Origin: Diplonema japonicum
Lineage: Eukaryota > Protista > Euglenozoa: Diplonemea
DNA length: 64,000 bases
Reading direction: 5' to 3'
NCBI GenBank assembly: GCA_964019335.1
Contig: OZ025711.1
Location: forward strand, 186,001-250,000
Under the pieces are notes generated by a model, which saw nothing but the letters and a program-made list of their open reading frames with translations, made no database searches and had not been told where the DNA came from. This document shows positions 1 to 64,000 of this stretch, piece by piece; position 1 is the stretch's first letter; every line of letters starts with the position of its first letter. Both the position numbers and the translations under genes were made by a program.

Positions 1-3000
1 ACAAGGCTTCACCTCGCAGCCCGAGGTCGACGCGTTCCACTGGCAACCCGTTTCCGCCGTGCACGTGGTGACGGTGTCCCCTGCACAAACTGCTTTGCGG
101 TAGCAGGTCTCATCGCTAGAGTCCCACCCGTTCACGCACTCATTCACAACGTCCTGGTTGCAGGTCGTCTCGTTGCAGTGCATCACACACGGCGACGTCC
201 CGCACGACAGCTGATTCCACGAGCACCCCACATCCTTCATGCAGTTCTTCTTCGTGGTGTAGGCGTTGCACGGCTGGTGTTTCCCCCCGGCCACCCCCAT
301 CGCGATCGAGGAACCGAAGTCCGTCGCGGGGTCGCACAATTGCGTCAGCGGGCTGCTGCTCGAGGCGAGCTCGTCCATGTCCACGTTCACGAAGTGCTTG
401 TCGTGCGGGGACGAGGTGATCGGCTTCAGTGCCTCCTCCGCGTCCGTGTCCACCTTCGTGTGCGACGCGAACCTCCTCACCACGATTCCGAACACCTCGG
501 CACTGACAGAGTCAAGCTTTGCCTTCGCATCCTCCAGGTACGCCTGGTCCTGGAGCTGCCCGTCAGTGATGACGTACACAGCCCTCCTCCTCCCGTCAGT
601 GGGGGAGCTCGACAGGATGCTGGCCGCCATCTGCAGACCGAGGTTCACATAGGTTCCCTTCTCCATGAAGTTCGCCTCGTGCCAGTCGAGGTCCGCAGAG
701 AGCTCCGCGAAGTCGCCCGACAGCCTCCCAGCTGCACCGACACCGGCGGGGGTCTTGATCGCAGACCCGGCAATAGGTGTCTTCGTGAGGGGCGCTGTGG
801 CAACGCCGCTGAACTGCACGAAAGCGACGCGGATCTTCCTGGAGGTAGGGTCTGTGGTCACGGGGGCCCCCGCCTTCTCCCCGCTCAAGGGCAATCCCCC
901 TACCCACGCCCTCAGCATCTCCACCATCCCGTAGAAGCCGTGCGGGTGGCGCCCGAAGACTTGGCTCATCGATGCCGACCCGTCGAACACAACCACCAGG
1001 TCCAACGTGGGGCACGTCCCGTACTTCTGGTCCACGCAGGTCTTGTCCCCCGAGAGCCAGAAGCAGCCGGGCTCCTTGTGGCACGCGCACTGCTCCTTAA
1101 GCATCCCGCACTCCTTCTCCTTGCAGATGCTGGTTGCAGTGTCCGTCAGGCACGCGGCGTCTTGGTTGCACTCGTCCTCGTTGCAGATGCTCGTCTCCAT
1201 GTTGCAGTACTTCCTGCAGTACTTCACCTCGCAGGCACCCGGGGCGATCGCCGTGCTCCACTCGCAGCTGTCGTCTGCCATGCAGAGCTTCTCGTTCCCG
1301 TACTGCTTGCACGGGGCGGGCACACATTTGTTGTTGCTGTTCCACACGCACATCCCCGGCTCCGTTGTCTCGCACGCCGCCTGGTTCCCGTAGTTGCATT
1401 TCTTCACCTCGCACTCCACAGCATCCACGTTCCACGCGCACTCCAAGTCCAGGTTGCAACTGTCCATGTTGTCGTACACGCACGGCTTCTTCTTGCAGTC
1501 CTGCTTCACGTTGTCCCACACACACACAGCGGGGTCTGCGAGGCAGCCCTGCTCGTTGTCGTGCTTGCACTCTTTCCCGATGCACACGCTGTTCTTCCAT
1601 TCGCACTCTGCGTCGACAACGCACTCCGCTTGCCCTGGGTACTTGCACACCTCCTCCTTCCCGCAAGAGTTCACCGTTCCGTTCCACTTGCACAGGTTCA
1701 CCGTGTCGGCCGTGCACTTTGCGCTGTCGCAGTGCTCAAGGCACGGCGAGTCCGCGCACGACAGGGTCGCATCGAACCACACGCAGCCGGTATCCTTGTT
1801 GCAAGAATCCTTCATAGAGTGGAGCTGGCAGGGCTGCCTCCCCTCCGCAACCACCCCGACGTACTTGCCCCAAGCCGCATTCGGGTCGCACAACCCGTTC
1901 AGCGAGGTCGCGATCTCGTCCACCTGCACGTTCACGATGTGGCCGGTCTTGGGGTCAGACACCAGGGGTTGCAGAGTCTGCTGCGCCTTCTCGTCGAGGG
2001 TGGTGTGCGTGTCGAAGGGGCGCACCACAAGGCCGAAGACCTGCACCTGCGCCTGATCCAGCTCCGCCCTCGCTGTCTGGTACTTGTCCGCGTCATCGAG
2101 CTCGCCGTCCGTCACGATGATCAGCACCCGCTTCCTCCCGTCCACGGGCGAGGTGCGGAACAGGCTGACAGCCTTCTGCAAGCCCGCGAGGAGGTAGGTG
2201 GTCTGCGGGGTGGGCTGCGTCAAGAGACTGCCCCCCATGAAGTTGGCCTCCTGGAAGGTGAGGTCCGCCTCCACTTCCGACAGGGAGCCGGTGAAGCGCC
2301 CCTCGCTGGTCCCGGTTCCAGTGGCCGTGAGGGCCTGCCTGCTGTCGGACGGGGCCCAGCTTTCACTTCCCGCAAACTGCACGAAGGCGAGGCGCACGGC
2401 CTGCGAGTTCGCAGCCGGGACGGCAGTGGCTCCTGCCACCTCCCCACTCAGGGGGAGGGTCTGTGCCCAGTCTCGCACAACCTCCACAAGGGCGTAGAAT
2501 CCCTGGGGGTGGCGCCCGAACTTCCTCTCCATCGACACCCCTCCGTCCAAGAGCACCACCACGTCGAGCGTCGGGCACGTCCCGTAGCGCTGGAAGGTGC
2601 AGTGCGGCTTACCGGGGGCGGTGCTGTAGAAGCAGTCCGGGTCAGCCTCGCAAGCACACTTGTCAGTCAGCTTGTTACAGTCCTTCTCCCCGCACTTCGT
2701 CCCCTCCCACATGCACGCCCTCTCGCTGTTGCACGCGTTCTCACTCCCGTACGCCCTGCAAGGACCGACACTGCAGACTGCAGGAGACTGCTTCACGTCC
2801 CAGTGACAACCCTCCCCTTCCTCGTTGGCGTTGCAGCACCTCTCATCCACGTACGCCGTGCAGGTTTTCATTGCACAAGCGGATCCGCTCCACCCGCATA
2901 GGGCGTCGGAGGTGCACTCTGCAGCCGTCGAGTAGTCGCAAGGTTTGCGCACGCACATCGCAGGGATCCCCGTCCCGACGCATGCGACGTCCCACAGGCA

Positions 3001-6000
3001 CTTCGCGTCCCCCTTGCAGGCCGCCTCCTCTGTGTACTGGCACGGTTTCTCCGTGCAGGTGCCGTCCTTTGACGACCACTCGCAGTCGTAGGTCGAGTCG
3101 GCGGTGCAGCTGTTCTCGTCCGGGTAGTCGCACGGCTTGTCCACGCACTTGTCCTCCCTCCAGGCACAGGTCGTGTCCACGTTGCAGTCCGTCTCCTTCT
3201 TGTACCCAGAGCATCCCTCCTCCTTGTAGCACACGCTCTCGTCGGCCTTCCAGAAACACTTGTTCGCCGTGTCGCTCTTGCACAGGCCCTCCGAGCAGTG
3301 CTTGATGCACGGGGTGTCCACGCAGGCCGCGAGGACGTCACGGAACGCGCACCCGACGTCCCCGTTGCAGGCCTCCTTCTCGTTGTAGTTCCCACAAGGT
3401 TTGTGCACCCCTGCCTGCGCCGTCTCCACAATGTACTTCCCCCACATGCTGTTCGGGTCGCACAGCCCGTCCAGGGTGTCGGAGATCTCGTCCAGGAGGA
3501 GGTTGTAGTAGTGCTCCGCGTGCGGCTCCGAGGTGATTGGCTTCAGAGTCGCCTCAGCGTCGATGTCCGTTTGCGTGTGCGCGTCGAAGCGCCTCACCAC
3601 GATACCGAAGGTGATCACCTCCTCTTGCTCCAAACGCTTCCTCGCGTCTACCAGCTTGTCCGCATCCTGGATCTGCCCGTCAGTGAAGATCAGGAGCACC
3701 CTCTTCCTCCCGTCCCTCGGTGAGGCCTGGAACATGTCAGCCGAAACGTCGAGCGCCGCAGCGATGTAGGTCCCGCCCTCCATGAAGTTCGTCTCCTGCC
3801 AAACCAGATCCGCGTCCACCTCCGACCTGTCACCGGAGAGCCTGCCCCCGCTCCCAGTCCCAGTCGGAGTCTTCTGCGCCCCGTCCACGAGGTCCGTTCC
3901 GGGGATCTTGATAGCCGGCTTCCCGCTGAACTGCACGACACCGATCCTGGTCTTCCCCGTAGCGGCCGTGGGGGTCCCAGCCTTCTCCCCGCTCAGGGTG
4001 AGCTTCCCGGTCCACGTCTTCAACACCTCCATCAACCCGTAGAAGCCGTGTGGGTGGCGTCCGAACGTCTGCGTCATCGACGCAGACCCGTCCACCGCGA
4101 GCACGATGTCGAGGGTTGGGCACTCTCCGAACTTCGCGGTCTTGCACACCCCCTTGTCCCAGAAGCAGTCCGCGTCCTTGTGGCAGCGGCATGTGTCATT
4201 CTGGAAGGCCCCGCACTCCTTGTCCACGCATTTCTTTTTCGTTTCGTCCCACATGCACAATCCGTCGCTGTCACACGCCCCCGAGTCCCCAGCGTACCTC
4301 TCGCAGTACTTCGGCTCGCACTCGCTGGTCCAGTCGCACCCCTCGTCCAGCTTGCACTCGATCTCGCTCTGGTACTGCTTGCACGGGGCGGGCACACATT
4401 TGTCGTTGCTGTTCTCCCACACGCACATCCCTGGCTCCGTCGTCTCGCACGCCGTCTGGTTCACGTACGTGCAGAGCTTAGGCAGGCACTCTGGCACCAA
4501 CGGCTTCCATGCGCACTTCGAGTCCAACGTGCACTGGTCCAGGTTGTCGTAGTTGCACGGCTTCTCCCCACAGGTCTGGTCCAAGTTGTTCCACACGCAC
4601 GAGTCGGGGTCCGCTACGCAGCCCTGCTCCGTGTCGTGCTTGCACTTCTTCCCGATGCAGGTACCCTTGTCCACCTCGCACTCGGGGTCCGCCTCGCACG
4701 CAGCGAGGTCCGGGTATTTGCAGACCTCTTCCTTCTCGCAAGAGGCCCCGTTCCACACACACCTGTTGGCCGTGTCTGCCACGCAAACGGGTGCCTCGCA
4801 GTGGGTCAGGCATGGGGAGTCTCCGCAAGACAGGGTCGTGTCGAACCACACGCAACCGGCGTCCTTGTTGCACGCTGTCTTCTCAACACGGAGGTTGCAC
4901 GGCTCGCGATCGACGGCGGTCGCGGCGATGAACGCACCCCATTGGCTGTTCGGGTCACACAAACCGTTCAGCGAGGTCGCCAGCTGGTCCAGTTCGACGC
5001 TCACGAAGTGACCGTCTTTGGGGTCTGACACCACCTCCTTAAGGTCCGCGTCCGCCTGCAGGTCCCCCGCAGACTGCGCCGTAAACGGGCGCACAGTGGC
5101 CCCGAACACCACCACCTGCGAAGCAGCTAGGTCCGCCATCACTGTCTGGTACTTGTCCTTGTCGTTCAGGGGGCTGTCCGCCACAACGATCAGCACGCGC
5201 CTCCTCCCGTCCACGGGACCAGCCTTGAATAAGCTCGACGCCTTCTGCAGGCCTGCGAGGAGATAGGTGGTCTGAGGGGCGGGCTGACGGGCAGCGTTGC
5301 CCCCCATGAAGTTGTCCTCCTGGAACTCGAGGTCTTTCTCAACCTCCGAGAGCACCCCGGTGAGGCGCCCCTCGCTGGTCCCCGTCCCGGTTGAGGAAAG
5401 GACCTGTTTCGCGTCGCCGGCCGGCCACAGGCTGCTTCCTGCAAACTGCACGAAGGCGAGACGTGCGGCGTTGTTGTTGGCGGGGGTGGCGGCCCCTGCC
5501 GCGCTTCCGGAGAGCGGGAGGGTTCTCGCCCAGTCTCGCACAACCTCCACAAGGGCGTAGAATCCCTGGGGGTGGCGCCCGAACTTCCTCTCCATCGACA
5601 CCCCTCCGTCCAAGAGCACCACCACGTCGAGCGTCGGGCACGTCCCGTAGCGCTGGAAGGTGCAGTGGTTCGACCCGGCAACAAAAAAGCAGTCCGGGTC
5701 AGCCTCGCAGGGGCACCTTGTCGTGTACTTCCCGCAAGACTTCTCCAAGCAGGCGCTGCTTCCTCCTTCCCACATGCAGTTCCTGTCAGCGTTGCAAGTC
5801 CCCTCCGAGCCGAGCAGGCGGCAAGGGAGCTGCGAGCACACTGCAGGGGCCTGCTGCACGTTCCAGTGGCACCCGTCGTCGCGGTTGCAGCACTTCTCGT
5901 CGGGGTAGTGCGCACAGGTCGCGACGGCGCAGCCAGAGGCGTTCCACGCGCACATCACGTCTTCCTTGCACGCGGTCTCGTTGCTGTGCATGCACGGCTT

Positions 6001-9000
6001 CACTATGCACATCTGGTCCTCGGGCTCCTTGCACGTGTCCTCCCACTGGCAACCGCTGTCCGCCCGGCAGTCCGCCGTATTGTTGTAGTTGCAAGGCTTC
6101 TCACTGCACTTCTTCGTCACCGTCGACCACACGCAGTCAGCTTCGGTGTCGGCGATGCAGCTCGTCTCGTCAGGGTAGTAGCACGGTTTCTCGATACACT
6201 TGTTCGAGTCCCACTTGCACTCCTGGTCGTTGTTGCAGTTCACTTCGTCGGAGTACGGGCAGATCGGCTTCTTGAAGCACTCCTCGAGGCTCCCGTCCCA
6301 CACGCACTTCGTAGAAGTCTCCCCCTCGCAGGTCGGCTGGTCACAGTGCGGCACGCACACGGAGTCCAGGCACGAAGTGAGGACGTCCGACCAGGTGCAT
6401 CCCTTGTCCGCAACGCAAGTCGTCTTCGCGAGGTAGTTCAGGCAGGGTTGGTGCACCCCCGCCTGCGTGGTCTGCGGGGTGACGATGAGGTGTCCCCACG
6501 GTCCGTTCGGGTCGCACAGCCCGTTCAACGCCTGGTCCGGAACCTCGTCGATCTGCAGGTTCATGAAGTGCTCGTCCTGAGGCGCAGACACTATTGGCTT
6601 CAGCGTCGCCTCAGCGTCAATATCAGTCTGAGTGTGCTGCGCGAACCTCCTCACCACGATCCCGAAGGTCTGAACAGACAGCCCGTCAAGATCTTGCCTC
6701 GCCTGCACCATGATGTCCTTGTCCGCCCCCGCGTCTTCGATCATCCCGTCTGTGAAGATCATGAGCACACGCTGCCTCCCGTCCACAGGCGAGGAGCTCG
6801 CGAATATGTTTGCCGCCCTCTTCAACCCCTTCGCAATGTAGGTCCCAGCCTCCAGGTAGTTGCTCTCGTGCCAGTCCACGTCCGACTTCAATTCGGCAGA
6901 AGCTCCGGAGAGGCGGCCTGCCGTCCCCACCCCCACCGGGCTTACCGCTACCGACTCAACCACGGGGCCGCTCCAGGTGTTAGGAGGGCTGAAGAACTGC
7001 GGGTGCCCAGAGAACTGCACCACCGCGACTCGCACTTTCCCGCTGTTTGCCTGCGAGGCAGCCCCCACCGTCGCCACCTCCCCGCTCAGGGGCAGGCTCT
7101 GGATCCAGTCCCCCAGCATCTCCATCAGTGCGAAGAAGCCGTGCGGGTGGTGCCCGAAGGACTGGCTCATCGACTGCGAGCCGTCTACGAGAACCACGAT
7201 GTCCATCGTGGGGCACGCACCGTAGGTGTTCTTCACGCACGACCCACCCGTCCCAGTTGCCTTCCAGAAACACTTCGGGTCCTCCACACACAGGCACTTC
7301 GTGAGGTCGTTGCAGTTCTTCTCCACACACATTTTCTTTCCATCCTCCCACGCGCAGTTGTTGTCGGCATTGCAGGTGGGGCTGTCCTTCAGCTTCGCGC
7401 AAGGCTCCTCCACACACATCGCGGGCGAGATGGACGGGCTCCAGTGGCATCCCTCCTTCTTGTTGCACGGGAGCTCTTCCATTACGTCCGTGCACGGCTT
7501 CTGCACGCATGCAGTCGTATTCACCACCCAGTCGCAGTACGGGTCCGCCACGCACTCCGTCCTGCTGGTCTCCGTGCACTTCTCCTCCGCGCAGCCGCCC
7601 GCGTTCACGATGACGTTCCCAACGGAGCCGGTGCAGGCGGGTCCGCTCGTCGTCCCCCACTCGCACGCGTACCCGAGCACCGCCTTGTCGCTCGTTTTCG
7701 CCACGCTGCTCCACTCCCCGTTGGGGAAGATGTAGCCGTCACCGTTCACCGCGGAGGGCTCTCCAGTCATCCAGTTATCGTAGCTGCTGATGGGTGTCGT
7801 GGCTTCCGGACCGGTGCTCCACGTCCATGCACCGTTCGTCGCTGAGGCCCCCATCCAGCCCTCCGCGGCGATCCTCCCTCTCGCCACTTCCGTCTCAAGG
7901 TCAGTAGTCGCTGTCATCAGGTAGCCGCTTATCCCGAGGAAGGCCTTTGCCGCACAGGCCTGCTTCGCGTCCTCCCACGTGCACCCAGCGGTCGTTGCGC
8001 CGCCGGTCGTCTGGCACACCGTGTTCGAGGAGTAGTAGCGGTAGTAGTGGCCCGTCCTGGCGTCGTACACCCCCTGCCCGTAGTTCCATGTGATCCCCCT
8101 CGGGTTCCCCGCAGCGGAGGTCGTTGCGAAGGTCACCTTGTTCAAGGCCTCCGTGAACTTCTCCAGTGACTTTTCCTGCCCGTCCGCGGAGGTCAGCAGC
8201 AGGGAGCCCGTCTCAGCGGACCACTCCGTCTTCATCCCGAGGGCGGGGCACCCCGCGCACTCCAGCGTGTCCTTCCCCTTCACATAATCTGCGCTGTCGA
8301 TGCTCACGGCCGCGCCGTTCACCATCCCGGCACAACCGTTCATACAGGTCGTTGTTGGGTTGCAGGTAAGGTTTAACGGAGACATCTTCACACCCTTGCT
8401 GTAGGACAGGGGGTTGTTCCCGTTGTTCCAGTCGCACAGCCTGTCGCTCTCGCAGGTCGCCTCATCCGGGTGGTTGCACGGCTTTTCCGTGCATTCCTGG
8501 TCGATGTTGTTCCACACGCACTTGTCGGGGTCCGCCACGCAGCCCTGTTCCGTGTCGTGCAGGCACTTCTTGTCCACGCACGTTGTGTTGTCCTTCGACA
8601 ACTCGCACTTGGGGTTCTTCGGGCATTCCCCCGCGGAGAGAGAGTCGCACCCCACCTGCGGCTCCTTCTGGCACAGGCTCTTGGTCGAGTCCCAGGCGCA
8701 CTTGTTCGTCGTGTCATTCTTGCAAGGGATCTCCTCGCAGTGCTGCATGCACGGAGTGTCCGCGCAGGAGAGGGTCGCGTCGTACCACGCGCACCCCGAG
8801 TCGGCGTTGCAAGCCCCCATCAGGGTGTGCTGCTTGCATGGCTTGTTCACCCCGGTGCTGCTGCTCCCGTTCGTCCCGACAACGAGCCTCCCGAACTTCC
8901 CGTTCGGGTCGCAGATCTCTCCCAGCACCAGCGTCGGAACCTCATCGATCATGAGGTTTTGGAAGTGGTCGTCCTTCGGCACCGACACCATTGGCTTCAG

Positions 9001-12000
9001 GGTCTGCTCCGCGAGATCGTCAATCGCGGTGTGCGCGGTAGCCTTCCTCACCACCACCCCGAACACCTGCACCCTCTCCTTATCGAGCTCCCCGCGCGCC
9101 TGCAGCACGGCCTGGGTGTCCGGGTCGAAGACCTGCCCGTCCGTGATGATGATGAGCACTCTCTGCCTCCCGTCGTTCGGGGAGGCGTGGAACATCTGCG
9201 CCACGTCGGTCAGCCCCTTCGCGATCATGGTCCCGCCACCGTAGTAGTTGGTCTCCTGCCAGTCGATGTCGGCGTTCAGTTCTGCGAGGTCCCCGGTGAG
9301 ACTCCCGGAGGAGCCGATCCCAGCGGGGGTTGCCTGAGCGTCCGCCCTCCCGGGGTCCGCTCCTTGAGCGTTTATTCCAGAAAACTGGATGATCCCCACA
9401 CGCACCTTCCCGCTGTTCGCCTGCGAGTTTACTCCGACAATTCCCTTCTCCCCGCTCAAGGGCAGCGTCGTCACCCAGTCCCTGACCATCTCCATAATAG
9501 CGTCGAAACCGTGCGGGTGGCGCCCGAAGGACTGGCTCATCGACCCTGACCCGTCCAACAAGAGCACCAGGTCCAGCGTGGGGCACTGCCCGAACTGGAA
9601 CGGGGTACAGAAGTCCTTATCCCCGTTCCAGTAGCAGTCCGCGTCCTTCCTGCACTCGCACTCCGCGAGCTTCCCGCACTCCTTCTCTACGCACTTGCTA
9701 CCCTCGTACACGCACGGGCTGTCGCTGTCGCACTTCGCCGGGTTCGCGTTCATCTTCGCACAGTGCTTCACGCTGCACTGCGCGGGGGACACAGAGATGT
9801 CCCAGTGGCAGTCCACCTCCGTGTTGCAGCACCTCTCCCCGGAGTGGATGGCGCACAGCTCCTGCACGCAGGTGAAACCGGTCACACCGCTCACCCATTG
9901 GCACCGCGTGTCCTTCGTACAAGATACTTCATCCGTGAAGACCGTCGGGTCGCAGCTCTTCTTTTGGCAGGCACCGCCCCCGGCGACCCCCGCGCAGGCG
10001 TCCCACTCGCAGAGGGCATCGGCACCGCAGTCCGCTTCCACTGTGTGCTTGCACGGCTTCTCCGCACAGGTTTTCGTTGCCGCCGTCCACTCGCACCCCT
10101 TCGGGTCCGCTTCGCACTCTGTCTCAGTCTGCTGGTTGCACGGGCGCTCCACGCAGTCAGGCTTCGAAGCATCCCAGTCGCACTGGTCGTCCGCCTCGCA
10201 CGTGGTCTCATCGTTGTAGGCGCAGATTGTCTCCACCCAGCAGGAGGGATCCGTCGTCCCGTTCACCACCTTCCACTCGCAGTGGTTCACCGTGTCGGCC
10301 GTGCACTTCGTGCTGTCGCAGTGCGCCACGCAAGGGGAGTCTACGCACGACAGGCCTACGCTACTCCACACGCAACCGGGGTCCGTTGTGCACTCCATCT
10401 GCACCAGGTGCTGCGGGCACGGCTTGTGCATCCCAGCCTGGTTCTCGCTCGACGCTCCGGGCATGAGGAGCTGTCCCCACTTGCTGTTCGGGTCGCAGAT
10501 CCCGTTCAGGACCTGGTCCGGCATATCGTCGATCAGCACGTTCATGAAGTGATCGTCGTGCGGGTCCGAGGTGATCGGCTTCAACGCCGCCTCCGCGTCC
10601 AGGTCCTCTTGCGTGTGCGCCGCAGCTTTCCTCAGCACCACCCCGAAAATCTTCACTCCTTCCGCAGTGAGGACTGCCTTCGCGGGGGCGAGGGACGCCG
10701 TGTCCTTGATTGCTCCGTCTGTCACGATGATGAGTACCTTCTGCCTCGTGGACGGGGAGAACTGGAACATGGTCCCGGCCCAGTTCAGCCCCATCGCGAT
10801 GAAAGTGCTCCCCTGGATGTAGTTTGCCTCGTGCCAGTCGATGTCCCCTTGCAGCTCCGTCAAATCCCCGGTCAGGGAACCCGAGGACCCAACCCCGACA
10901 GGGGTTTTCACCGCCTCAGGGACAGGACCAGAGAACTGGATGATCCCCATTCGGAGTCCGCCGTTCGGGGCTGTCGACGCCTTCCCGACTGTGTGGTCCT
11001 CCCCCGTGAGGGGCAACGTGTTCACCCAGTCCCGGATCATCTCCATCATGGCGTAGAAGCCGTGCGGGTGGCGCCCGAAGGCCTCGCTCATCGAGCCGGA
11101 CCCGTCCAGCAGCATCACCACGTCCAACACGGGGCACTGCCCGTACTTGCTCTCCACGCACTTCGGGACCGTGGAGCGCACGTCCCAGTAGCACCTGTCC
11201 TCCGCGTGGCACTTGCAGCGGTCGTCGTTGAACTTGCTGCACTCCTTCTCCACACACTTCGTCTGCGTTGCGTTCCACATGCACTCGTCCTCTGCGTTGC
11301 ACTCCGCAGGGCCCTTGAAGGCCCTGCACGGCTTCTCCTTGCACATGGCGGGCGAGCTGCTCACGTCGAAGCGGCAGTCCGGGTCCTTCGAGCACTCCTT
11401 CTCGTTCGGGTACAGCACACACGGGGCGATCACACAGGGGTCGGTCGTCCCGCCAACCCAGTCGCAGAACGGGTCCGCCTCACACTTCGCGTCGGTGTCG
11501 TAGTCACACTTCTCAGTCACGCACACGCCCCCCACGAGGTCCACCATCCCGCCGCAGGCGGTCGCCGCAGCCGCCGTGTTCTGGGTCGTTCCGAAGTTCC
11601 AAGTAAGGCTCCTCTTCCCGCCGTCTGTCGACGAGGTGGTGAACTCGATGCTGGCCACGATTTCCGCGAGCTTGTCGCCACTCACCCCGGACCCGCCGCT
11701 CACCGTCAGGGAACCCTCCGCTGCCTGCCAGTTCACAGTCACGCCCGCAGCAGCGCAGCCACCGCAGGCGAGAGAGTCCTTCCCATTCACGTAGCCGCCC
11801 TCGATGCGGACAAACACCGCGTTCTGCGCAGTGCATGAGCAGCTGGCGTCGCACGTCGCAGCGGGGAACGGCTTCACGGGCACCAGCACCTCGTAGGAGA
11901 CAGCCCCCGTTCCAGCGTTCGTTGACGCCCCCGAGTAGACGAGCCACTCGCAGCCGGTCTCCGACTTGCAGTCTACCTCCTTAGTGTGCTGGCAGGGGAT

Positions 12001-15000
12001 CGGCTTGCAGACGGGCGTCGGGAGCAGCGACCACTCACAGCCATCGGGGTCCTGCTCACAGGCAGGCTCGTTATCGTGGATGCACGGCTCAACGGTGCAG
12101 ACCGCAGCCTTCGTCACAGCCGAGTCCGTCGACGGAGGCTGGCACACGCACTTCCAGTCATCCAGGCTCGTGGAGTTGGTGTTCGGGTCGAAGCATAGTT
12201 GGGCGCAGTTCAACGCCCCCTTGCAGTCGGCGGTGCACTTCCATCCGTTCTCCTTGCACTCGTCCACCTCGCAGGTCGCGGGCTTCCCGGTCGCTGTGTT
12301 CTTCGAGGGCGACGGGCACTTGCAGATCCAGTCGCTCTTGCTCGACTCTGACGTATTCGGGTCCTCGCAGGTCTGCCCAGCGTCCTTGCAGGTGTTCTTC
12401 GAGCAGGTGTCGCAGTCTTCAACGCACTCGTCGAGCACGCAGGTTGCCTTCTGTGCGACCGCCGACCCCTTCGCAGGGTCCGTGCACACGCACTCCCAGT
12501 CGTTTAGCCTGCTGGTGTTGAGGTCCGTGCATGTCTGCCCTTCGGCGGTACAGGTTGCACCGTGCTCGACGCACTCGTCGACGGTGCACATCGCTGCATG
12601 AGCCACAACCTTCCCCTTAGTGGGGGGGGGGCAGCTGCAGGTCCAATCTCCGAGGCTGGTAGGCGAGGTGTCCGGGTCGAAGCAGGTTTGTTCGCAGTTC
12701 GGGGTATTCGGGGCAACGCAGTTTGCGGTGCAGTTGTTCTGCGGCTCGTCACACTCGTCGATCTCGCAAACTGCGGGCTTCGCCGTCGCCTGGTGGGTCG
12801 AGGGCGGCGGGCACTTGCAGACCCAGTCGCCGGTGCTGGTGGCAGTCGTGTCGGGGTCCTCGCACTCCTGTCCGACACTTTTACAGGTGTCGTTCGCGCA
12901 CGTGGGGCAGTTCTGGACCTTGCACTCGTCAAGCAGACACCTCGCCGGTCGCACGGTAGCGTTCCCCGTTGCAGGGGGCAGGCACTCGCAAACCCAGTCG
13001 TTCAGCGTCTGCTGGTTTGTGTCCTCGCACTCCTGTCCCTCCGCCGCACAGACAGTTTCCTTCTCGTCACACTCGTTGTAGGTGCAGTGCACCACAGGGC
13101 CAGCAACCATCTTTCCGGTCGCTGGGGGAGGGCACAAGCACTCCCAGTCCCCTGTGCTCACGGTCGTGGGGTTCGGGTCGTAGCAGGTCTGCCCGCAGTC
13201 CAGGGTCCCAGGCACACACGCCTCTGTGCACTTCCCGGCATTCACAGGATCCTTGCACTCATCGAGGTCGCACACTGCCATTTTCCCCGTGGCTGTGTGG
13301 TTCGACGGAGGAGGGCACTTGCAAACCCAGTCGCTGGTGCTCGTGGGGCTGGTGTTCATGTCCTCGCAGTCCTGCAACCCACAGGTGTTGTTCGCGCACG
13401 TCGGGCAGTCTTGGATCTTGCACTCGTCGTACACGCACTCCGCAGCCTGCGCCGTCGCGTTCCCGACGCTCGGCGGTTTGCACTTGCACTCCCAGTCCCC
13501 GGCCTTCGTGTGGTCAGGGTCGTTGCACTCCTGTCCCTGTGCAATGCACGTAGCGCTGTTAATCTCGCACTCATCGAGGGAGCACATAGCGACAGATCCG
13601 GTGGCGTTCCCGATCATCGGGGGCTCGCACTCGCAAACAAAGTCCGACGGCGTGTTGCATGCGGTGTTCGCGTCGTAGCAAGACTGGTTCGCACCAGCGC
13701 AAAGGGTGTCTCCGACACACTCGTCGCAGATGCAGACCGCAGGTTTCCCCGTTGCAGAGTTGTTCGCTGCAGGGGGCTTGCAGGTGCAGATCCAGTCGCC
13801 CGTGCTCGAGGCGTCCGTGTTGGGGTCCGTGCAGGTCTGGTCCGCGTCGGAGCACGTCGTTCCCGCACACGTGGGGCACGTCTCAACGCACTCGTCGAGC
13901 TTGCAGGTGGACGCTGCCTGTCCCACCGCCATCCCGGTGCTGGGGGGCGGGCACTTGCACTCCCAGTCGTCGAGCTTGGTCAGGTCGGGGTCGTTGCAGA
14001 TCTGGCCCACAGCCGTGCATGTGGCGTTTTTCTCCTTGCACTCGTTGACCTCGCAAGTGGCCGCCTGGGCGGTGGCCGTCCCGCTGTAGGGGGCTTTGCA
14101 TTCGCAGGTGTAGTCCTTCGTGCTGTCGCAGGCGGTGTTCGGGTCGAAGCAGATCTGTCCGGCCGCGGAACACTTCTGGTCCGCCTCCTTGCATTCGTCA
14201 CAGACGCAGGTCGCCGGCTTCGCCGTCGCGCTCCCCACACCAGGCGGGGGACACGTGCAGATCCAGTCGTTCAGGTCGTGCACACCGGTGTTGGTGTCCT
14301 TGCAGGTTTGCCCCTCGTCCGAGCACGCCCCCTTCGAGCACGATGGGCAGGTGGCAACGCACTCATCGAGAGAGCAGTTCGCGGCACCGCCTGTGACAGG
14401 GGTCCCGGTCCACGGTGTCGGGCACTCGCACTGCCAGTCGCCGTACTTTGTTTTGTCGGGGTCCCTGCACTCTTGCCCCTCGGCGGTGCAGAGGTTCGTG
14501 GGGCTGCCCGCGGTCTGCGCGCAGGTCGGGCAGACTACCACGCACTCGTCCGTCTCGCACACCATCCCAGCGACACCGCCGGGAGTGGTGGCGGTCACGT
14601 TGGTGCCGGTCGAAGGAGGAGGGCACATGCAGACCCAGTCTCCTGTGGACATAGGGTCGGTGTTGGGGTCGTCGCAGATGTGGCCGGCCGCAACGCACTT
14701 CTTGGCCTCCGGGTCCGTCTTGCACTCACCAGGGTATTCGCACTCAGCAGGGTTCATCACCGCCGATGCGGTCTTGATGGCGGGTGGGACGATGCAGTGG
14801 CACTCCCAGTCATTGCGGCTGCCCAATGAGGGGTTGGGGTCCACGCACTCCTGACCGGCGTCCGCACACTTCTTCTCGTTGTCGGGGTCCTTGCACTCGT
14901 CAACAACACAAGGTGTCGCGGCCTTCCCGGTCGCGAAGCCCGTGGAAGGAGGCGGGCACGTACAGATCCAGTTGCCTGTGCTGTTCGCCGCCACGTTGGG

Positions 15001-18000
15001 GTCATGGCAGGTTTGGCCCTCCGCGGAGCAGACTCCGTTGGAACACGTAGGGCAGGTCTCTACGCACTCATCGATCACACACTCGGCAGAGTTGGCCACA
15101 GCCTTGCCCGTGGTCGGCGGCGGGCAGGTGCAGGTCCAGTCGCTGGTGGAATGCATCGAAGTGTCCGGGTCCTCACAGGTCTGGCTCTTGCTGCTGCAGG
15201 TGTCGTTCGCACAAGTGGCGCAGCTCACCACGCACTCATCGATCGTGCACTCCGCAGGTTGCGCTGTGGCAGTCCCGTTCATTGGGGGTGTGCACTTGCA
15301 CTGCCAGTCGCCGGCCTTAGCCTGGTCCGGGTCGAAGCAGGTCTGCTGCTGCGACTCGCAGGTGTCTTTGTGCAAGTCGCACTCGTCAACGTCGCACGAG
15401 GGGGTCACAGGACCCCCCACTTGAGACGGCTTCTGGGCAGGAGGAGGGCACGAGCAGGTCCAGTCGCTGAGCTTGCTCGTGTCGGGATCATTGCAGATTT
15501 GCGTAGCATTCGAGCAAGCGTTGTCCGCGCAGGTCGGACAGGTCTCCACGCACTCGTCGATGCGGCAGACGGCGGCGCTCCCAATGGCCACACCAGCATA
15601 CGGAGACGGGCACGTGCAGGTCCAGTCACCGGTGGAGTGAACAGCGGTGTCGGGGTCATTGCAGACCTGGTTGGCATCCGAGCAGGTGGTGTTCGCACAG
15701 GTCGGGCCAACACAGTCAGCAGCACACTCGTCAAGGGTGCACTCTGCGGGCTTGGCAACCCCAGTACCGTTCATCGGCGGTGTGCACTTGCACTCCCAGT
15801 CGTTGGGGGTGAGCTGGTCGGGATCGTCACAGGTCTGCCCGACGTTCTCGCAAATCTGCTTCATCTTGTCGCACTCGTTCTCCTCGCAGCCCGTCACAGG
15901 CGCTCCTACAACAGGTGGCTGCTGCGATGGAGGGGGGCAGGTACAGGTCCAGTCGTTCAGCGTTGAGGTGTCGGGGTCGTGGCAAGTCTGGTTCTTCGCG
16001 CTGCAGGTGGTACCTGCGCATGACGGTTCGCTGCAGTTGGCCGCGCACTCGTCGAGAAGGCAGGTCGCAGAGTTCGCAATGGCCACCCCGGTGAAAGGGG
16101 GCGGGCATGTGCAGGTCCAGTCGGCTGTGGAGTGCATCGAGATGTCCGGGTCCTCGCAAGTCTGGCCCTCGCTGCTGCAGGTATCGTTCGCACAAGTAGC
16201 GCAGCTTGCCACACACTCGTCGATCGTGCAGTCCGCAGCCTGGGCCGTGGCGGTCCCATTCATGGGGGGCACGCATTTGCACTTCCAGTCATCAGCGACC
16301 AGCTGGTCGGGGTCCTCACAGATCTGGCCCTGGTTCTCGCACACCACCTTGTGCAGGTCACACTCGTTCACCTCGCACCCCATCACCGGCTGCTGCGGCG
16401 AGGGCGGCTGCTTCGAGGGTGGAGGGCAGTTGCACGTCCAGTCCCCCAGCTTCGTGAAGTCGGGGTCATGGCAGGTCTGGTTCACGTTCGAACACGTTGC
16501 GTTGGCACAGGTGGTCCCAGTACACAGGGCAGAGCATTCGTCCAGCTTGCAGATCGCGGCGGCGGCGGTGGCCGAGCCCGTGAAGGGGTTCTGACACGTG
16601 CAGGTCCAGTCCCCAGTGGAGTGCGATGCCTTGTTGGGGTCGTCGCAAAGCTGGTTTTCTCCCGTGCAGGTCGTGTTTGCACAGCTCGGGCAGGTCTTCA
16701 CGCACTCGTCGAGTTCACACCAAGCAACCTGCGCGGTGGCGGTGCCATTCGAAGGCGCCTTGCAGGTGCAGGTCCAGTCCCCGGTCACAGACTGGTCGGG
16801 GTCGTGGCAAGTTTGGTCTGCGTTCTCGCAGGTGTCCTTGTGGATGGTGCACTCGTCGAAGTCGCAACTGACCACAGCGGCGGCTACGGCGCTCTGGTTC
16901 GAGGGCGGGGGACACGTGCAGGTCCAGTCGCTCAACACCGTGGTGTCCGGGTCGTGGCAAATCTGGTTCTTGTCGCTGCAGGTGGTTTTTGCGCAGGTGC
17001 TGCAGGTCTGGTCCTTGCACTCGTCGACCTGGCAGACAGCGGCGTTCGCCACTGCCACACCCGTGTAGGGCGGCTTACAGGTGCAGGTCCAGTCGCTCAA
17101 GCTGGTCACGGTGGGGGTGGGGTCAAAGCAGTCCTGGTTCTTGTCGCTGCACGTTGTCCCAGCGCAGGTGGGGCAATCAACAGCGCACTCGTCGAGAACG
17201 CACACCGCCGCCACCTGTCCGGGCTGCGTCTTCGGGTCCCTCGTCGCGGGTGGCACACAGTCGCAGTAGTAGTCGTCCGTGCACGGTGCAGGGGTGGGGT
17301 CCATGCAGAGCTGGTTCACAGCACCGCAGGTAAGGTTCCCGGGTTGCCCCGCCGCGCACTCGTCATGCTGGCACACGCTGTTCGCAGCGTCCCACACGCA
17401 CATGGCGTCTGCCTTGCACATCTTCTCGTTGTACACGGGGTCCCCGGTGGTGTATGCGCAGTCGCATGTGGGGTCTGGGGCGTTCGTGCAGATGCTGCCG
17501 TTCACCCAGGTGCAGTTGTTGCTCGGGTCACCCTGGCACGCCGAGCCGTTGCAGTGCAGCAGACATGGGGAGTTCAGGCACACAGAACCAACGTCAGACC
17601 AGATACACCCGGGATCCTTCTTGCAGGTCCCTTGGGTTTGGTAGTCTGGACACGGAAGGTGCACGCCGCTCGAAGGCTGAGGAGGGTCCTTCACGATGAG
17701 GTGTCCCCAAGGGCCGTTCGGGTCGCAGATCCCCTTCATGAGGTCGGGCACCTCGTCGATCATGACGTTCTTGAAGTGGTCGTCGTGCGGGTCAGAGGTA
17801 ATCGGCTTCAGCGTTTTCTCAGCGTCAAGATCCGCCTTCGTGTGCTTGGTGGCCTTCCTCACCACGATACCGAACACCTGCACACCCTCCTTGTCTAGCT
17901 CCGCCCTCGCACCAGAAAGGGAGTTCGGGTCGTAGATCTGCCCGTCTGTGAAGATAAAGAGCACTCTCTGCCTCCCGTCCACAGGCGAAGCGTGGAACAT

Positions 18001-21000
18001 GTCGGCCGCCATCGTGAGACCCTCTTCAATCATGGTCCCGTCACCCATGTAGTTGTCCTCGTGCCAGTCCACGTCGTCTTCCAGCTGTTGCAGCTTACCA
18101 GTGAGTCTTCCGCCAGATCCCTTCCCACCAGGGGTCTTCCTGGCTTCGCTCCTCCAATTGTTCCATCCAGAGAACTGGACAATACCCACGCGCACTCCGC
18201 CGTTGTCTTTCTTCGACTTGATCCCCACAGAGGCGTCTTCCCCGTTCAAGGGCAGGGTCTCGATCCAGTCCCTCATCATCTCCATCAAAGCGTCAAAGCC
18301 GTGAGGGTGGTTCCCGAACTTCGCAGACATGGAGCCTGACCCGTCCAGCACCAGCACGATGTCGAGGGTGGGGCATTCGCCGAACTCAATCGCCACGCAG
18401 GCACCGGTCCCAGCGAAACCTGCACCGGGTTTCCAGTAGCACTTGTCGTGCTGGTTGCACGGGCACATGTCAGGGAACTTGCTGCAGTCCAAGTCCACGC
18501 ATTTGTTCGTTGTTGAATTCCACATGCAGTCGCTCTGCTCGTCGCACTTCGGCTGCTTCTGGATCGCCGGACACTTCTTCTGCGAGCAGACCGCGGGGGC
18601 GGTAGTTGCATCCCACTTGCAAATCGGGTCCTTGTCGCAGCACCTCTCGTCCCTGAACTGCGCGCACACCCGGTCCTTGCAGGTGGAGGCCGCGGCGTCC
18701 CACACGCAGTGCACATCGGCGTCGCAGTCCCCCTTCGCGGCAAAGTAGTCACAGCCCTTGGGCATGCACTGCAGCTGCGTGGTGTTCCCGCACAGAGGGT
18801 AGTCCCACTTGCATGCCGGGTCGGAGCTGCACACAGACTGGTAGGTCGACGAGCAGGGCTCCACAATGCACACGTCCTGCCCGTTCTGGTTTACCCAGGC
18901 ACAGCCGTCCTTGTCAGCTTCGCAGTCGGCTTGGTTCTTGTTCGGGGTACAAGGGGGCAGCACGCACACCCCGTTGTCCCACACGCAGAGGTCCGGAGAG
19001 TTCACGCACTGAGTCTGGTCTGTGTAGGCACACTTTGTCTCCTTCCAGCACTCCGTCCCGTTCCACTTACACAGGTTCGCCGTGTCCTTGATGCACGACT
19101 GCTCGTCACAGTGCGCAATGCACGGGGAGTCCTGGCACTCGTTGCTTGCGGCGTGCCACTCGCAACCGGGATCGGCGTTGCAGAGGTGCGAGTCGGCGTG
19201 GTTGGGGCACGGAGCGTGCACACCGGCCTGCGTCGAGGGAGAGTTCTTCACGATGAGGTGTCCGAACTTCCCGTTGGGGTCGCAAATGTCGCCCAGCACT
19301 TTGGTCGAGATCTCGTCCAGCATGAGGTTCTGGAAATGGTCATCATGCGGGTCCGAGGTGATGGGCTTAAGCGTGGCCTCTGCGTCGACATCAGCCTTAG
19401 TGTGCGCCTGCTGCTTCCTTATCACAATACCGAAGGTTTGCACATCCTCCTGGTCCAGCACTGTCCTTGCGGGACCCAAGGAGTTAGGGTCGTAGATCTT
19501 CCCATCCGTGAAGATGATGAGGATCCTGGGGCGTACAGCGTGCTGATGCGAGGCATCGAACATGTCTCCCACCATCGTCAACCCCTTCTCGATCATGGTG
19601 CCGTCCCCCATGTAGTTGGCCTCGTGCCAGTCCAAATCTTGGTTGATCTGAGTTAGGTCACCCGACAGGTGCCCACTAGAACCCGTACCCGATGGGGTTT
19701 GGATCGCCTTCGGTGTCCCAGAGAACCACCACCAGGGGTTGCTGCCAGAGAACTGCACGAACCCAAGCCTGAGACCGCCCTTGGCAGGACCAGGACCAGT
19801 GTTGGTCCCCGCCAGCTCTCCTGTGAGGGGGAGGGTCTTTGCCCAGTCCCTCAGGATCTCAATCAGCCCGTAGAAGCCGTGCGGGTGATTCCCGAACCAG
19901 GCATCCATCGAGCCAGACCCATCCATCAGCATGATCACGTCCATCGTAGGGCACTCACCGTACTTCGCGTCCGTGCACTTGTTGTGAGCAGCGTCCCAGT
20001 AGCAGTCGGGGTGTGCCCTGCACGGGCACTTGTCCAGCTTGCTGCAATCCTCCTCCACACACGCCTGCTTACCGGAGTCCCACATGCACTTGCTGTCGGC
20101 GTCACACTGGTCCTTCGTAGCCTGGGTCGGGTAGGTTTTGGGGCAGTACTTCTCTCCGCACACAGGAGGGCTGGAGGTGATGTCCCAGTGGCAGTTGTCG
20201 TCGTGGTCGCAGCACTTCTCAGTCGGGTACTTCGCACACTTCCCGAGCTCGCAAGTGAGGGAGCTCGTCCACACGCACCAAGTGTCCTTTACGCACCCCG
20301 CCTGCGATTGGTGGTCAGGCTGAGAGCACCTCTTCGGCACGCACTTCTGGTCTGCAGCGTCAGGGCACGCAGCATCCCATTCGCAGTCAGTGTCTACCTC
20401 GCATGTTGTCTGGTTGTCGTAGTAGCAAGGAGTTTCCACACACTTCGGGTCGGGTTGGATCGTCGTGTCCCAAGTGCACTGCTTTCCAAGGTTGTTGCAT
20501 GCTGCTTGGTCCGTTGCCTGGCAAGGGCCTTCGTCGCACCTGGGATTCTTTGCAGCGTCCCATTTGCAATCGTTGTCAACGCACTCCTTTTGGTTGAGGT
20601 GGTCCTTGCACACAGTCTTCTCACATTGCAGAGTCCCGTTGTTAAACTTGCACTTGTTCGTCGTGTCCGCAACACAGTCTGTCTCACCACAGTGCTTGAA
20701 GCAGGGGTGGTCCTCGCAGGCCACAGTGATCGAATTCCACTGGCAAGTCGCACGTGCCGTGCAGTCAGGGATACTCTGGATAGAGTCACAGGGAGGCTCC
20801 GTGTTGGGCTTCGTGGTGGAGCCACTGGTGATGAGTGCTCCGAACACGCTGTTCGGGTCGCAGAAGTCATCAAGCACCTTGTGAGCTTCGTCGATCTGCA
20901 TCATCAGGGCATGGCTGTCCTTCGGGTCGGTGACGATTTCCTTGAGAGCGTCTAGGTTCCTCTGGTCCAGGAAGTTGGGGTTACCCCTTGTCAGCACAAT

Positions 21001-24000
21001 CCCGAAGGTCTGTACACCCTCTGCAGCAAGAATAGCACCAGCGGGCCCCAGGGAGGACCTGTCCTGGATCATGCCATCTGTGAAGATGAGGAGGATCTTC
21101 TTCCTGTAAGCGGGGGAAGACTTGAAGGTCTCCCCTGCAAACTCCTCTGCCTCCTTCACCAGCGTCTGCGGTCGGCGCTTCTCGCCCTCGTGCCAGTCCA
21201 AGTCAGCAAGGAGCTGCGCTTTGTTACCGGTGAGCTTCCCGCATTTGTCGGCGGGGCGGGGAGGGGTTTTCCCCTTCGTGTTCATGCTGCTCGTGGTGGG
21301 GATGCCGTCGCCATCTGAGCCCACAGCAGGGCTGCAAGCGCAGGCGGGGCACTCCGCCAGCCTCACTCCTTGGTCCCACTCGCTGAACCCAACCCTCACC
21401 CTTCCGTTGGTGTCGGTCGAGGTCACGCCGGCCGCTTCCCCAGTGAGGGGGAGCGCCTGCACCCAGTCCCTTAGGGCCTCCATGAGCCCCTCGAAGCCGT
21501 TGGGGTGCGTCCCGAACCTGTTGTTCATCGATGTTGACCCGTCGAAGGCCACCACCACGTCCAGGTCCGGGCACTGCGTGAAGTGCTGGTCCCTGCACAC
21601 AGGGGCGGTAGGCACAGAGCGGTCCACCACGCACCTCGAGTCCGCTTGGCAGTCGCACATCCTGTCGGGGCCCATCGCAGGATTGTTGTATGAGTCGCAC
21701 GTCTTGTCTACACACTTGTTGTTCGCGGAGTCCCACATGCACGTCCCCTTCGGGTCGGCATTGCAGCTCGCGTCGTCGGTGAACGTCTTGTAGCAGTACT
21801 TTTCCTTGCAGCCCTCGCACCCCGTGGGGTCCCAGTGGCAGTCCGTGTCGTGGTCGCAGATCGCTTCCGTCGCGTGCTTGTAGCACTTCGACTCCTCACA
21901 GGTGGAGGTTGCCGCGGTCCACTTGCAGGCGCTGTTGGAGATGCACGCATTCTCCGTGTTCGCACCGACACAGTGCTGCTTGTGGCACACCTTGCTGCCT
22001 GCGTCCCATTCGCAACCATCAGCGCTATTTTTGCAGGTTGTATCGGTCGTCTCCCTACACACTTTCTGCGCACAGGTGTTGGTGTCGCACTTCCAGTCGC
22101 AGGCATCGCTCACGTGGTTCAAGCAGTCAAGCTTGTCCGTGATCGTCGTGCAGTCCGGGTCCTTCTCTTTGCACTTAAGTGTGGCGGGGTCCCATTGGCA
22201 GTCGCCGTCCACGTCACAGGTCCCCTGCGTAAAGTGCAGGCACTTCTTGGGGACACAAGTCGCTGGGGTTGCCGTAGTGTCCCACATGCACATGTCATCA
22301 GGGTCTGTCTCGCACGCGTTCTTGTCAGGGTAGTTGCAAACCTTCCTCTGACACTTATCAGTGTCCCAGAAGCAGTCGTTTGCCGTGTCCTGCTCGCAAG
22401 GAACCTCTTCGCAGTGCTCTTCGCAAACGGTGGCACCGCAGTAGCCACTCCCCACGGGGTTGCTCGATCCCGCGGTGCAGGAGACTGCACCACCAGACAG
22501 CTTGCAGTTTGCGCAGGTCATCCCTGCAGAAACCTGGGCAGCAGGGAGCTCAAGGCAGTTGAGGTTCGTGCACCCGTTGCCCGGACACGAAGTAGGGGCA
22601 GGGGTCTTCCAGTTACACGCCTGGTCAGACCTGCACTCGAGTTTTACGCCCCACTTCGAGCAGGGGACAGCGGAGGACTGAGCCGGGGGGGCTGTGTTGT
22701 TCGCGCTGTTCTGGTTCTGGGCTTGCTGCCTGATAGCGGACCCGAATCTCCCCGCAGGGTCGCAGAAGTCGTTGAACACCTCCGTGAGCATGTCGTCCAA
22801 CGGCACGTTCACGAAATGGTCGTCGTGGGCGTCGGAGGTTACCGGCTTCAGGGTCTCCTCAGCATCGATGTCAGCCTTTGTGTGGGCAGCGGTCTTCCTC
22901 ACAACCACGCCAAAGGTTACGACTCCCTCAGCGTCGAGTTTCTGCCTGATAGCAGGGATCTCTTGGCTCTTCTGGGGTTCCAAAGGGTTCATCTGCCCGT
23001 CCGTGATAATGACAAGGACGTGTGCACGGTGCGCGGGAGAGCCGTGGAAGATGTCGACCGCATCATCAAGGGCTGCCGCCATGTAGGTGAGGGAGCCCAT
23101 GTAGTTGGCCTCATGCCAGTCAAGATCGTTCTCCAGCTCATTCAGGTCACCAGTAAGCTGTCCGTTCGAGCAGATCCTTCCTGCAGGGAGCCGCGGCTGG
23201 GTACAGCTTCCCCAGTTCTTCCACCTGTCACAGCCGTCTGCTCCGTTCTTGCACACCCAGTACTCGTTCTCGATGGAGAATTGCACGAAGGCGATACGGA
23301 AAGTCCCACCCTTGACCGCGGAGTTGATCCCAACAGTGTTGTCCTCTCCGGTGAGGGGTAGTGTCCTCACCCAGTCTCTCAGCATCTCGAGCATCGCATA
23401 GTATCCGTGGGGGTGCGTCCCGAACCTTGCCCCCATGGAACCAGAGCCGTCGAGCACGAAGACCACGTCGAGGTCAGGACAGCTGGAGACCTTGGTGTCC
23501 TTGCACTTGGCGGCAGGGGCGGTCACAGCAGGGTCCCAGTAGCAGTTCGTGTCACGAACACAGTCGCAGTTCTTCGTGTGGTCGGAGCAGCTTGCAAGGG
23601 CACAGTACGGTCCCTTCGAGTCAGTGCCGGTTTTGCAGGCAGGGTCGCTCATGCACGCAGCATCGTCGATGGTCCCCATCTTCGAGGGCGCATCTCCAAG
23701 GCCAGGGTACTGCGTGTTGTGGTTCTTCGTGCAGGTGGTGGGCTGGCAGGTCGGCGGAGTCGTGACCGAGTCCCAGTGGCACCTGGGGTCGTGGTCGCAC
23801 TTCACCTCGTCGTCCTTGTACTGCGGACAGTAGTCAGTCACGCATTCGTTGTTGTCCCAGTGGCACACGTCGCTGTTTCCGCAGTCTGCCTGGTTCAGGG
23901 GCTTACACTTGTCCTCGGTGCATGTCGAGGATGCGGGGTCCCACACGCAGTTGTCGCAGTCCTTGCAATCCACCTGCGCCTTCGCGGGTGTGCACTTCTT

Positions 24001-27000
24001 CTCCTTGCACATGGTTCCCAGCCACTCGCAATCCGAGTCTACAGAGCAGGTCCCGGAATCAGGGTATGAGCACTTCGTGTCCCTACAGGTCGTGCTGTTG
24101 CAGTCCCACTCGCAGCTCGGGTCGTTCTTGCACACAGCGGGATCGGTCTTGGTGTCACAGGTGGGGATCTGTTTGCAGACAGGGGGGTCGAGCGAGGTGT
24201 CCCACTGGCAGTTGTTCGTGCTGTTCAGACATTTCTCCTGCACAAAGATCGAGCCGCAGGGCTTCGGGTCGCACTTGCTGCCGTCCCACTTGCACAGCAG
24301 GTCGGGGTCGTTCTCACAGGCATTTTGGTCCGTGTACTCGCACACTTTCCTCTCGCATGTCTCGCCGGGGGTCTTCCAGCCGCATGCCGCATCGGCGTCA
24401 CAGCATTTCTTGTCGCAGCATTTCGCGCAGTGGGTCTCCTCGCACGTCCCGTCGATCGACGACTGGACAGAAGCCCCGCAGATGACGGTTGCCCTCTGAA
24501 GCTTGCACTTGCTGCAGTCATAAAGCCCCTTGTACTGCTGCGGGATTCCCTGACAGTTCAGCTCGGGGCACCCTGTTGCCGCAGGACAACTTGCCAGCCT
24601 CGGGGTCTTCCACTCGCACAGCGAGTCGGCGTTGCACTCGTCCTTGAAGCCCCACGTTGAGCATTGGTAATGCTTCGCGTCAACCGGGGGGATCAGGGTT
24701 TTTCCGAACTTCGAGTTGGGGTCGCAGAAGGGCTCCAGCACCTGCCCCGGAATCTCGTCCAGCATGAGGTTCATGAAGTGGTCGTCCTTCGGGTCTGTCA
24801 CCAGAGGCTTCAACTTCGCCTCCGCATTGTCGTCCTGGAAGGTGTGGTAGGAGAACCTCCTCATCACGATCCCGAACACCACCACATCCTCGTCACGGAG
24901 CTTCTGCTGCGCGTCGTCCAGCATTCCGGGGTAGGTGGGCTTCCACTGCGAGTCGCAGCCGCTGGGGCATCGTCCACAGGAGGTACCACTGCACGCGTCA
25001 CCGTCGTAGTCAGTGAGACCACCGTCAGCGATAATTATTACCACGTGCTTCCTGTGTGAAGGGGACTGGCTGGGGAGGAAGGTGTGGTCCGCCACGTCCA
25101 AAAGAGCATCGTGGAGGTAAGTCCAGTGCGACTGGTAGTTCGCCTCATGCCAGTCGATGTCTCCCATCAGCTCATTGAGGTTACCAGAGAGGAGACCGTC
25201 CGTGCACTTGCCCACTGCGCAGCCCGTGGGATGGTCCATCGCAGGCGTCGCCTCTGCCCTCGAGAACTGGATAAAAGTGAGACGGAATCCACCGCCCTTC
25301 ACATTCGATGCGCCACCAACCGTGTGGTCCTCCCCCGTGAGGGGAAGCGTCTTCACCCAATCCCTCAATGTCTCCAGCAGCCCATAGAAGCCGTGCGGGT
25401 GGTTCCCAAAGGACCTCGACATTGAGCCAGATCCGTCAAGCACAAAAGCAACATCCAGATCGGGGCACGTGGAGTAAGAGGTCTTCGCGCAGTGGTCGTT
25501 GCCCGAGCCAGTCGTGTCCACAACCCACGAGCACTCGGGGTCAGCCACGCACCCACACTTCTTCTTGGGTGTGTTGTACTTCTCACAAGTGGCGGCCGTG
25601 CAGTGAGCGGGGGTAGAGCTTCCGTCCCACATACAGTTCGTGTTCGTTTCGCATGTTCCTTGCGTCGTGTGCACACCGCACTCCGTCGGGGTACAGATCG
25701 GAGGGTTGATTGAAGCGTCCCAGTGACACACCTTGTCTTGGTCACACGTGAGTTCGTCGGGGTGCTTGGGGCAGGGCGCTTCCACGCAGGTCGTCCTCTG
25801 GTCGTCCCACTTGCAGTAAGGGTCGTTCTCGCACAGTTGCACCGTGGTGTGCTTGCATTTTTCTTCCGTGCAGTACTCAACAAGGGTCGACGGAGGGCCA
25901 GCAGGGGGAGGGGTCTGAAGGGGGACCCACTGGCACCCAGACTCGGCCAAACACTTCCCTTCAGAGGTCTGCAAACACTTCTTCGGGTAGCAGGTGGGCG
26001 TCTTCGTGGAGTCGAAGTCGCACACATTGAGGAAGCAGTAATCGGGGTTCCCAGCGGGCGGTGTGCACGGAGAGGGCATCTCCACCGCGACTGCGGTGCA
26101 CGACTGCTGGTCGGTGTGCGTCCTACATGGGTTCTCCACGCACGTGTTCGCGGTGCTCCACATCACGTTCCACAGGCACTTCTCATCCTGCTGGCATGCA
26201 GCGACGTCTGTGTGCGCAGCGCAGCCAGGGGGCTCCCTACGGCAGTCGTTTCCGTCCCAGGCACATCCGGCCTTCGCGACGCAGGTCTGCTGTGTGCAGA
26301 GCGGGTAGCACTCGGACAGCTGGCACAATGGAGTTTTCGAGGAGTCCCAGTTGCAGGTGGTATCGGCCATGCACGAAGTTTCCGTGGTCAGGTCCCCACA
26401 GACTGCGGTTTTTGTAATGCTGGGGTTGTGGCAGCCCCCCCTCGAGGAGTCCCACTGGCACTGGGGGGAGGACTGGATGCACTTGCACTTGTCGGTCACG
26501 TCGGCGCAGACGAGGGTCTGGCACTTCTTGTCCCCTGCAATGTTGGTGTTCCAGTAGCACGGACCGTCGGCGGTATTGTCAGCGTTGCAGTCCGCTTCCG
26601 TGAGGTGCGTCACCGCGCAGTAGTTGTCCACGCACTCAGGTGGGCTCTTCGTCGTGTCCCAGTCGCACGTCACGTCGCCTTCGCAGGTCGTTTCGTCCCC
26701 GTAGCGGTGGCACCCGACCTCCACACACTTCGCGGGGCTCTGTGTTGTGTCCCACTTGCAGGAGTCGGCGGGGAGGCGGGCTTCGCACGCCCCTCGGTTC
26801 TTGTAGGAGTCGCATCCAGCCACCACAATCTGCGAACCGAACACGTCGTCCTTGTTCATGCAGAGTTCCCCCACACCACCCCACTCGCACACGTAGCCTT
26901 CGATGCGGTTGTGTCCGTTCGGGTAGTCGTTCCACCTTCCGTTCCCGTAGTAGTGTCCGTAGTCTTCTCCAGTCGTCGAGCACGTCGCTGGCGAGCAGTC

Positions 27001-27858
27001 CTTAGAGTACTCGTTCGGCTCACCGGACTCCCAGTTCTCGTAAGCTCCCGGAGCGGTCTTGAAGCTTGACCCCTTGCCGGTCCCGATGAGCTGCCCCTGC
27101 CCGCAGTCGGGTCCGGTGCACGGGTTCTTGTTCTCAGGAAGGGGGTAGCCCATGTCACAAGCGGTCCTTGCAGCGCCTGTCAGAGCAAGGTTGTAAGGGG
27201 GGCACCCTTCAGGGCCGGTCAGCCAGCGCCACTCCCCTTCCTTCGCGATGTCTGCTGAACCGATCCAACCCTCTCCGTGCAGCTTCGCCGAGGCGACGTC
27301 CTGCTCGTCCTGCGAGGTGATGGTGACGAGGTAGCCTGCAAGGCCAAGGATGTCCTTCGATTTGTCGGCACACTCGGACTGTGCGTCGTCCCAGTGGCAG
27401 AAACCCCCTGTGTTGCAATTCACGCTGTTCTTCGGGTAGTACTCGTAGAAGTGCCCCGTGTGCGTGGAGTACATGGCGTGACCGAAGTTGTAGGTCAGGC
27501 GACGGGAGGTTCCAGCTCCCGACGTCGACGTGAAGGTCACGGTGGCGATGGCCTGTGCGTACTCGTCGATCGTGGCGGTACCAGACATCTGCAAGATGCC
27601 TGTTGTGGTGTCAAAGTTGGGGGTGATCCCCAGCCCGGCACACGCCCCGCAGGTGAGCGTGTCCGTGGCAGGGTCGAAGCCGTCCTCCACGTCCACCACC
27701 GAGCCGCTGATCTGCGTGTTGCAATTACACCCTGCACCAGGCGTGAAAGTGATGTCCGAGCACTTCACGTCTGGAAATGGCGTCATCGGCACTCCTTGGT
27801 TGTAGAAGGTGGCATAGCACGACGCCGTCAGCGACAGCATCATCAACGGGCGATGCAT
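1..27858 (-). CDS. Giant secreted multidomain adhesin/matrix-like protein (C-type lectin x2, vWA x12, ~32 EGF-like repeats, Cys-rich spacers); >=9,286 aa, 3' end outside window
   Basis: ATG at 27858 (MHRPLMMLSLTASCYATFYNQG, signal-peptide-like). The same frame (first codon base = 0 mod 3) still reads ...CQWNASTSGCEVKPC at position 1. None of the minus-strand ORFs I checked in the track for 1-27858 is in this frame, as expected for a single stop-free ORF running off the edge. Spot translations throughout gave coherent domains. Confidence 0.93.
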   Translation of the reverse strand, partial: MHRPLMMLSLTASCYATFYNQGVPMTPFPDVKCSDITFTPGAGCNCNTQISGSVVDVEDGFDPATDTLTCGACAGLGITPNFDTTTGILQMSGTATIDEYAQAIATVTFTSTSGAGTSRRLTYNFGHAMYSTHTGHFYEYYPKNSVNCNTGGFCHWDDAQSECADKSKDILGLAGYLVTITSQDEQDVASAKLHGEGWIGSADIAKEGEWRWLTGPEGCPPYNLALTGAARTACDMGYPLPENKNPCTGPDCGQGQLIGTGKGSSFKTAPGAYENWESGEPNEYSKDCSPATCSTTGEDYGHYYGNGRWNDYPNGHNRIEGYVCEWGGVGELCMNKDDVFGSQIVVAGCDSYKNRGACEARLPADSCKWDTTQSPAKCVEVGCHRYGDETTCEGDVTCDWDTTKSPPECVDNYCAVTHLTEADCNADNTADGPCYWNTNIAGDKKCQTLVCADVTDKCKCIQSSPQCQWDSSRGGCHNPSITKTAVCGDLTTETSCMADTTCNWDSSKTPLCQLSECYPLCTQQTCVAKAGCAWDGNDCRREPPGCAAHTDVAACQQDEKCLWNVMWSTANTCVENPCRTHTDQQSCTAVAVEMPSPCTPPAGNPDYCFLNVCDFDSTKTPTCYPKKCLQTSEGKCLAESGCQWVPLQTPPPAGPPSTLVEYCTEEKCKHTTVQLCENDPYCKWDDQRTTCVEAPCPKHPDELTCDQDKVCHWDASINPPICTPTECGVHTTQGTCETNTNCMWDGSSTPAHCTAATCEKYNTPKKKCGCVADPECSWVVDTTGSGNDHCAKTSYSTCPDLDVAFVLDGSGSMSRSFGNHPHGFYGLLETLRDWVKTLPLTGEDHTVGGASNVKGGGFRLTFIQFSRAEATPAMDHPTGCAVGKCTDGLLSGNLNELMGDIDWHEANYQSHWTYLHDALLDVADHTFLPSQSPSHRKHVVIIIADGGLTDYDGDACSGTSCGRCPSGCDSQWKPTYPGMLDDAQQKLRDEDVVVFGIVMRRFSYHTFQDDNAEAKLKPLVTDPKDDHFMNLMLDEIPGQVLEPFCDPNSKFGKTLIPPVDAKHYQCSTWGFKDECNADSLCEWKTPRLASCPAATGCPELNCQGIPQQYKGLYDCSKCKLQRATVICGASVQSSIDGTCEETHCAKCCDKKCCDADAACGWKTPGETCERKVCEYTDQNACENDPDLLCKWDGSKCDPKPCGSIFVQEKCLNSTNNCQWDTSLDPPVCKQIPTCDTKTDPAVCKNDPSCEWDCNSTTCRDTKCSYPDSGTCSVDSDCEWLGTMCKEKKCTPAKAQVDCKDCDNCVWDPASSTCTEDKCKPLNQADCGNSDVCHWDNNECVTDYCPQYKDDEVKCDHDPRCHWDSVTTPPTCQPTTCTKNHNTQYPGLGDAPSKMGTIDDAACMSDPACKTGTDSKGPYCALASCSDHTKNCDCVRDTNCYWDPAVTAPAAKCKDTKVSSCPDLDVVFVLDGSGSMGARFGTHPHGYYAMLEMLRDWVRTLPLTGEDNTVGINSAVKGGTFRIAFVQFSIENEYWVCKNGADGCDRWKNWGSCTQPRLPAGRICSNGQLTGDLNELENDLDWHEANYMGSLTYMAAALDDAVDIFHGSPAHRAHVLVIITDGQMNPLEPQKSQEIPAIRQKLDAEGVVTFGVVVRKTAAHTKADIDAEETLKPVTSDAHDDHFVNVPLDDMLTEVFNDFCDPAGRFGSAIRQQAQNQNSANNTAPPAQSSAVPCSKWGVKLECRSDQACNWKTPAPTSCPGNGCTNLNCLELPAAQVSAGMTCANCKLSGGAVSCTAGSSNPVGSGYCGATVCEEHCEEVPCEQDTANDCFWDTDKCQRKVCNYPDKNACETDPDDMCMWDTTATPATCVPKKCLHFTQGTCDVDGDCQWDPATLKCKEKDPDCTTITDKLDCLNHVSDACDWKCDTNTCAQKVCRETTDTTCKNSADGCEWDAGSKVCHKQHCVGANTENACISNSACKWTAATSTCEESKCYKHATEAICDHDTDCHWDPTGCEGCKEKYCYKTFTDDASCNADPKGTCMWDSANNKCVDKTCDSYNNPAMGPDRMCDCQADSRCVVDRSVPTAPVCRDQHFTQCPDLDVVVAFDGSTSMNNRFGTHPNGFEGLMEALRDWVQALPLTGEAAGVTSTDTNGRVRVGFSEWDQGVRLAECPACACSPAVGSDGDGIPTTSSMNTKGKTPPRPADKCGKLTGNKAQLLADLDWHEGEKRRPQTLVKEAEEFAGETFKSSPAYRKKILLIFTDGMIQDRSSLGPAGAILAAEGVQTFGIVLTRGNPNFLDQRNLDALKEIVTDPKDSHALMMQIDEAHKVLDDFCDPNSVFGALITSGSTTKPNTEPPCDSIQSIPDCTARATCQWNSITVACEDHPCFKHCGETDCVADTTNKCKFNNGTLQCEKTVCKDHLNQKECVDNDCKWDAAKNPRCDEGPCQATDQAACNNLGKQCTWDTTIQPDPKCVETPCYYDNQTTCEVDTDCEWDAACPDAADQKCVPKRCSQPDHQSQAGCVKDTWCVWTSSLTCELGKCAKYPTEKCCDHDDNCHWDITSSPPVCGEKYCPKTYPTQATKDQCDADSKCMWDSGKQACVEEDCSKLDKCPCRAHPDCYWDAAHNKCTDAKYGECPTMDVIMLMDGSGSMDAWFGNHPHGFYGLIEILRDWAKTLPLTGELAGTNTGPGPAKGGLRLGFVQFSGSNPWWWFSGTPKAIQTPSGTGSSGHLSGDLTQINQDLDWHEANYMGDGTMIEKGLTMVGDMFDASHQHAVRPRILIIFTDGKIYDPNSLGPARTVLDQEDVQTFGIVIRKQQAHTKADVDAEATLKPITSDPHDDHFQNLMLDEISTKVLGDICDPNGKFGHLIVKNSPSTQAGVHAPCPNHADSHLCNADPGCEWHAASNECQDSPCIAHCDEQSCIKDTANLCKWNGTECWKETKCAYTDQTQCVNSPDLCVWDNGVCVLPPCTPNKNQADCEADKDGCAWVNQNGQDVCIVEPCSSTYQSVCSSDPACKWDYPLCGNTTQLQCMPKGCDYFAAKGDCDADVHCVWDAAASTCKDRVCAQFRDERCCDKDPICKWDATTAPAVCSQKKCPAIQKQPKCDEQSDCMWNSTTNKCVDLDCSKFPDMCPCNQHDKCYWKPGAGFAGTGACVAIEFGECPTLDIVLVLDGSGSMSAKFGNHPHGFDALMEMMRDWIETLPLNGEDASVGIKSKKDNGGVRVGIVQFSGWNNWRSEARKTPGGKGSGGRLTGKLQQLEDDVDWHEDNYMGDGTMIEEGLTMAADMFHASPVDGRQRVLFIFTDGQIYDPNSLSGARAELDKEGVQVFGIVVRKATKHTKADLDAEKTLKPITSDPHDDHFKNVMIDEVPDLMKGICDPNGPWGHLIVKDPPQPSSGVHLPCPDYQTQGTCKKDPGCIWSDVGSVCLNSPCLLHCNGSACQGDPSNNCTWVNGSICTNAPDPTCDCAYTTGDPVYNEKMCKADAMCVWDAANSVCQHDECAAGQPGNLTCGAVNQLCMDPTPAPCTDDYYCDCVPPATRDPKTQPGQVAAVCVLDECAVDCPTCAGTTCSDKNQDCFDPTPTVTSLSDWTCTCKPPYTGVAVANAAVCQVDECKDQTCSTCAKTTCSDKNQICHDPDTTVLSDWTCTCPPPSNQSAVAAAVVSCDFDECTIHKDTCENADQTCHDPDQSVTGDWTCTCKAPSNGTATAQVAWCELDECVKTCPSCANTTCTGENQLCDDPNKASHSTGDWTCTCQNPFTGSATAAAAICKLDECSALCTGTTCANATCSNVNQTCHDPDFTKLGDWTCNCPPPSKQPPSPQQPVMGCEVNECDLHKVVCENQGQICEDPDQLVADDWKCKCVPPMNGTATAQAADCTIDECVASCATCANDTCSSEGQTCEDPDISMHSTADWTCTCPPPFTGVAIANSATCLLDECAANCSEPSCAGTTCSAKNQTCHDPDTSTLNDWTCTCPPPSQQPPVVGAPVTGCEENECDKMKQICENVGQTCDDPDQLTPNDWECKCTPPMNGTGVAKPAECTLDECAADCVGPTCANTTCSDANQVCNDPDTAVHSTGDWTCTCPSPYAGVAIGSAAVCRIDECVETCPTCADNACSNATQICNDPDTSKLSDWTCSCPPPAQKPSQVGGPVTPSCDVDECDLHKDTCESQQQTCFDPDQAKAGDWQCKCTPPMNGTATAQPAECTIDECVVSCATCANDTCSSKSQTCEDPDTSMHSTSDWTCTCPPPTTGKAVANSAECVIDECVETCPTCSNGVCSAEGQTCHDPNVAANSTGNWICTCPPPSTGFATGKAATPCVVDECKDPDNEKKCADAGQECVDPNPSLGSRNDWECHCIVPPAIKTASAVMNPAECEYPGECKTDPEAKKCVAAGHICDDPNTDPMSTGDWVCMCPPPSTGTNVTATTPGGVAGMVCETDECVVVCPTCAQTAGSPTNLCTAEGQECRDPDKTKYGDWQCECPTPWTGTPVTGGAANCSLDECVATCPSCSKGACSDEGQTCKDTNTGVHDLNDWICTCPPPGVGSATAKPATCVCDECKEADQKCSAAGQICFDPNTACDSTKDYTCECKAPYSGTATAQAATCEVNECKEKNATCTAVGQICNDPDLTKLDDWECKCPPPSTGMAVGQAASTCKLDECVETCPTCAGTTCSDADQTCTDPNTDASSTGDWICTCKPPAANNSATGKPAVCICDECVGDTLCAGANQSCYDANTACNTPSDFVCECEPPMIGNATGSVAMCSLDECEINSATCIAQGQECNDPDHTKAGDWECKCKPPSVGNATAQAAECVYDECKIQDCPTCANNTCGLQDCEDMNTSPTSTSDWVCKCPPPSNHTATGKMAVCDLDECKDPVNAGKCTEACVPGTLDCGQTCYDPNPTTVSTGDWECLCPPPATGKMVAGPVVHCTYNECDEKETVCAAEGQECEDTNQQTLNDWVCECLPPATGNATVRPARCLLDECKVQNCPTCANDTCKSVGQECEDPDTTATSTGDWVCKCPPPSTHQATAKPAVCEIDECDEPQNNCTANCVAPNTPNCEQTCFDPDTSPTSLGDWTCSCPPPTKGKVVAHAAMCTVDECVEHGATCTAEGQTCTDLNTSRLNDWECVCTDPAKGSAVAQKATCVLDECVEDCDTCSKNTCKDAGQTCEDPNTSESSKSDWICKCPSPSKNTATGKPATCEVDECKENGWKCTADCKGALNCAQLCFDPNTNSTSLDDWKCVCQPPSTDSAVTKAAVCTVEPCIHDNEPACEQDPDGCEWSLLPTPVCKPIPCQHTKEVDCKSETGCEWLVYSGASTNAGTGAVSYEVLVPVKPFPAATCDASCSCTAQNAVFVRIEGGYVNGKDSLACGGCAAAGVTVNWQAAEGSLTVSGGSGVSGDKLAEIVASIEFTTSSTDGGKRSLTWNFGTTQNTAAAATACGGMVDLVGGVCVTEKCDYDTDAKCEADPFCDWVGGTTDPCVIAPCVLYPNEKECSKDPDCRFDVSSSPAMCKEKPCRAFKGPAECNAEDECMWNATQTKCVEKECSKFNDDRCKCHAEDRCYWDVRSTVPKCVESKYGQCPVLDVVMLLDGSGSMSEAFGRHPHGFYAMMEMIRDWVNTLPLTGEDHTVGKASTAPNGGLRMGIIQFSGPVPEAVKTPVGVGSSGSLTGDLTELQGDIDWHEANYIQGSTFIAMGLNWAGTMFQFSPSTRQKVLIIVTDGAIKDTASLAPAKAVLTAEGVKIFGVVLRKAAAHTQEDLDAEAALKPITSDPHDDHFMNVLIDDMPDQVLNGICDPNSKWGQLLMPGASSENQAGMHKPCPQHLVQMECTTDPGCVWSSVGLSCVDSPCVAHCDSTKCTADTVNHCEWKVVNGTTDPSCWVETICAYNDETTCEADDQCDWDASKPDCVERPCNQQTETECEADPKGCEWTAATKTCAEKPCKHTVEADCGADALCEWDACAGVAGGGACQKKSCDPTVFTDEVSCTKDTRCQWVSGVTGFTCVQELCAIHSGERCCNTEVDCHWDISVSPAQCSVKHCAKMNANPAKCDSDSPCVYEGSKCVEKECGKLAECECRKDADCYWNGDKDFCTPFQFGQCPTLDLVLLLDGSGSMSQSFGRHPHGFDAIMEMVRDWVTTLPLSGEKGIVGVNSQANSGKVRVGIIQFSGINAQGADPGRADAQATPAGIGSSGSLTGDLAELNADIDWQETNYYGGGTMIAKGLTDVAQMFHASPNDGRQRVLIIITDGQVFDPDTQAVLQARGELDKERVQVFGVVVRKATAHTAIDDLAEQTLKPMVSVPKDDHFQNLMIDEVPTLVLGEICDPNGKFGRLVVGTNGSSSTGVNKPCKQHTLMGACNADSGCAWYDATLSCADTPCMQHCEEIPCKNDTTNKCAWDSTKSLCQKEPQVGCDSLSAGECPKNPKCELSKDNTTCVDKKCLHDTEQGCVADPDKCVWNNIDQECTEKPCNHPDEATCESDRLCDWNNGNNPLSYSKGVKMSPLNLTCNPTTTCMNGCAGMVNGAAVSIDSADYVKGKDTLECAGCPALGMKTEWSAETGSLLLTSADGQEKSLEKFTEALNKVTFATTSAAGNPRGITWNYGQGVYDARTGHYYRYYSSNTVCQTTGGATTAGCTWEDAKQACAAKAFLGISGYLMTATTDLETEVARGRIAAEGWMGASATNGAWTWSTGPEATTPISSYDNWMTGEPSAVNGDGYIFPNGEWSSVAKTSDKAVLGYACEWGTTSGPACTGSVGNVIVNAGGCAEEKCTETSRTECVADPYCDWVVNTTACVQKPCTDVMEELPCNKKEGCHWSPSISPAMCVEEPCAKLKDSPTCNADNNCAWEDGKKMCVEKNCNDLTKCLCVEDPKCFWKATGTGGSCVKNTYGACPTMDIVVLVDGSQSMSQSFGHHPHGFFALMEMLGDWIQSLPLSGEVATVGAASQANSGKVRVAVVQFSGHPQFFSPPNTWSGPVVESVAVSPVGVGTAGRLSGASAELKSDVDWHESNYLEAGTYIAKGLKRAANIFASSSPVDGRQRVLMIFTDGMIEDAGADKDIMVQARQDLDGLSVQTFGIVVRRFAQHTQTDIDAEATLKPIVSAPQDEHFMNLQIDEVPDQALNGLCDPNGPWGHLIVTPQTTQAGVHQPCLNYLAKTTCVADKGCTWSDVLTSCLDSVCVPHCDQPTCEGETSTKCVWDGSLEECFKKPICPYSDEVNCNNDQECKWDSNKCIEKPCYYPDETSCIADTEADCVWSTVTKKCSEKPCNYNNTADCRADSGCQWEDTCKEPEDQMCIVKPCMHSNETACKEDVMCAWNASGCAVATCAHYPDEKCCNRDDGCHWNVQQAPAVCSQLPCRLLGSEGTCNADRNCMWEGGSSACLEKSCGKYTTRCPCEADPDCFFVAGSNHCTFQRYGTCPTLDVVVLLDGGVSMERKFGRHPQGFYALVEVVRDWARTLPLSGSAAGAATPANNNAARLAFVQFAGSSLWPAGDAKQVLSSTGTGTSEGRLTGVLSEVEKDLEFQEDNFMGGNAARQPAPQTTYLLAGLQKASSLFKAGPVDGRRRVLIVVADSPLNDKDKYQTVMADLAASQVVVFGATVRPFTAQSAGDLQADADLKEVVSDPKDGHFVSVELDQLATSLNGLCDPNSQWGAFIAATAVDREPCNLRVEKTACNKDAGCVWFDTTLSCGDSPCLTHCEAPVCVADTANRCVWNGASCEKEEVCKYPDLAACEADPECEVDKGTCIGKKCKHDTEQGCVADPDSCVWNNLDQTCGEKPCNYDNLDQCTLDSKCAWKPLVPECLPKLCTYVNQTACETTEPGMCVWENSNDKCVPAPCKQYQSEIECKLDEGCDWTSECEPKYCERYAGDSGACDSDGLCMWDETKKKCVDKECGAFQNDTCRCHKDADCFWDKGVCKTAKFGECPTLDIVLAVDGSASMTQTFGRHPHGFYGLMEVLKTWTGKLTLSGEKAGTPTAATGKTRIGVVQFSGKPAIKIPGTDLVDGAQKTPTGTGSGGRLSGDRSEVDADLVWQETNFMEGGTYIAAALDVSADMFQASPRDGRKRVLLIFTDGQIQDADKLVDARKRLEQEEVITFGIVVRRFDAHTQTDIDAEATLKPITSEPHAEHYYNLLLDEISDTLDGLCDPNSMWGKYIVETAQAGVHKPCGNYNEKEACNGDVGCAFRDVLAACVDTPCIKHCSEGLCKSDTANKCFWKADESVCYKEEGCSGYKKETDCNVDTTCAWREDKCVDKPCDYPDENSCTADSTYDCEWSSKDGTCTEKPCQYTEEAACKGDAKCLWDVACVGTGIPAMCVRKPCDYSTAAECTSDALCGWSGSACAMKTCTAYVDERCCNANEEGEGCHWDVKQSPAVCSVGPCRAYGSENACNSERACMWEGTKCGEKDCNKLTDKCACEADPDCFYSTAPGKPHCTFQRYGTCPTLDVVVLLDGGVSMERKFGRHPQGFYALVEVVRDWAQTLPLSGEVAGATAVPAANSQAVRLAFVQFAGSESWAPSDSRQALTATGTGTSEGRFTGSLSEVEADLTFQEANFMGGSLLTQPTPQTTYLLAGLQKAVSLFRTSPVDGRKRVLIIVTDGELDDADKYQTARAELDQAQVQVFGLVVRPFDTHTTLDEKAQQTLQPLVSDPKTGHIVNVQVDEIATSLNGLCDPNAAWGKYVGVVAEGRQPCQLHSMKDSCNKDTGCVWFDATLSCADSPCLEHCDSAKCTADTVNLCKWNGTVNSCGKEEVCKYPGQAECVVDAECEWKNSVCIGKECKHDNEQGCLADPAVCVWDNVKQDCKKKPCVYDNMDSCNLDLECAWNVDAVECEVKKCNYGNQAACETTEPGMCVWNSNNKCVPAPCKQYGNEKLCMADDSCEWSTAIAPGACEVKYCRKYCNMETSICNEDECNQDAACLTDTATSICKEKECGMLKEQCACHKEPGCFWLSGDKTCVDQKYGTCPTLDLVVVFDGSASMSQVFGRHPHGFYGMVEMLRAWVGGLPLSGEKAGAPVTTDPTSRKIRVAFVQFSGVATAPLTKTPIAGSAIKTPAGVGAAGRLSGDFAELSADLDWHEANFMEKGTYVNLGLQMAASILSSSPTDGRRRAVYVITDGQLQDQAYLEDAKAKLDSVSAEVFGIVVRRFASHTKVDTDAEEALKPITSSPHDKHFVNVDMDELASSSSPLTQLCDPATDFGSSIAMGVAGGKHQPCNAYTTKKNCMKDVGCSWNQLSCGTSPCVMHCNETTCNQDVVNECVNGWDSSDETCYRKAVCAGDTVTTCTAETGCQWNASTSGCEVKPC
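390..11140 (-). repeat. Array of 7 vWA domains with Cys-rich spacers (within giant ORF)
   Basis: DGS[GQA]SM or DGGVSM plus FG[RH]HP[HQ]GF motifs near 11100, 9550, 7180, 5600, 4085, 2540 and 980; period about 1.5-1.6 kb. Confidence 0.88.
7650..8380 (-). other. Second beta-sandwich plus C-type lectin-like module, with degenerate sugar-binding motifs (within giant ORF)
   Basis: GKDTLECAGC...VTFATTS...RGITWNYG...TGHYYRYY...CTWEDAKQAC...GISGYLMT...GWMGA...WTWSTGPE...YDNWMTGEPS...GEWSS...GYACEWG. EPN becomes EPS and WND becomes WSS. Confidence 0.8.
12130..17350 (-). repeat. ~32 tandem EGF-like Cys-rich repeats of ~50-57 aa (within giant ORF)
   Basis: Recurrent C.DP[DN]......DW.C.CPPP..G......A.C..DEC motif. 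I counted about 32 D[WFY]xCxC cores between 12150 and 17270, spaced mostly ~150-200 nt. Confidence 0.85.
17710..25470 (-). repeat. Array of 5 vWA domains separated by ~30-aa Cys-rich (C..CxW..C..KxC) repeats (within giant ORF)
   Basis: CP[DT][LM]D-hydrophobic-DGS[GT]SM..FG[NT]HP[HN]G motifs near 25430, 23445, 21535, 19915 and 18340, each followed downstream by a hydrophobic strand ending [TA]DG. Confidence 0.88.
26880..27810 (-). other. N-terminal beta-sandwich-like module plus C-type lectin domain with intact EPN/WND motifs (within giant ORF)
   Basis: Translation: SVVDVEDGFDPATDTLTC...TGILQMSGTATIDEYAQAIATVTFTSTS...RRLTYNFG, then TGHFYEYY...CHWDDAQSEC...GLAGYLVTITSQDEQ...GWIGSADIAKEGEWRWLTGPE...YENWESGEPNEY...GRWNDY...GYVCEWG. 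Boundaries approximate. Confidence 0.85.
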
Positions 27859-28318
27859 CTTAGGAGCTGTGCGCACTCCTAATGAAGGTATTTATTTTTT
27901 TTTTTTGCACCCTTCCTTCTTTTTCTTTAAGTGTTTCCTAAATGATGTTATTGAATTTTAGAAAAAAATGAAACGAAGAATAACAACAAATGGTAATTCA
28001 TTTGACGAAAATCTTGGTACACCTGAAGGGTACTTCTTAAGCGGAAAGTGCCTAACACGTGAAGCAGGCTGCACTGCTTTCAATATGTTCTTCAGGTAAG
28101 GAGGTTCGTACAGGGGTCTGTAATCATAGACAGTTGCATCTAGGTCAAGACAGTGTAAAGAGAATAGCCAATAAACATATCAATTAATCGGCTTATAGAA
28201 AATCAAAGACAAGGAAAAGAAGGGAGGAAGTACTTGTCACTCAAGTGGTGTAATCCCGTGGAAGACTGACCAGGAGCCTCCCATTGAAGGAGATTACCAG
28301 CACAAGACGACTCGTGCG

Positions 28319-30349
28319 TTACTCATTAGGAATGTGTGTAGCGCGACGCTTCACGTCAGTCGAGGCGTCGAACTTCTCGCTGGTAGCGTCGCCGTAGGGC
28401 AGATGGTCGCTGTGCACGTCGCAGGGGGCACCGTACGGCTCGTTGGGCTTTTTCTTGCGCGTTCTACGCTTGATTACAATCACCAGCAGCAAAATCAACA
28501 GCAGAAAAACGCCCCCTGCCACTGCAGCAATAATGCCTTTTGACGAGATATCATCTGCAGCTTCTGCCTCAGGTGTGCAGTTCGGCATGGCATACCCGCT
28601 AAAGCACTTCCTGATCACACATTTGCCCTCGATCAGCAACAGCTCTTGCACACCATCTGCCATGTGATTGCATTCCCACGCTATCAACCTTATAATCACA
28701 GTGTCCCCCAAAACCTTAGCTAGCTGGGGCTCTCTCTCGCTATAGAGCTTCGGCAGCCGGACGTCCAGCTCCCCCAGAACGAACAACGCCTGTGACACAG
28801 TGTACGAGGCGTTGGACACATGTATGACGGAGCCCTGCCTCAAAACGCTGTCGCCAAGGATGGGGGGCGCGTACCGTGTAGTCATCAGGTCCATGACATT
28901 GTGGTCAGATCTTTTGATAGCTGACCAGTTCCCCTTTGTCCATGTCTGCGAGAGACGTGCGAAAAAACCCGACGAGGGGGACATCGTTGGTGCACCTGTG
29001 TCACGTCGCGTCGGGGACACTGAAGGGGTTCGGGTTGCTGTGGTTGGTGCACTTGTTGACGGGTCCTTGGGGGACGGTGTGTGCTTTGGAGCTGTAGTCA
29101 AGTGTGGTGGAGACGGATTCGTAGAGTCCGGGGAAGGTGTTGCACCTGCGTGCTGCGGTGTCCGGGTATCGGTATCTGGAGCCTCTGTTGTGGGTACAGG
29201 TGGGGGCACTGGAGCCTCTGTTGTGGGTACAGGTGTGTGCGCAGAAGCGGGTGCGAGCGTCCGGTACACTGGAGCCTCTGTTGTAGGTACAGGTGTCTGG
29301 GTTGGAACTGGTGAGGGCGTTCGGGGCACTGGAGCCTGTATAGGCACAGGTGTCAGCGCCGGAACCGGTGCAGGCACCCGTGACAGTGGAACCTCTGTTG
29401 TAAATACAGGTGTCTGGGTAGAAACCGGTACGGGCGTCCGGGGCAGTGATGAAGGAGAAGGGGTCACAGGTGCCACAGTATTATCTGGTTCGGGTGTGGG
29501 CACTGCAGTGGGCAAAGGTGGAACCTCTGTTGTAAATACAGGTGCCTGGGTACTAGAAACAGGAGCCGGTGCAGTGGAAGGAAAAGTCTTGTCAACAAGC
29601 TCTTTGCAAGTACAGTACTGATGCGCTGCAATCCAGTGGCAAGAAAAGTTAGGATTGTCGCTGCAAGCAACTGCCTGGCACGTGGCAGCCGTTTTGTACT
29701 TGTCGCAGGGCGAGGTGTAGCACGTGCATTCAGAACGTGCAGCATCCCAGTAGCACGTGTTGTCCGGCGCCTCCGGACAGAAACCGTTACAAAGTGCCGG
29801 GCTTCTGATCTCACTGCACGAAGAAGGATTCTTCACAAAACAGTCGCACTGGTTACGCGATGTGTCCCAGTAACACTGAGTGGTGGGGTCCTCGGGGCAA
29901 ACCCCTACACAGCTTGTAGGCGAGCGGTTGTCTTTGCACTTTCCCCTGCTGCCAAGGCATATGCATGTGGCGTAAGTAGCATCCCACTTGCATTTACTGT
30001 AGCGATCCTCAGGGCACACCCCGCCACAAGCCTCTTCGCCTAGCTCTTCACACTTTAGAGGAGCATCAGCATAGCACTCGCAAAGCTTCCTGCTCTTGTC
30101 CCAAAGACAGATCCCATCACTAGTGGCAGTGCATGCTCCGTTGCACAACTTCATGTCGAGTCCCCTACATTTGTCCACGACACACACGCACTCCCCTTTG
30201 TTCCATGTACAGCTCCCTCCCTGCGAGCAGTCACCATAGCAGGCCTGTTGACTTTTTATCTGGTTGCATTTAAAAGACACAGTATCAGCACCAACAGCCA
30301 GCAGCAGCAGAGCGACAATGACGCTCATGTAAACCACCTGTAATAACAT
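28319..30349 (-). CDS. Type I membrane protein: signal peptide, ~6 Cys-rich repeats, Pro/Thr mucin-like stalk, TM helix, short cytoplasmic tail
   Basis: Likely start MLLQVVYMSVIVALLLLAVGA at 30349. G.CPE....C.WD....C.C repeats; PVPTTEAP/PVFTTEVP repeats; TM GIIAAVAGGVFLLLILLLVIVI followed by KRRTRKKK. Confidence 0.85.
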   Translation of the reverse strand: MLLQVVYMSVIVALLLLAVGADTVSFKCNQIKSQQACYGDCSQGGSCTWNKGECVCVVDKCRGLDMKLCNGACTATSDGICLWDKSRKLCECYADAPLKCEELGEEACGGVCPEDRYSKCKWDATYATCICLGSRGKCKDNRSPTSCVGVCPEDPTTQCYWDTSRNQCDCFVKNPSSCSEIRSPALCNGFCPEAPDNTCYWDAARSECTCYTSPCDKYKTAATCQAVACSDNPNFSCHWIAAHQYCTCKELVDKTFPSTAPAPVSSTQAPVFTTEVPPLPTAVPTPEPDNTVAPVTPSPSSLPRTPVPVSTQTPVFTTEVPLSRVPAPVPALTPVPIQAPVPRTPSPVPTQTPVPTTEAPVYRTLAPASAHTPVPTTEAPVPPPVPTTEAPDTDTRTPQHAGATPSPDSTNPSPPHLTTAPKHTPSPKDPSTSAPTTATRTPSVSPTRRDTGAPTMSPSSGFFARLSQTWTKGNWSAIKRSDHNVMDLMTTRYAPPILGDSVLRQGSVIHVSNASYTVSQALFVLGELDVRLPKLYSEREPQLAKVLGDTVIIRLIAWECNHMADGVQELLLIEGKCVIRKCFSGYAMPNCTPEAEAADDISSKGIIAAVAGGVFLLLILLLVIVIKRRTRKKKPNEPYGAPCDVHSDHLPYGDATSEKFDASTDVKRRATHIPNE

Positions 30350-30384
30350 TGTAGTGACGACACAGGGAATAAAAGAATCATAAT

Positions 30385-33229
30385 CTATAAGCCTTCTACA
30401 TAAACAGGCAACGCATTCATTTGTTTCACCCAACGGAGCTCTACTACAATTGTGCCTGCGACACCAGCGCTGTTATTAAGCTCCAGCACAGCGTTGATGG
30501 TGGAGGCGGTGGACTCAAGAAGGGGCGACAGTGCCACAGATGCTTTTCCAATCATGGAGGCTTGGGGGTCAAGAGCCCCATCATCGAGAACTATGAAGCT
30601 CAAAAAAGCACCTTTCAAGTACTGCATATTGCTTGAATCCATGCTGTGTTGGGTGTGATAATACGTGTGCGTTCATACCTAATAGGGTATTCGTGTGTGA
30701 AGTGGAAGATGGGATCCCTTGTGTGCTGCGGCTGTGACATGTCCACAGTCAGGTCTTGCAGGTACACCTTGTCAGTGACAACAGAGGAAACGGGTGTGAC
30801 TAAGACATAAGGTACAGGGTTTGTTGAGCAAACGAGGCCTCTGCATTCATGCACCACCACTTTCAAGGATTTGATGTGACGGAAGTTGTACAGCATTGTC
30901 GTATTCACGCTGCCTGCTGCCGGAAGTGTGGGGTGGCTCCCCCAGTCCAGGGGTAGTGCGTGCTGAAGCCTCAACGTGTACTCGAGGGATGCAACACGTG
31001 TTTCACTGTCCAGCAGTCCGATGTGGCCTTGCGACAAGCAGCTCGCAGGTGCCAACAGGCCTTTCAGGGACAGCTTGCCTTTAGCAATAGATTCAAACTT
31101 TACACCGTCCACATAGTGCAGCTCAACATCGACTTCTTTGTGCTGTATGTAGTGCCGAAGTGCGTTGCTGACCTCAATCGTGAAGCAGAAAGTCTTGCTA
31201 AAGGTGAGGGACCTGCCTGTCAGGGTCTCCGTGATGCATGTCTCGAAGTCAAGGAAGTCGAACGACAAGCAAAATGTGGCTATCGAAGTGTCTCCATCAA
31301 ACATATCAACCGTCAAGTGCGACAAGGACACCTCGAGCACTGTCTCGTTGTCACCAGCCAATACTGACGATACATCGCTGTCTGTGGAGCATTTCTTCCC
31401 AATACCCCTGTACTCCGCCAGCTCATTTGTGAGCCTTCTCACCTTGTCGCCCATGTTATCTAGAAGAGCGTTCTTGTCCTCAGCTGTGTTTCGCAGGCCT
31501 ATGATCTTCTCTGCCTCCATCTCGATGCGCATTTCACGTGTCTGCAGTGCCTTCTTTGCCACCTCGAGTTCGCGCAGCAGAGCAGCATTTTCAGCCCGTA
31601 AATCGCCGAGCTCTGAATCGGGCACGTCCCATGCCTTTATTAAGAACTCTAAATCAGTTGGATCCCCTTTTCTCTTGTGGTGTTGGATCAATGCTAGCGC
31701 CTTGTGGACGTCCTCCTCCTGGTCCACTTGTGCACCTGGCCCGAAGAGCCTCACTCTTTCGGTCAGTGCCTCGACTTTACCTCGCAACGTTATGGCTTCG
31801 GTGTCAAGTGCGTCGCGTTCCTTCTGCACCTTCACCCAGTTGCCGTGCATCTCGTCACGTTGCTCTGTTGCGAACTGCACGTCTCGGAAGAGCTGCTTAT
31901 TATTTCTTTCGGAGTCCTCTAGCTGCTTCTGTCTCTCTTCCAGCAGCCTCTCATAGTCATCCCGCAGCTCTCGGGTCACCTCGTCACGTATCGTGTGGCA
32001 CTTCTGCATCAGGCGGTTTACTTCCTCGTTCAGAAGCCTCACTTCCTCATCCCGTGCCTTCATCCTTTCGTCAAGACCTTCGATCCTCCCCATACCCACT
32101 TTTGCCACCTGCAGCGCGTTCTCTGCCTCCAACGCACGCTCATTAGCAGTTACAACGTTGTCGTTGAGCCTCTCAAGCTCCTGAATGAGCTCTACCTGAG
32201 ACGACTTCATGCTTTCTGCGGCCTGCTGAGCTTGCTTCACACGCGAATCAAGCAGCACAAGCTTAGCATTTTTCTCTACGACCTCCCTCTGCAGATCTAC
32301 CACGTCACTCTTCATGTATGCAGCTTCCGCACCTCTAGAGGCCAGGATATCTCGCTCGTGCGCCATCAGAGTGAGCTCTTTCTCAAGATTATTCTTCTCT
32401 TCGAAGACTTCTTCGACGCGGAACTGTAACGACAGGTTCTCCTTGCGGAGCGTTGTGATGAGCGCCTGCGGTGGTGAAACACAATGGAGTGGGGTCATAC
32501 CGTGGTTGTACCGTCGATGCCAATGGGCATAATCTGTTCTTGGAGATGAAGAGCCTGTTGCTGAGAAGGTGTTGGCAAGGGCTTCTCCCTGATGCTGTGT
32601 ATATGTTGTTGTGGCTGTTGTTCTATTGACGAAGGCCCATGTGTAACTGTCTGCACCCATGCATTCATGAGCCTAGGCCTTGTGATGGAGGGAGCAGGTG
32701 GTGATAACGGCCAAGCAATAGGCGACGTTGCCCTGCCGCTGACGGAGGCCGTTTCCTCGAATGCTCTGCGGGGCCGCAGCGCCCGTACTGCTTGCACAGA
32801 GTTACTAGGCTGCTGCTTCTGTGTGGAATCTGTCTTTGCTTTCAGAGCCTCGTACTTCCTCTTCCATTCATCCACACTAGGATCTCTGCTCCTTGCTCGT
32901 GACTGCTTCAGTTGCTTGTATCTCTGTTCCCACTTTTCTGACATCTTTTGCGCAGTGCTGCACGACTTCTGTGCAGTCGCAAACTTCACAGAAACCTCTT
33001 TCAACCGCGCCTCTTGTATTTTTATGAATTCATCTGTGTCTTTGCACTTCCCCCTTGCATTCCCTCCAGCTCCGTCAGGGAGCTCCCTCTTCTGCAGTTC
33101 TTCCACAATCGATTTAAATTGTCGCTTGATCTCTTTCAGCTGCTCTTCCCTCTTGGTAGCTTCTTGCTTCAATCTTGTGTTTGCTGTTTGGAGGACATCC
33201 GCCTTTGCCTTCCAACTGACACCAGACAT
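30385..33229 (-). CDS. RPGRIP1L: RPGRIP1L/MKS5 (fantom)-like ciliary transition-zone protein; 3 exons (33229-32501, 32465-30679, 30643-30385), ~924 aa
   Basis: Long coiled coil followed by a C2-C2_1-like segment (FCLSFDFLDFETCITETLTG...LRHYIQHKEVDVELH...IAKGKLSL) and a second C2 domain. Two 35-nt GTATGA..CAG introns join three track ORFs in frame. Confidence 0.72.
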
Positions 33230-33358
33230 GTCCTGATGGTGAGTATAATCGTGCAAAGGGCTAAAGAAAGAAAAACAACAACAACGCAAGTACAGAAAAT
33301 ACAAAACAGTACAATTGTCCTAAACATTTCCAAACGTTACCGTAACCTTACAATCAAC

Positions 33359-35105
33359 CTACTGCCTTGGCTCTGTCGACCTGCCGTAGGAAATCTCAGA
33401 GGGTGTGTAGGAGCGGGACCTGGACGCTGCCGAGTACCTTCCCTGGGACATTCTGTCCATGGAGGCTCGGGAAGGTGTTCTCACCGAGCCGCCTTGTTGG
33501 GAGTGCCTCTCGAGCGAGGCCCTGTCGAGCGAAGGTGGGGTGAGGGGGACGTCGGGCAGCTGCCTCTGCGGGGAGTCCATGATCATACTGTGCTTTGCCT
33601 TTTCAGACCTAAGCAGAGCGTGCGATACAAGACGCTGCGGGGATGGGCTGGGCATCCCCGGCGAAGCTGACTTACGGCTGAACGTGTTAACCTCAGCCCT
33701 GTGGGTTTTTTTTGATTCTGCGAACCGCGCCTGCGATCTGAAAGAACTGTTAGGAGGTGTGGCGGGCGGTGGCGAAACTGGGTTCACATTTCCGATGTCT
33801 GCCCTGTGACGGCGCTTTTCCGACGTGAAACATTCGTTCGATTGGTACACAGGCTGTGGGCGGTACAGTGATCCATTGTAAACATACCTGCTTGCCTTGC
33901 AAGACACCAGGACTGCCCCCGCCAACACTGATGTGGTGACCCCGCTTGGCCCTTGCAAGTTCCTGCCTACTCGTATAGTTTGCAGAATGGCTTCGTTGCT
34001 GACTGACAGCAGGCTCAGTGCGCCTTGGCGAGTTATGCATGTCTGTCACGTGCTTGCGCTTTTCTGCAGAAAAAGTACAGTTGCTGACATGGCCACAATG
34101 CTCATCATGCAGTTTAACACTTGCCAGCTGCTTGCCTGTGTCATTGTTTATGGTGCTACATTACATACGAGAATGCTGTGGGGATACCGACACAGCATGA
34201 CGCCTCTTCTCGTCGCTATAGGCGAAGTGAGAGTTGTACCCAGTTGAAGGCAGCTGCTTGCGAGCAGGCGACCCGCTCATATCAGCACGGTGGCGAGTGA
34301 TGTCGTGCTTAAGCCTGGCCACGGATTCATACAGCGGGCTCATGTCACGCACGTGGTCCGATGACTTGGAACGGCGGTTCGAAGAGTGCATGCCTGTGGA
34401 ATGCCGGTGCTTCATGCGGTTCAGTGTCTGGTTAGACGTCTGCAGGCCGCAGTCGGCAGGGGAAGCAGACCTCTTCGTTGCTCCTGTCCTTGCAGGCACG
34501 TGGTTGTGAATGCCTGTGAGATGCCCTTTCTTCTCCTTGTTCATGTCCTTGTAGGAAGTGTGCTTGTAGTCATCGGGATGCGGGGTGTAGTTTAGGTAGT
34601 TGTCGACGACACCCTTCCTGCTCTCCTGCTGCGTCACGGGGTAAATGGGCGTCTTACACAGCCCTATCTCATTCGCAAGCTGATTGTAAGATTTGTGTCG
34701 GAAATGCTCGGGAGATCGGGGCTCGGGCCTTGATGCCGCCTTCTCTGGGAGAATGGGCGTCATGTGCTCGACTTTTTCGATAGCCAGCTCGCGCTGGGAT
34801 TTATGGTAAGGTGGCCCTGGCATGCCCACGTGCTCGCACTGCCACTTAGCCGGCGATAGTGAGCGAGTGCTCCTTTGGGGTGATGCCCTGATTTCAGTCC
34901 TGTGTACTCTCTTCTCCGATTCGAACATCTCCTGCGAGTAGTGTGGAGCCTGCGGCTGGTTCTCCTCGTAAGGATGGCTGAGTCTTGTTGAATGTCTCGC
35001 TGGTGAGTTGCATATTGTGGCTAGGTGCTTCCTCTTTTCGTCACAAAACGCATTAGCGCTGTAGTGCGGCAGCACTCTTTGCGGGGAGCGGGAAGTGCGT
35101 GACAT
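33359..35105 (-). CDS. Basic Ser/Pro/His-rich repeat protein (EKRRH-type repeats); 3 exons (35105-34169, 34135-33888, 33853-33359), ~559 aa
   Basis: ATG at 35105 just after CAG. Introns 34136-34168 (33 nt) and 33854-33887 (34 nt), both GTATG..CAG, restore one frame. Repeated motif such as FCDEKRKHLATI, FESEKRVHRTEI, FSAEKRKHVTDM, FTSEKRRHRADI. Confidence 0.8.
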
Positions 35106-35507
35106 GTTACTGTAGTTGATATAACAATGCTGAACGCCAAACCATGTTATAAGAATAAAACACTGGGAAAAGAACAGAGAACCAAAAAAGAGCGGTGTCG
35201 GGGGTGTTGGGAAAGGGCCATGGCCACTGTCTGCGTAGCACAGGCGTCCATTCGATACAAGACAAAAGGAAGGAGTGATGGCTACCGGCAGGCGACGCTT
35301 CATGCTTGCCCAAACATGTTTGCACTGTTGAAATGCAGACTATTTAATGAGAGGGAAAAGGGGCGACTTGATCCATTGCACTACGGGAGTGCATGGTGCA
35401 GTCTTCGCACAAGGTGGAAACAGGGGATACGGGGAAATAACACTGGCGGCCTTCAGTTAAGGGGAAAGTCGCATTCTGTATTGTTCGTTAGAGCGGCTGC
35501 TCAGCAA

Positions 35508-38329
35508 CTAACGTGTCTTGCCGGTGTAACGCGGTGGTGGAAAGAGGGAACTACTGTTGTGGCGGCTCTCGCCTGGAGAAGTGCTCCTTCCTTTTGGCGG
35601 GGTACGCCTTCCTGACGGGATGCCCATCCCCGGAGAGGGCGAACGACAAGGTTTTCTGGGTGGAGACTGCGTTCGAGAGCTTGTGTAGTGCAGCGTGTCG
35701 CCGATCCACTCCCTCTCCCTAGGTGGCGAGGATGTCCTCACGGGCGACGTGGAGCGTACGTTTGTGGCACCCACTGGGCTTGCGGAGGACGACGGGAAGA
35801 ACCTGTGCGACACGATCTCTTTGAGATCCCTGTGCTTCTCGTTGAGCCCTTTCACCGTCGTTGTCCTAATCAGCAGCTCGTTCCTCAGCGACGAAAGTAT
35901 CTCACGTTCGATCGTGAGGTTCTCGGTGACCTCGGAGTGCGTCAGCTGCTGCTTGTCGTATTCAGCAGACAGCTCGCTGGTCTCCTGCCTCTTCTCCGCA
36001 ATGTTGCCGTTCATGATCTGCCCTGCAGACCTCATTTGCTGAGTCTCTGTCTGCAGCGCCACCACTTCCTTCTCAACAAGCTGCCGCTGCCTTCTCAGCT
36101 CTTCAAGAAGCTCGCCCTTTACCTCACGCTCCCTCCTGGCGGTCTCAACCTTGCCCTGCAGTACTATATCGTTGTTCTTGTGCACTCTCTGCTCCCTAGC
36201 TATCTGGTCCTTCATGCTAGTGAGTTCCGACCTCTTCCTGTCATACATGCGCACGTAAGACATCTTGTCGTCCTCGAGGCTCTTCTTCTCTATCTGCAGC
36301 TGCTTGACCCTTTCCTCTGCGAGCCTTTCTTCTGCCTTGTTCCTGATGTCTGTCGACGCATGGATGCTCTCGACAGCACGAGTCCTCTCGCGCAGGCTGC
36401 TATTGTCCCTCAAAATCTCTGTCCTCATCTTGCTAAACTTCTCGATCTCGAGGTATGAGGTGGTTGTTGCATCGTTCAAAGAGTTCAACTCGCTGTGGAT
36501 CTCGTCGAGCCTCACACTTGCTTTTGTCTTAATGAAGGCGAACTGGAATGCCTTGGAGAACTCCTTCCTCCTAGTGTGTGTCACCTCACTGAAGGCTAGC
36601 TTTGTCCTCGTGTCGACATCGAGGACAGTCTGCAGAATCTCCTCCCTCTGCGCAACTTCGGCAGTCTTGAGGACTTCGTTGGTCTCAAGCTCCTCGTTGA
36701 TGACGTCTGCCTCCTCTTTCTTCGACCTGAGCACGTCGTCAGCGTTCTCGTACATCGACCTCTCGTGCTCATGCTTGACGTCTAGGTTCTCTGACTTAAG
36801 TTGAGACACCTCCCGCTCCTTGATCTCAACCTCGACTTGCTTCTTCTCAATCTCCTGCTTGTGCTCGACGATCTGTTTGGCAGCCTCGATGGCCATCTCG
36901 CCCATCTCAGTCATTTCGGTTTCTCTGCTCTCGAGCTCGTACTTCAATGTCTCAAAAGAGTTCTCGTCAACATCGCCTGCCGCAATGCGCTCGCGCAGCG
37001 CCTCAATTTCAGATTGCATTGCCGACACAAGTACTGACGCCTTCTCCTCGTTCACCTTCACGGTGTTCACAATGGCCTTGGCCTTGAGAGCGTACCTTGG
37101 ATGAAGTGGTTTTGAGATCAAAGAACATACCTCAGCGTGTTGGTGGTGTCCTCTACGTTGCTGACGTGCGGCGACACGGTGGCGAGCATCATCGTCTTGC
37201 TGTTCCCACCAAGGGACTCGGACAGCACCCAGGTGAGCATTGCATCACGGTAAGGAGGGACGGCCTTGGGATCTTTCTTCTTCTTCATTGAGTTCTCGAT
37301 GAGGACGTCGATGACCCTCCTCAAAGTGGACAGCGACAGGTTGATACGTGTGGCCTCGATGAGACGGTCGCCCTCGACACCGGACATCTTGATTCTCTCA
37401 CTGCCTGCCAAGTCCACCAAGTTGATGTGTGCGTACCTGTGGACACCTTTCACTTTGTTCTTGGCGACAACGTTTAGCTGGAACACAGCGTGACTCCTAC
37501 TGGAAGTAGCGTTCATTTTTGTCTCTGCAGTGGCACGGTGCACCATGCCTGCCTCGATCACACGCTTCACGTCTTCTGCGGTCGAAATGCCCTGCTTGCT
37601 GTCCAGCCTCGTCAGGCCCTCCACGAACACACCGTGGGCAGGTGAGTTCCTCACACGCAGGTCTTGGTACTCCTCTTCATCATCGTCGTTGGCATTCGTC
37701 CCCCTGCGTTTTGCCCCGCCCTTGGGGCTTGTGTCGGACTTCCTCTTTTCGGAGCCGACAGTTGACTGTCTCTTGGGAACGATGGACTTCCTCTTCCCGG
37801 TCTTCTTCTTCCATGTGTCCTCGGCTAGAAGATCCTTGCATTTCTCGTTGTAGATTTCCATGAAGGAAATTGAAATGCTGTATTGGTAGCCTCCTTTGTT
37901 CTGCACGCGCTGTGTCTGTTCGAACAGCAGGTCTACAAGGCGGGGAGCGATACCGGGGTTGGAAGGGGCTCCGAGCATGGTGTATGTCTTTCCAGAGCCT
38001 GTCTGCCCGTAGGCGAAGATACAGCAGTGGTAGCCCTTCAGGGCTGCCTCGACGGCAACGACACCTGTCTTTTCGAAGACGTCTACCTGGTCGGCAAAAG
38101 TCTTGTTGCTGTACTGGTTCTGGGACTCGGGGATCGACCAGAAGGTTTCGTGGAACTCAAAACTGTCCTTCACAGTGCCATCTTCGTTAATAATGTGCAC
38201 AGTGTTCTTGTCCATCATTACCACGCTGTTGGGGTATGTCTCTGGGTGGTCCCCCAACTCCCTGTTGTTGAAGGGTCGTACCCTCGTCATCACCTGCACC
38301 GCCGATTTCTCAGGTCCTTTCTTAGACAT
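35508..38329 (-). CDS. N-terminal kinesin motor (kinesin-3/Unc104-like) with coiled-coil tail; 2 exons (38329-37131, 37095-35508), ~928 aa
   Basis: RVRP, GQTGSGKT, NATSSRSH, LVDLAGSE, PYRD and LGGNSKT motifs. A 35-nt intron at 37096-37130 restores the canonical TLRYA. Confidence 0.92.
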
Positions 38330-38864
38330 CTTACTTAATTGTCCCTTTTACACTGCTTTGCTTTTTTTGGGGGGGAGGGTTTTTTTCTTTCGGCACCTCA
38401 TAAGGTATACAAAAAAAAAAAAGAAAATACCTTTTTTTTTTTTAGAAAAGTCTAGTCCACTAATTTTGAGAAAAAAAAAAGAAAATTTAAAAAAAAAAAA
38501 AAAACCCACCACCACCAAATTCCCTCCCACTCACGTTGCTTTAAAACATTTAAAAGAAAATCCTTTCTCATTTTTTTTATTTTTTTTTTCTTCTTTTGTT
38601 CTTTTTTTTTTATTTTTTTTATAAAAAACACACTTTTTCATTTTTTAATTTAAAAACTGTAGGTTAAGAAAAAAAGGCCAGAGGGAAGAAGGGGGAAGCC
38701 AAAAAAAAAAAAAAAAAAAAAGAAAGCCACCAAACACCAACACCCCGACACCCCACTGTAACTGTTGATGGCATCTAAGAGGTAGGCTAGCAGGTCTCTA
38801 GTACTGGGTAGGTTGCAACGTCCTTCAAACCCCCTTTAATGCAACACTAAAAAGTATCGACGGT

Positions 38865-39732
38865 CTATTCAACATTCTTGATGATCTCATCGAGGCGTGC
38901 AGGGCCGTAGATCTCCAGCTTCCTGGTTGAGGTCCTGATGCAGGCAACCTCCACGTTGTCGTTCCTGACCTCTTCTTCCATGACTTGTTTCAGGATGGAC
39001 ACTGCAAGGACTTCGGCCTCAGCGAGCGTCAGGGATTTATGGTATTTTTCCTGCAGAGTAGCCTGTGCCTCCATCCCCCTGCCAATCGCCTTCGCCTCGT
39101 ACCTTACGTAAGTCCCTGAAGGGTCCGTCAGCCACAGCTGTGGGCCAAGGTCATCCACACCCGCAATGAGCAGGGAAACACCGAAAGGACGCGAGATGGT
39201 AGCGCCTTTCCTCTCACCGAACCTCAGGCAACTGTCTGACACTGCCAGCGTGCATGCCTCGATACGCATTGGTTCCCCGTACGTGAACTGATGGTTCTGC
39301 GGTGGGGGGGGGGGTTTTTTTTTCTTTTTGGTTTTTCCACACCGTGGCCTCCACCCTCGCAGTTTCTACTAGTATTCTTGCATCGGTTGTCAGCCCGCTC
39401 ATCACGGTGCCGATGTGGGTGTCGATTTCGCTGATCTTGTTCAAGCTGCTCGCCTGTTTTTTTTTTTTTTTTTTTTTTTTTGTTTGTGTTCCTTTTTAAC
39501 ATACATCCACCAGCTTCGAGGGCACCTTCTTCTCCGCAGCGATCAACACGCCATCAGCCGTCTGGATACCGACAGACGTGCTCCCCAGCTGTGCTGCGTT
39601 CATGGCGTACTCGATCTGTGGTGTGTTGGCAATATTTCTTCTAGCACGTTTCCTTTACGTGGATACCTGGAAAATTCTCCCCTCGGGACTGAAGGTGTTC
39701 ACACCACGGTCATACTCGCTCTTGCTGCCCAT
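38865..39732 (-). CDS. PSMA5: 20S proteasome subunit alpha type-5; 4 exons (39732-39667, 39615-39505, 39453-39343, 39296-38865), 239 aa
   Basis: SEYDRGVNTFSPEGRIFQ|IEYA signature, plus DARILVETARVE, NHQFTYGEPM and SRPFGVSLLIAGVD. Three introns of 51, 51 and 46 nt. Confidence 0.93.
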
Positions 39733-40113
39733 TGTCTGTGTAGTCCTTGAGTGACAGGCGTGGGAAGGGTATGTTGTTAGCTCACAAAATAAATTAAAAA
39801 AAAAAAAAAAAAAAAAGGTGTCTTTAAAAAAAAAACGAAGACTGAACTAATTTTTTTTTTCTTTTTTCGCGAACACATACTCACGAAGACTGGGTGGGAT
39901 AGACTAATAAAGCTAACGTTTCGATCACTATGCCTTGAGACGTAACAGGCAAGTAAAAAAAAAAAAGAAACGTTGAAAAAAAAAGTTAGTAAAGGTATAA
40001 GGGAGAAAGGTGTTCACCCGAGAAGAAAAGGTAACGAGCATATTATACAAAAGGCCCTTCACGACCATTGGGTTGATTGTCAGCCTTCCGTGAACAGAGG
40101 CGAGCAATGCACG

Positions 40114-41274
40114 CTATGCCGGCAATGGAGGGGGTGGGGGGACGTCTTCGTGATGCTCTACAAAGGCACCAACGCTCCATGTGGCTTCTTTATTCAACTG
40201 CACGCACGTGTGGTCTGTCTCCAGTTTTCGCAATATTGTGGACAAGAAGACAGCCTGCGGCACCTCACACCCCTTGAGCACCTCGTGCACATCGTCCACC
40301 AGGTACGGCTCATCGTACTCCAGTGACTTGGAATGCAGCAGCGACGCAAGTGGTTCGGCCACCACCACAAGGCCCTCCTGTCGCTTCACCTCGCAGCACT
40401 CTGCGTAGTGCAGCAGCGCTTCATCTCCTTTAAATTCCTTGCTAGTGTCGCAATCATGTCCTGCAACACCAAACACAGTATCCCCCAGGTACACAGCACA
40501 GTCCGCTTCGGGTACAACTGTTTTTTTTTTTTTTTTTTTTTCCCGTAAAAAAAAAAAAAAGAAATCCCACATACATTTTAATACCGCGTGCCACACTGAC
40601 CGCACCTCCTCGTCCTCCGACATTACTATGAAGTCAGCTTTCGAAGCAGCGGAGGCAGACCTCTTGAACCGTGCGAACTTCATCCTGTCGCACACACCGT
40701 CAAGCACGTCGCTCTTCACACTGCTGCAGGCTGTGATAAGGATGTCCGAGTCATTCAAGTCAACGGAGAGGTCCTTTATAGGGTTCAGGAGCTCTTCCTC
40801 TGTATCGTTCTGCAGGACACCAGTCACGCTGGGGAGGCGCAGCATGCCTTTCACTTCTTCTTTGTTGACATGGCCGTCTTGTTCGATGAAGAGAGAGACT
40901 TCTGTGTAGTCGCCGTGACACGAAACGACGACAGTGCTGTGCGTCTTGCGTATGGGGGGCTCATCCTCGTTGCTCTCCTGTGCAGTGCTATCACCGTCTC
41001 CGATACTGCTGCTTTCCAGTCGAGGGGTAGCAGGTGGTGATGGTGGGGGCGACGGAGGCTGGCTGTCAGTATCCGCGCTGCTGCTCACGACGCTCCTCAC
41101 ACGCAGCTCATCTAAATGCGGCACCGGTGGCGTGCTGATCGGGGACACGTTCTTGCTAGATATCGGCGACGGCAGCTCCAACGTGCCTCCTGTGCACACA
41201 CTCGCTCTTCTTTTCTCTCTTTTTACATCCGCCCTGAAGACCTCTGGTATCACCAGCCTCCCATGGATCGGCAT
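40114..41274 (-). CDS. Hypothetical protein (~367 aa); 2 exons, 57-nt in-frame intron 40518-40574
   Basis: ATG at 41274 after CAG. The CMWDFFFFFLREKKKKKKT stretch in the track ORF is a GTATG..poly-T/poly-A..CAG intron. No family recognised. Confidence 0.65.
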   Translation of the reverse strand: MPIHGRLVIPEVFRADVKREKRRASVCTGGTLELPSPISSKNVSPISTPPVPHLDELRVRSVVSSSADTDSQPPSPPPSPPATPRLESSSIGDGDSTAQESNEDEPPIRKTHSTVVVSCHGDYTEVSLFIEQDGHVNKEEVKGMLRLPSVTGVLQNDTEEELLNPIKDLSVDLNDSDILITACSSVKSDVLDGVCDRMKFARFKRSASAASKADFIVMSEDEEVRSVWHAVLKCMWDFFFFFLREKKKKKKTVVPEADCAVYLGDTVFGVAGHDCDTSKEFKGDEALLHYAECCEVKRQEGLVVVAEPLASLLHSKSLEYDEPYLVDDVHEVLKGCEVPQAVFLSTILRKLETDHTCVQLNKEATWSVGAFVEHHEDVPPPPPLPA

Positions 41275-41723
41275 GTTCTGTAAGTAAAGTTCAGATCTGA
41301 TCACAGAGAAACAAAAACATGAATAAAAGAGAGTTGGAAAGACAAACCACATGTATGAATGAGGTCTTACACATCAAGTATCGTTTCGGGATACAGAGGC
41401 TGATGGGTAGAATGGGCTTTGCGGAGAGAAAAAAGAAATTCACTGTGATAGGAAATCAAGTTAGCAACGGCGCACCGCGGTGGTGGTGGCCTTACGAAGC
41501 TCCCCTTTAGGGTGGCTCCCTGCTACCCATCGTAGTGTCTAGTTGACGCAAAAAGAAAAAAAAGACATGAGTCACCGCATTATGAAAGGATCCGGCACAT
41601 AGTGGATGCTACAAGGTGATGCAATAGGGTCACCTTGCTACTGGACGGCGCGACATGGCAAACACTTCACTTGACAGTTTCTTTTTTACATAGACACTAA
41701 ACGTTGGTGTTGGGGGGTGGTGC

Positions 41724-44114
41724 TCACCACCACGGTTCGAATGCAAACAGCACTTGTGGGAAGGGAACCTGCACTGCAAGGGATGCTGTGATCTCAGTGC
41801 CGTGCCCCCTGGACAAGGTTAGGGTGCGGGATGTGGTCTCCAAATTTTGAACACCTTGCGAGGTAACGGTGTAAAGGGCAGTGGCGGGGACCTTAAAGGT
41901 GATCTCCGATGACTGACCTGGAGCAAGGTGCACCTTTTCCCAAGCAACAAGCCTTCTGTTCTCACCTGGAGCAGATGTGTACAAGAACACCACCTCAGCA
42001 CCAGCAACAGACCCTGTGTTCATAACCTTGCAAGTCATCATCGAAACAGCGTCTTTGGACGTGAGCACTGCAGGCGTGGGCTGCGCCACCCACTGCAGGT
42101 CAAAAGTGGTGTAGCTCAACCCGTAGCCGAACGGGTACAGGGGCGTGCCCTTGTAGTACCTGTAGGACCTCCCGGGGCCTGCCTCCATGGACATGTTCAG
42201 GAAGTTCACCTCATTGATGTAGCTCGAGTGGTACATGGTGACGGGCATCTTGCCGCCGGGAACGTTGTCGCCGAAGATAGTCTCAGCAACAGCCTGGGCA
42301 CCCGTAGCACCGGGCATGAAGGACTCGAGGATGGCCTTCGAAGTGTTCTTCAGGTCGTCGATGGCGATGATACCACCGTTGATGAGCAACAGGACAGTTT
42401 TGTCCGCTGCCACCTGCAGCACGGCATCACACATGCTCTTTTGTGTGGCCTCCAAGGCAATGGTGTACCTGTCGTGTCCTTCGCCACCACCGTCTAGGGC
42501 ATTGCTCGCAACCAGCACAACGTAGTCAGCAGCCTTCGCTGCTTCCACTGCCTGATTGATCAGGGAGCTGCTCCACGATTTCTGGTCGAGAACTGTAGTG
42601 GCACCACCGCCAACCTTCTTCACCATGTCATAGATAGTTGGGATGCAGCCGAAGCCTCCGCTGGGACACAGTGGCCCATTGTAGTTCCCGAGAATGTCCT
42701 CAGCAGTGTTTGAACTGGTCCCGATCACCGCCACAGTCTTGCCCTTAGCAAGCGGCAGCAGACCATTGTTCTTCAGCAGGACCTGCGACTGCCTCGAGGT
42801 TTCAAGACTGAGGGCCTGGTGCTCCGCGCAGCCAATCTTTTCAAGTGGGATCTGCTTGTACGGGCTGGTCACGTTGGCGTCAAACATCCCCATCTGGAAC
42901 CTTGACCTGTAGCTGTCGTACAGAGCTTTGTTCACATCCTCTTGAGTGATCAGCCCCTGGCTCATAGCCTTGGGGATCCCTTCGTTGTAGGTGTTCCCTG
43001 AGTCGATGTCAGTGCCGCTCTTCAAGCAAACTGCCGTGGCGTGAGCCTGGTCGGGGGCGTAGTGGTGGGTCTGCCAGATGTCAGCGCAGGAGTCGGTGTC
43101 CGATGTGATGTAACCATCGAAACCCCAGCCCTTCAGGATGTCAGTGAGGGCAGGGTTCCCGCAGGTGGGGCGTCCGTTCACCATGTTGTAGCTGCACATG
43201 ACGCCCTTGGCACCGTTGCCGATGACCTGGCTGAAGGCAGGGAGGTAGGTGTTGGTGAAGTCGTAGGCGCTAACGTTGGCATCGAAGTTATGCCTTGTGA
43301 CGCCGTTGAAGTTTTCAACGGAGTACGCGACCCAATGCTTGATAGTCACGGTGGCCTTCATGATAGTATCGTCTTCTCCGTACTGCAGGCCCTCAAGGTA
43401 GGCAGAGCCGAAACTGCCACACACGAGAGGGTCCTCACCCGGAGATTCCACATTGCGTCCCCACCTAGGGTCCCTGTTGATGTTGATGGTGGGCGACCAT
43501 GTGTTCAAGCTGTTGTGGTTCTGGCTGTTGAAGTAAGCACGCAGCTCGGTCCCAATGACTTGCCCCATGTCCTTCACGATGGACGTGTTGAATGCAGAGG
43601 CCATGGACACAGGGGAAGGGAAGGCAGTGGGGCACAGGTTCCCAACGCAGGTGACGTCCTGCACACCGTGGATGGCATTGGTCCCCCAATAGTAGGAAGG
43701 AAGCCCCAGGCGATCGATTGCGGGAGACTCTCTTGCCGTGAGCTGGAATCCTGACTCAGAGAGTTGCACTCTGCTCACAAGGTCGTTAAGACGAGCATCC
43801 AAGGACAGTTTGGTGTCGCAGAAGGGGTAGGCGGTGGAGTTGGCCTGCATGCAAGCATTCCATAATCCCTTGTTGCCGCTCAGCCCAGACACCCTGTCAG
43901 TGGCATTGGTCTTCGCGCCCATGTTGTCCTTCAAGAAGCAGTTCCCATTAGTGGTGTCAAACGTGAACGCAACGCACGAGATGTCAGCCGCACACTTGTT
44001 ACAGCAATCTCCAGAGCTAGTGGAATTCAATAATTTGATAAAGCCAGTTCCAATGATGACATCCGTTTCATACGTGCAGACAGCCAGAGCGGCTACAGAG
44101 AGAAGAGTAAGCAT
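41724..44114 (-). CDS. Secreted glycoside hydrolase family 3 (beta-xylosidase/alpha-arabinofuranosidase-like) with N-terminal PAN/apple domain and C-terminal Fn3-like domain
   Basis: Signal peptide; CC..C.....C.AFTF.....CFLK (PAN); WSPTININRDPRWGRNVESPGEDP, KHW, VMCSYN, GYITSD, EGHDR, GRSYRYY, YPFGYGLSYT. No intron needed. Confidence 0.93.
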   Translation of the reverse strand: MLTLLSVAALAVCTYETDVIIGTGFIKLLNSTSSGDCCNKCAADISCVAFTFDTTNGNCFLKDNMGAKTNATDRVSGLSGNKGLWNACMQANSTAYPFCDTKLSLDARLNDLVSRVQLSESGFQLTARESPAIDRLGLPSYYWGTNAIHGVQDVTCVGNLCPTAFPSPVSMASAFNTSIVKDMGQVIGTELRAYFNSQNHNSLNTWSPTININRDPRWGRNVESPGEDPLVCGSFGSAYLEGLQYGEDDTIMKATVTIKHWVAYSVENFNGVTRHNFDANVSAYDFTNTYLPAFSQVIGNGAKGVMCSYNMVNGRPTCGNPALTDILKGWGFDGYITSDTDSCADIWQTHHYAPDQAHATAVCLKSGTDIDSGNTYNEGIPKAMSQGLITQEDVNKALYDSYRSRFQMGMFDANVTSPYKQIPLEKIGCAEHQALSLETSRQSQVLLKNNGLLPLAKGKTVAVIGTSSNTAEDILGNYNGPLCPSGGFGCIPTIYDMVKKVGGGATTVLDQKSWSSSLINQAVEAAKAADYVVLVASNALDGGGEGHDRYTIALEATQKSMCDAVLQVAADKTVLLLINGGIIAIDDLKNTSKAILESFMPGATGAQAVAETIFGDNVPGGKMPVTMYHSSYINEVNFLNMSMEAGPGRSYRYYKGTPLYPFGYGLSYTTFDLQWVAQPTPAVLTSKDAVSMMTCKVMNTGSVAGAEVVFLYTSAPGENRRLVAWEKVHLAPGQSSEITFKVPATALYTVTSQGVQNLETTSRTLTLSRGHGTEITASLAVQVPFPQVLFAFEPWW

Positions 44115-44183
44115 CTTTTTCCTGGAGTGCAGGTGTTAACCATTGAAAAAAAGTTTACAAGAAGAAGTACAATACAAACTAGG

Positions 44184-44777
44184 TCAGCGCGTGAACTCAA
44201 GCATGGCGGATAATTCATTGCACCTGCTGTGCACCTGTGCCAGTCTACAGGAAATCGAACCAGGGGTGTCGACTTCCGTTCTCTCTGACCACCAACTGAA
44301 GGGCTCGTCCTCCCAGGGTGATAGGTTGGGGTTGGCAATGCGACGCGATAGCCCTTCCTGTGCTAGGATTTCAAGAATTCTAGAGGATGTGCCTGACGTA
44401 CTGTGCTGCTTGTAGTACGATATAAGATTCCTTGCAATGCGTGTGGCCCTTGTGTAGCTGACCTGTTCACCCCCTAGTGCTTTCTGCAGCTCGCCGCTTC
44501 CCAGAAGCTCGTTCACCAATGTCGATACCCTCGTGTCGTCTTCCCTACTCTTGTCATTGTGGTATGATGCCAAAGCCTTCTCCAGCTCGTACTCCACTTC
44601 GGTGAGCGCTTCCCTGTCCCGAGTTGTCCCTTCATCATTCACAGGCGACGAATCGCCGAACATCTTCTCATAGGATGCCAGCCTACCCAGCAACAGCTCT
44701 TCCTTCTGCTCCATTACCGAAATCAAGTCGTGTTGTTTTTCCATCTCTGCCTCCAGTCTCCGATACTGCTCCGCCAT
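44184..44777 (-). CDS. Hypothetical coiled-coil protein (197 aa)
   Basis: ORF on the gene-bearing strand, CAG 4 nt before ATG, coiled-coil N-terminus. Confidence 0.65.
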   Translation of the reverse strand: MAEQYRRLEAEMEKQHDLISVMEQKEELLLGRLASYEKMFGDSSPVNDEGTTRDREALTEVEYELEKALASYHNDKSREDDTRVSTLVNELLGSGELQKALGGEQVSYTRATRIARNLISYYKQHSTSGTSSRILEILAQEGLSRRIANPNLSPWEDEPFSWWSERTEVDTPGSISCRLAQVHSRCNELSAMLEFTR

Positions 44778-44827
44778 TTTGCTGTAGTTCCTTTCGGCGA
44801 TGAGATCAGGTCACGAGTTTCGCGGCC

Positions 44828-46903
44828 TTAAGTTAAAATCCATTTACTAACCTCGCAAGGAGGTACGGGGTCTAGAGTACTCAGGCACGCAGCGAGATCG
44901 GGCTTCCACCTGCTGATGAAGCCCTCTTCACCGCCCTCATCGTCACTGTCACTGTCTCTGTCCCAGTCGTGCAGCGCTGTTGTCGTTGGAGAGAAAACGG
45001 CCCCATTGACTAACTGGAAGCCCTCTGCCTCCATGCGTTTCTTGATGCTAGATATCAGTCGCACAGAGCACGATTTCAAGTCACCGGTGCTGAGCACCTG
45101 TAGCACCGCTTTACAGATGCATGTCTCTGTGTTCTTCCTGCTCAGCACCTTGCAGCAGCATGTCACAATCGTGTCTGCGATGTCCTCTTTAGGGGCATCG
45201 TGCTTCAGGTTTTTCGGGTTTGCAGTTATTCGGCCCCGCACGACGTCTCCCCACGATGTCCTGTCGGACTCCGTTAAGGACACAGTGTTCAAGATTGGCG
45301 ACGCAGGGAACAACAGTGTTTCCGTGTCTTTCAGCAGCATGGCACACCTTCTAAGTGCCTCAAGTAAGTTGCAAGCACCGTTCACGTCGACAGTGGACTT
45401 CAGCATCTGCACGATGCAGTTCACGACAACAGAAAGGTCAGAGTAGCTGACCACAGTAGGGACGGCATCAGCTAAGATACGAGTCAACACAGGAGTGCTG
45501 TTGGTGTCATCGATGATGTCAGGAAGGTGTCTTATGGCTTGTGATGACATCCTGCGGGAAACGTAAGCAGCATGAGCAAGCTGCCTGCTGACACCCCAGA
45601 AGCCGCTGACGCATTTTGGCGACGACACGTGGCCAACGCTGAGCTTCATGCTGTTCTCCTTCCACAGCACCCAGAACGCGAGCTCGTCGTTCATAGCAAC
45701 CTCTTCGCTGATATTGACATTCTCCTGCACTATGCAAGTTGCAAGGTGCGGTATCACCTGGGATTTCATCCTTTTCAGCTCAAACTTGTCCCCGCATGAC
45801 ACTACATTCACAAGAGGCACGAGGTACTGTCGTGGTACAAGTGATCGCAGCAAGAGCTCCTCAAGAACAAACAACATTCCCTCCTGCAGCTCCCAGTCAC
45901 TGCTGCCCATGTTCAAGATGTTGTCCATCACGTCGTGCACTCTATCCTCATCCTGCGTGCAGCATGCGACCAACACCGATGCTGCCGTCTGCCTCGTCAC
46001 ACTGGACCCACTATGCAGCAGCTGCGACACTTCGTATACCATGTCACGGAGGCAGAGGGGCGGAAGCCGAGGTACGAGACCTTGCAGAACTAGGAATATA
46101 CCGCTGCACTCTTGCGGTGATTTAAGCATGTGCAGTAGGTACTTGAAAAGCCTCAAAGCAAAAAGAGTGCAACTGTTACTTGCAAGTGTAAGCACCAACG
46201 TAGCACAAGCCTCGCTGACAGACACTTGCTGGTGCGTGAGGTGTTGTGTCATCACAAGGAATACGTCAAGAGGGGGCGGGCACAGGGGAGTACACACACT
46301 GAAGTAGTCGACATGTTGCAGGGCCTCCTCGCATAGCTCGGTATGGAGGGAAGTGTAGTGGCTGTCCAGAAGTGGCAAAGGGGCGTGCTTGTGGACGTTG
46401 TTGAGTGCCAGCAGCGCACCCTCCACAACATGCCAAGCAGGGGATGACAGCAATTTGTGCAGCTCATCCACCAGAGACGAAGGTGGGTCGATGCTATTGA
46501 AGACCTTGGCTGCTATTTTTCTTGTTGCTGACCAGTCGTCCTGCAAGCCTGCAAGCAACAGAATGCTTTCTGCGTCACCACACTTAAAGTCTGCGTTCTT
46601 CGTGAAAACTGTGAGGAGCTCCCTGCGAACCGCGGGAAGCTTGGAGTGGTACCCTTTGCTCTGCACCAGGAAGGCAACGCCCATCGCCTTCGCCTTGCTG
46701 ATGTTCCATGTCGCCCGAGTCTTGCTGCGCACTGTGAGGGACTCGTACTTCGCACCCAGCAGTTCCTCAGAGCCAGCCACGCTCACACCACACATCCCCG
46801 CTACAAGTAGACACTCAGAGGGCACTTCTCCCTTAGTTATGCCCCATTCCCTGGACACTATCGCTGCCACAGCTTGCACCTTCGCAGCGTCATTCATCTG
46901 CAT
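44828..46903 (-). CDS. HEAT/ARM-repeat-like helical protein
   Basis: Probable start MQMNDAA right after CAG. HEAT-like segments LQDDWSATRKIAA, LSSPAWHVVEGALLAL, LHSGSSVTRQTAASVL, SSDWELQEGMLFVL. Confidence 0.7.
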   Translation of the reverse strand: MQMNDAAKVQAVAAIVSREWGITKGEVPSECLLVAGMCGVSVAGSEELLGAKYESLTVRSKTRATWNISKAKAMGVAFLVQSKGYHSKLPAVRRELLTVFTKNADFKCGDAESILLLAGLQDDWSATRKIAAKVFNSIDPPSSLVDELHKLLSSPAWHVVEGALLALNNVHKHAPLPLLDSHYTSLHTELCEEALQHVDYFSVCTPLCPPPLDVFLVMTQHLTHQQVSVSEACATLVLTLASNSCTLFALRLFKYLLHMLKSPQECSGIFLVLQGLVPRLPPLCLRDMVYEVSQLLHSGSSVTRQTAASVLVACCTQDEDRVHDVMDNILNMGSSDWELQEGMLFVLEELLLRSLVPRQYLVPLVNVVSCGDKFELKRMKSQVIPHLATCIVQENVNISEEVAMNDELAFWVLWKENSMKLSVGHVSSPKCVSGFWGVSRQLAHAAYVSRRMSSQAIRHLPDIIDDTNSTPVLTRILADAVPTVVSYSDLSVVVNCIVQMLKSTVDVNGACNLLEALRRCAMLLKDTETLLFPASPILNTVSLTESDRTSWGDVVRGRITANPKNLKHDAPKEDIADTIVTCCCKVLSRKNTETCICKAVLQVLSTGDLKSCSVRLISSIKKRMEAEGFQLVNGAVFSPTTTALHDWDRDSDSDDEGGEEGFISRWKPDLAACLSTLDPVPPCEVSKWILT

Positions 46904-46986
46904 CCTGTGGTGAGCATGTCGGCAATACAGCACTGCACGCATTGCACAAATATAGGTGGTAATGTACAGTAGTTCCGCCTCTCGTA

Positions 46987-47803
46987 CTAGCTTAAGAAAA
47001 ATGCAAGCAGAACGGCAACAAAGAGCAGCAGCAGCGCTGCAGTGTAGTTGGTGGAGGCTGCCGGCGAGACGACGCGAAGCACCTGGTCGTGCGACTGGAT
47101 GCAGATGGTGTCGCCGACCTGGCAGGAATCAAAACCTTCTGCGGTGAGGTCTTGTAGAAGGGGGCTGTGTTTTTATTGAAAATGGTTCGTACCATACCAA
47201 GGCCATGACTGGAGCTGTTTGGTCCTGCCTACTCTGACCAAACACTGCACTGGGTGCGATGGGGACTTGCTGTTAGCAAGGGGCACACCGTGCTTGGTCC
47301 TGTCGCCTTTAAGAATGTGCTTTGCAGCATGTGCAGCATCGCCCCCGTACCACAGCGTGACGACCTTGCTGTTGAGCCGTGCCTCCCGCAGTGCATACGC
47401 CGTCTTGCTCACAGTAACGGAGTCCCCGAAGGTGGACGCTACCGTCACCACGTCATCTGCCTTGCTGAAGCTTTCGTTCGCGGATTTTATGATCTTCTGT
47501 TTCATTGCTTCAATCTCCTCTTCGGTGCATCCCATGGCCTTCACCACGAAGGGCATCTTCCATAGCTCGCCGGCAGCTGTTCCTCTTGCCACGACACACT
47601 GGTAGCACACGTTCTCTATCGGGGTGCCTTGCACAGACCGCCGTGACACGGAGAAGCCACAAAGCTGGAGGGGGGAAACAAAAATATTTTCCCCCCCATA
47701 ATCTTTTTTTTCATACCAAGCAGTTATCGTTCAGCTGTGCCCTGCCAATCCCCCCCAGCGTCCCGGACCTGAAGGGCGACAGTGTGTCTTGCTCGACCTC
47801 CAT
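46987..47803 (-). CDS. Tail-anchored protein with N-terminal CxxC..CxxC and a degenerate Gig2/PARP-like segment; 3 exons (47803-47717, 47664-47198, 47164-46987), ~243 aa
   Basis: Introns 47665-47716 (52 nt) and 47165-47197 (33 nt), both GTATG..CAG, give a continuous frame ending in TAALLLLFVAVLLAFFLS*. The ART-like assignment is tentative. Confidence 0.7.
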
Positions 47804-48112
47804 CTTCCTGTGCTGGCTGTGGACTGGCAGTGCTGGTGAAGCAGGGGGGCGAGTGGGGTTCTAGACAATATCGAAATAAGGGGAAGGAGAAGGAGAAGAA
47901 GAAATAAGGGGATATTTCTTTTTTTTTCTTTAACAGCCAACCACGCACCTTCCAGCCATGAACAACTCAAGTACCGCATCAGGCTACGGTCATCAATTAG
48001 ATAAAGATGCACCGGCCACTGCTTCGGGTACTATGTGGTCGAGTGCGGCGCACATGCGGGAAGCGGGAAGGAAAATGAGAAGGGAAAAAAAAAAAAAAAA
48101 AAGAAAACGTGC

Positions 48113-48152
<40 letters not shown>

Positions 48153-48798
48153 AGGAAGGAAGGGCAGAACCTGATGTAGGTGGGTAGAAAAAAAAAAAGG
48201 AAGACGAAAAGGAGTCTTGCATGACAACGCCACCAACCCCGTGTCGGAGAAGAAAGGTACTTAGAGGGAAAATATTAAAACGATCCCTTTTTATTTTATT
48301 TCTTTTTTTTTTTTTTCTCTTTTCACCGCCATTCTTTCTCCATGTGGTGCCAAGTTGCGCTACACTTTGCTTTCTTTTCTTTTTTTTAAATATTTCGTTT
48401 TCGTGTAGTAAAAAAAAAGGGAGGGGAAGAAGAAAAACGAAAACCCGCCGCCCCTTATCTCAAGCTCTTTTCAGCTGTTTCTCGAATAGGAGAAAGAAGC
48501 TGTACCATTTCATTTGCAAACAGCGGGTTTTGTGTGATTTTCCTTGAAACAAGTAAAATAATTTGGATGTGGTCGTCCTTCTGCTGGGAGTTACTCCTTT
48601 GGAGGGGGGGAAAAGAAAAGAAAATGAGTAAAAGGAAAAAGGAGTAAAAAGATAACACAGACACACGCGATTGCTGTTTTGTTTTGTTTATTGTTATTTC
48701 TTTTCTTTTTTTTTTTCTTTTTTTTTTTTTTTTGTTGTTTCCCCAGTTGGTCGTTTAAAACCAGTCGAAGCGGTACAGAAAAAATTTAAATATATCTC

Positions 48799-49831
48799 GA
48801 GCTCGTCCGGAAAAAAATGTCAACAAATGACCCTCCTATGCGGCGGAAAACCCCCGTTAAATTTCTAAGTAGAAAAGTAGTCCGACACCACTTTGTATGC
48901 AGAAATGCAGTCTAAGCTTGATCACCATATAGGTCAAAATGCTCGCCGTTTGTTTTATTTTTAAAATGCACGTGCAAAAACATGTTTTTTAGAATGGTTT
49001 TTGGCAAACGATTCAATTTGGAAGTTACAAATAAACCAGACTCCATTTTTTTATTTTCGTTTTTCCGTGAAAAGCGACAGGAGGAATGGATACAGATTTT
49101 CAGCCCCAAATGAAAATCTGTGAAACCTTTGGGGTCATTTTGGGTGGGCTGGACTCTAAATCACTATTAAAATGGGGTGGGGAGAACTTACCCTTAATGT
49201 GCCATTTTGGCCTATTTAAGGCTTTTAAAACCCCTTAAAAAAGCAAATTTTTCACTTTTAAAGTATTATGAGTGCAGAAGAAAAGGAAAAGTCAGCAGAT
49301 GGGTAGAGAATAAAAGTTTGACCCCAAAGATACCAATGTCGAAGCTCTGCATGAGCAGGCAAGTGTTAAGAATCGGTTTTTCTGAAAAAGGCCAAAATCC
49401 CTTAGGAACCCCTTAATAAAGCCAAAAAATAGGGTGTAAAAAACCGGATTTTCGGGGGCTATGCGGCGCCATATATTTTTCGCTAAGTACTTTTAACAGT
49501 AACCCGACCCTGGGTTGTACCCAGGGGTCACAAGTGCGCTTGATCACCAATTTTATGCACCCTAGATGCTGCATTTTAAGCAATAAAATTGCATTTTAAA
49601 CATTTTCCGCCGTTTTTCTGACCTCTATTTTTCGCTTCCCGGGGGCAGCCGGTTGCAAAGCCTGCCACCCTCATGGCAAAACAAGCATCGCAATTGAAAG
49701 AACGGCGTCATGTACACCATGTATGTCATCTTCCTATGGTTGCATGCTGCCCTTTTTTTGCTCAAATAATCAAAACAAGAAATCTTCGGAGGTGCCCAAA
49801 AAAGTGTTGACATTTTCTTTCGGACGAGCTC
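48799..49831. mobile_element. Non-autonomous TIR DNA element (MITE-like), ~1,033 bp
   Basis: 27-bp terminal inverted repeats with 2 mismatches: GAGCTCGTCCGGAAAAAAATGTCAACA (48799) vs TGTTGACATTTTCTTTCGGACGAGCTC (ends 49831). AT-rich interior with no transposase ORF. Absent from the paralogous site at ~53105-53166. Confidence 0.85.
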
Positions 49832-50366
49832 ATATATAAAAAAAAAATTAAAAAAATAAAAAGTACGTCCCTTTAAGCCCAGTTTCAAGAGAAACTCGAC
49901 ACAACTTCAGTGCGCATGGGTTACTATTCAAGAAGAAATGCACACTAATCGGTCACCGTTCTGCGGTTGCTGTCTGGTGCCTGCGGTGGCTGCTTGTCGC
50001 TATGAGCTGCCAAGGGCTAAATAATAAAAAAAATATATAAAAGTATTTGAGGGACAAACAACCCAAGCTCCTTAGCCTGCCAAGGGATAAGGAGAATAAG
50101 TCTCAAAATTCCCATTTTCTTTTTTCTTTTATTCTTTCTTTAGGAGCTCGATACAGCGCTTTTATGCGCTTTCCCGATAACAATGCTGCTTCTTTTCTGA
50201 TAAAGAAAAAGGACAGTGTATTTCTCTACCCCCTCCCTTTCTTTTTAATTTCCCTTTAAAGAAACGAGAGATATTGCAGTTGAAGGTTTTGCACAACACT
50301 GCTGAAGGGGGGGAGGAGGGGGTGTAAAATCTGGGCCCAGACCTTTCACTGACAAGTGAAAACCTA

Positions 50367-51597
50367 TCACGGTGCAAGCACCATGAGCTGCTGTTCACCA
50401 AGAGGCTCTGAACGAACGTTGAAGTAGGGGTGAGCCAAAGCCTTAAAAAAAAAAAAGTTTCTTCTTTCCCCCACAACAACAACATACCTGCGAAGGGGTG
50501 ATACGGAGCTGAGGGTCGTAGCAAAGCATCCTCTGAAACAAGTGAACGGCAAAAGGCTCAAACGATGAGAGACGCGCTGAGATGTTGACCGGTTTCCACT
50601 TGGGGAAGGAGTGGTTGTGGTGGGGGAGGCTCTCGACGTTCTTCCACACAGAAGGGTCAGGCGTCCCGAGGAATTGGAATATCAGGTACAGCGCACCGAT
50701 TTCACAGTCGCCCATGAAAAGGGGCTTGTTCTGAGCCATCTCCGCAAAGATGCACCCAATGCTCCATATGTCAATCTCAGGTGTGTACTTTAACGCACCA
50801 AGCAGCAGTTCAGGTGCCCTGTACCACAGCGTGACTGTCTCTTGCGTGTATGTCTGCATGGGGTACTGGAAGTCTCTCGCAAGCCCGAAGTCAGCAATCT
50901 TCAGCTGCTTACAGTCAGACGAGATAAGAATATTCTGCGGCTTCAAGTCCCTGTGGAAGATCCCCTTCGCATGGCAGTACTCCATCCCTGAGAGCAGCTG
51001 GTGCATAAAAGTTCTCCGCGTTGCCGGCGGTAAGGGTGTTGTCCTGCTATCCAGGTACCTGCTTAAGTCCTGGTCGACATACTCGATGACAAGGTACATC
51101 TTGTTTGGCTCGTTCACGATATCCAGCAGCTTCACCACGTTGGGGTGGTCCAGCTCCTGCAGGGCGGCCACCTCACGTATTGCAGAGTAGGCGACACCCT
51201 CGTCCATATGGTGCGAGACACGCTTCATGGCAACGGCGGCGTTTGTCAGCTTGTCACAAGCCTTGTACACCGTCCCGAAGGTACCCTTCCCAACCTTTCT
51301 TATTCGACGGTACCTATTCTCAATCTCCTCGTGGTGCGAAACCTTGACAACGCTCTCGTCCCTTATCCCGTACCCCCACAGCGTCTTGCTGGTGTCCAGT
51401 TCCTCGTCGTTGTGCCACAGCGTCAGCTGCCCCGGGCACACCGCCAGCAGTCTCGAGTAGAACTCCAGCTGTCCCGGGCACAACACCAGCACGCGCTCCT
51501 TCAACTCTGCGACACTTGCGTTCTCATGGATGGCGATGGGGATTTCCTCTTCCTTCACGGAAAGGTACAATCGGATGTGACCTTCCAAAGCCGACAT
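50367..51597 (-). CDS. Ubiquitin-like domain fused to CDK1/CRK-type kinase, copy B (GKGTFG, AYSAIRE); 2 exons (51597-50488, 50441-50367), ~394 aa
   Basis: UBL segment SVAELKERV...LWHNDEELDTSKTLWGYGIRDESVVKV; kinase motifs VAMK, HRDLKPQN, DFGLAR, TLWYRAPE. A 46-nt terminal intron restores ALAHPYF. Confidence 0.9.
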
Positions 51598-51939
51598 CTT
51601 AAACTGTTGATGCGTGTGGAGGTAGGGCAAAGGGTTTAAAATGGTGAATAATAATAATACACGGAAACAGATAAAACGGAACGGAACACCACCTCCGGCT
51701 CCGGCTGCTACTCCGGCTGCTACGTATTTCAGTAGCTATGGAACTGAACAAAGTCAGACTGTGTGTGGATAGGGCAGAAGCTCTTGCGGGCTTGCACCTC
51801 CTCGAGGGAGTGTGCTATCACTCGGTTGACCTGTTTCATCCACACACCGCTGCTATTGCTAGCGTTGGTTTTTATTTCGGCCACTTCACCCCCGTACTCT
51901 CACAGTGTGGAATGTGAGTTGGACTTTCCGGACATGTTT

Positions 51940-52432
51940 AGCAGGCAACGATCTTCTTGTCCATCTCGTCGATCATACCTGCGACACCTTCCCCGTACTG
52001 GTGGTCATCTGGTGCTGCAAAATCCATGCGTGAGGCTGGTGAGACAGTGCAGCATGTACTCACGTTTCCTGGGGTCGGTGAACACAATGTGGAACTTCGA
52101 CGCCAAGGCTTTCGGCAGTTCGCGCGACGAGGTCTCAAAGACATTTGCCAACACACGCTCGCCGAGCAGGCTCTGCATCTGTGAGGAGGCAGCAGATCAA
52201 GAAGTCCCCCAGGCAGCTTTAGCAGACACACAGCCTGTCGGTGGATTCCTCGTCCCATTTCTCCAGCTCGTTCAGAACAAGGTCCCCGTCGAAGTATTTC
52301 ATCACTGCGGTGTGGAAGGAGTTCCCCATCAGCACAAGAGCACGTTCCACAAGCGTATCTGGTCTACAGGCAGCTTCAGGAATTCCAAGATCAAAGTCTG
52401 GTAAGCAATGGTGGTGATGGCTTCTTTGGACG
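51940..52432 (-). pseudogene. Deleted, frameshifted relic of the 3' part of the SLOG-SLATT gene
   Basis: Three joined pieces match ~55807-55879, ~56703-56874 and ~57017-57288, with large and small deletions. Confidence 0.88.
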
Positions 52433-52489
52433 CGAAATGCGATTAAAATATATAAAAAAGAGACATTTATAAAAAAAGGAGGGGGGGGG

Positions 52490-55400
52490 AGGAGGGGAAG
52501 AAAGGGCAGAACCTGATGTAGGTCAAAAAAAAAAAAAAAGAAAGAAGAAAAGGAGCCTTGCATGATAACGCTACCAACACCGTGTCGGAGAAGAAAGGGA
52601 CAAAAGAGAGGACAAATATAAAACGATCCCTTTTTTCTTTTTTAATTTTTTTTGTCACCGCTTTTCTTTCCATTTGATGCTGGTTGCGCTACACTTCGCT
52701 TTTTCTTTTTTTCTTTTTTTTTTGTTCTTCTTTTATTTAATTCAAGATTTATCTTCTTCCTTCTTTCTTTTTTTTTGTATGTTTCGTTCGTGTAGTAAAG
52801 AAAAAATAAGGGGGGGAGGAAGAAAAGAAAAAATAAAAAACCACCGCCTCTTATCTCGAGCTCTTTTCAGCTGTTGTCGAATAGAGAAGAAAGAAGCTGG
52901 CGGGTTTCGTGTGGTTTTCCTTGAAACAAGTAAAATGGCTTTGGACGTAGTTGTCCTTCTGTTGGGAGTTACTCCTTTGGAGAAACACACGCGATTGCCG
53001 TTTCGTTTGTTCAGCTTTTTTTTTTTTTTTTTTTTTTTTCCTTCTTTTTTTTTTTTTTTTTCCCTTGTTGTTTCCCCCAGTTGGTCGTTTAAAACCAGTC
53101 GAAGCGGTACAGAAAAATGTAAAACAACTATTTAAAAAAAAAAAAAAAAAAAAAAAAAGTACATCCAAAGAGAAATAAGAGCTTGCAAACGAAGCCACAC
53201 CTGGGGAGGGGGGGGTAAAAAGGGGGGAAGTGGGGCTTTGACCGCAACACCAAGTGGTGTGAAGTGTTGCAACGAAGCATGAACTGTCTGCTTGATTACA
53301 GGGGGCGTTCTTCCACTCGGGCGCTACCGGTGATGACCGACGAGGAGGTCAACAGCGAACAACACATCTGATGTACTTCTTATATTTCCATGTTATTCCC
53401 ACCACTAAAAGAAAAAAAAAAAAAAAGGCGATGTTTAAGGGCAAATCCCACTCGAGGACCACCCGAAAAAAAAAAAAAAAAAAAAAAGGAAAATTATGAA
53501 CGAGAAAATTCGCAAACGTACCCTTTTCCCCCACGATAAAAAAGAGAAGAAAAAGAATTGCAGGGGGGGGGGGGGGGGGGATAAAGAGCCTTAAGGTTTA
53601 GCCTGCCAAGGGCTAAAGTAAAAAAAAAAAAAGCCTCAATATCTTCCACATTCTCTTTTTTCTTTTTTTTTTTTTACCAAGGTACAAAAGGGGGGGAATT
53701 TAAAAAAAAAGAAGAAGAAAAAAAAAAAAGAAAGAAAAACGTTAATGCCAGCGAGAAAACGTAGCAAAAGACCCAAAACCAAAGAAAAATGAAATAAAAT
53801 ATTTGGGGGAAAACAACCCAAGCTCCTTAGCCTGCCAAGGGATAAGGAAAATAAGTCTCAAATTCCCATTTTTTTTTTCTTAGTGAGTCGGTGCAGCGCT
53901 TTTATGCGCTTTCCCTTTCCCCCCAGGCCTACCTGCCAAGGGTCCCCCCCCCCCCCCCCCCCTACGTCCTTTCTTCTTAATTCTTTCCTCTCCCCTTTAA
54001 AGAAACGAGAGATATATCAAGTTGAAGGCCTTGCACAACACTGTTGAAGGGGTGGGGGGGGGGAGGGTGAAGACAAAGCAAAAAACCTATAGAAAAACGA
54101 AGGGTGGGAGGCTCGTGGAAGGGAATGATCTAAATAAGAATGTGGGCGGGGGGAGGAGAAAGGATTTACAAATCCTTTTTTGCAGTATCTTTTTAATTCT
54201 AAAAAAAAGAAAAAAAAAGAAGAGGAACCAGTTGTTCAAGTCGTGCCTGGGCAGAAAGCCAACATAACCCATAAACACGTTTACAGACCACTTCGTTTAC
54301 AAGTTAAAACCTGTTCTTGCAAAAAATTCTAAAAAAAAACTCACGGTGAATTTGCCCCCCCCCCCCCCCCCCTTCCTGTTTTTTTTCCAATCTACTTATA
54401 TCAAGGTGCAAGCACCATGTGCTGTTGTTCGCTAAGAGGCTCTGAACGAACGTTGAAGTAGGGGTGAGCCAAAGCCTTAAAAAAAAAAAGAATTTTTTTT
54501 TTCTCCCACAATAACATACCTGCGAAGGGGTGATACGGAGCTGAGGGTCGTAGCAAAGCATCCTCTGAAACAAGTGAACGGCAAGAGGCTCAAACGGGAG
54601 ACGCGCTGAGATATCGACCGGTTTCCACTTGGGGAAGGAGTGGTTGTGGTGGGGGAGGCTCTCGACGTTCTTCCACACAGAAGGGTCAGGCGTCCCGAGG
54701 AATTGGAATATCAGGTACAGCGCACCGATTTCACAGTCGCCCATGAAAAGGGGCTTGTTCTGAGCCATCTCCGCAAAGATGCACCCAATGCTCCATATGT
54801 CAATCTCAGGTGTGTACTTTAACGCACCAAGCAGCAGTTCAGGTGCCCTGTACCACAGCGTGACTGTCTCTTGCGTGTATGTCTGCATGGGGTACTGGAA
54901 GTCTCTCGCAAGCCCGAAGTCAGCAATCTTCAGCTGCTTACAGTCAGACGAGATAAGAATATTCTGCGGCTTCAAGTCCCTGTGGAAGATCCTCCTCGCA
55001 TGGCAGTACTCCATCCCTGAGAGCAGCTGGTGCACAAATGTTTTCAGCGTTGCCGGCGGTAAGGGTGTTGTCCTGCTATCCAGGTATTTCTTTAAGTCCT
55101 GGTCGACAAACTCGAATACAAGGTACAGCCGGGTTGGCTGGTTCATGATATCCAGCAGCTTCACCACGTTGGGGTGGTCCAGCTCCTGCAGGGCGGACAC
55201 CTCACGCATTGCGGAGGAGGGGATACCCTCGTCGTCAGCCTCACGGCGCACACGCTTCATGGCAACGAAGGTGCTCGTCTGCGTGTCATGAGCCTTGTAC
55301 ACCACCCCGTAGGTCCCCTCCCCCACCTTTTCTATTTTAAAGTACCTATCGTCTTTTGCCGCGTGGTGGGAAACCTTGACGACACTCTTGTCCCTTATCC

Positions 55401-55750
55401 CGTACCCCCACAGCGTCTTGCTGGTGTCCAGTTCCTCGCCGTTGTGCCACAGCGCCAGCTGTCCCGGGCACACCGCCAGCACGCGCTCCTTCAACTCTGC
55501 GACACTTGCGTTCTCATAGATGGTGATGGGGATTTTCCCTTCCTTCATGGAAAGGTACAATCGGATGTGACCTTCCAAAGCCGACATCTTAAACTGTTGA
55601 TGCGTATGGAGGTAGGGCAAAGGGTTTAAAATGGTGAATAATAATAATACACGGAAACAGATAAAACGGAACGGAACACCACCTCCGGCTCCGGCTGCTA
55701 CTCCGGCTGCTACGTATTTCAGTAGCTATGGAACTGAACAAAGTCAGGCT
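52490..55750. repeat. Segmental duplication copy A (UBL-CDK gene plus downstream non-coding region)
   Basis: Paralogous to 48150-51760 but lacks the TIR element. Confidence 0.9.
54401..55587 (-). CDS. Ubiquitin-like domain fused to CDK1/CRK-type kinase, copy A (GEGTYG, PSSAMRE); 2 exons (55587-54520, 54475-54401), ~380 aa
   Basis: Canonical KIEKVGEGTYGVVYKA, EGIPSSAMRE, HRDLKPQN, DFGLAR and TYTQETVTLWYRAPE; 44-nt terminal intron. Confidence 0.92.
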
Positions 55751-58700
55751 GTGTGTTGCTGATGAAGATGAAAGGCTGGTCATACATTGTAACTGGTATC
55801 CGAGTTGGCAACGATTTTGTCCATCTTGTCGATCATATCTGCGACTCCCTTCCCGTACTGGGTGGTCATCTGGTGCTGCCGCATGTCCACAGGGGCGCAG
55901 TACTGGTTGCCCTGACCATGTTCTGCCTGCGAGCAAGGCACTGCGCACATGTGAGCGAACAAGCGGCGGAATTGCAACTGGCTGAATTGCGCGATCTTCC
56001 TCACAGCAGAGTCGTCGGGGATGTACTTTTGGAGAACGGCAACCTTCTCCTCTTCTGTGAGGACAGAGAAGAACTGCTCCGAGTCAAAGAATCGGAAATC
56101 TGTACGTACCTTCACGGGCGAGATTTGCAAGTGGCCTTTGATGCTGATAACAGCTTCAATGAGCGTGCCATACTCCACCTTGTGTGCCCCTGCCGACTGG
56201 TGGTCCTCGAGAAACCTGGCAAAGAGAGTCCCAATTTGCTTTGCCTTGAAGAAGTCGAGCATCTCATGCACAAGGAGTCTCAACTGATCCTCAGCGAGCA
56301 TTCTAATGTCATTTACCACCATCTCATACTCTAAAAGACTATCACACGCATCCAAGATGTCCCTGCCCTTCATATTCTCCACGTCGTGCAGCTCGCCAAT
56401 CTGGCTACACCTTAAGAACACCACCGCCACAAGCCTCCGCGACTGCGGGTCGTCGAGAACCTCCCTCAAGTCGAAGGAAGTGATCTGCAAGCACAACTTA
56501 AGGAACAGCCTGTATGGGACTGTGATCAAGATCTCGTTCAAGAGATGCAGCACCAGCATCTTGAAAGCGCCTTTGACGGAGCTTTGCCCGTGCCCGTGGC
56601 TGGTTTCGATGATGGAAACGAGCAGGTTCAAGAAGTCGCGCTTCGTGGAGTCCCCGTTCTCCATTGTATCCACGAGATCCACGGTGGACAGGTCGCTGAT
56701 GTCTGCAAAATCCATCTGCGTGAGGCTGGTGAGACAGTGCAGCATGTACTCACGTTTCCTGGGGTCGGTGAACACAATGTGGAACTTCGACGCCAAGGCT
56801 TTCGGCAGTTCGCGCGACGAGGTCTCAAAGACATTTGCCAACACACGCTCGCCGAGCAGGCTCTGCATCTGTGACAGGACGCGAAGCTGGACGTCGACAC
56901 CCCAGCTGCCCAGAGCACCGTGCAGCGACTGGTCGGCAATCTGGGTAAGCACCTTCATGCCAACATCATTAGCGTGCACCTGCGATACGTGGTCTAGCAC
57001 ATCCCTAGCGCCTGGCGGCAGCAGATCAAGAAGTCCCCCAGGCAGCTTTAGTAGACACACACACAGCCTGTCGGTGGATTCCTCGTCCCATTTCTCCAGC
57101 TCGTTCAGAACAAGGTCCCCGTCGAAGTATTTCATCACTGCAGTGGTAAAGATGCTGCTGTGGAAGGAGTTCCCCATCAGCACAAGAGCACGTTCCACAA
57201 GCTCGCGTATCTGGTCTACAGACAGCTTCAGGAATTTCAAGATCAAAGTCTGGTAAGCAATGGTGGTGATGAGCTCCTCTTTGGACGCTTCTCGTATCAC
57301 AACTCCCCTAAACTCTCGCACCTGGTTCACAAAGCGTTCTCTGTCCTCGGCATCGGGGAGCAAGTTACGCAGGTCGAAGGTGGTAACCTCGTCGCACAGG
57401 ATATCAAAGACGCGCCCCTGGTAGCTGTTGGAAATGAAGGACTTCAGCCCGGACATGAGGCGCTTCAAGGTGGGCTCTCCTAAGTACTTGAGCTCATCGA
57501 TCATTTCTTGCGAGAAGGCCGGGCTCATGGCCAGCTTCCGCATTAACATCTTTTTGTCGCACCTATTGATCTCCAGCTGCCCGATGGACTTCACGGCAAA
57601 GACAAACCTGTCGCACAGCCGTTTGTTCTTCAGGATGGAGTTCAACACCGACTCTGTGTTCTCGGATTTGAAGTCGTTCCTGAAGGCTTGGAAGATCCTG
57701 CTCGCGCTGAACCCACACTTCACTGTCTGGATGTACTCCACTATCTGCGCCTGTGGCTTGTTCCTGATGTGCGGCATCACGGAGATCCTTTCAGGCAGCT
57801 TGGCCAGCAACGCTTCCTTACTGAAAAAGCATATGTCTTTGTCACCTTGCAGGTCTTCCAATGTGTCGAAGACTTCTGCCTTTTTCTCAGTCGTGTCAAA
57901 GAGCTCCTCTACATCGAGGCGTGACACCTTTTCCATCACAGACTGGAACACTTGTGCTGTCTTGGACTTGAAAAGCTTGTCTGCCCTCTTCATAAGCCCC
58001 CTCAGAGCCACTTCGTTCAGATCTTTCATGCGGCTGTGTATCTCTTTGTTTTTCACCAGACACAAGATGTCGGTGCTAGACATCTCACGCCACTCCACCT
58101 TTCCAAGGTCGCGGAGTTCAAGTAGAAGCTCCGTCACAAGCTCGTCCCTGGGAATGAGGTCATAGATGCAGATCTTGAAGTTCTTGAGCCCGTTGATGAG
58201 TTCTTCGTGCAGCTGGTCGACAATCGATGACTTCATCGTCTCCAGCATCTGGCGTTGCGGCAGGTCGGAGACCTTCTTCTTGAAGTCGGCGCCCGCCCTG
58301 CCCAGAATGGAGAGGCAGTCCTTCCTCGACAGCACGGCAGGGTTGATGATGTCGACGTCGCGGAACATCTTCCTGCGCTCCTTCGGGTTCTTCACCAGCT
58401 CTTCGATCTCCGTTGGCACGAAGTCGCTCAGAGCCATCCCACCTAAGTTGATATTCAGCAGATTTCCCGTGTCGTCAAGGAACTGGTCAGACACGTTCTG
58501 CAGCGCCTCTAATTTGTGTAGTGCTTCTTTTTTGAACTTTCCCTCTAATAGTTTCTTGGAGTCTAGCCCGGTTGTCTTGTCGATGTGCGCGGTGAGCCTC
58601 GTCATTGAATCGAAGATCTTGACCCCCTCCGGGCCTGTGGGGTCTTCCAGCGCTGCCGCTAAGCTATCTGCGGTGATATCAGTGAGCCCAAGCTCTTTGA

Positions 58701-61317
58701 TCTGTGCTTGTGCCTCTTGTTCGACATCTTCTTTCACTTGGCTGATGAGGTCTGAGATTTCATTGTTACCTTTGTCTTTTCTATCCTTCTTCGACTTGTC
58801 CATGGCTTTCTTCATCTGCCCTCCCCACTCAACAAACTCTCCCGTCACCAATGCCTCGACCTGTGTGACAAGGTCGTTTCGCACCTGCTGTGTCCCCGCC
58901 TCGTTCCCTCTGCTGTCCCACCATGACTGCACATCTTCCAGTTCCATCTTGATCTTGTTGCTCTTTTTCTGCAGGAAGTCCATCCTTGCATAGTCCATGT
59001 ACCGCGTTGCAGCGCTGCTCATGCCTGTCGTGAGAGCAACCCATGCTTGCAGGTTGTACGTGTCTAAAGGTGGAACCGACGAAAGTGCAGCCAGCAGTGT
59101 CCCTACGGCGCCCAGTACGTAGTTTGATATTGTGAACCACGACAGCTGCGCTTCGTAGTACTTCGCAGCACGCTCGTATCTAGCAATCAACGGTGCCAGC
59201 CTGTAGGCTACGTACTCGTCCGGCACAAGGTCGCGCCACCCGTCGTCCTGGGTGTCCTGGATATGCCAAGGAGGAAGCGGGCCGTTGTACTTCTGTAGCG
59301 TGTTGTTTGCACATTCACTTTCCTTGAGCTCCGCAATCAGATGTTCCATCCAGTGACTGAGCTTCTCCTGCCTCGTCTTGTAAGACCTGTGATCCGTCCT
59401 TGTCAAGTTGTCTTCTACCTTCTTGTCAACACTGGCATCAGGACCCTCCTCTGTCTCTTCTTCTTCTTCTTCTTTGTGCTTCGAGGAATCTACGGGATCC
59501 TGCTCTTCGTTCCCCTTTTCGATGCTCCGTTTAATGGCTTGGTGTGAGTACGACCTCACTTGTGTTCGGTACATGTAAATCTCTCGCAGAAGCGTCTCCG
59601 AAGCAGTACGCAAGGCCACCCACCTGCCACCAGCATTCAGCTTGTTCTCGATGGCTTCGACAAGTGACAGCCCCACAGGCAGCACCACCACAATAAGGCC
59701 CACCCACGTGTAAATCTGGCCAACGGTGGACGAAGTTGTAGTCGACCCTGTCTCATTTGGGTACTGGAGCTGCAGGAACGTTTGGAAAATAGATAACGTA
59801 GTGGCCAGAATGCCCAGGAACAAGACAAGCACCTGCAAGTGGATAAATAGCTTCCTACAGTACTGGCTGTTGTAATCCCACACGGCGTACTTCAGCCACG
59901 CAGCATGGAGAGTCTCATCGTGAGTAACCGATTTCTCGACCATTTTCTGGAACTCCTCTGTGCTGGTTCCCTTTGCGACCACCTTGATGCACCCGGAGTT
60001 GATAATGTTCGATGTTCTGGGTGAAATCGTTCCTAGGCAGTTCCTGTAGTCGTCCAGCGACGGTGACCCTACCACCTCCTCCACACGCCGTATTGTGTTG
60101 CACAGCACATCAGCATACCCACCGCTGCCCTCAATCACAAGCACAGGTGTCCCCTGCTCCGAAGCTTGCTGGATCTCTAAAACTGAGGTACTGACGTCGC
60201 CACCCATCAGCACGATGCAGGATCCCGTGCATTTCAGTCTAAACGGCATTGCCTCCTTCGCCCACCCTTCAGGGTCACTGCCATCCTGCAGCACCTTCAT
60301 CATCGTAGTTGTGAAATCCAGTACCTTGCTCTTCCTGGCGGGTGCCACGACAAGCTCCTGCTCTGTCAAGAACAGGTGTGCACTGAACTCAGATAGTTCA
60401 TCCCTTATTTGCTCAATCGCCACTTCTACTGGCTGAGGGGGGGTGCTGTCATCTTTAGTTTCTGTGAGCCAGGTGTGCACCCCTAGTAAAACGGGGTCAG
60501 ACGAGAAATAGTCGGAGCGGTTTGCCCCTGACTGCAAACACTCGTCTCCGGTGGGCTGCTTCTTCGCAGCATACATGCCCCTGTTGAGGCTCTTGGCAAT
60601 GTCGCCGACAGCAACCTTCAAGTGTGTGTTGACAATGTCGTCGGTCACGAGGATCATGCCGCCTATTGCCTTAGCTGCCGAGGGTACAGCACGCTGCAGG
60701 TATTGCTTGAGGAAGCGTCCGATCTGGTGCTTTTGCAGTCCGTCTCGCCATGCTTTGTACTCCTTTACGTTTCGTACGGGGGGCGGCTGCTCCTCCGCCG
60801 CCACAGGCTGCTCGTCGTCTGAGCTGTCGAGGAGCGCTTCGTAGCCAGATGCCGCCTGCATGTACACAGTGTTGTTGCGCGAGAAATAGTCACCACCGTC
60901 CAACAAGGTCTGGTCGAAGATACCCGGCACGGTGCTCAGCTCTTGGAATATCCGTTGCTTCTCCGTCTGCTTCTTGAGGTCCGTCGATGTCACGAAGGTG
61001 TGAAAGTCGATCTTCCCCACAACTCGAATCACTGCAATGGGCTGCACGTCGTGCTTGTCATATATGTGGTCATGTATGGACTCATCTGCGCCGCAGAGAA
61101 TCCCTTTCCTGCTCTTTGCATGCACCCACTTTCCCTTGTCGTACTCTACCAGGTCGCCCCTCACTCGTCCGCGTTGCTTGATGATGTGCAGCCTCTTCAA
61201 AACCTCAAAAGGCGAGCTGTCCACGTCTTCGACCTGTGCGATGGGCCGCCTCTTCTCCTCTAATTCCACAGGTTCCAGCTCTTCATACCCCTGGCGCCTG
61301 GAATAGAGCTGCCCCAT
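55719..61317 (-). CDS. SLOG(LSDAT)-SLATT(DUF4231-like)-SLATT_1-like membrane protein with long C-terminal helical repeat region; ~1,853 aa; probable 37-nt terminal intron 55749-55785
   Basis: Start MGQLYS at 61317 after CAG. SLOG motif CIVLMGGD..VLEIQQASEQGTPVLVIEGSGGYADVL. First 2TM module ends in GGRWVALRTASETLLREIYMYRT. Second: DDGWRDLVPDEYVAYRL..2TM..LEDVQSWW..LVTQVEALVTGEFVEW. Confidence 0.82.
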
Positions 61318-61507
61318 CTCCCTGTGATGTTGTTGAAAGTGCGAAAAACCTAACAAAATAAAACGCGGTCATGTTTACAGATTCCAAATGCCAGACCACT
61401 CCGCCAGTCTGTAAGGTCCACTAAAGAGAAATAACGCAAATGATGACTTCCTAAAATAGATCCTTCGGGTGCGGGGTACAGGGAGGGGGAGGGGATATAT
61501 GATTTGC

Positions 61508-63386
61508 TTATTGTGATTTCTTTTTCTTTGCAGCTGCGCGTGAAGGTGCAGCTTTACGTTTCTCGGAATTCCTCTCAGGGCGCAGGGACGTGGCATCGTA
61601 TTTGATGGTGCTCTCGAGGAAGGCAAGGGTACCGTCCTTGGGCACGACACCGGCTCTGCGCAGAAGCAGGAGCACCTCGATGGTGCGTGCAATCTGTGTG
61701 TGTTTTAAAAGAGAGAAGCCATACCTGTGCATAGAAGCTCTTTGGCAGACTTTTCGACGCGGACATGTAAGGGGTGTACAGTGTGCTGGTGTGCACCACA
61801 TCGTCGTAGGTGAGGCAAAGCTGTATCTCGTGAGACACCTTCCCCCTGTCCTCATGTTCTTCTATCCGCAAGCTGCAGTGCGTGCCGCTGTTGTCACTGA
61901 ACTTCTTGTTCCCGATCACCACTTGGTAGCCTCTGACCTGCTGTGTGCCAAAGATCTCACCCAGAGACGTAGGGTTCCAGTACCCCGCCTCGGGCAGCTC
62001 CTTGATCACCCTGAAGCCTGATTTTGCATCAGTGACCGCCGCCCAGTTCCTGGGCTGCAGCACCTGGGTGGGTCTGCGGTTGACGTTCATTTCCGAAACC
62101 TCTTTACCTGTCTTGCTGTACACGTCCTGCTGGTCGCCTTGTTCACCAGTGAGGAACGGATCTATCGCAAAATGCAGTTTCCAGATTCTGTCCTTATCCT
62201 TCCCCAGCCTCGTCACCCACACCCTGCCAGCTGCTGCTGCCCTCTCAGGCACTTCTGCTCCGTAGCGCACACTTAGTGTAGTTGTTTCGTCGACGGCGAT
62301 CTTACTGATGCCCATCTTGATGGGGTTCGAAATGCACCTTGTCAGCTGGAAATCGGGCTTCGAGGTGCTCTCCACGACACCGGTTACGGTCGCACCCTCC
62401 CACGTCGGGGCCGCCACCACATTAGCACTCACAGTGGCAGTGTAGCTGCCATAGGTACCCGAGCCGACTGTGGTTGCGTGGATCGTAGTGATCTTAGCCG
62501 ACAGAACAACAAGATCTGCACTGGCATCCACCTTGTCAACACCTTTTGCCTTGTGGAGGAGGCGTCTGGAGACAAGCTGCCCCACAGCACGCAACCCTAT
62601 CGCCTCCGATACAGCAGGCGGCAGGTCCGCACCGACGTACCCAGCCTCACTGGGCTCCAAAGGAACTTCGAGTTTCACTAGGCCAGTGATGAGTGGCAGC
62701 TGTTGGCAACCAGTGCGTGCAGTTGCAGGGTCGCCCCTCAGCCTAGCCCAGTACCTCCTGCGCAGCCTGTCAAAGAGGTATGCTATTCTCGCCTTGTCCC
62801 CCGCACGCGACAGGAGACAAGATTTGATGTGCTGGGAATTGTGCACCTTGAGAAGCTTCCTGATCCACACCAGGAAGTCATGTGCTGCGGGAGACTCCTT
62901 CAGAAGTCTCATACCTGTTATTTCCAATGATCGGAGTTCCAGCTTTAACTGCCCGGCCCCAGGCCCTTCCAAGGCCTTGTTCTCCTGCTCGATGATCTCA
63001 GGGTCGTTGGGGAGCTTGGGGTCAATTAGCTTCATGGGTTGCTCTTTTGCCTGTGGACGGAGGCTGGGGGACTTTGCTGTGAGGATGGGCGTCTCGAAGG
63101 CTTCGAATTCGGCAGCCATGGCCATGAAGCCGTCGTCGTTGGTTTCGGACACGTACGACTGGTTGCATGGATCGTGCGGGGCGATTGGCTTCAAATCATC
63201 ATCTTCATCTTCATCATCACCATCGGGCACGGAGCTATCATCTACCTCCTCAGCTTCGACGTCTTCGAACTGGTTGGCCTCAACACTAACTGTCTCCTCG
63301 CTCTCACCCTCACCCTGGGACACACTGTCGCTCTCATGGCCACCGAGGTAGCCCATGAGGTCAGGAGCACTCGACGCGTCTGACAT
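61508..63386 (-). CDS. Hypothetical protein, acidic N-terminus and basic NLS-like C-terminus; 2 exons (63386-61725, 61693-61508), ~615 aa
   Basis: A 31-nt GTATGG..ACACAG intron (61694-61724) joins the 603-aa ORF to the 61508..61855 frame ending KRKAAPSRAAAKKKKSQ*. Confidence 0.75.
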
Positions 63387-63586
63387 ATTTACTGAAAAAA
63401 AAGGTTAAGTACGGTTCATATGCGTAAAAAAGAATCGGAACTGTTAGCATAATCTGGGCAACTATACTAATGCCCTGCAAACCCACGTATCAGTGTTTGC
63501 AGGGGGAGGGGAGGGGGGATGAAAAAAAGAAGGGAGACGTTTTTCGTTTTTCTTTTTCGGGACACGCACGGGTTTTGTTCGTCGTA

Positions 63587-64000
63587 TCATTTCCTCAAAG
63601 TTGGGAACCACCTCAGGGCGTTGGTGTAGTACACTTTCCTCAGAACGTATTCCGGAAGACCAAGCCCGCGGTACTCGCCGTTGACTTCGGGACACGACTG
63701 CGCCTCGTCCGTGGCGAGGAACATCCAGTCGGAGAACCATGTCTCGATGCACGTGTCCCTGATCTTCTTGGGGGTGTCGCCTTTGAAGAACATGAGGTCA
63801 GTGCCGTAGACAAGCTGGTCTTGATGCTTCATGAAAAACTCGCGAACGCGTTCCCTGTCCTCCTTTGCTTGGTACTGCAGGTGGCACATGCGGTGCGCAA
63901 AGTCGACGCTCATGTCACTGAACTCAGTTAAAGTCCTTGAGAGCACGTCTACGCTCCACTCCTGCGAACCAAGGTGGCACCCCATGAACTTCAGGCTGCC
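63587..64000 (-). CDS. Amidohydrolase family protein (bacterial-type), C-terminal part; 5' end outside window
   Basis: FMGCHLGSQEWSVDVL...VDFAHRMCHLQYQ...VREFFMKHQDQLVYGTD...GLGLPEYVLRKVYYTNALRWF matches the C-terminal half of Amidohydro_2-type TIM barrels. Confidence 0.8.
   Translation of the reverse strand, partial: GSLKFMGCHLGSQEWSVDVLSRTLTEFSDMSVDFAHRMCHLQYQAKEDRERVREFFMKHQDQLVYGTDLMFFKGDTPKKIRDTCIETWFSDWMFLATDEAQSCPEVNGEYRGLGLPEYVLRKVYYTNALRWFPTLRK

Follow-up and report, generated by a model that had tools for sequence, protein, structure and literature searches.

The diplonemid flagellate Diplonema japonicum carries a giant gene that is genuine, transcribed and intronless, and that encodes in a single exon of 12,990 codons a type I membrane glycoprotein laid out as head, stalk, transmembrane (TM) helix and cytoplasmic tail. 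The product is probably a long-reach, lectin-tipped, metal-dependent adhesin of the cell surface, a putative role that is weighed below against three others. The gene was found in a window of 64,000 nucleotides, the whole stretch of DNA that was analysed (C64:186001-250000), and adjoining contig DNA was added to follow its frame past the window edge.

Gene structure and transcription

One minus-strand frame is without a stop over window positions 1-27891 (9,297 codons), and its first ATG lies at 27858. An open minus-strand frame from this position to the window edge, encoding without introns a protist protein of more than 1 MDa, had been claimed in a first-pass annotation of this DNA. No in-frame stop was found, and the complete ORF (38,970 nt, no internal stop) encodes 12,990 aa with a mass of 1.40 MDa, a pI of 4.6 and 8.8 % Cys. 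Extension past the window, where a stop and a membrane anchor were sought, yielded both: the frame runs for a further 11.1 kb to C64:174889 with a stop codon at 174886-174888, and one TM helix is encoded. The other two frames of the same strand contain 384 and 324 stops against 0 in the gene frame, and a stop-free frame would arise by chance at p ~1e-182, as computed from base composition. GC3 of the giant ORF is 0.83, compared with 0.55-0.71 in neighbouring ORFs. The long plus-strand ORFs over 1-27066 are antisense shadows of the giant gene, as had been suspected of the ORF track.

The 5' end of the transcript is defined by trans-splicing. An RNA contig (run X5) spans 27472-27938 and continues with 20 loose letters, whose reverse complement is TACAGTTTCTGTACTTTATT, and the genomic context at the acceptor is ...TTCTTCGTTTCATTTTTTTCT...TTTAG/G. 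Followed by GT, the loose-letter tail has 157 occurrences in the genome and none in a reversed control. In the RNA contigs, the spliced leader (SL) is joined at an AG that precedes the ATG by 79 nt. The X5 RNA contigs contain nine variants, five of them in the SL-bearing contig, and all nine agree with copy B, a near-identical inverted partial copy of the gene that terminates at a 200-N Hi-C join. The window copy and copy B are virtually identical over about 16 kb, a distance that exceeds the mean HiFi read length, and the local assembly is therefore uncertain. The RNA evidence consists of assembled contigs over the first ~3.5 kb with the variants of copy B, not of the window copy, and for this reason we only infer full-length transcription of the window's own copy. 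The k-mer depth of RNA contigs at the 5' end of the gene is ~360-980, compared with 31 for the gene upstream; contigs, however, measure depth poorly, and at the 5' end paralogs contribute to it. Features of the gene are collected in Table 1.

Table 1. Features of the giant gene in the window and beyond its edge
Feature	Position in window	Strand	Basis
Trans-splice acceptor: polypyrimidine tract, then AG (27939-27938)	27938..27975	-	RNA contig and genomic context
5' UTR, 79 nt, without upstream ATG	27859..27937	-	RNA contig, genome
Giant ORF, first 9,286 codons of 12,990	1..27858	-	ORF scan and adjoining DNA
ORF remainder, outside window, to C64:174889	L009:1-10000 + L010:8889-10000; stop L010:8886-8888
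Signal-peptide-like N-terminus (MHRPLMMLSLTASCYA)	27811..27858	-	Read by eye from sequence
Pre-lectin beta-domain, aa ~21-125	27484..27798	-	AF2 all-beta, pLDDT 93-98
C-type lectin domain 1, aa ~121-333, EPN...GED...WND, ~60-aa inserted loop	26860..27498	-	Sequence and fold
First run of 4-Cys 'C..C..CxW..C' repeats, ~33 aa each	25468..26829	-	Iterated HMM
Super-repeats 1-5 (VWA + 4-Cys stalk)	17374..25467	-	Pfam VWA, VWA_2; MIDAS alignment
VWA cores of super-repeats 1-5	24820-25467, 22834-23481, 20926-21573, 19306-19953, 17728-18375	-
32 EGF-like units, aa 3496-5256, 49/56/58-aa triplets	12091..17373	-	Cys pattern, AF2
Beta-domain copy 2 without lectin, aa ~5320-5440	11539..11901	-	Self-comparison
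Super-repeats 6-7	8584..11523; VWA cores 10489-11136, 8938-9585	-	Pfam, MIDAS alignment
Second head: beta-domain + degenerate CTLD-like, aa ~6426-6760	7579..8583	-	Self-comparison
Super-repeats 8-12	1..7578	-	Pfam, MIDAS alignment
VWA cores of super-repeats 8-12	6568-7215, 4993-5640, 3475-4122, 1930-2577, 367-1014	-

The lectin head

The whole head (aa 1-345) consists of a beta-domain followed by a C-type lectin domain (CTLD). It begins, as had been proposed, with an ATG and a signal-like N-terminus, recognized by eye, which is conserved among the paralogs, the C14 and C99 copies having a more hydrophobic version. The pre-lectin beta-domain has no Pfam match and is present 10-40 times in some homologous proteins. 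The lectin module of the first-pass annotation has proved to be a true CTLD by PDB sequence matches and by fold. It matches CLEC4F, CD23 and Mincle in the PDB at about E 1e-4 (phmmer, 1.4e-4 and below). Foldseek gives 77 matches at E<=1e-3, CTLDs throughout among the matches listed. A VIA-wide search superposes the domain on CL-K1 with Z 14.6 (121 residues, rmsd 2.0 A); 57 chains reach Z>=8, and the best 50 of them (Z>=9.4) are all CTLDs. Pfam Lectin_C (PF00059) does not match the isolated head even at E<=10, nor do the beta module and the second head give a lectin or EGF match in Pfam at E<=10. Since Pfam gave no lectin or EGF call for these modules, PDB sequence searches and AF2 and fold searches were relied on. 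The same beta-domain and CTLD head is found in a bacterial-type adhesin (PKD/DUF11), whose head matches Pfam Lectin_C.

Judged from its residues, Ca2+ site 2, the predicted sugar site, is complete in the first head (GEPN...GED...WND), and EPN...GED...WND is kept in ten of the 12 family heads. The outer-pair cysteines can be assigned to SEC...GYVCEW, and the inner-pair positions after GED and WND appear to be free of Cys.

The central EGF-like array

About 32 EGF-like repeats had been claimed, and the array has exactly 32 units, which are EGF-like by Cys pattern and predicted fold only. They follow the motif CxxDEC..C.DP..DWxCxCPPP and contain 6 Cys in 49-aa units or 8 Cys in 56-58-aa units, together with a CxC; an aromatic residue precedes C4. 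An extra disulfide is predicted in about two thirds of the units. The unit-length pattern is conserved across paralogs. The AF2 model of a triple unit has a pLDDT of 91, and nearly all of its matches in fold searches (Foldseek, VIA) are EGF arrays, e.g., Notch EGF11-13 with Z 4.1, array Z values (<=4.1) being low, as expected for small modules. Single units superpose at an rmsd of 2.2-3.0 A over ~40 aa on the EGF domains of factor VII/X, thrombomodulin and uromodulin. Pfam EGF families do not match the central array at E<=10, and a profile of the 32 units finds EGF/fibrillin in the PDB only at a non-significant E of 2-3. On comparison with the cbEGF consensus, the DEC linker and C-x-D are near-invariant, the first acidic position is variable, and the loop leading to the aromatic residue has 6-10 residues, compared with the 4 expected.

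VWA domains and the 4-Cys stalk

Five, two and then at least five VWA domains with MIDAS had been counted. Our own alignment gives 18 copies grouped 5 + 2 + 11, five of the last 11 lying inside the window. Pfam VWA (PF00092) scores 165, 267 and 187 bits (cut-off 23.8), in 15 significant stretches with E-values of 1e-48 to 1e-79, and VWA_2 is also matched. In the alignment, the predicted MIDAS has the form DxSxS in 14 copies, DxTxS in two and DGGVS in two; the MIDAS Thr is mostly conserved, and the Asp (D of the 'DG' motif) is retained in 15 of the 18 copies.

The VWA domains are separated by a 4-Cys repeat, which was identified by an iterated HMM/profile in ~179 copies protein-wide, with 8-10 copies between adjacent VWA domains. 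This repeat is the largest component of the protein (~45 %). Each unit is predicted to contain two disulfides and is a short helix plus a hairpin in the AF2 model. The ~179 copies were absent from the module list of the first-pass annotation. A weak lead in Pfam is Paramecium_SA (E 0.018). An ESM Atlas search with the 4-Cys stalk gave no usable match, and a protein search with a 456-aa stalk run found no homologues among proteins of similar length. In the PDB, five of nine weak matches of the 4-Cys profile are VSG C-terminal domains, aligned Cys-for-Cys at E 0.05-1.3. The VSG C-terminal domain family PF10659 has no match in the D. japonicum genome and none in control genomes either, so that this search has low power. 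The Cys-for-Cys matches leave a slim chance that the repeat is homologous to these small domains of trypanosome VSG.

Internal modules and the membrane end

The beta module claimed between the EGF-like array and the second group of VWA domains is present and is a copy of the pre-lectin beta-domain. The second lectin module was also found where it had been placed; its sugar/Ca site, however, is lost (EPS...WSS), and the long loop is absent. Self-comparison and domain scans bear out the order of modules given in the first-pass annotation. Beyond the window edge there follow, in order, super-repeats 13-18, an EGF_2 region, a membrane-proximal domain, the TM helix and a 38-aa tail. Membrane-proximal EGF_2 (PF07974) is matched in two stretches with 25.5 bits against a cut-off of 22.1.

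The single TM helix is C-terminal, at the opposite end of the protein from the signal-like N-terminus. The 38-aa cytoplasmic tail has an invariant F[DN]DFEM[ED]DG motif and ends with ...RDEDKVN. TM helix and tail are kept in all paralogs, in Rhynchopus and in Namystynia. The tail motif is Y-x-x-hydrophobic in Rhynchopus, Namystynia, D. papillatum and Artemidia, whereas the corresponding position is F in all D. japonicum copies. Because F stands where the other genera carry Y, a tyrosine sorting signal in the D. japonicum tail appears doubtful. A protein search with the 370-aa anchor region found no homologues among proteins of similar length.

Paralogs and diplonemid relatives

The D. japonicum genome has about ten similar paralogs, which are nearly equal in length; at 39 kb each, they make up roughly 0.6 % of the 62-Mb genome. 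Besides the window gene, eight or more loci retain open frames of 12,056-13,165 codons, giving at least nine in all. These paralog loci (at least eight) are 51-97 % identical to the window copy by end probes and have the same architecture unit for unit without a frame break. Between paralogs, dN/dS in the EGF-like array is 0.07-0.24 at a dS of ~0.4 to >2. The family shows a weak bias toward chromosome ends.

Conservation of the family extends across Diplonemea, with relatives in five other genera: D. papillatum, Rhynchopus, Artemidia, Namystynia and Hemistasia. In these relatives, including Artemidia motanka, Namystynia karyoxenos and Hemistasia phaeocysticola, the beta-domain and CTLD head is 41-57 % identical; their VWA domains carry the 'FG.HP.G' signature too, and the proteins are likewise rich in Cys. 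Namystynia also has CxxDEC EGF-like units, and Rhynchopus and Namystynia share the juxtamembrane CCEGL..GE.CLP segment, the TM helix and the tail motif. On the other hand, the deposited models reach only about half the length, some being probably truncated models or transcripts, and the anchors of D. papillatum and Artemidia are unlike that of D. japonicum. Transcripts of Rhynchopus euleeides EP01061 encode 5,121-6,951 aa, the 6,530-aa one being labelled a complete ORF. The D. papillatum relative KAJ9442392.1 (4,686 aa) is named 'Halomucin', an automatic label that comes from the source record only; no archaeal protein is present among the homologues whose source or name was checked. In the literature searched, no published description was found of the family, nor of diplonemid VWA proteins, Diplonema halomucin or D. 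papillatum C-type lectin proteins. The D. papillatum genome paper does not mention the family, and no relative is among the entries of the P. papillatum subcellular-proteomics paper and its supplement tables.

Comparison with known adhesion systems

The apicomplexan adhesins TRAP, MIC2 and CTRP are likewise type I adhesins of protists with MIDAS VWA (I-type) domains, Cys-rich spacers, one TM helix and a short acidic cytoplasmic tail. The diplonemid protein, however, exceeds them in size more than tenfold, carries 18 VWA domains where they have 1-6, and adds a lectin head and an EGF-like rod. Pfam TSP_1 has no match in it, and its tail is without a subterminal Trp. It is placed outside the TRAP family, although by analogy it may work like TRAP-type adhesins.

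Bacterial giant adhesins in which Lectin_C is combined with cadherin, PKD, tandem-95 or MBG have the same head, a beta-domain followed by GH[FY]YE...CTLD, with 27-34 % identity over ~200-330 aa. They too reach the megadalton scale and carry their ligand-binding part at the tip of a long repetitive stalk. In concept, they are similar to the Marinomonas ice-binding adhesin with its sugar-binding tip. Bacterial stalks are Ig-like, cadherin or PKD, whereas that of the diplonemid protein is built from VWA, 4-Cys and EGF-like units, and anchoring to the outer membrane/T1SS contrasts with a eukaryotic TM helix and SL trans-splicing. Only the head is in common with bacteria. A wholesale bacterial origin is rejected by SL trans-splicing, the spread across diplonemids and the eukaryotic TM anchor.

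The same domain folds are found in animal selectins, lecticans, the cbEGF rods of fibrillin and Notch, and the VWA arrays of collagen VI and matrilin. The diplonemid CTLD has EPN/WND, as in collectins and DC-SIGN, and the tandem EGF units are joined by a C-x-[LVI]-D-E-C linker resembling that of cbEGF arrays. The domain order and number are different from those in animal proteins, the EGF units fall below Pfam thresholds, and the diplonemid CTLD has a 60-aa insert and apparently no inner Cys pair, unlike animal CTLDs. The lectin/VWA/EGF combination was assembled independently in a euglenozoan.

Proposed role

The TM helix anchors the C-terminus in the plasma membrane, and the N-terminal lectin head is the part farthest from it. 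The adhesin that we consider most likely would be a filament reaching out from the cell surface for perhaps a few hundred nm if extended, as estimated from typical module sizes. The Ca-dependent lectin tip would bind mannose/GlcNAc-type glycans, the many metal-dependent VWA sites would bind acidic protein ligands, and the result would be multivalent adhesion to the substrate, to prey, or to the mucilage/glycocalyx of the cell itself. Inside the cell, the conserved tail may link the filament to a partner that serves sorting, endocytosis or the cytoskeleton. Cells of D. japonicum glide on surfaces, and starved ones attach firmly via a mucilaginous coat; the species has an apical glycocalyx, a hair coat and tubular extrusomes (PMC5845003).

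These coats (PMC5845003) also suit a passive structural fibre, which would build or organize the glycocalyx, hair coat or mucilaginous envelope like a membrane mucin, without specific adhesion, and provide a protective or hydrating layer in which the lectin tip cross-links the cell's own polysaccharide. The high GC3, the high k-mer depth at the 5' end and the automatic name of the D. papillatum relative are in keeping with such a fibre. However, the giant protein has no Ser/Thr/Pro-rich mucin region, and purifying selection has preserved most of the 18 MIDAS sites and EPN/WND, which points to ligand binding, so that a purely passive fibre is unlikely. The coat-fibre and adhesin roles are not mutually exclusive.

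An endocytic or phagocytic receptor, which would capture glycan-bearing particles or prey by its lectin and VWA sites and be internalized at the flagellar pocket/cytostome through its tail, is quite improbable. The Y-x-x-hydrophobic tail motif of the four other diplonemids would serve such a receptor, and the EPN head resembles those of the animal endocytic receptors ASGR, MGL, CD23 and Endo180; in D. japonicum, however, F replaces Y in every copy, and an ectodomain of 1.4 MDa would be unusual as recycling cargo.

It is hardly credible that the ORF is not one gene but an assembly artefact, a pseudogene or adjacent genes sharing a frame, or, as a variant, that it encodes extrusome cargo: the Hi-C join at the end of copy B, the uncertain local assembly over the ~16 kb of near-identity, RNA coverage of only 3.5 kb and the tubular extrusomes of the species (PMC5845003) can be cited in favour, but the same architecture of ~13,000 codons has been assembled independently with intact frames at at least eight other loci, for which reason an artefact is rejected, dN/dS is well below 1, a signal-like N-terminus and a TM anchor lie at opposite ends, and the Rhynchopus transcripts encode thousands of residues (5,121-6,951 aa). 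The C-terminal TM helix and conserved cytoplasmic tail argue against soluble cargo, and on these predicted features a cell-surface adhesin or coat protein is favoured over extrusome cargo.

Implications

Automatic annotation misses genes of this kind, since ORF tracks display only their shadows, or misnames them, as in the case of 'Halomucin'. If the 4-Cys repeat were indeed homologous to the VSG domain, the membrane-proximal module of VSG would descend from a stalk module of a giant adhesin in the ancestor of diplonemids and kinetoplastids, and the weak chromosome-end bias of the family, together with its near-identical, possibly gene-converted copies, would echo contingency surface-gene families. 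A length of 12,990 codons is very long for an intronless eukaryotic gene. The adhesion toolkit of lectin, VWA and EGF modules that is typical of animals arose independently in Euglenozoa, with a head module common to bacterial giant adhesins. For D. japonicum itself, about ten intact 39-kb genes are concrete candidates for lectin-tipped, metal-dependent adhesive filaments with a conserved cytoplasmic handle.

Reading frame and its assembly

The minus-strand frame proposed in the first-pass annotation contains no stop codon from window position 27891 to 1 (9,297 codons), and its first ATG lies at 27858, exactly where the start had been placed. The window corresponds to G000:C64:186001-250000. 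With the adjoining DNA added, this frame stays open to C64:174889 of the same contig and ends at a stop codon (C64:174886-174888), giving an ORF of 38,970 nt or 12,990 codons from the ATG, 40 % longer than the part visible within the window. The other two minus-strand frames of this stretch have 384 and 324 stops, and the probability of finding no stop, computed from base composition, is ~1e-182; the observed ORF is therefore real. GC3 is 0.83 in the giant gene versus 0.55-0.71 in the neighbouring ORFs. The plus-strand ORFs over this region, all in one frame, are shadows of this GC3-rich gene and no genes, as had been suspected.

The genome searched comprises 62.5 Mb in 132 contigs; a HiFi and Hi-C assembly of D. 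japonicum YPF1604 with 62.3 Mb in 118 chromosome-level scaffolds has been published without gene annotation (PMC13598402). An inverted partial copy of the giant gene (copy B, C64:146657-165728) corresponds to C64:194945-214021 with 99.76 % identity. It contains the 5'-most 19 kb of the gene together with 163 bp upstream and ends at a 200-N Hi-C join (copy and join together G000:C64:146657-165928, outside the window; fetched loci L011-L012). The flanks differ, so that copy B is probably a genuine second gene, the 3' part of which is not assembled. About 42 of the 45 differences between the copies fall in the first 2.6 kb, while the other ~16 kb are practically identical, which suggests recent duplication or gene conversion. 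The mean HiFi read (~9.4 kb, from figures in PMC13598402) is shorter than the identical stretch, and the assembly may have mixed up parts of the two copies. The architecture stands regardless, being reproduced at the other loci.

Spliced leader and flanking genes

Four runs were compared over window 24400-30300, three of them DNA-assembly-like and one (X5) RNA-like, only ~3.5 kb of the giant gene being open to RNA inspection. One X5 contig spans 27472-27938 and continues into 20 letters absent from the genome at this place, the reverse complement of which is TACAGTTTCTGTACTTTATT. Followed by G|GT, this sequence occurs 157 times in the genome versus 0 in a reversed control, which fits the 3' end of a spliced leader (SL) exon followed by its donor. 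A polypyrimidine tract leads up to the AG (27939-27938) at the junction, and the 5' UTR of 79 nt has no upstream ATG; the mRNA leader is of the euglenozoan type. RNA of the next gene upstream is covered by a contig that stops at 27981, ~40 nt short of the SL acceptor, which fits the coupled processing known for unidirectional gene clusters in diplonemids (PMC10161547). At nine variant positions the X5 contigs, the SL-bearing one included, agree with copy B in 9/9 cases and with the window's own copy in 0/9, and thus the SL evidence is direct for copy B; SL addition at the window's own copy would follow by identity of the acceptor region. No internal SL end is seen within the ~3.5 kb examined. 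Another SL 3' end with a GT donor, located between the stop of the giant gene and the scaffold gap, belongs either to an SL RNA gene or to an SL-headed retroelement.

The genes in the remainder of the window are of ordinary eukaryotic kinds and lie without exception on the minus strand. The GH3/PAN gene, ~14 kb upstream of the giant gene, encodes a secreted-type carbohydrate enzyme. SLATT and DUF4231 are two-TM effector modules known mainly from bacterial conflict systems, so it is unusual to meet them in a cluster of eukaryotic genes.

Modular architecture

Self-comparison, Pfam and our own alignments agree with the module order originally read from the sequence and extend it past the window edge (see table). 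The protein has a mass of 1.40 MDa, a pI of 4.6, 1,141 Cys and 73 N-glycosylation sequons.

Modules of the giant protein and other features (strand relative to the contig; super-repeat, VWA domain plus 4-Cys stalk)
Feature	Location	Strand	Remarks
Signal-like peptide	N-terminus	-	
Beta-domain 1	aa ~21-125	-	
C-type lectin domain 1	aa ~121-333	-	
4-Cys repeat run	after lectin domain 1, before first super-repeat	-	
Five super-repeats	after first 4-Cys run	-	~520 aa each, VWA + 8-10 4-Cys repeats
32 Cys-rich units	aa 3496-5256	-	
Second beta-domain	aa ~5320-5440	-	without lectin
Two super-repeats	between second beta-domain and second head	-	
Second head	aa ~6426-6760	-	beta-domain + lectin-like domain
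Eleven super-repeats	after second head	-	5/11 inside window
EGF_2 region	past window edge	-	two Pfam matches, 25.5 bits, above cut-off
Conserved domain, ~190 aa	past window edge, after EGF_2 region	-	
Juxtamembrane segment	past window edge, before TM helix	-	CCEGLKLGEACLP
TM helix, 38-aa acidic tail	C-terminus, past window edge	-	one helix
Plus-strand ORF series	window:1-27066	+	378-966 codons; antisense shadows
RPGRIP1-type C2 protein	rest of window	-	
Kinesin	rest of window	-	
HEAT-repeat protein	rest of window	-	
GH3 glycoside hydrolase	window:41727-44135	-	N-terminal PAN domain; Fn3-like domain
1,862-aa ORF	window:55783-61368	-	SLATT_1 + DUF4231
SL 3' end + GT donor	G000:C64:168339-168361 = L010:2339-2361	-	
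Three tandem ~556-aa genes	G000:C13:705204-714712 (L024)		head module alone: signal peptide, beta-domain, EPN/WND C-type lectin

The Pfam Lectin_C model does not match the lectin domain, which three other approaches nevertheless identify as a C-type lectin, in keeping with the lectin module read at first. In phmmer against PDB sequences it matches the CRDs of CLEC4F, CD23, Mincle, SRCL and DC-SIGN (best E 1.4e-4), its second half aligning with CD23 through WxxGEPN...GRWND...VC. An AF2 model of aa 21-480 (pLDDT 89, alignment of 34 sequences) gives 77 Foldseek matches at E<=1e-3, and all among the matches listed are C-type lectin CRDs. An exhaustive VIA search with this model finds 57 chains at Z>=8, the best 50 of which (Z>=9.4) are all CTLDs; the lectin domain fits CL-K1 best (Z 14.6, rmsd 2.0 A over 121 residues, 24 % identity). 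All five ligands of Ca site 2 (EPN, E of GED, ND of WND) are present in lectin domain 1 and conserved in 10 of 12 family heads. In C-type lectins, EPN predicts mannose/GlcNAc/glucose/fucose-type specificity. This domain has a ~60-aa insert and, as read from the sequence, lacks the inner Cys pair. The internal lectin copy has EPS...WSS and lacks the long loop, and therefore probably does not bind sugar; the canonical sugar/Ca site is found at the membrane-distal tip only. Bacterial giant adhesins share the two-domain head, and Pfam calls Lectin_C in theirs. The head module also occurs alone in three tandem genes on another contig.

The VWA assignment holds for 18 domains, which all align well. 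Fourteen have the MIDAS motif DxSxS, and DxTxS and DGGVS occur in two each; most retain the MIDAS Thr, and 15/18 the Asp of the 'DG' motif. The 4-Cys repeat (consensus CxxKPCx8CxxDxxCxWx6CxxKxC) is found by an iterated HMM in ~179 copies of ~33 aa, making up roughly 45 % of the protein, and AF2 folds each copy as a short helix and a hairpin. The repeat has been given no name: only Paramecium_SA is matched in Pfam (E 0.018), and the stalk has no match in the ESM Atlas or in a word-index protein search. Among nine weak PDB matches of the repeat profile, five are C-terminal domains of T. brucei VSG, which align Cys for Cys including CxW at E 0.05-1.3; the reverse test with PF10659 gives 0 matches in the genome and 0 in the controls too. 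Kinship with VSG is no more than a lead.

The central array consists of exactly 32 units in 49/56/58-aa triplets with the invariants C-x-x-[DN]-E-C, Q-x-C-x-D, D-W-x-C-x-C and P-P. The unit-length pattern is identical unit for unit across seven paralogs, and the array is therefore old and stable. The number of EGF-like repeats first estimated is thus correct. Pfam EGF models do not match the array, and its unit profile reaches EGF and fibrillin at E 2-3 only. An AF2 model of one triplet (pLDDT 91, alignment of 45 sequences) retrieves nearly exclusively tandem EGF arrays in Foldseek: DLL1 (E 3.9e-3), followed by EMR2, Notch1, NELL, CD97, fibrillin and factors VII/X. In VIA the triplet spans all of Notch EGF11-13 (Z 4.1), and single units superpose on EGF of thrombomodulin, factor VII/X, megalin and uromodulin (rmsd 2.2-3.0 A, ~40 residues). 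The cbEGF Ca site is matched only partially. From these models, 'EGF-like' is accepted at the level of the predicted fold.

Family, selection and anchor

Probes from both gene ends identify paralogous frames on C61 (13,026 codons), C5 (12,987), C63 (13,017 and 13,035), C111 (13,159 twice, as identical tandem copies), C14 (13,165) and C99 (12,056), a split copy on C11 (4,578 and 8,524) and shorter relatives on C30 and C29. Comparison with seven paralogs over the EGF-like array yields dN/dS of 0.07-0.24, with dS from 0.43 to saturation. That one frame has survived across 39 kb despite this divergence argues most strongly for a single translation unit, against the rival reading that the ORF is 'not one gene'. 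Five of eleven family loci (C5, C11, C61, C63, C99) lie <=31 kb from a contig end, a weak hint of subtelomeric placement (binomial p ~0.02, threshold post hoc).

The TM segment, the tail motif F[DN]DFEM[ED]DG and the juxtamembrane CCEGL.LGE.CLPAAL (L010:8889-9000 (-); same region in L035-L042) are invariant in nine paralogs. The anchor is the same in Rhynchopus (YDGFEMEDG) and Namystynia (YADVDMEGG), and Y-E-x-[FL]-S-M stands in this place in D. papillatum and Artemidia. In other genera the motif starts with Y (Y-x-x-hydrophobic). Smaller ORFs, e.g. five on C26:515565-550360, match the C-terminal part of the anchor probe only (query aa 286-357), so the anchor may be a cassette in shared use. 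The closest relatives of the giant protein are all diplonemid: KAJ9442392.1 of D. papillatum, named 'Halomucin', Rhynchopus transcripts of 5,121-6,951 aa (the 6,530-aa one labelled complete ORF), and others in Artemidia, Namystynia and Hemistasia.

Proposed role

Our literature search found nothing that mentions VWA domains, C-type lectins or 'halomucin' in connection with diplonemids, and the family is absent from the genome paper and the proteome paper of most relevance; sequences of its relatives are already public, uncharacterised. Every domain fold is a known one, and giant modular adhesins as such are familiar; what is specific to this family is its architecture, stalk repeat, anchor cassette and scale.

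With its lectin tip farthest from the membrane, the protein has type I topology; many MIDAS sites are intact by motif, a cytoplasmic motif is conserved, and the protein is under purifying selection. Its most probable role is that of a surface adhesin. Less probably, it would serve as a passive fibre of the coat or as a receptor for endocytic capture, and least probably as extrusome cargo. D. japonicum glides, attaches firmly by a mucilaginous coat under starvation, and has an apical glycocalyx and hair coat (PMC5845003). As an adhesin, the protein would form a filament of a few hundred nm, a length estimated from what EGF, VWA and small disulfide modules usually measure. Its Ca-dependent lectin tip would bind glycans and its VWA sites acidic ligands, so that it would adhere multivalently to substrate, to prey or to the coat of the cell itself, and its cytoplasmic tail would connect to a cytosolic partner.
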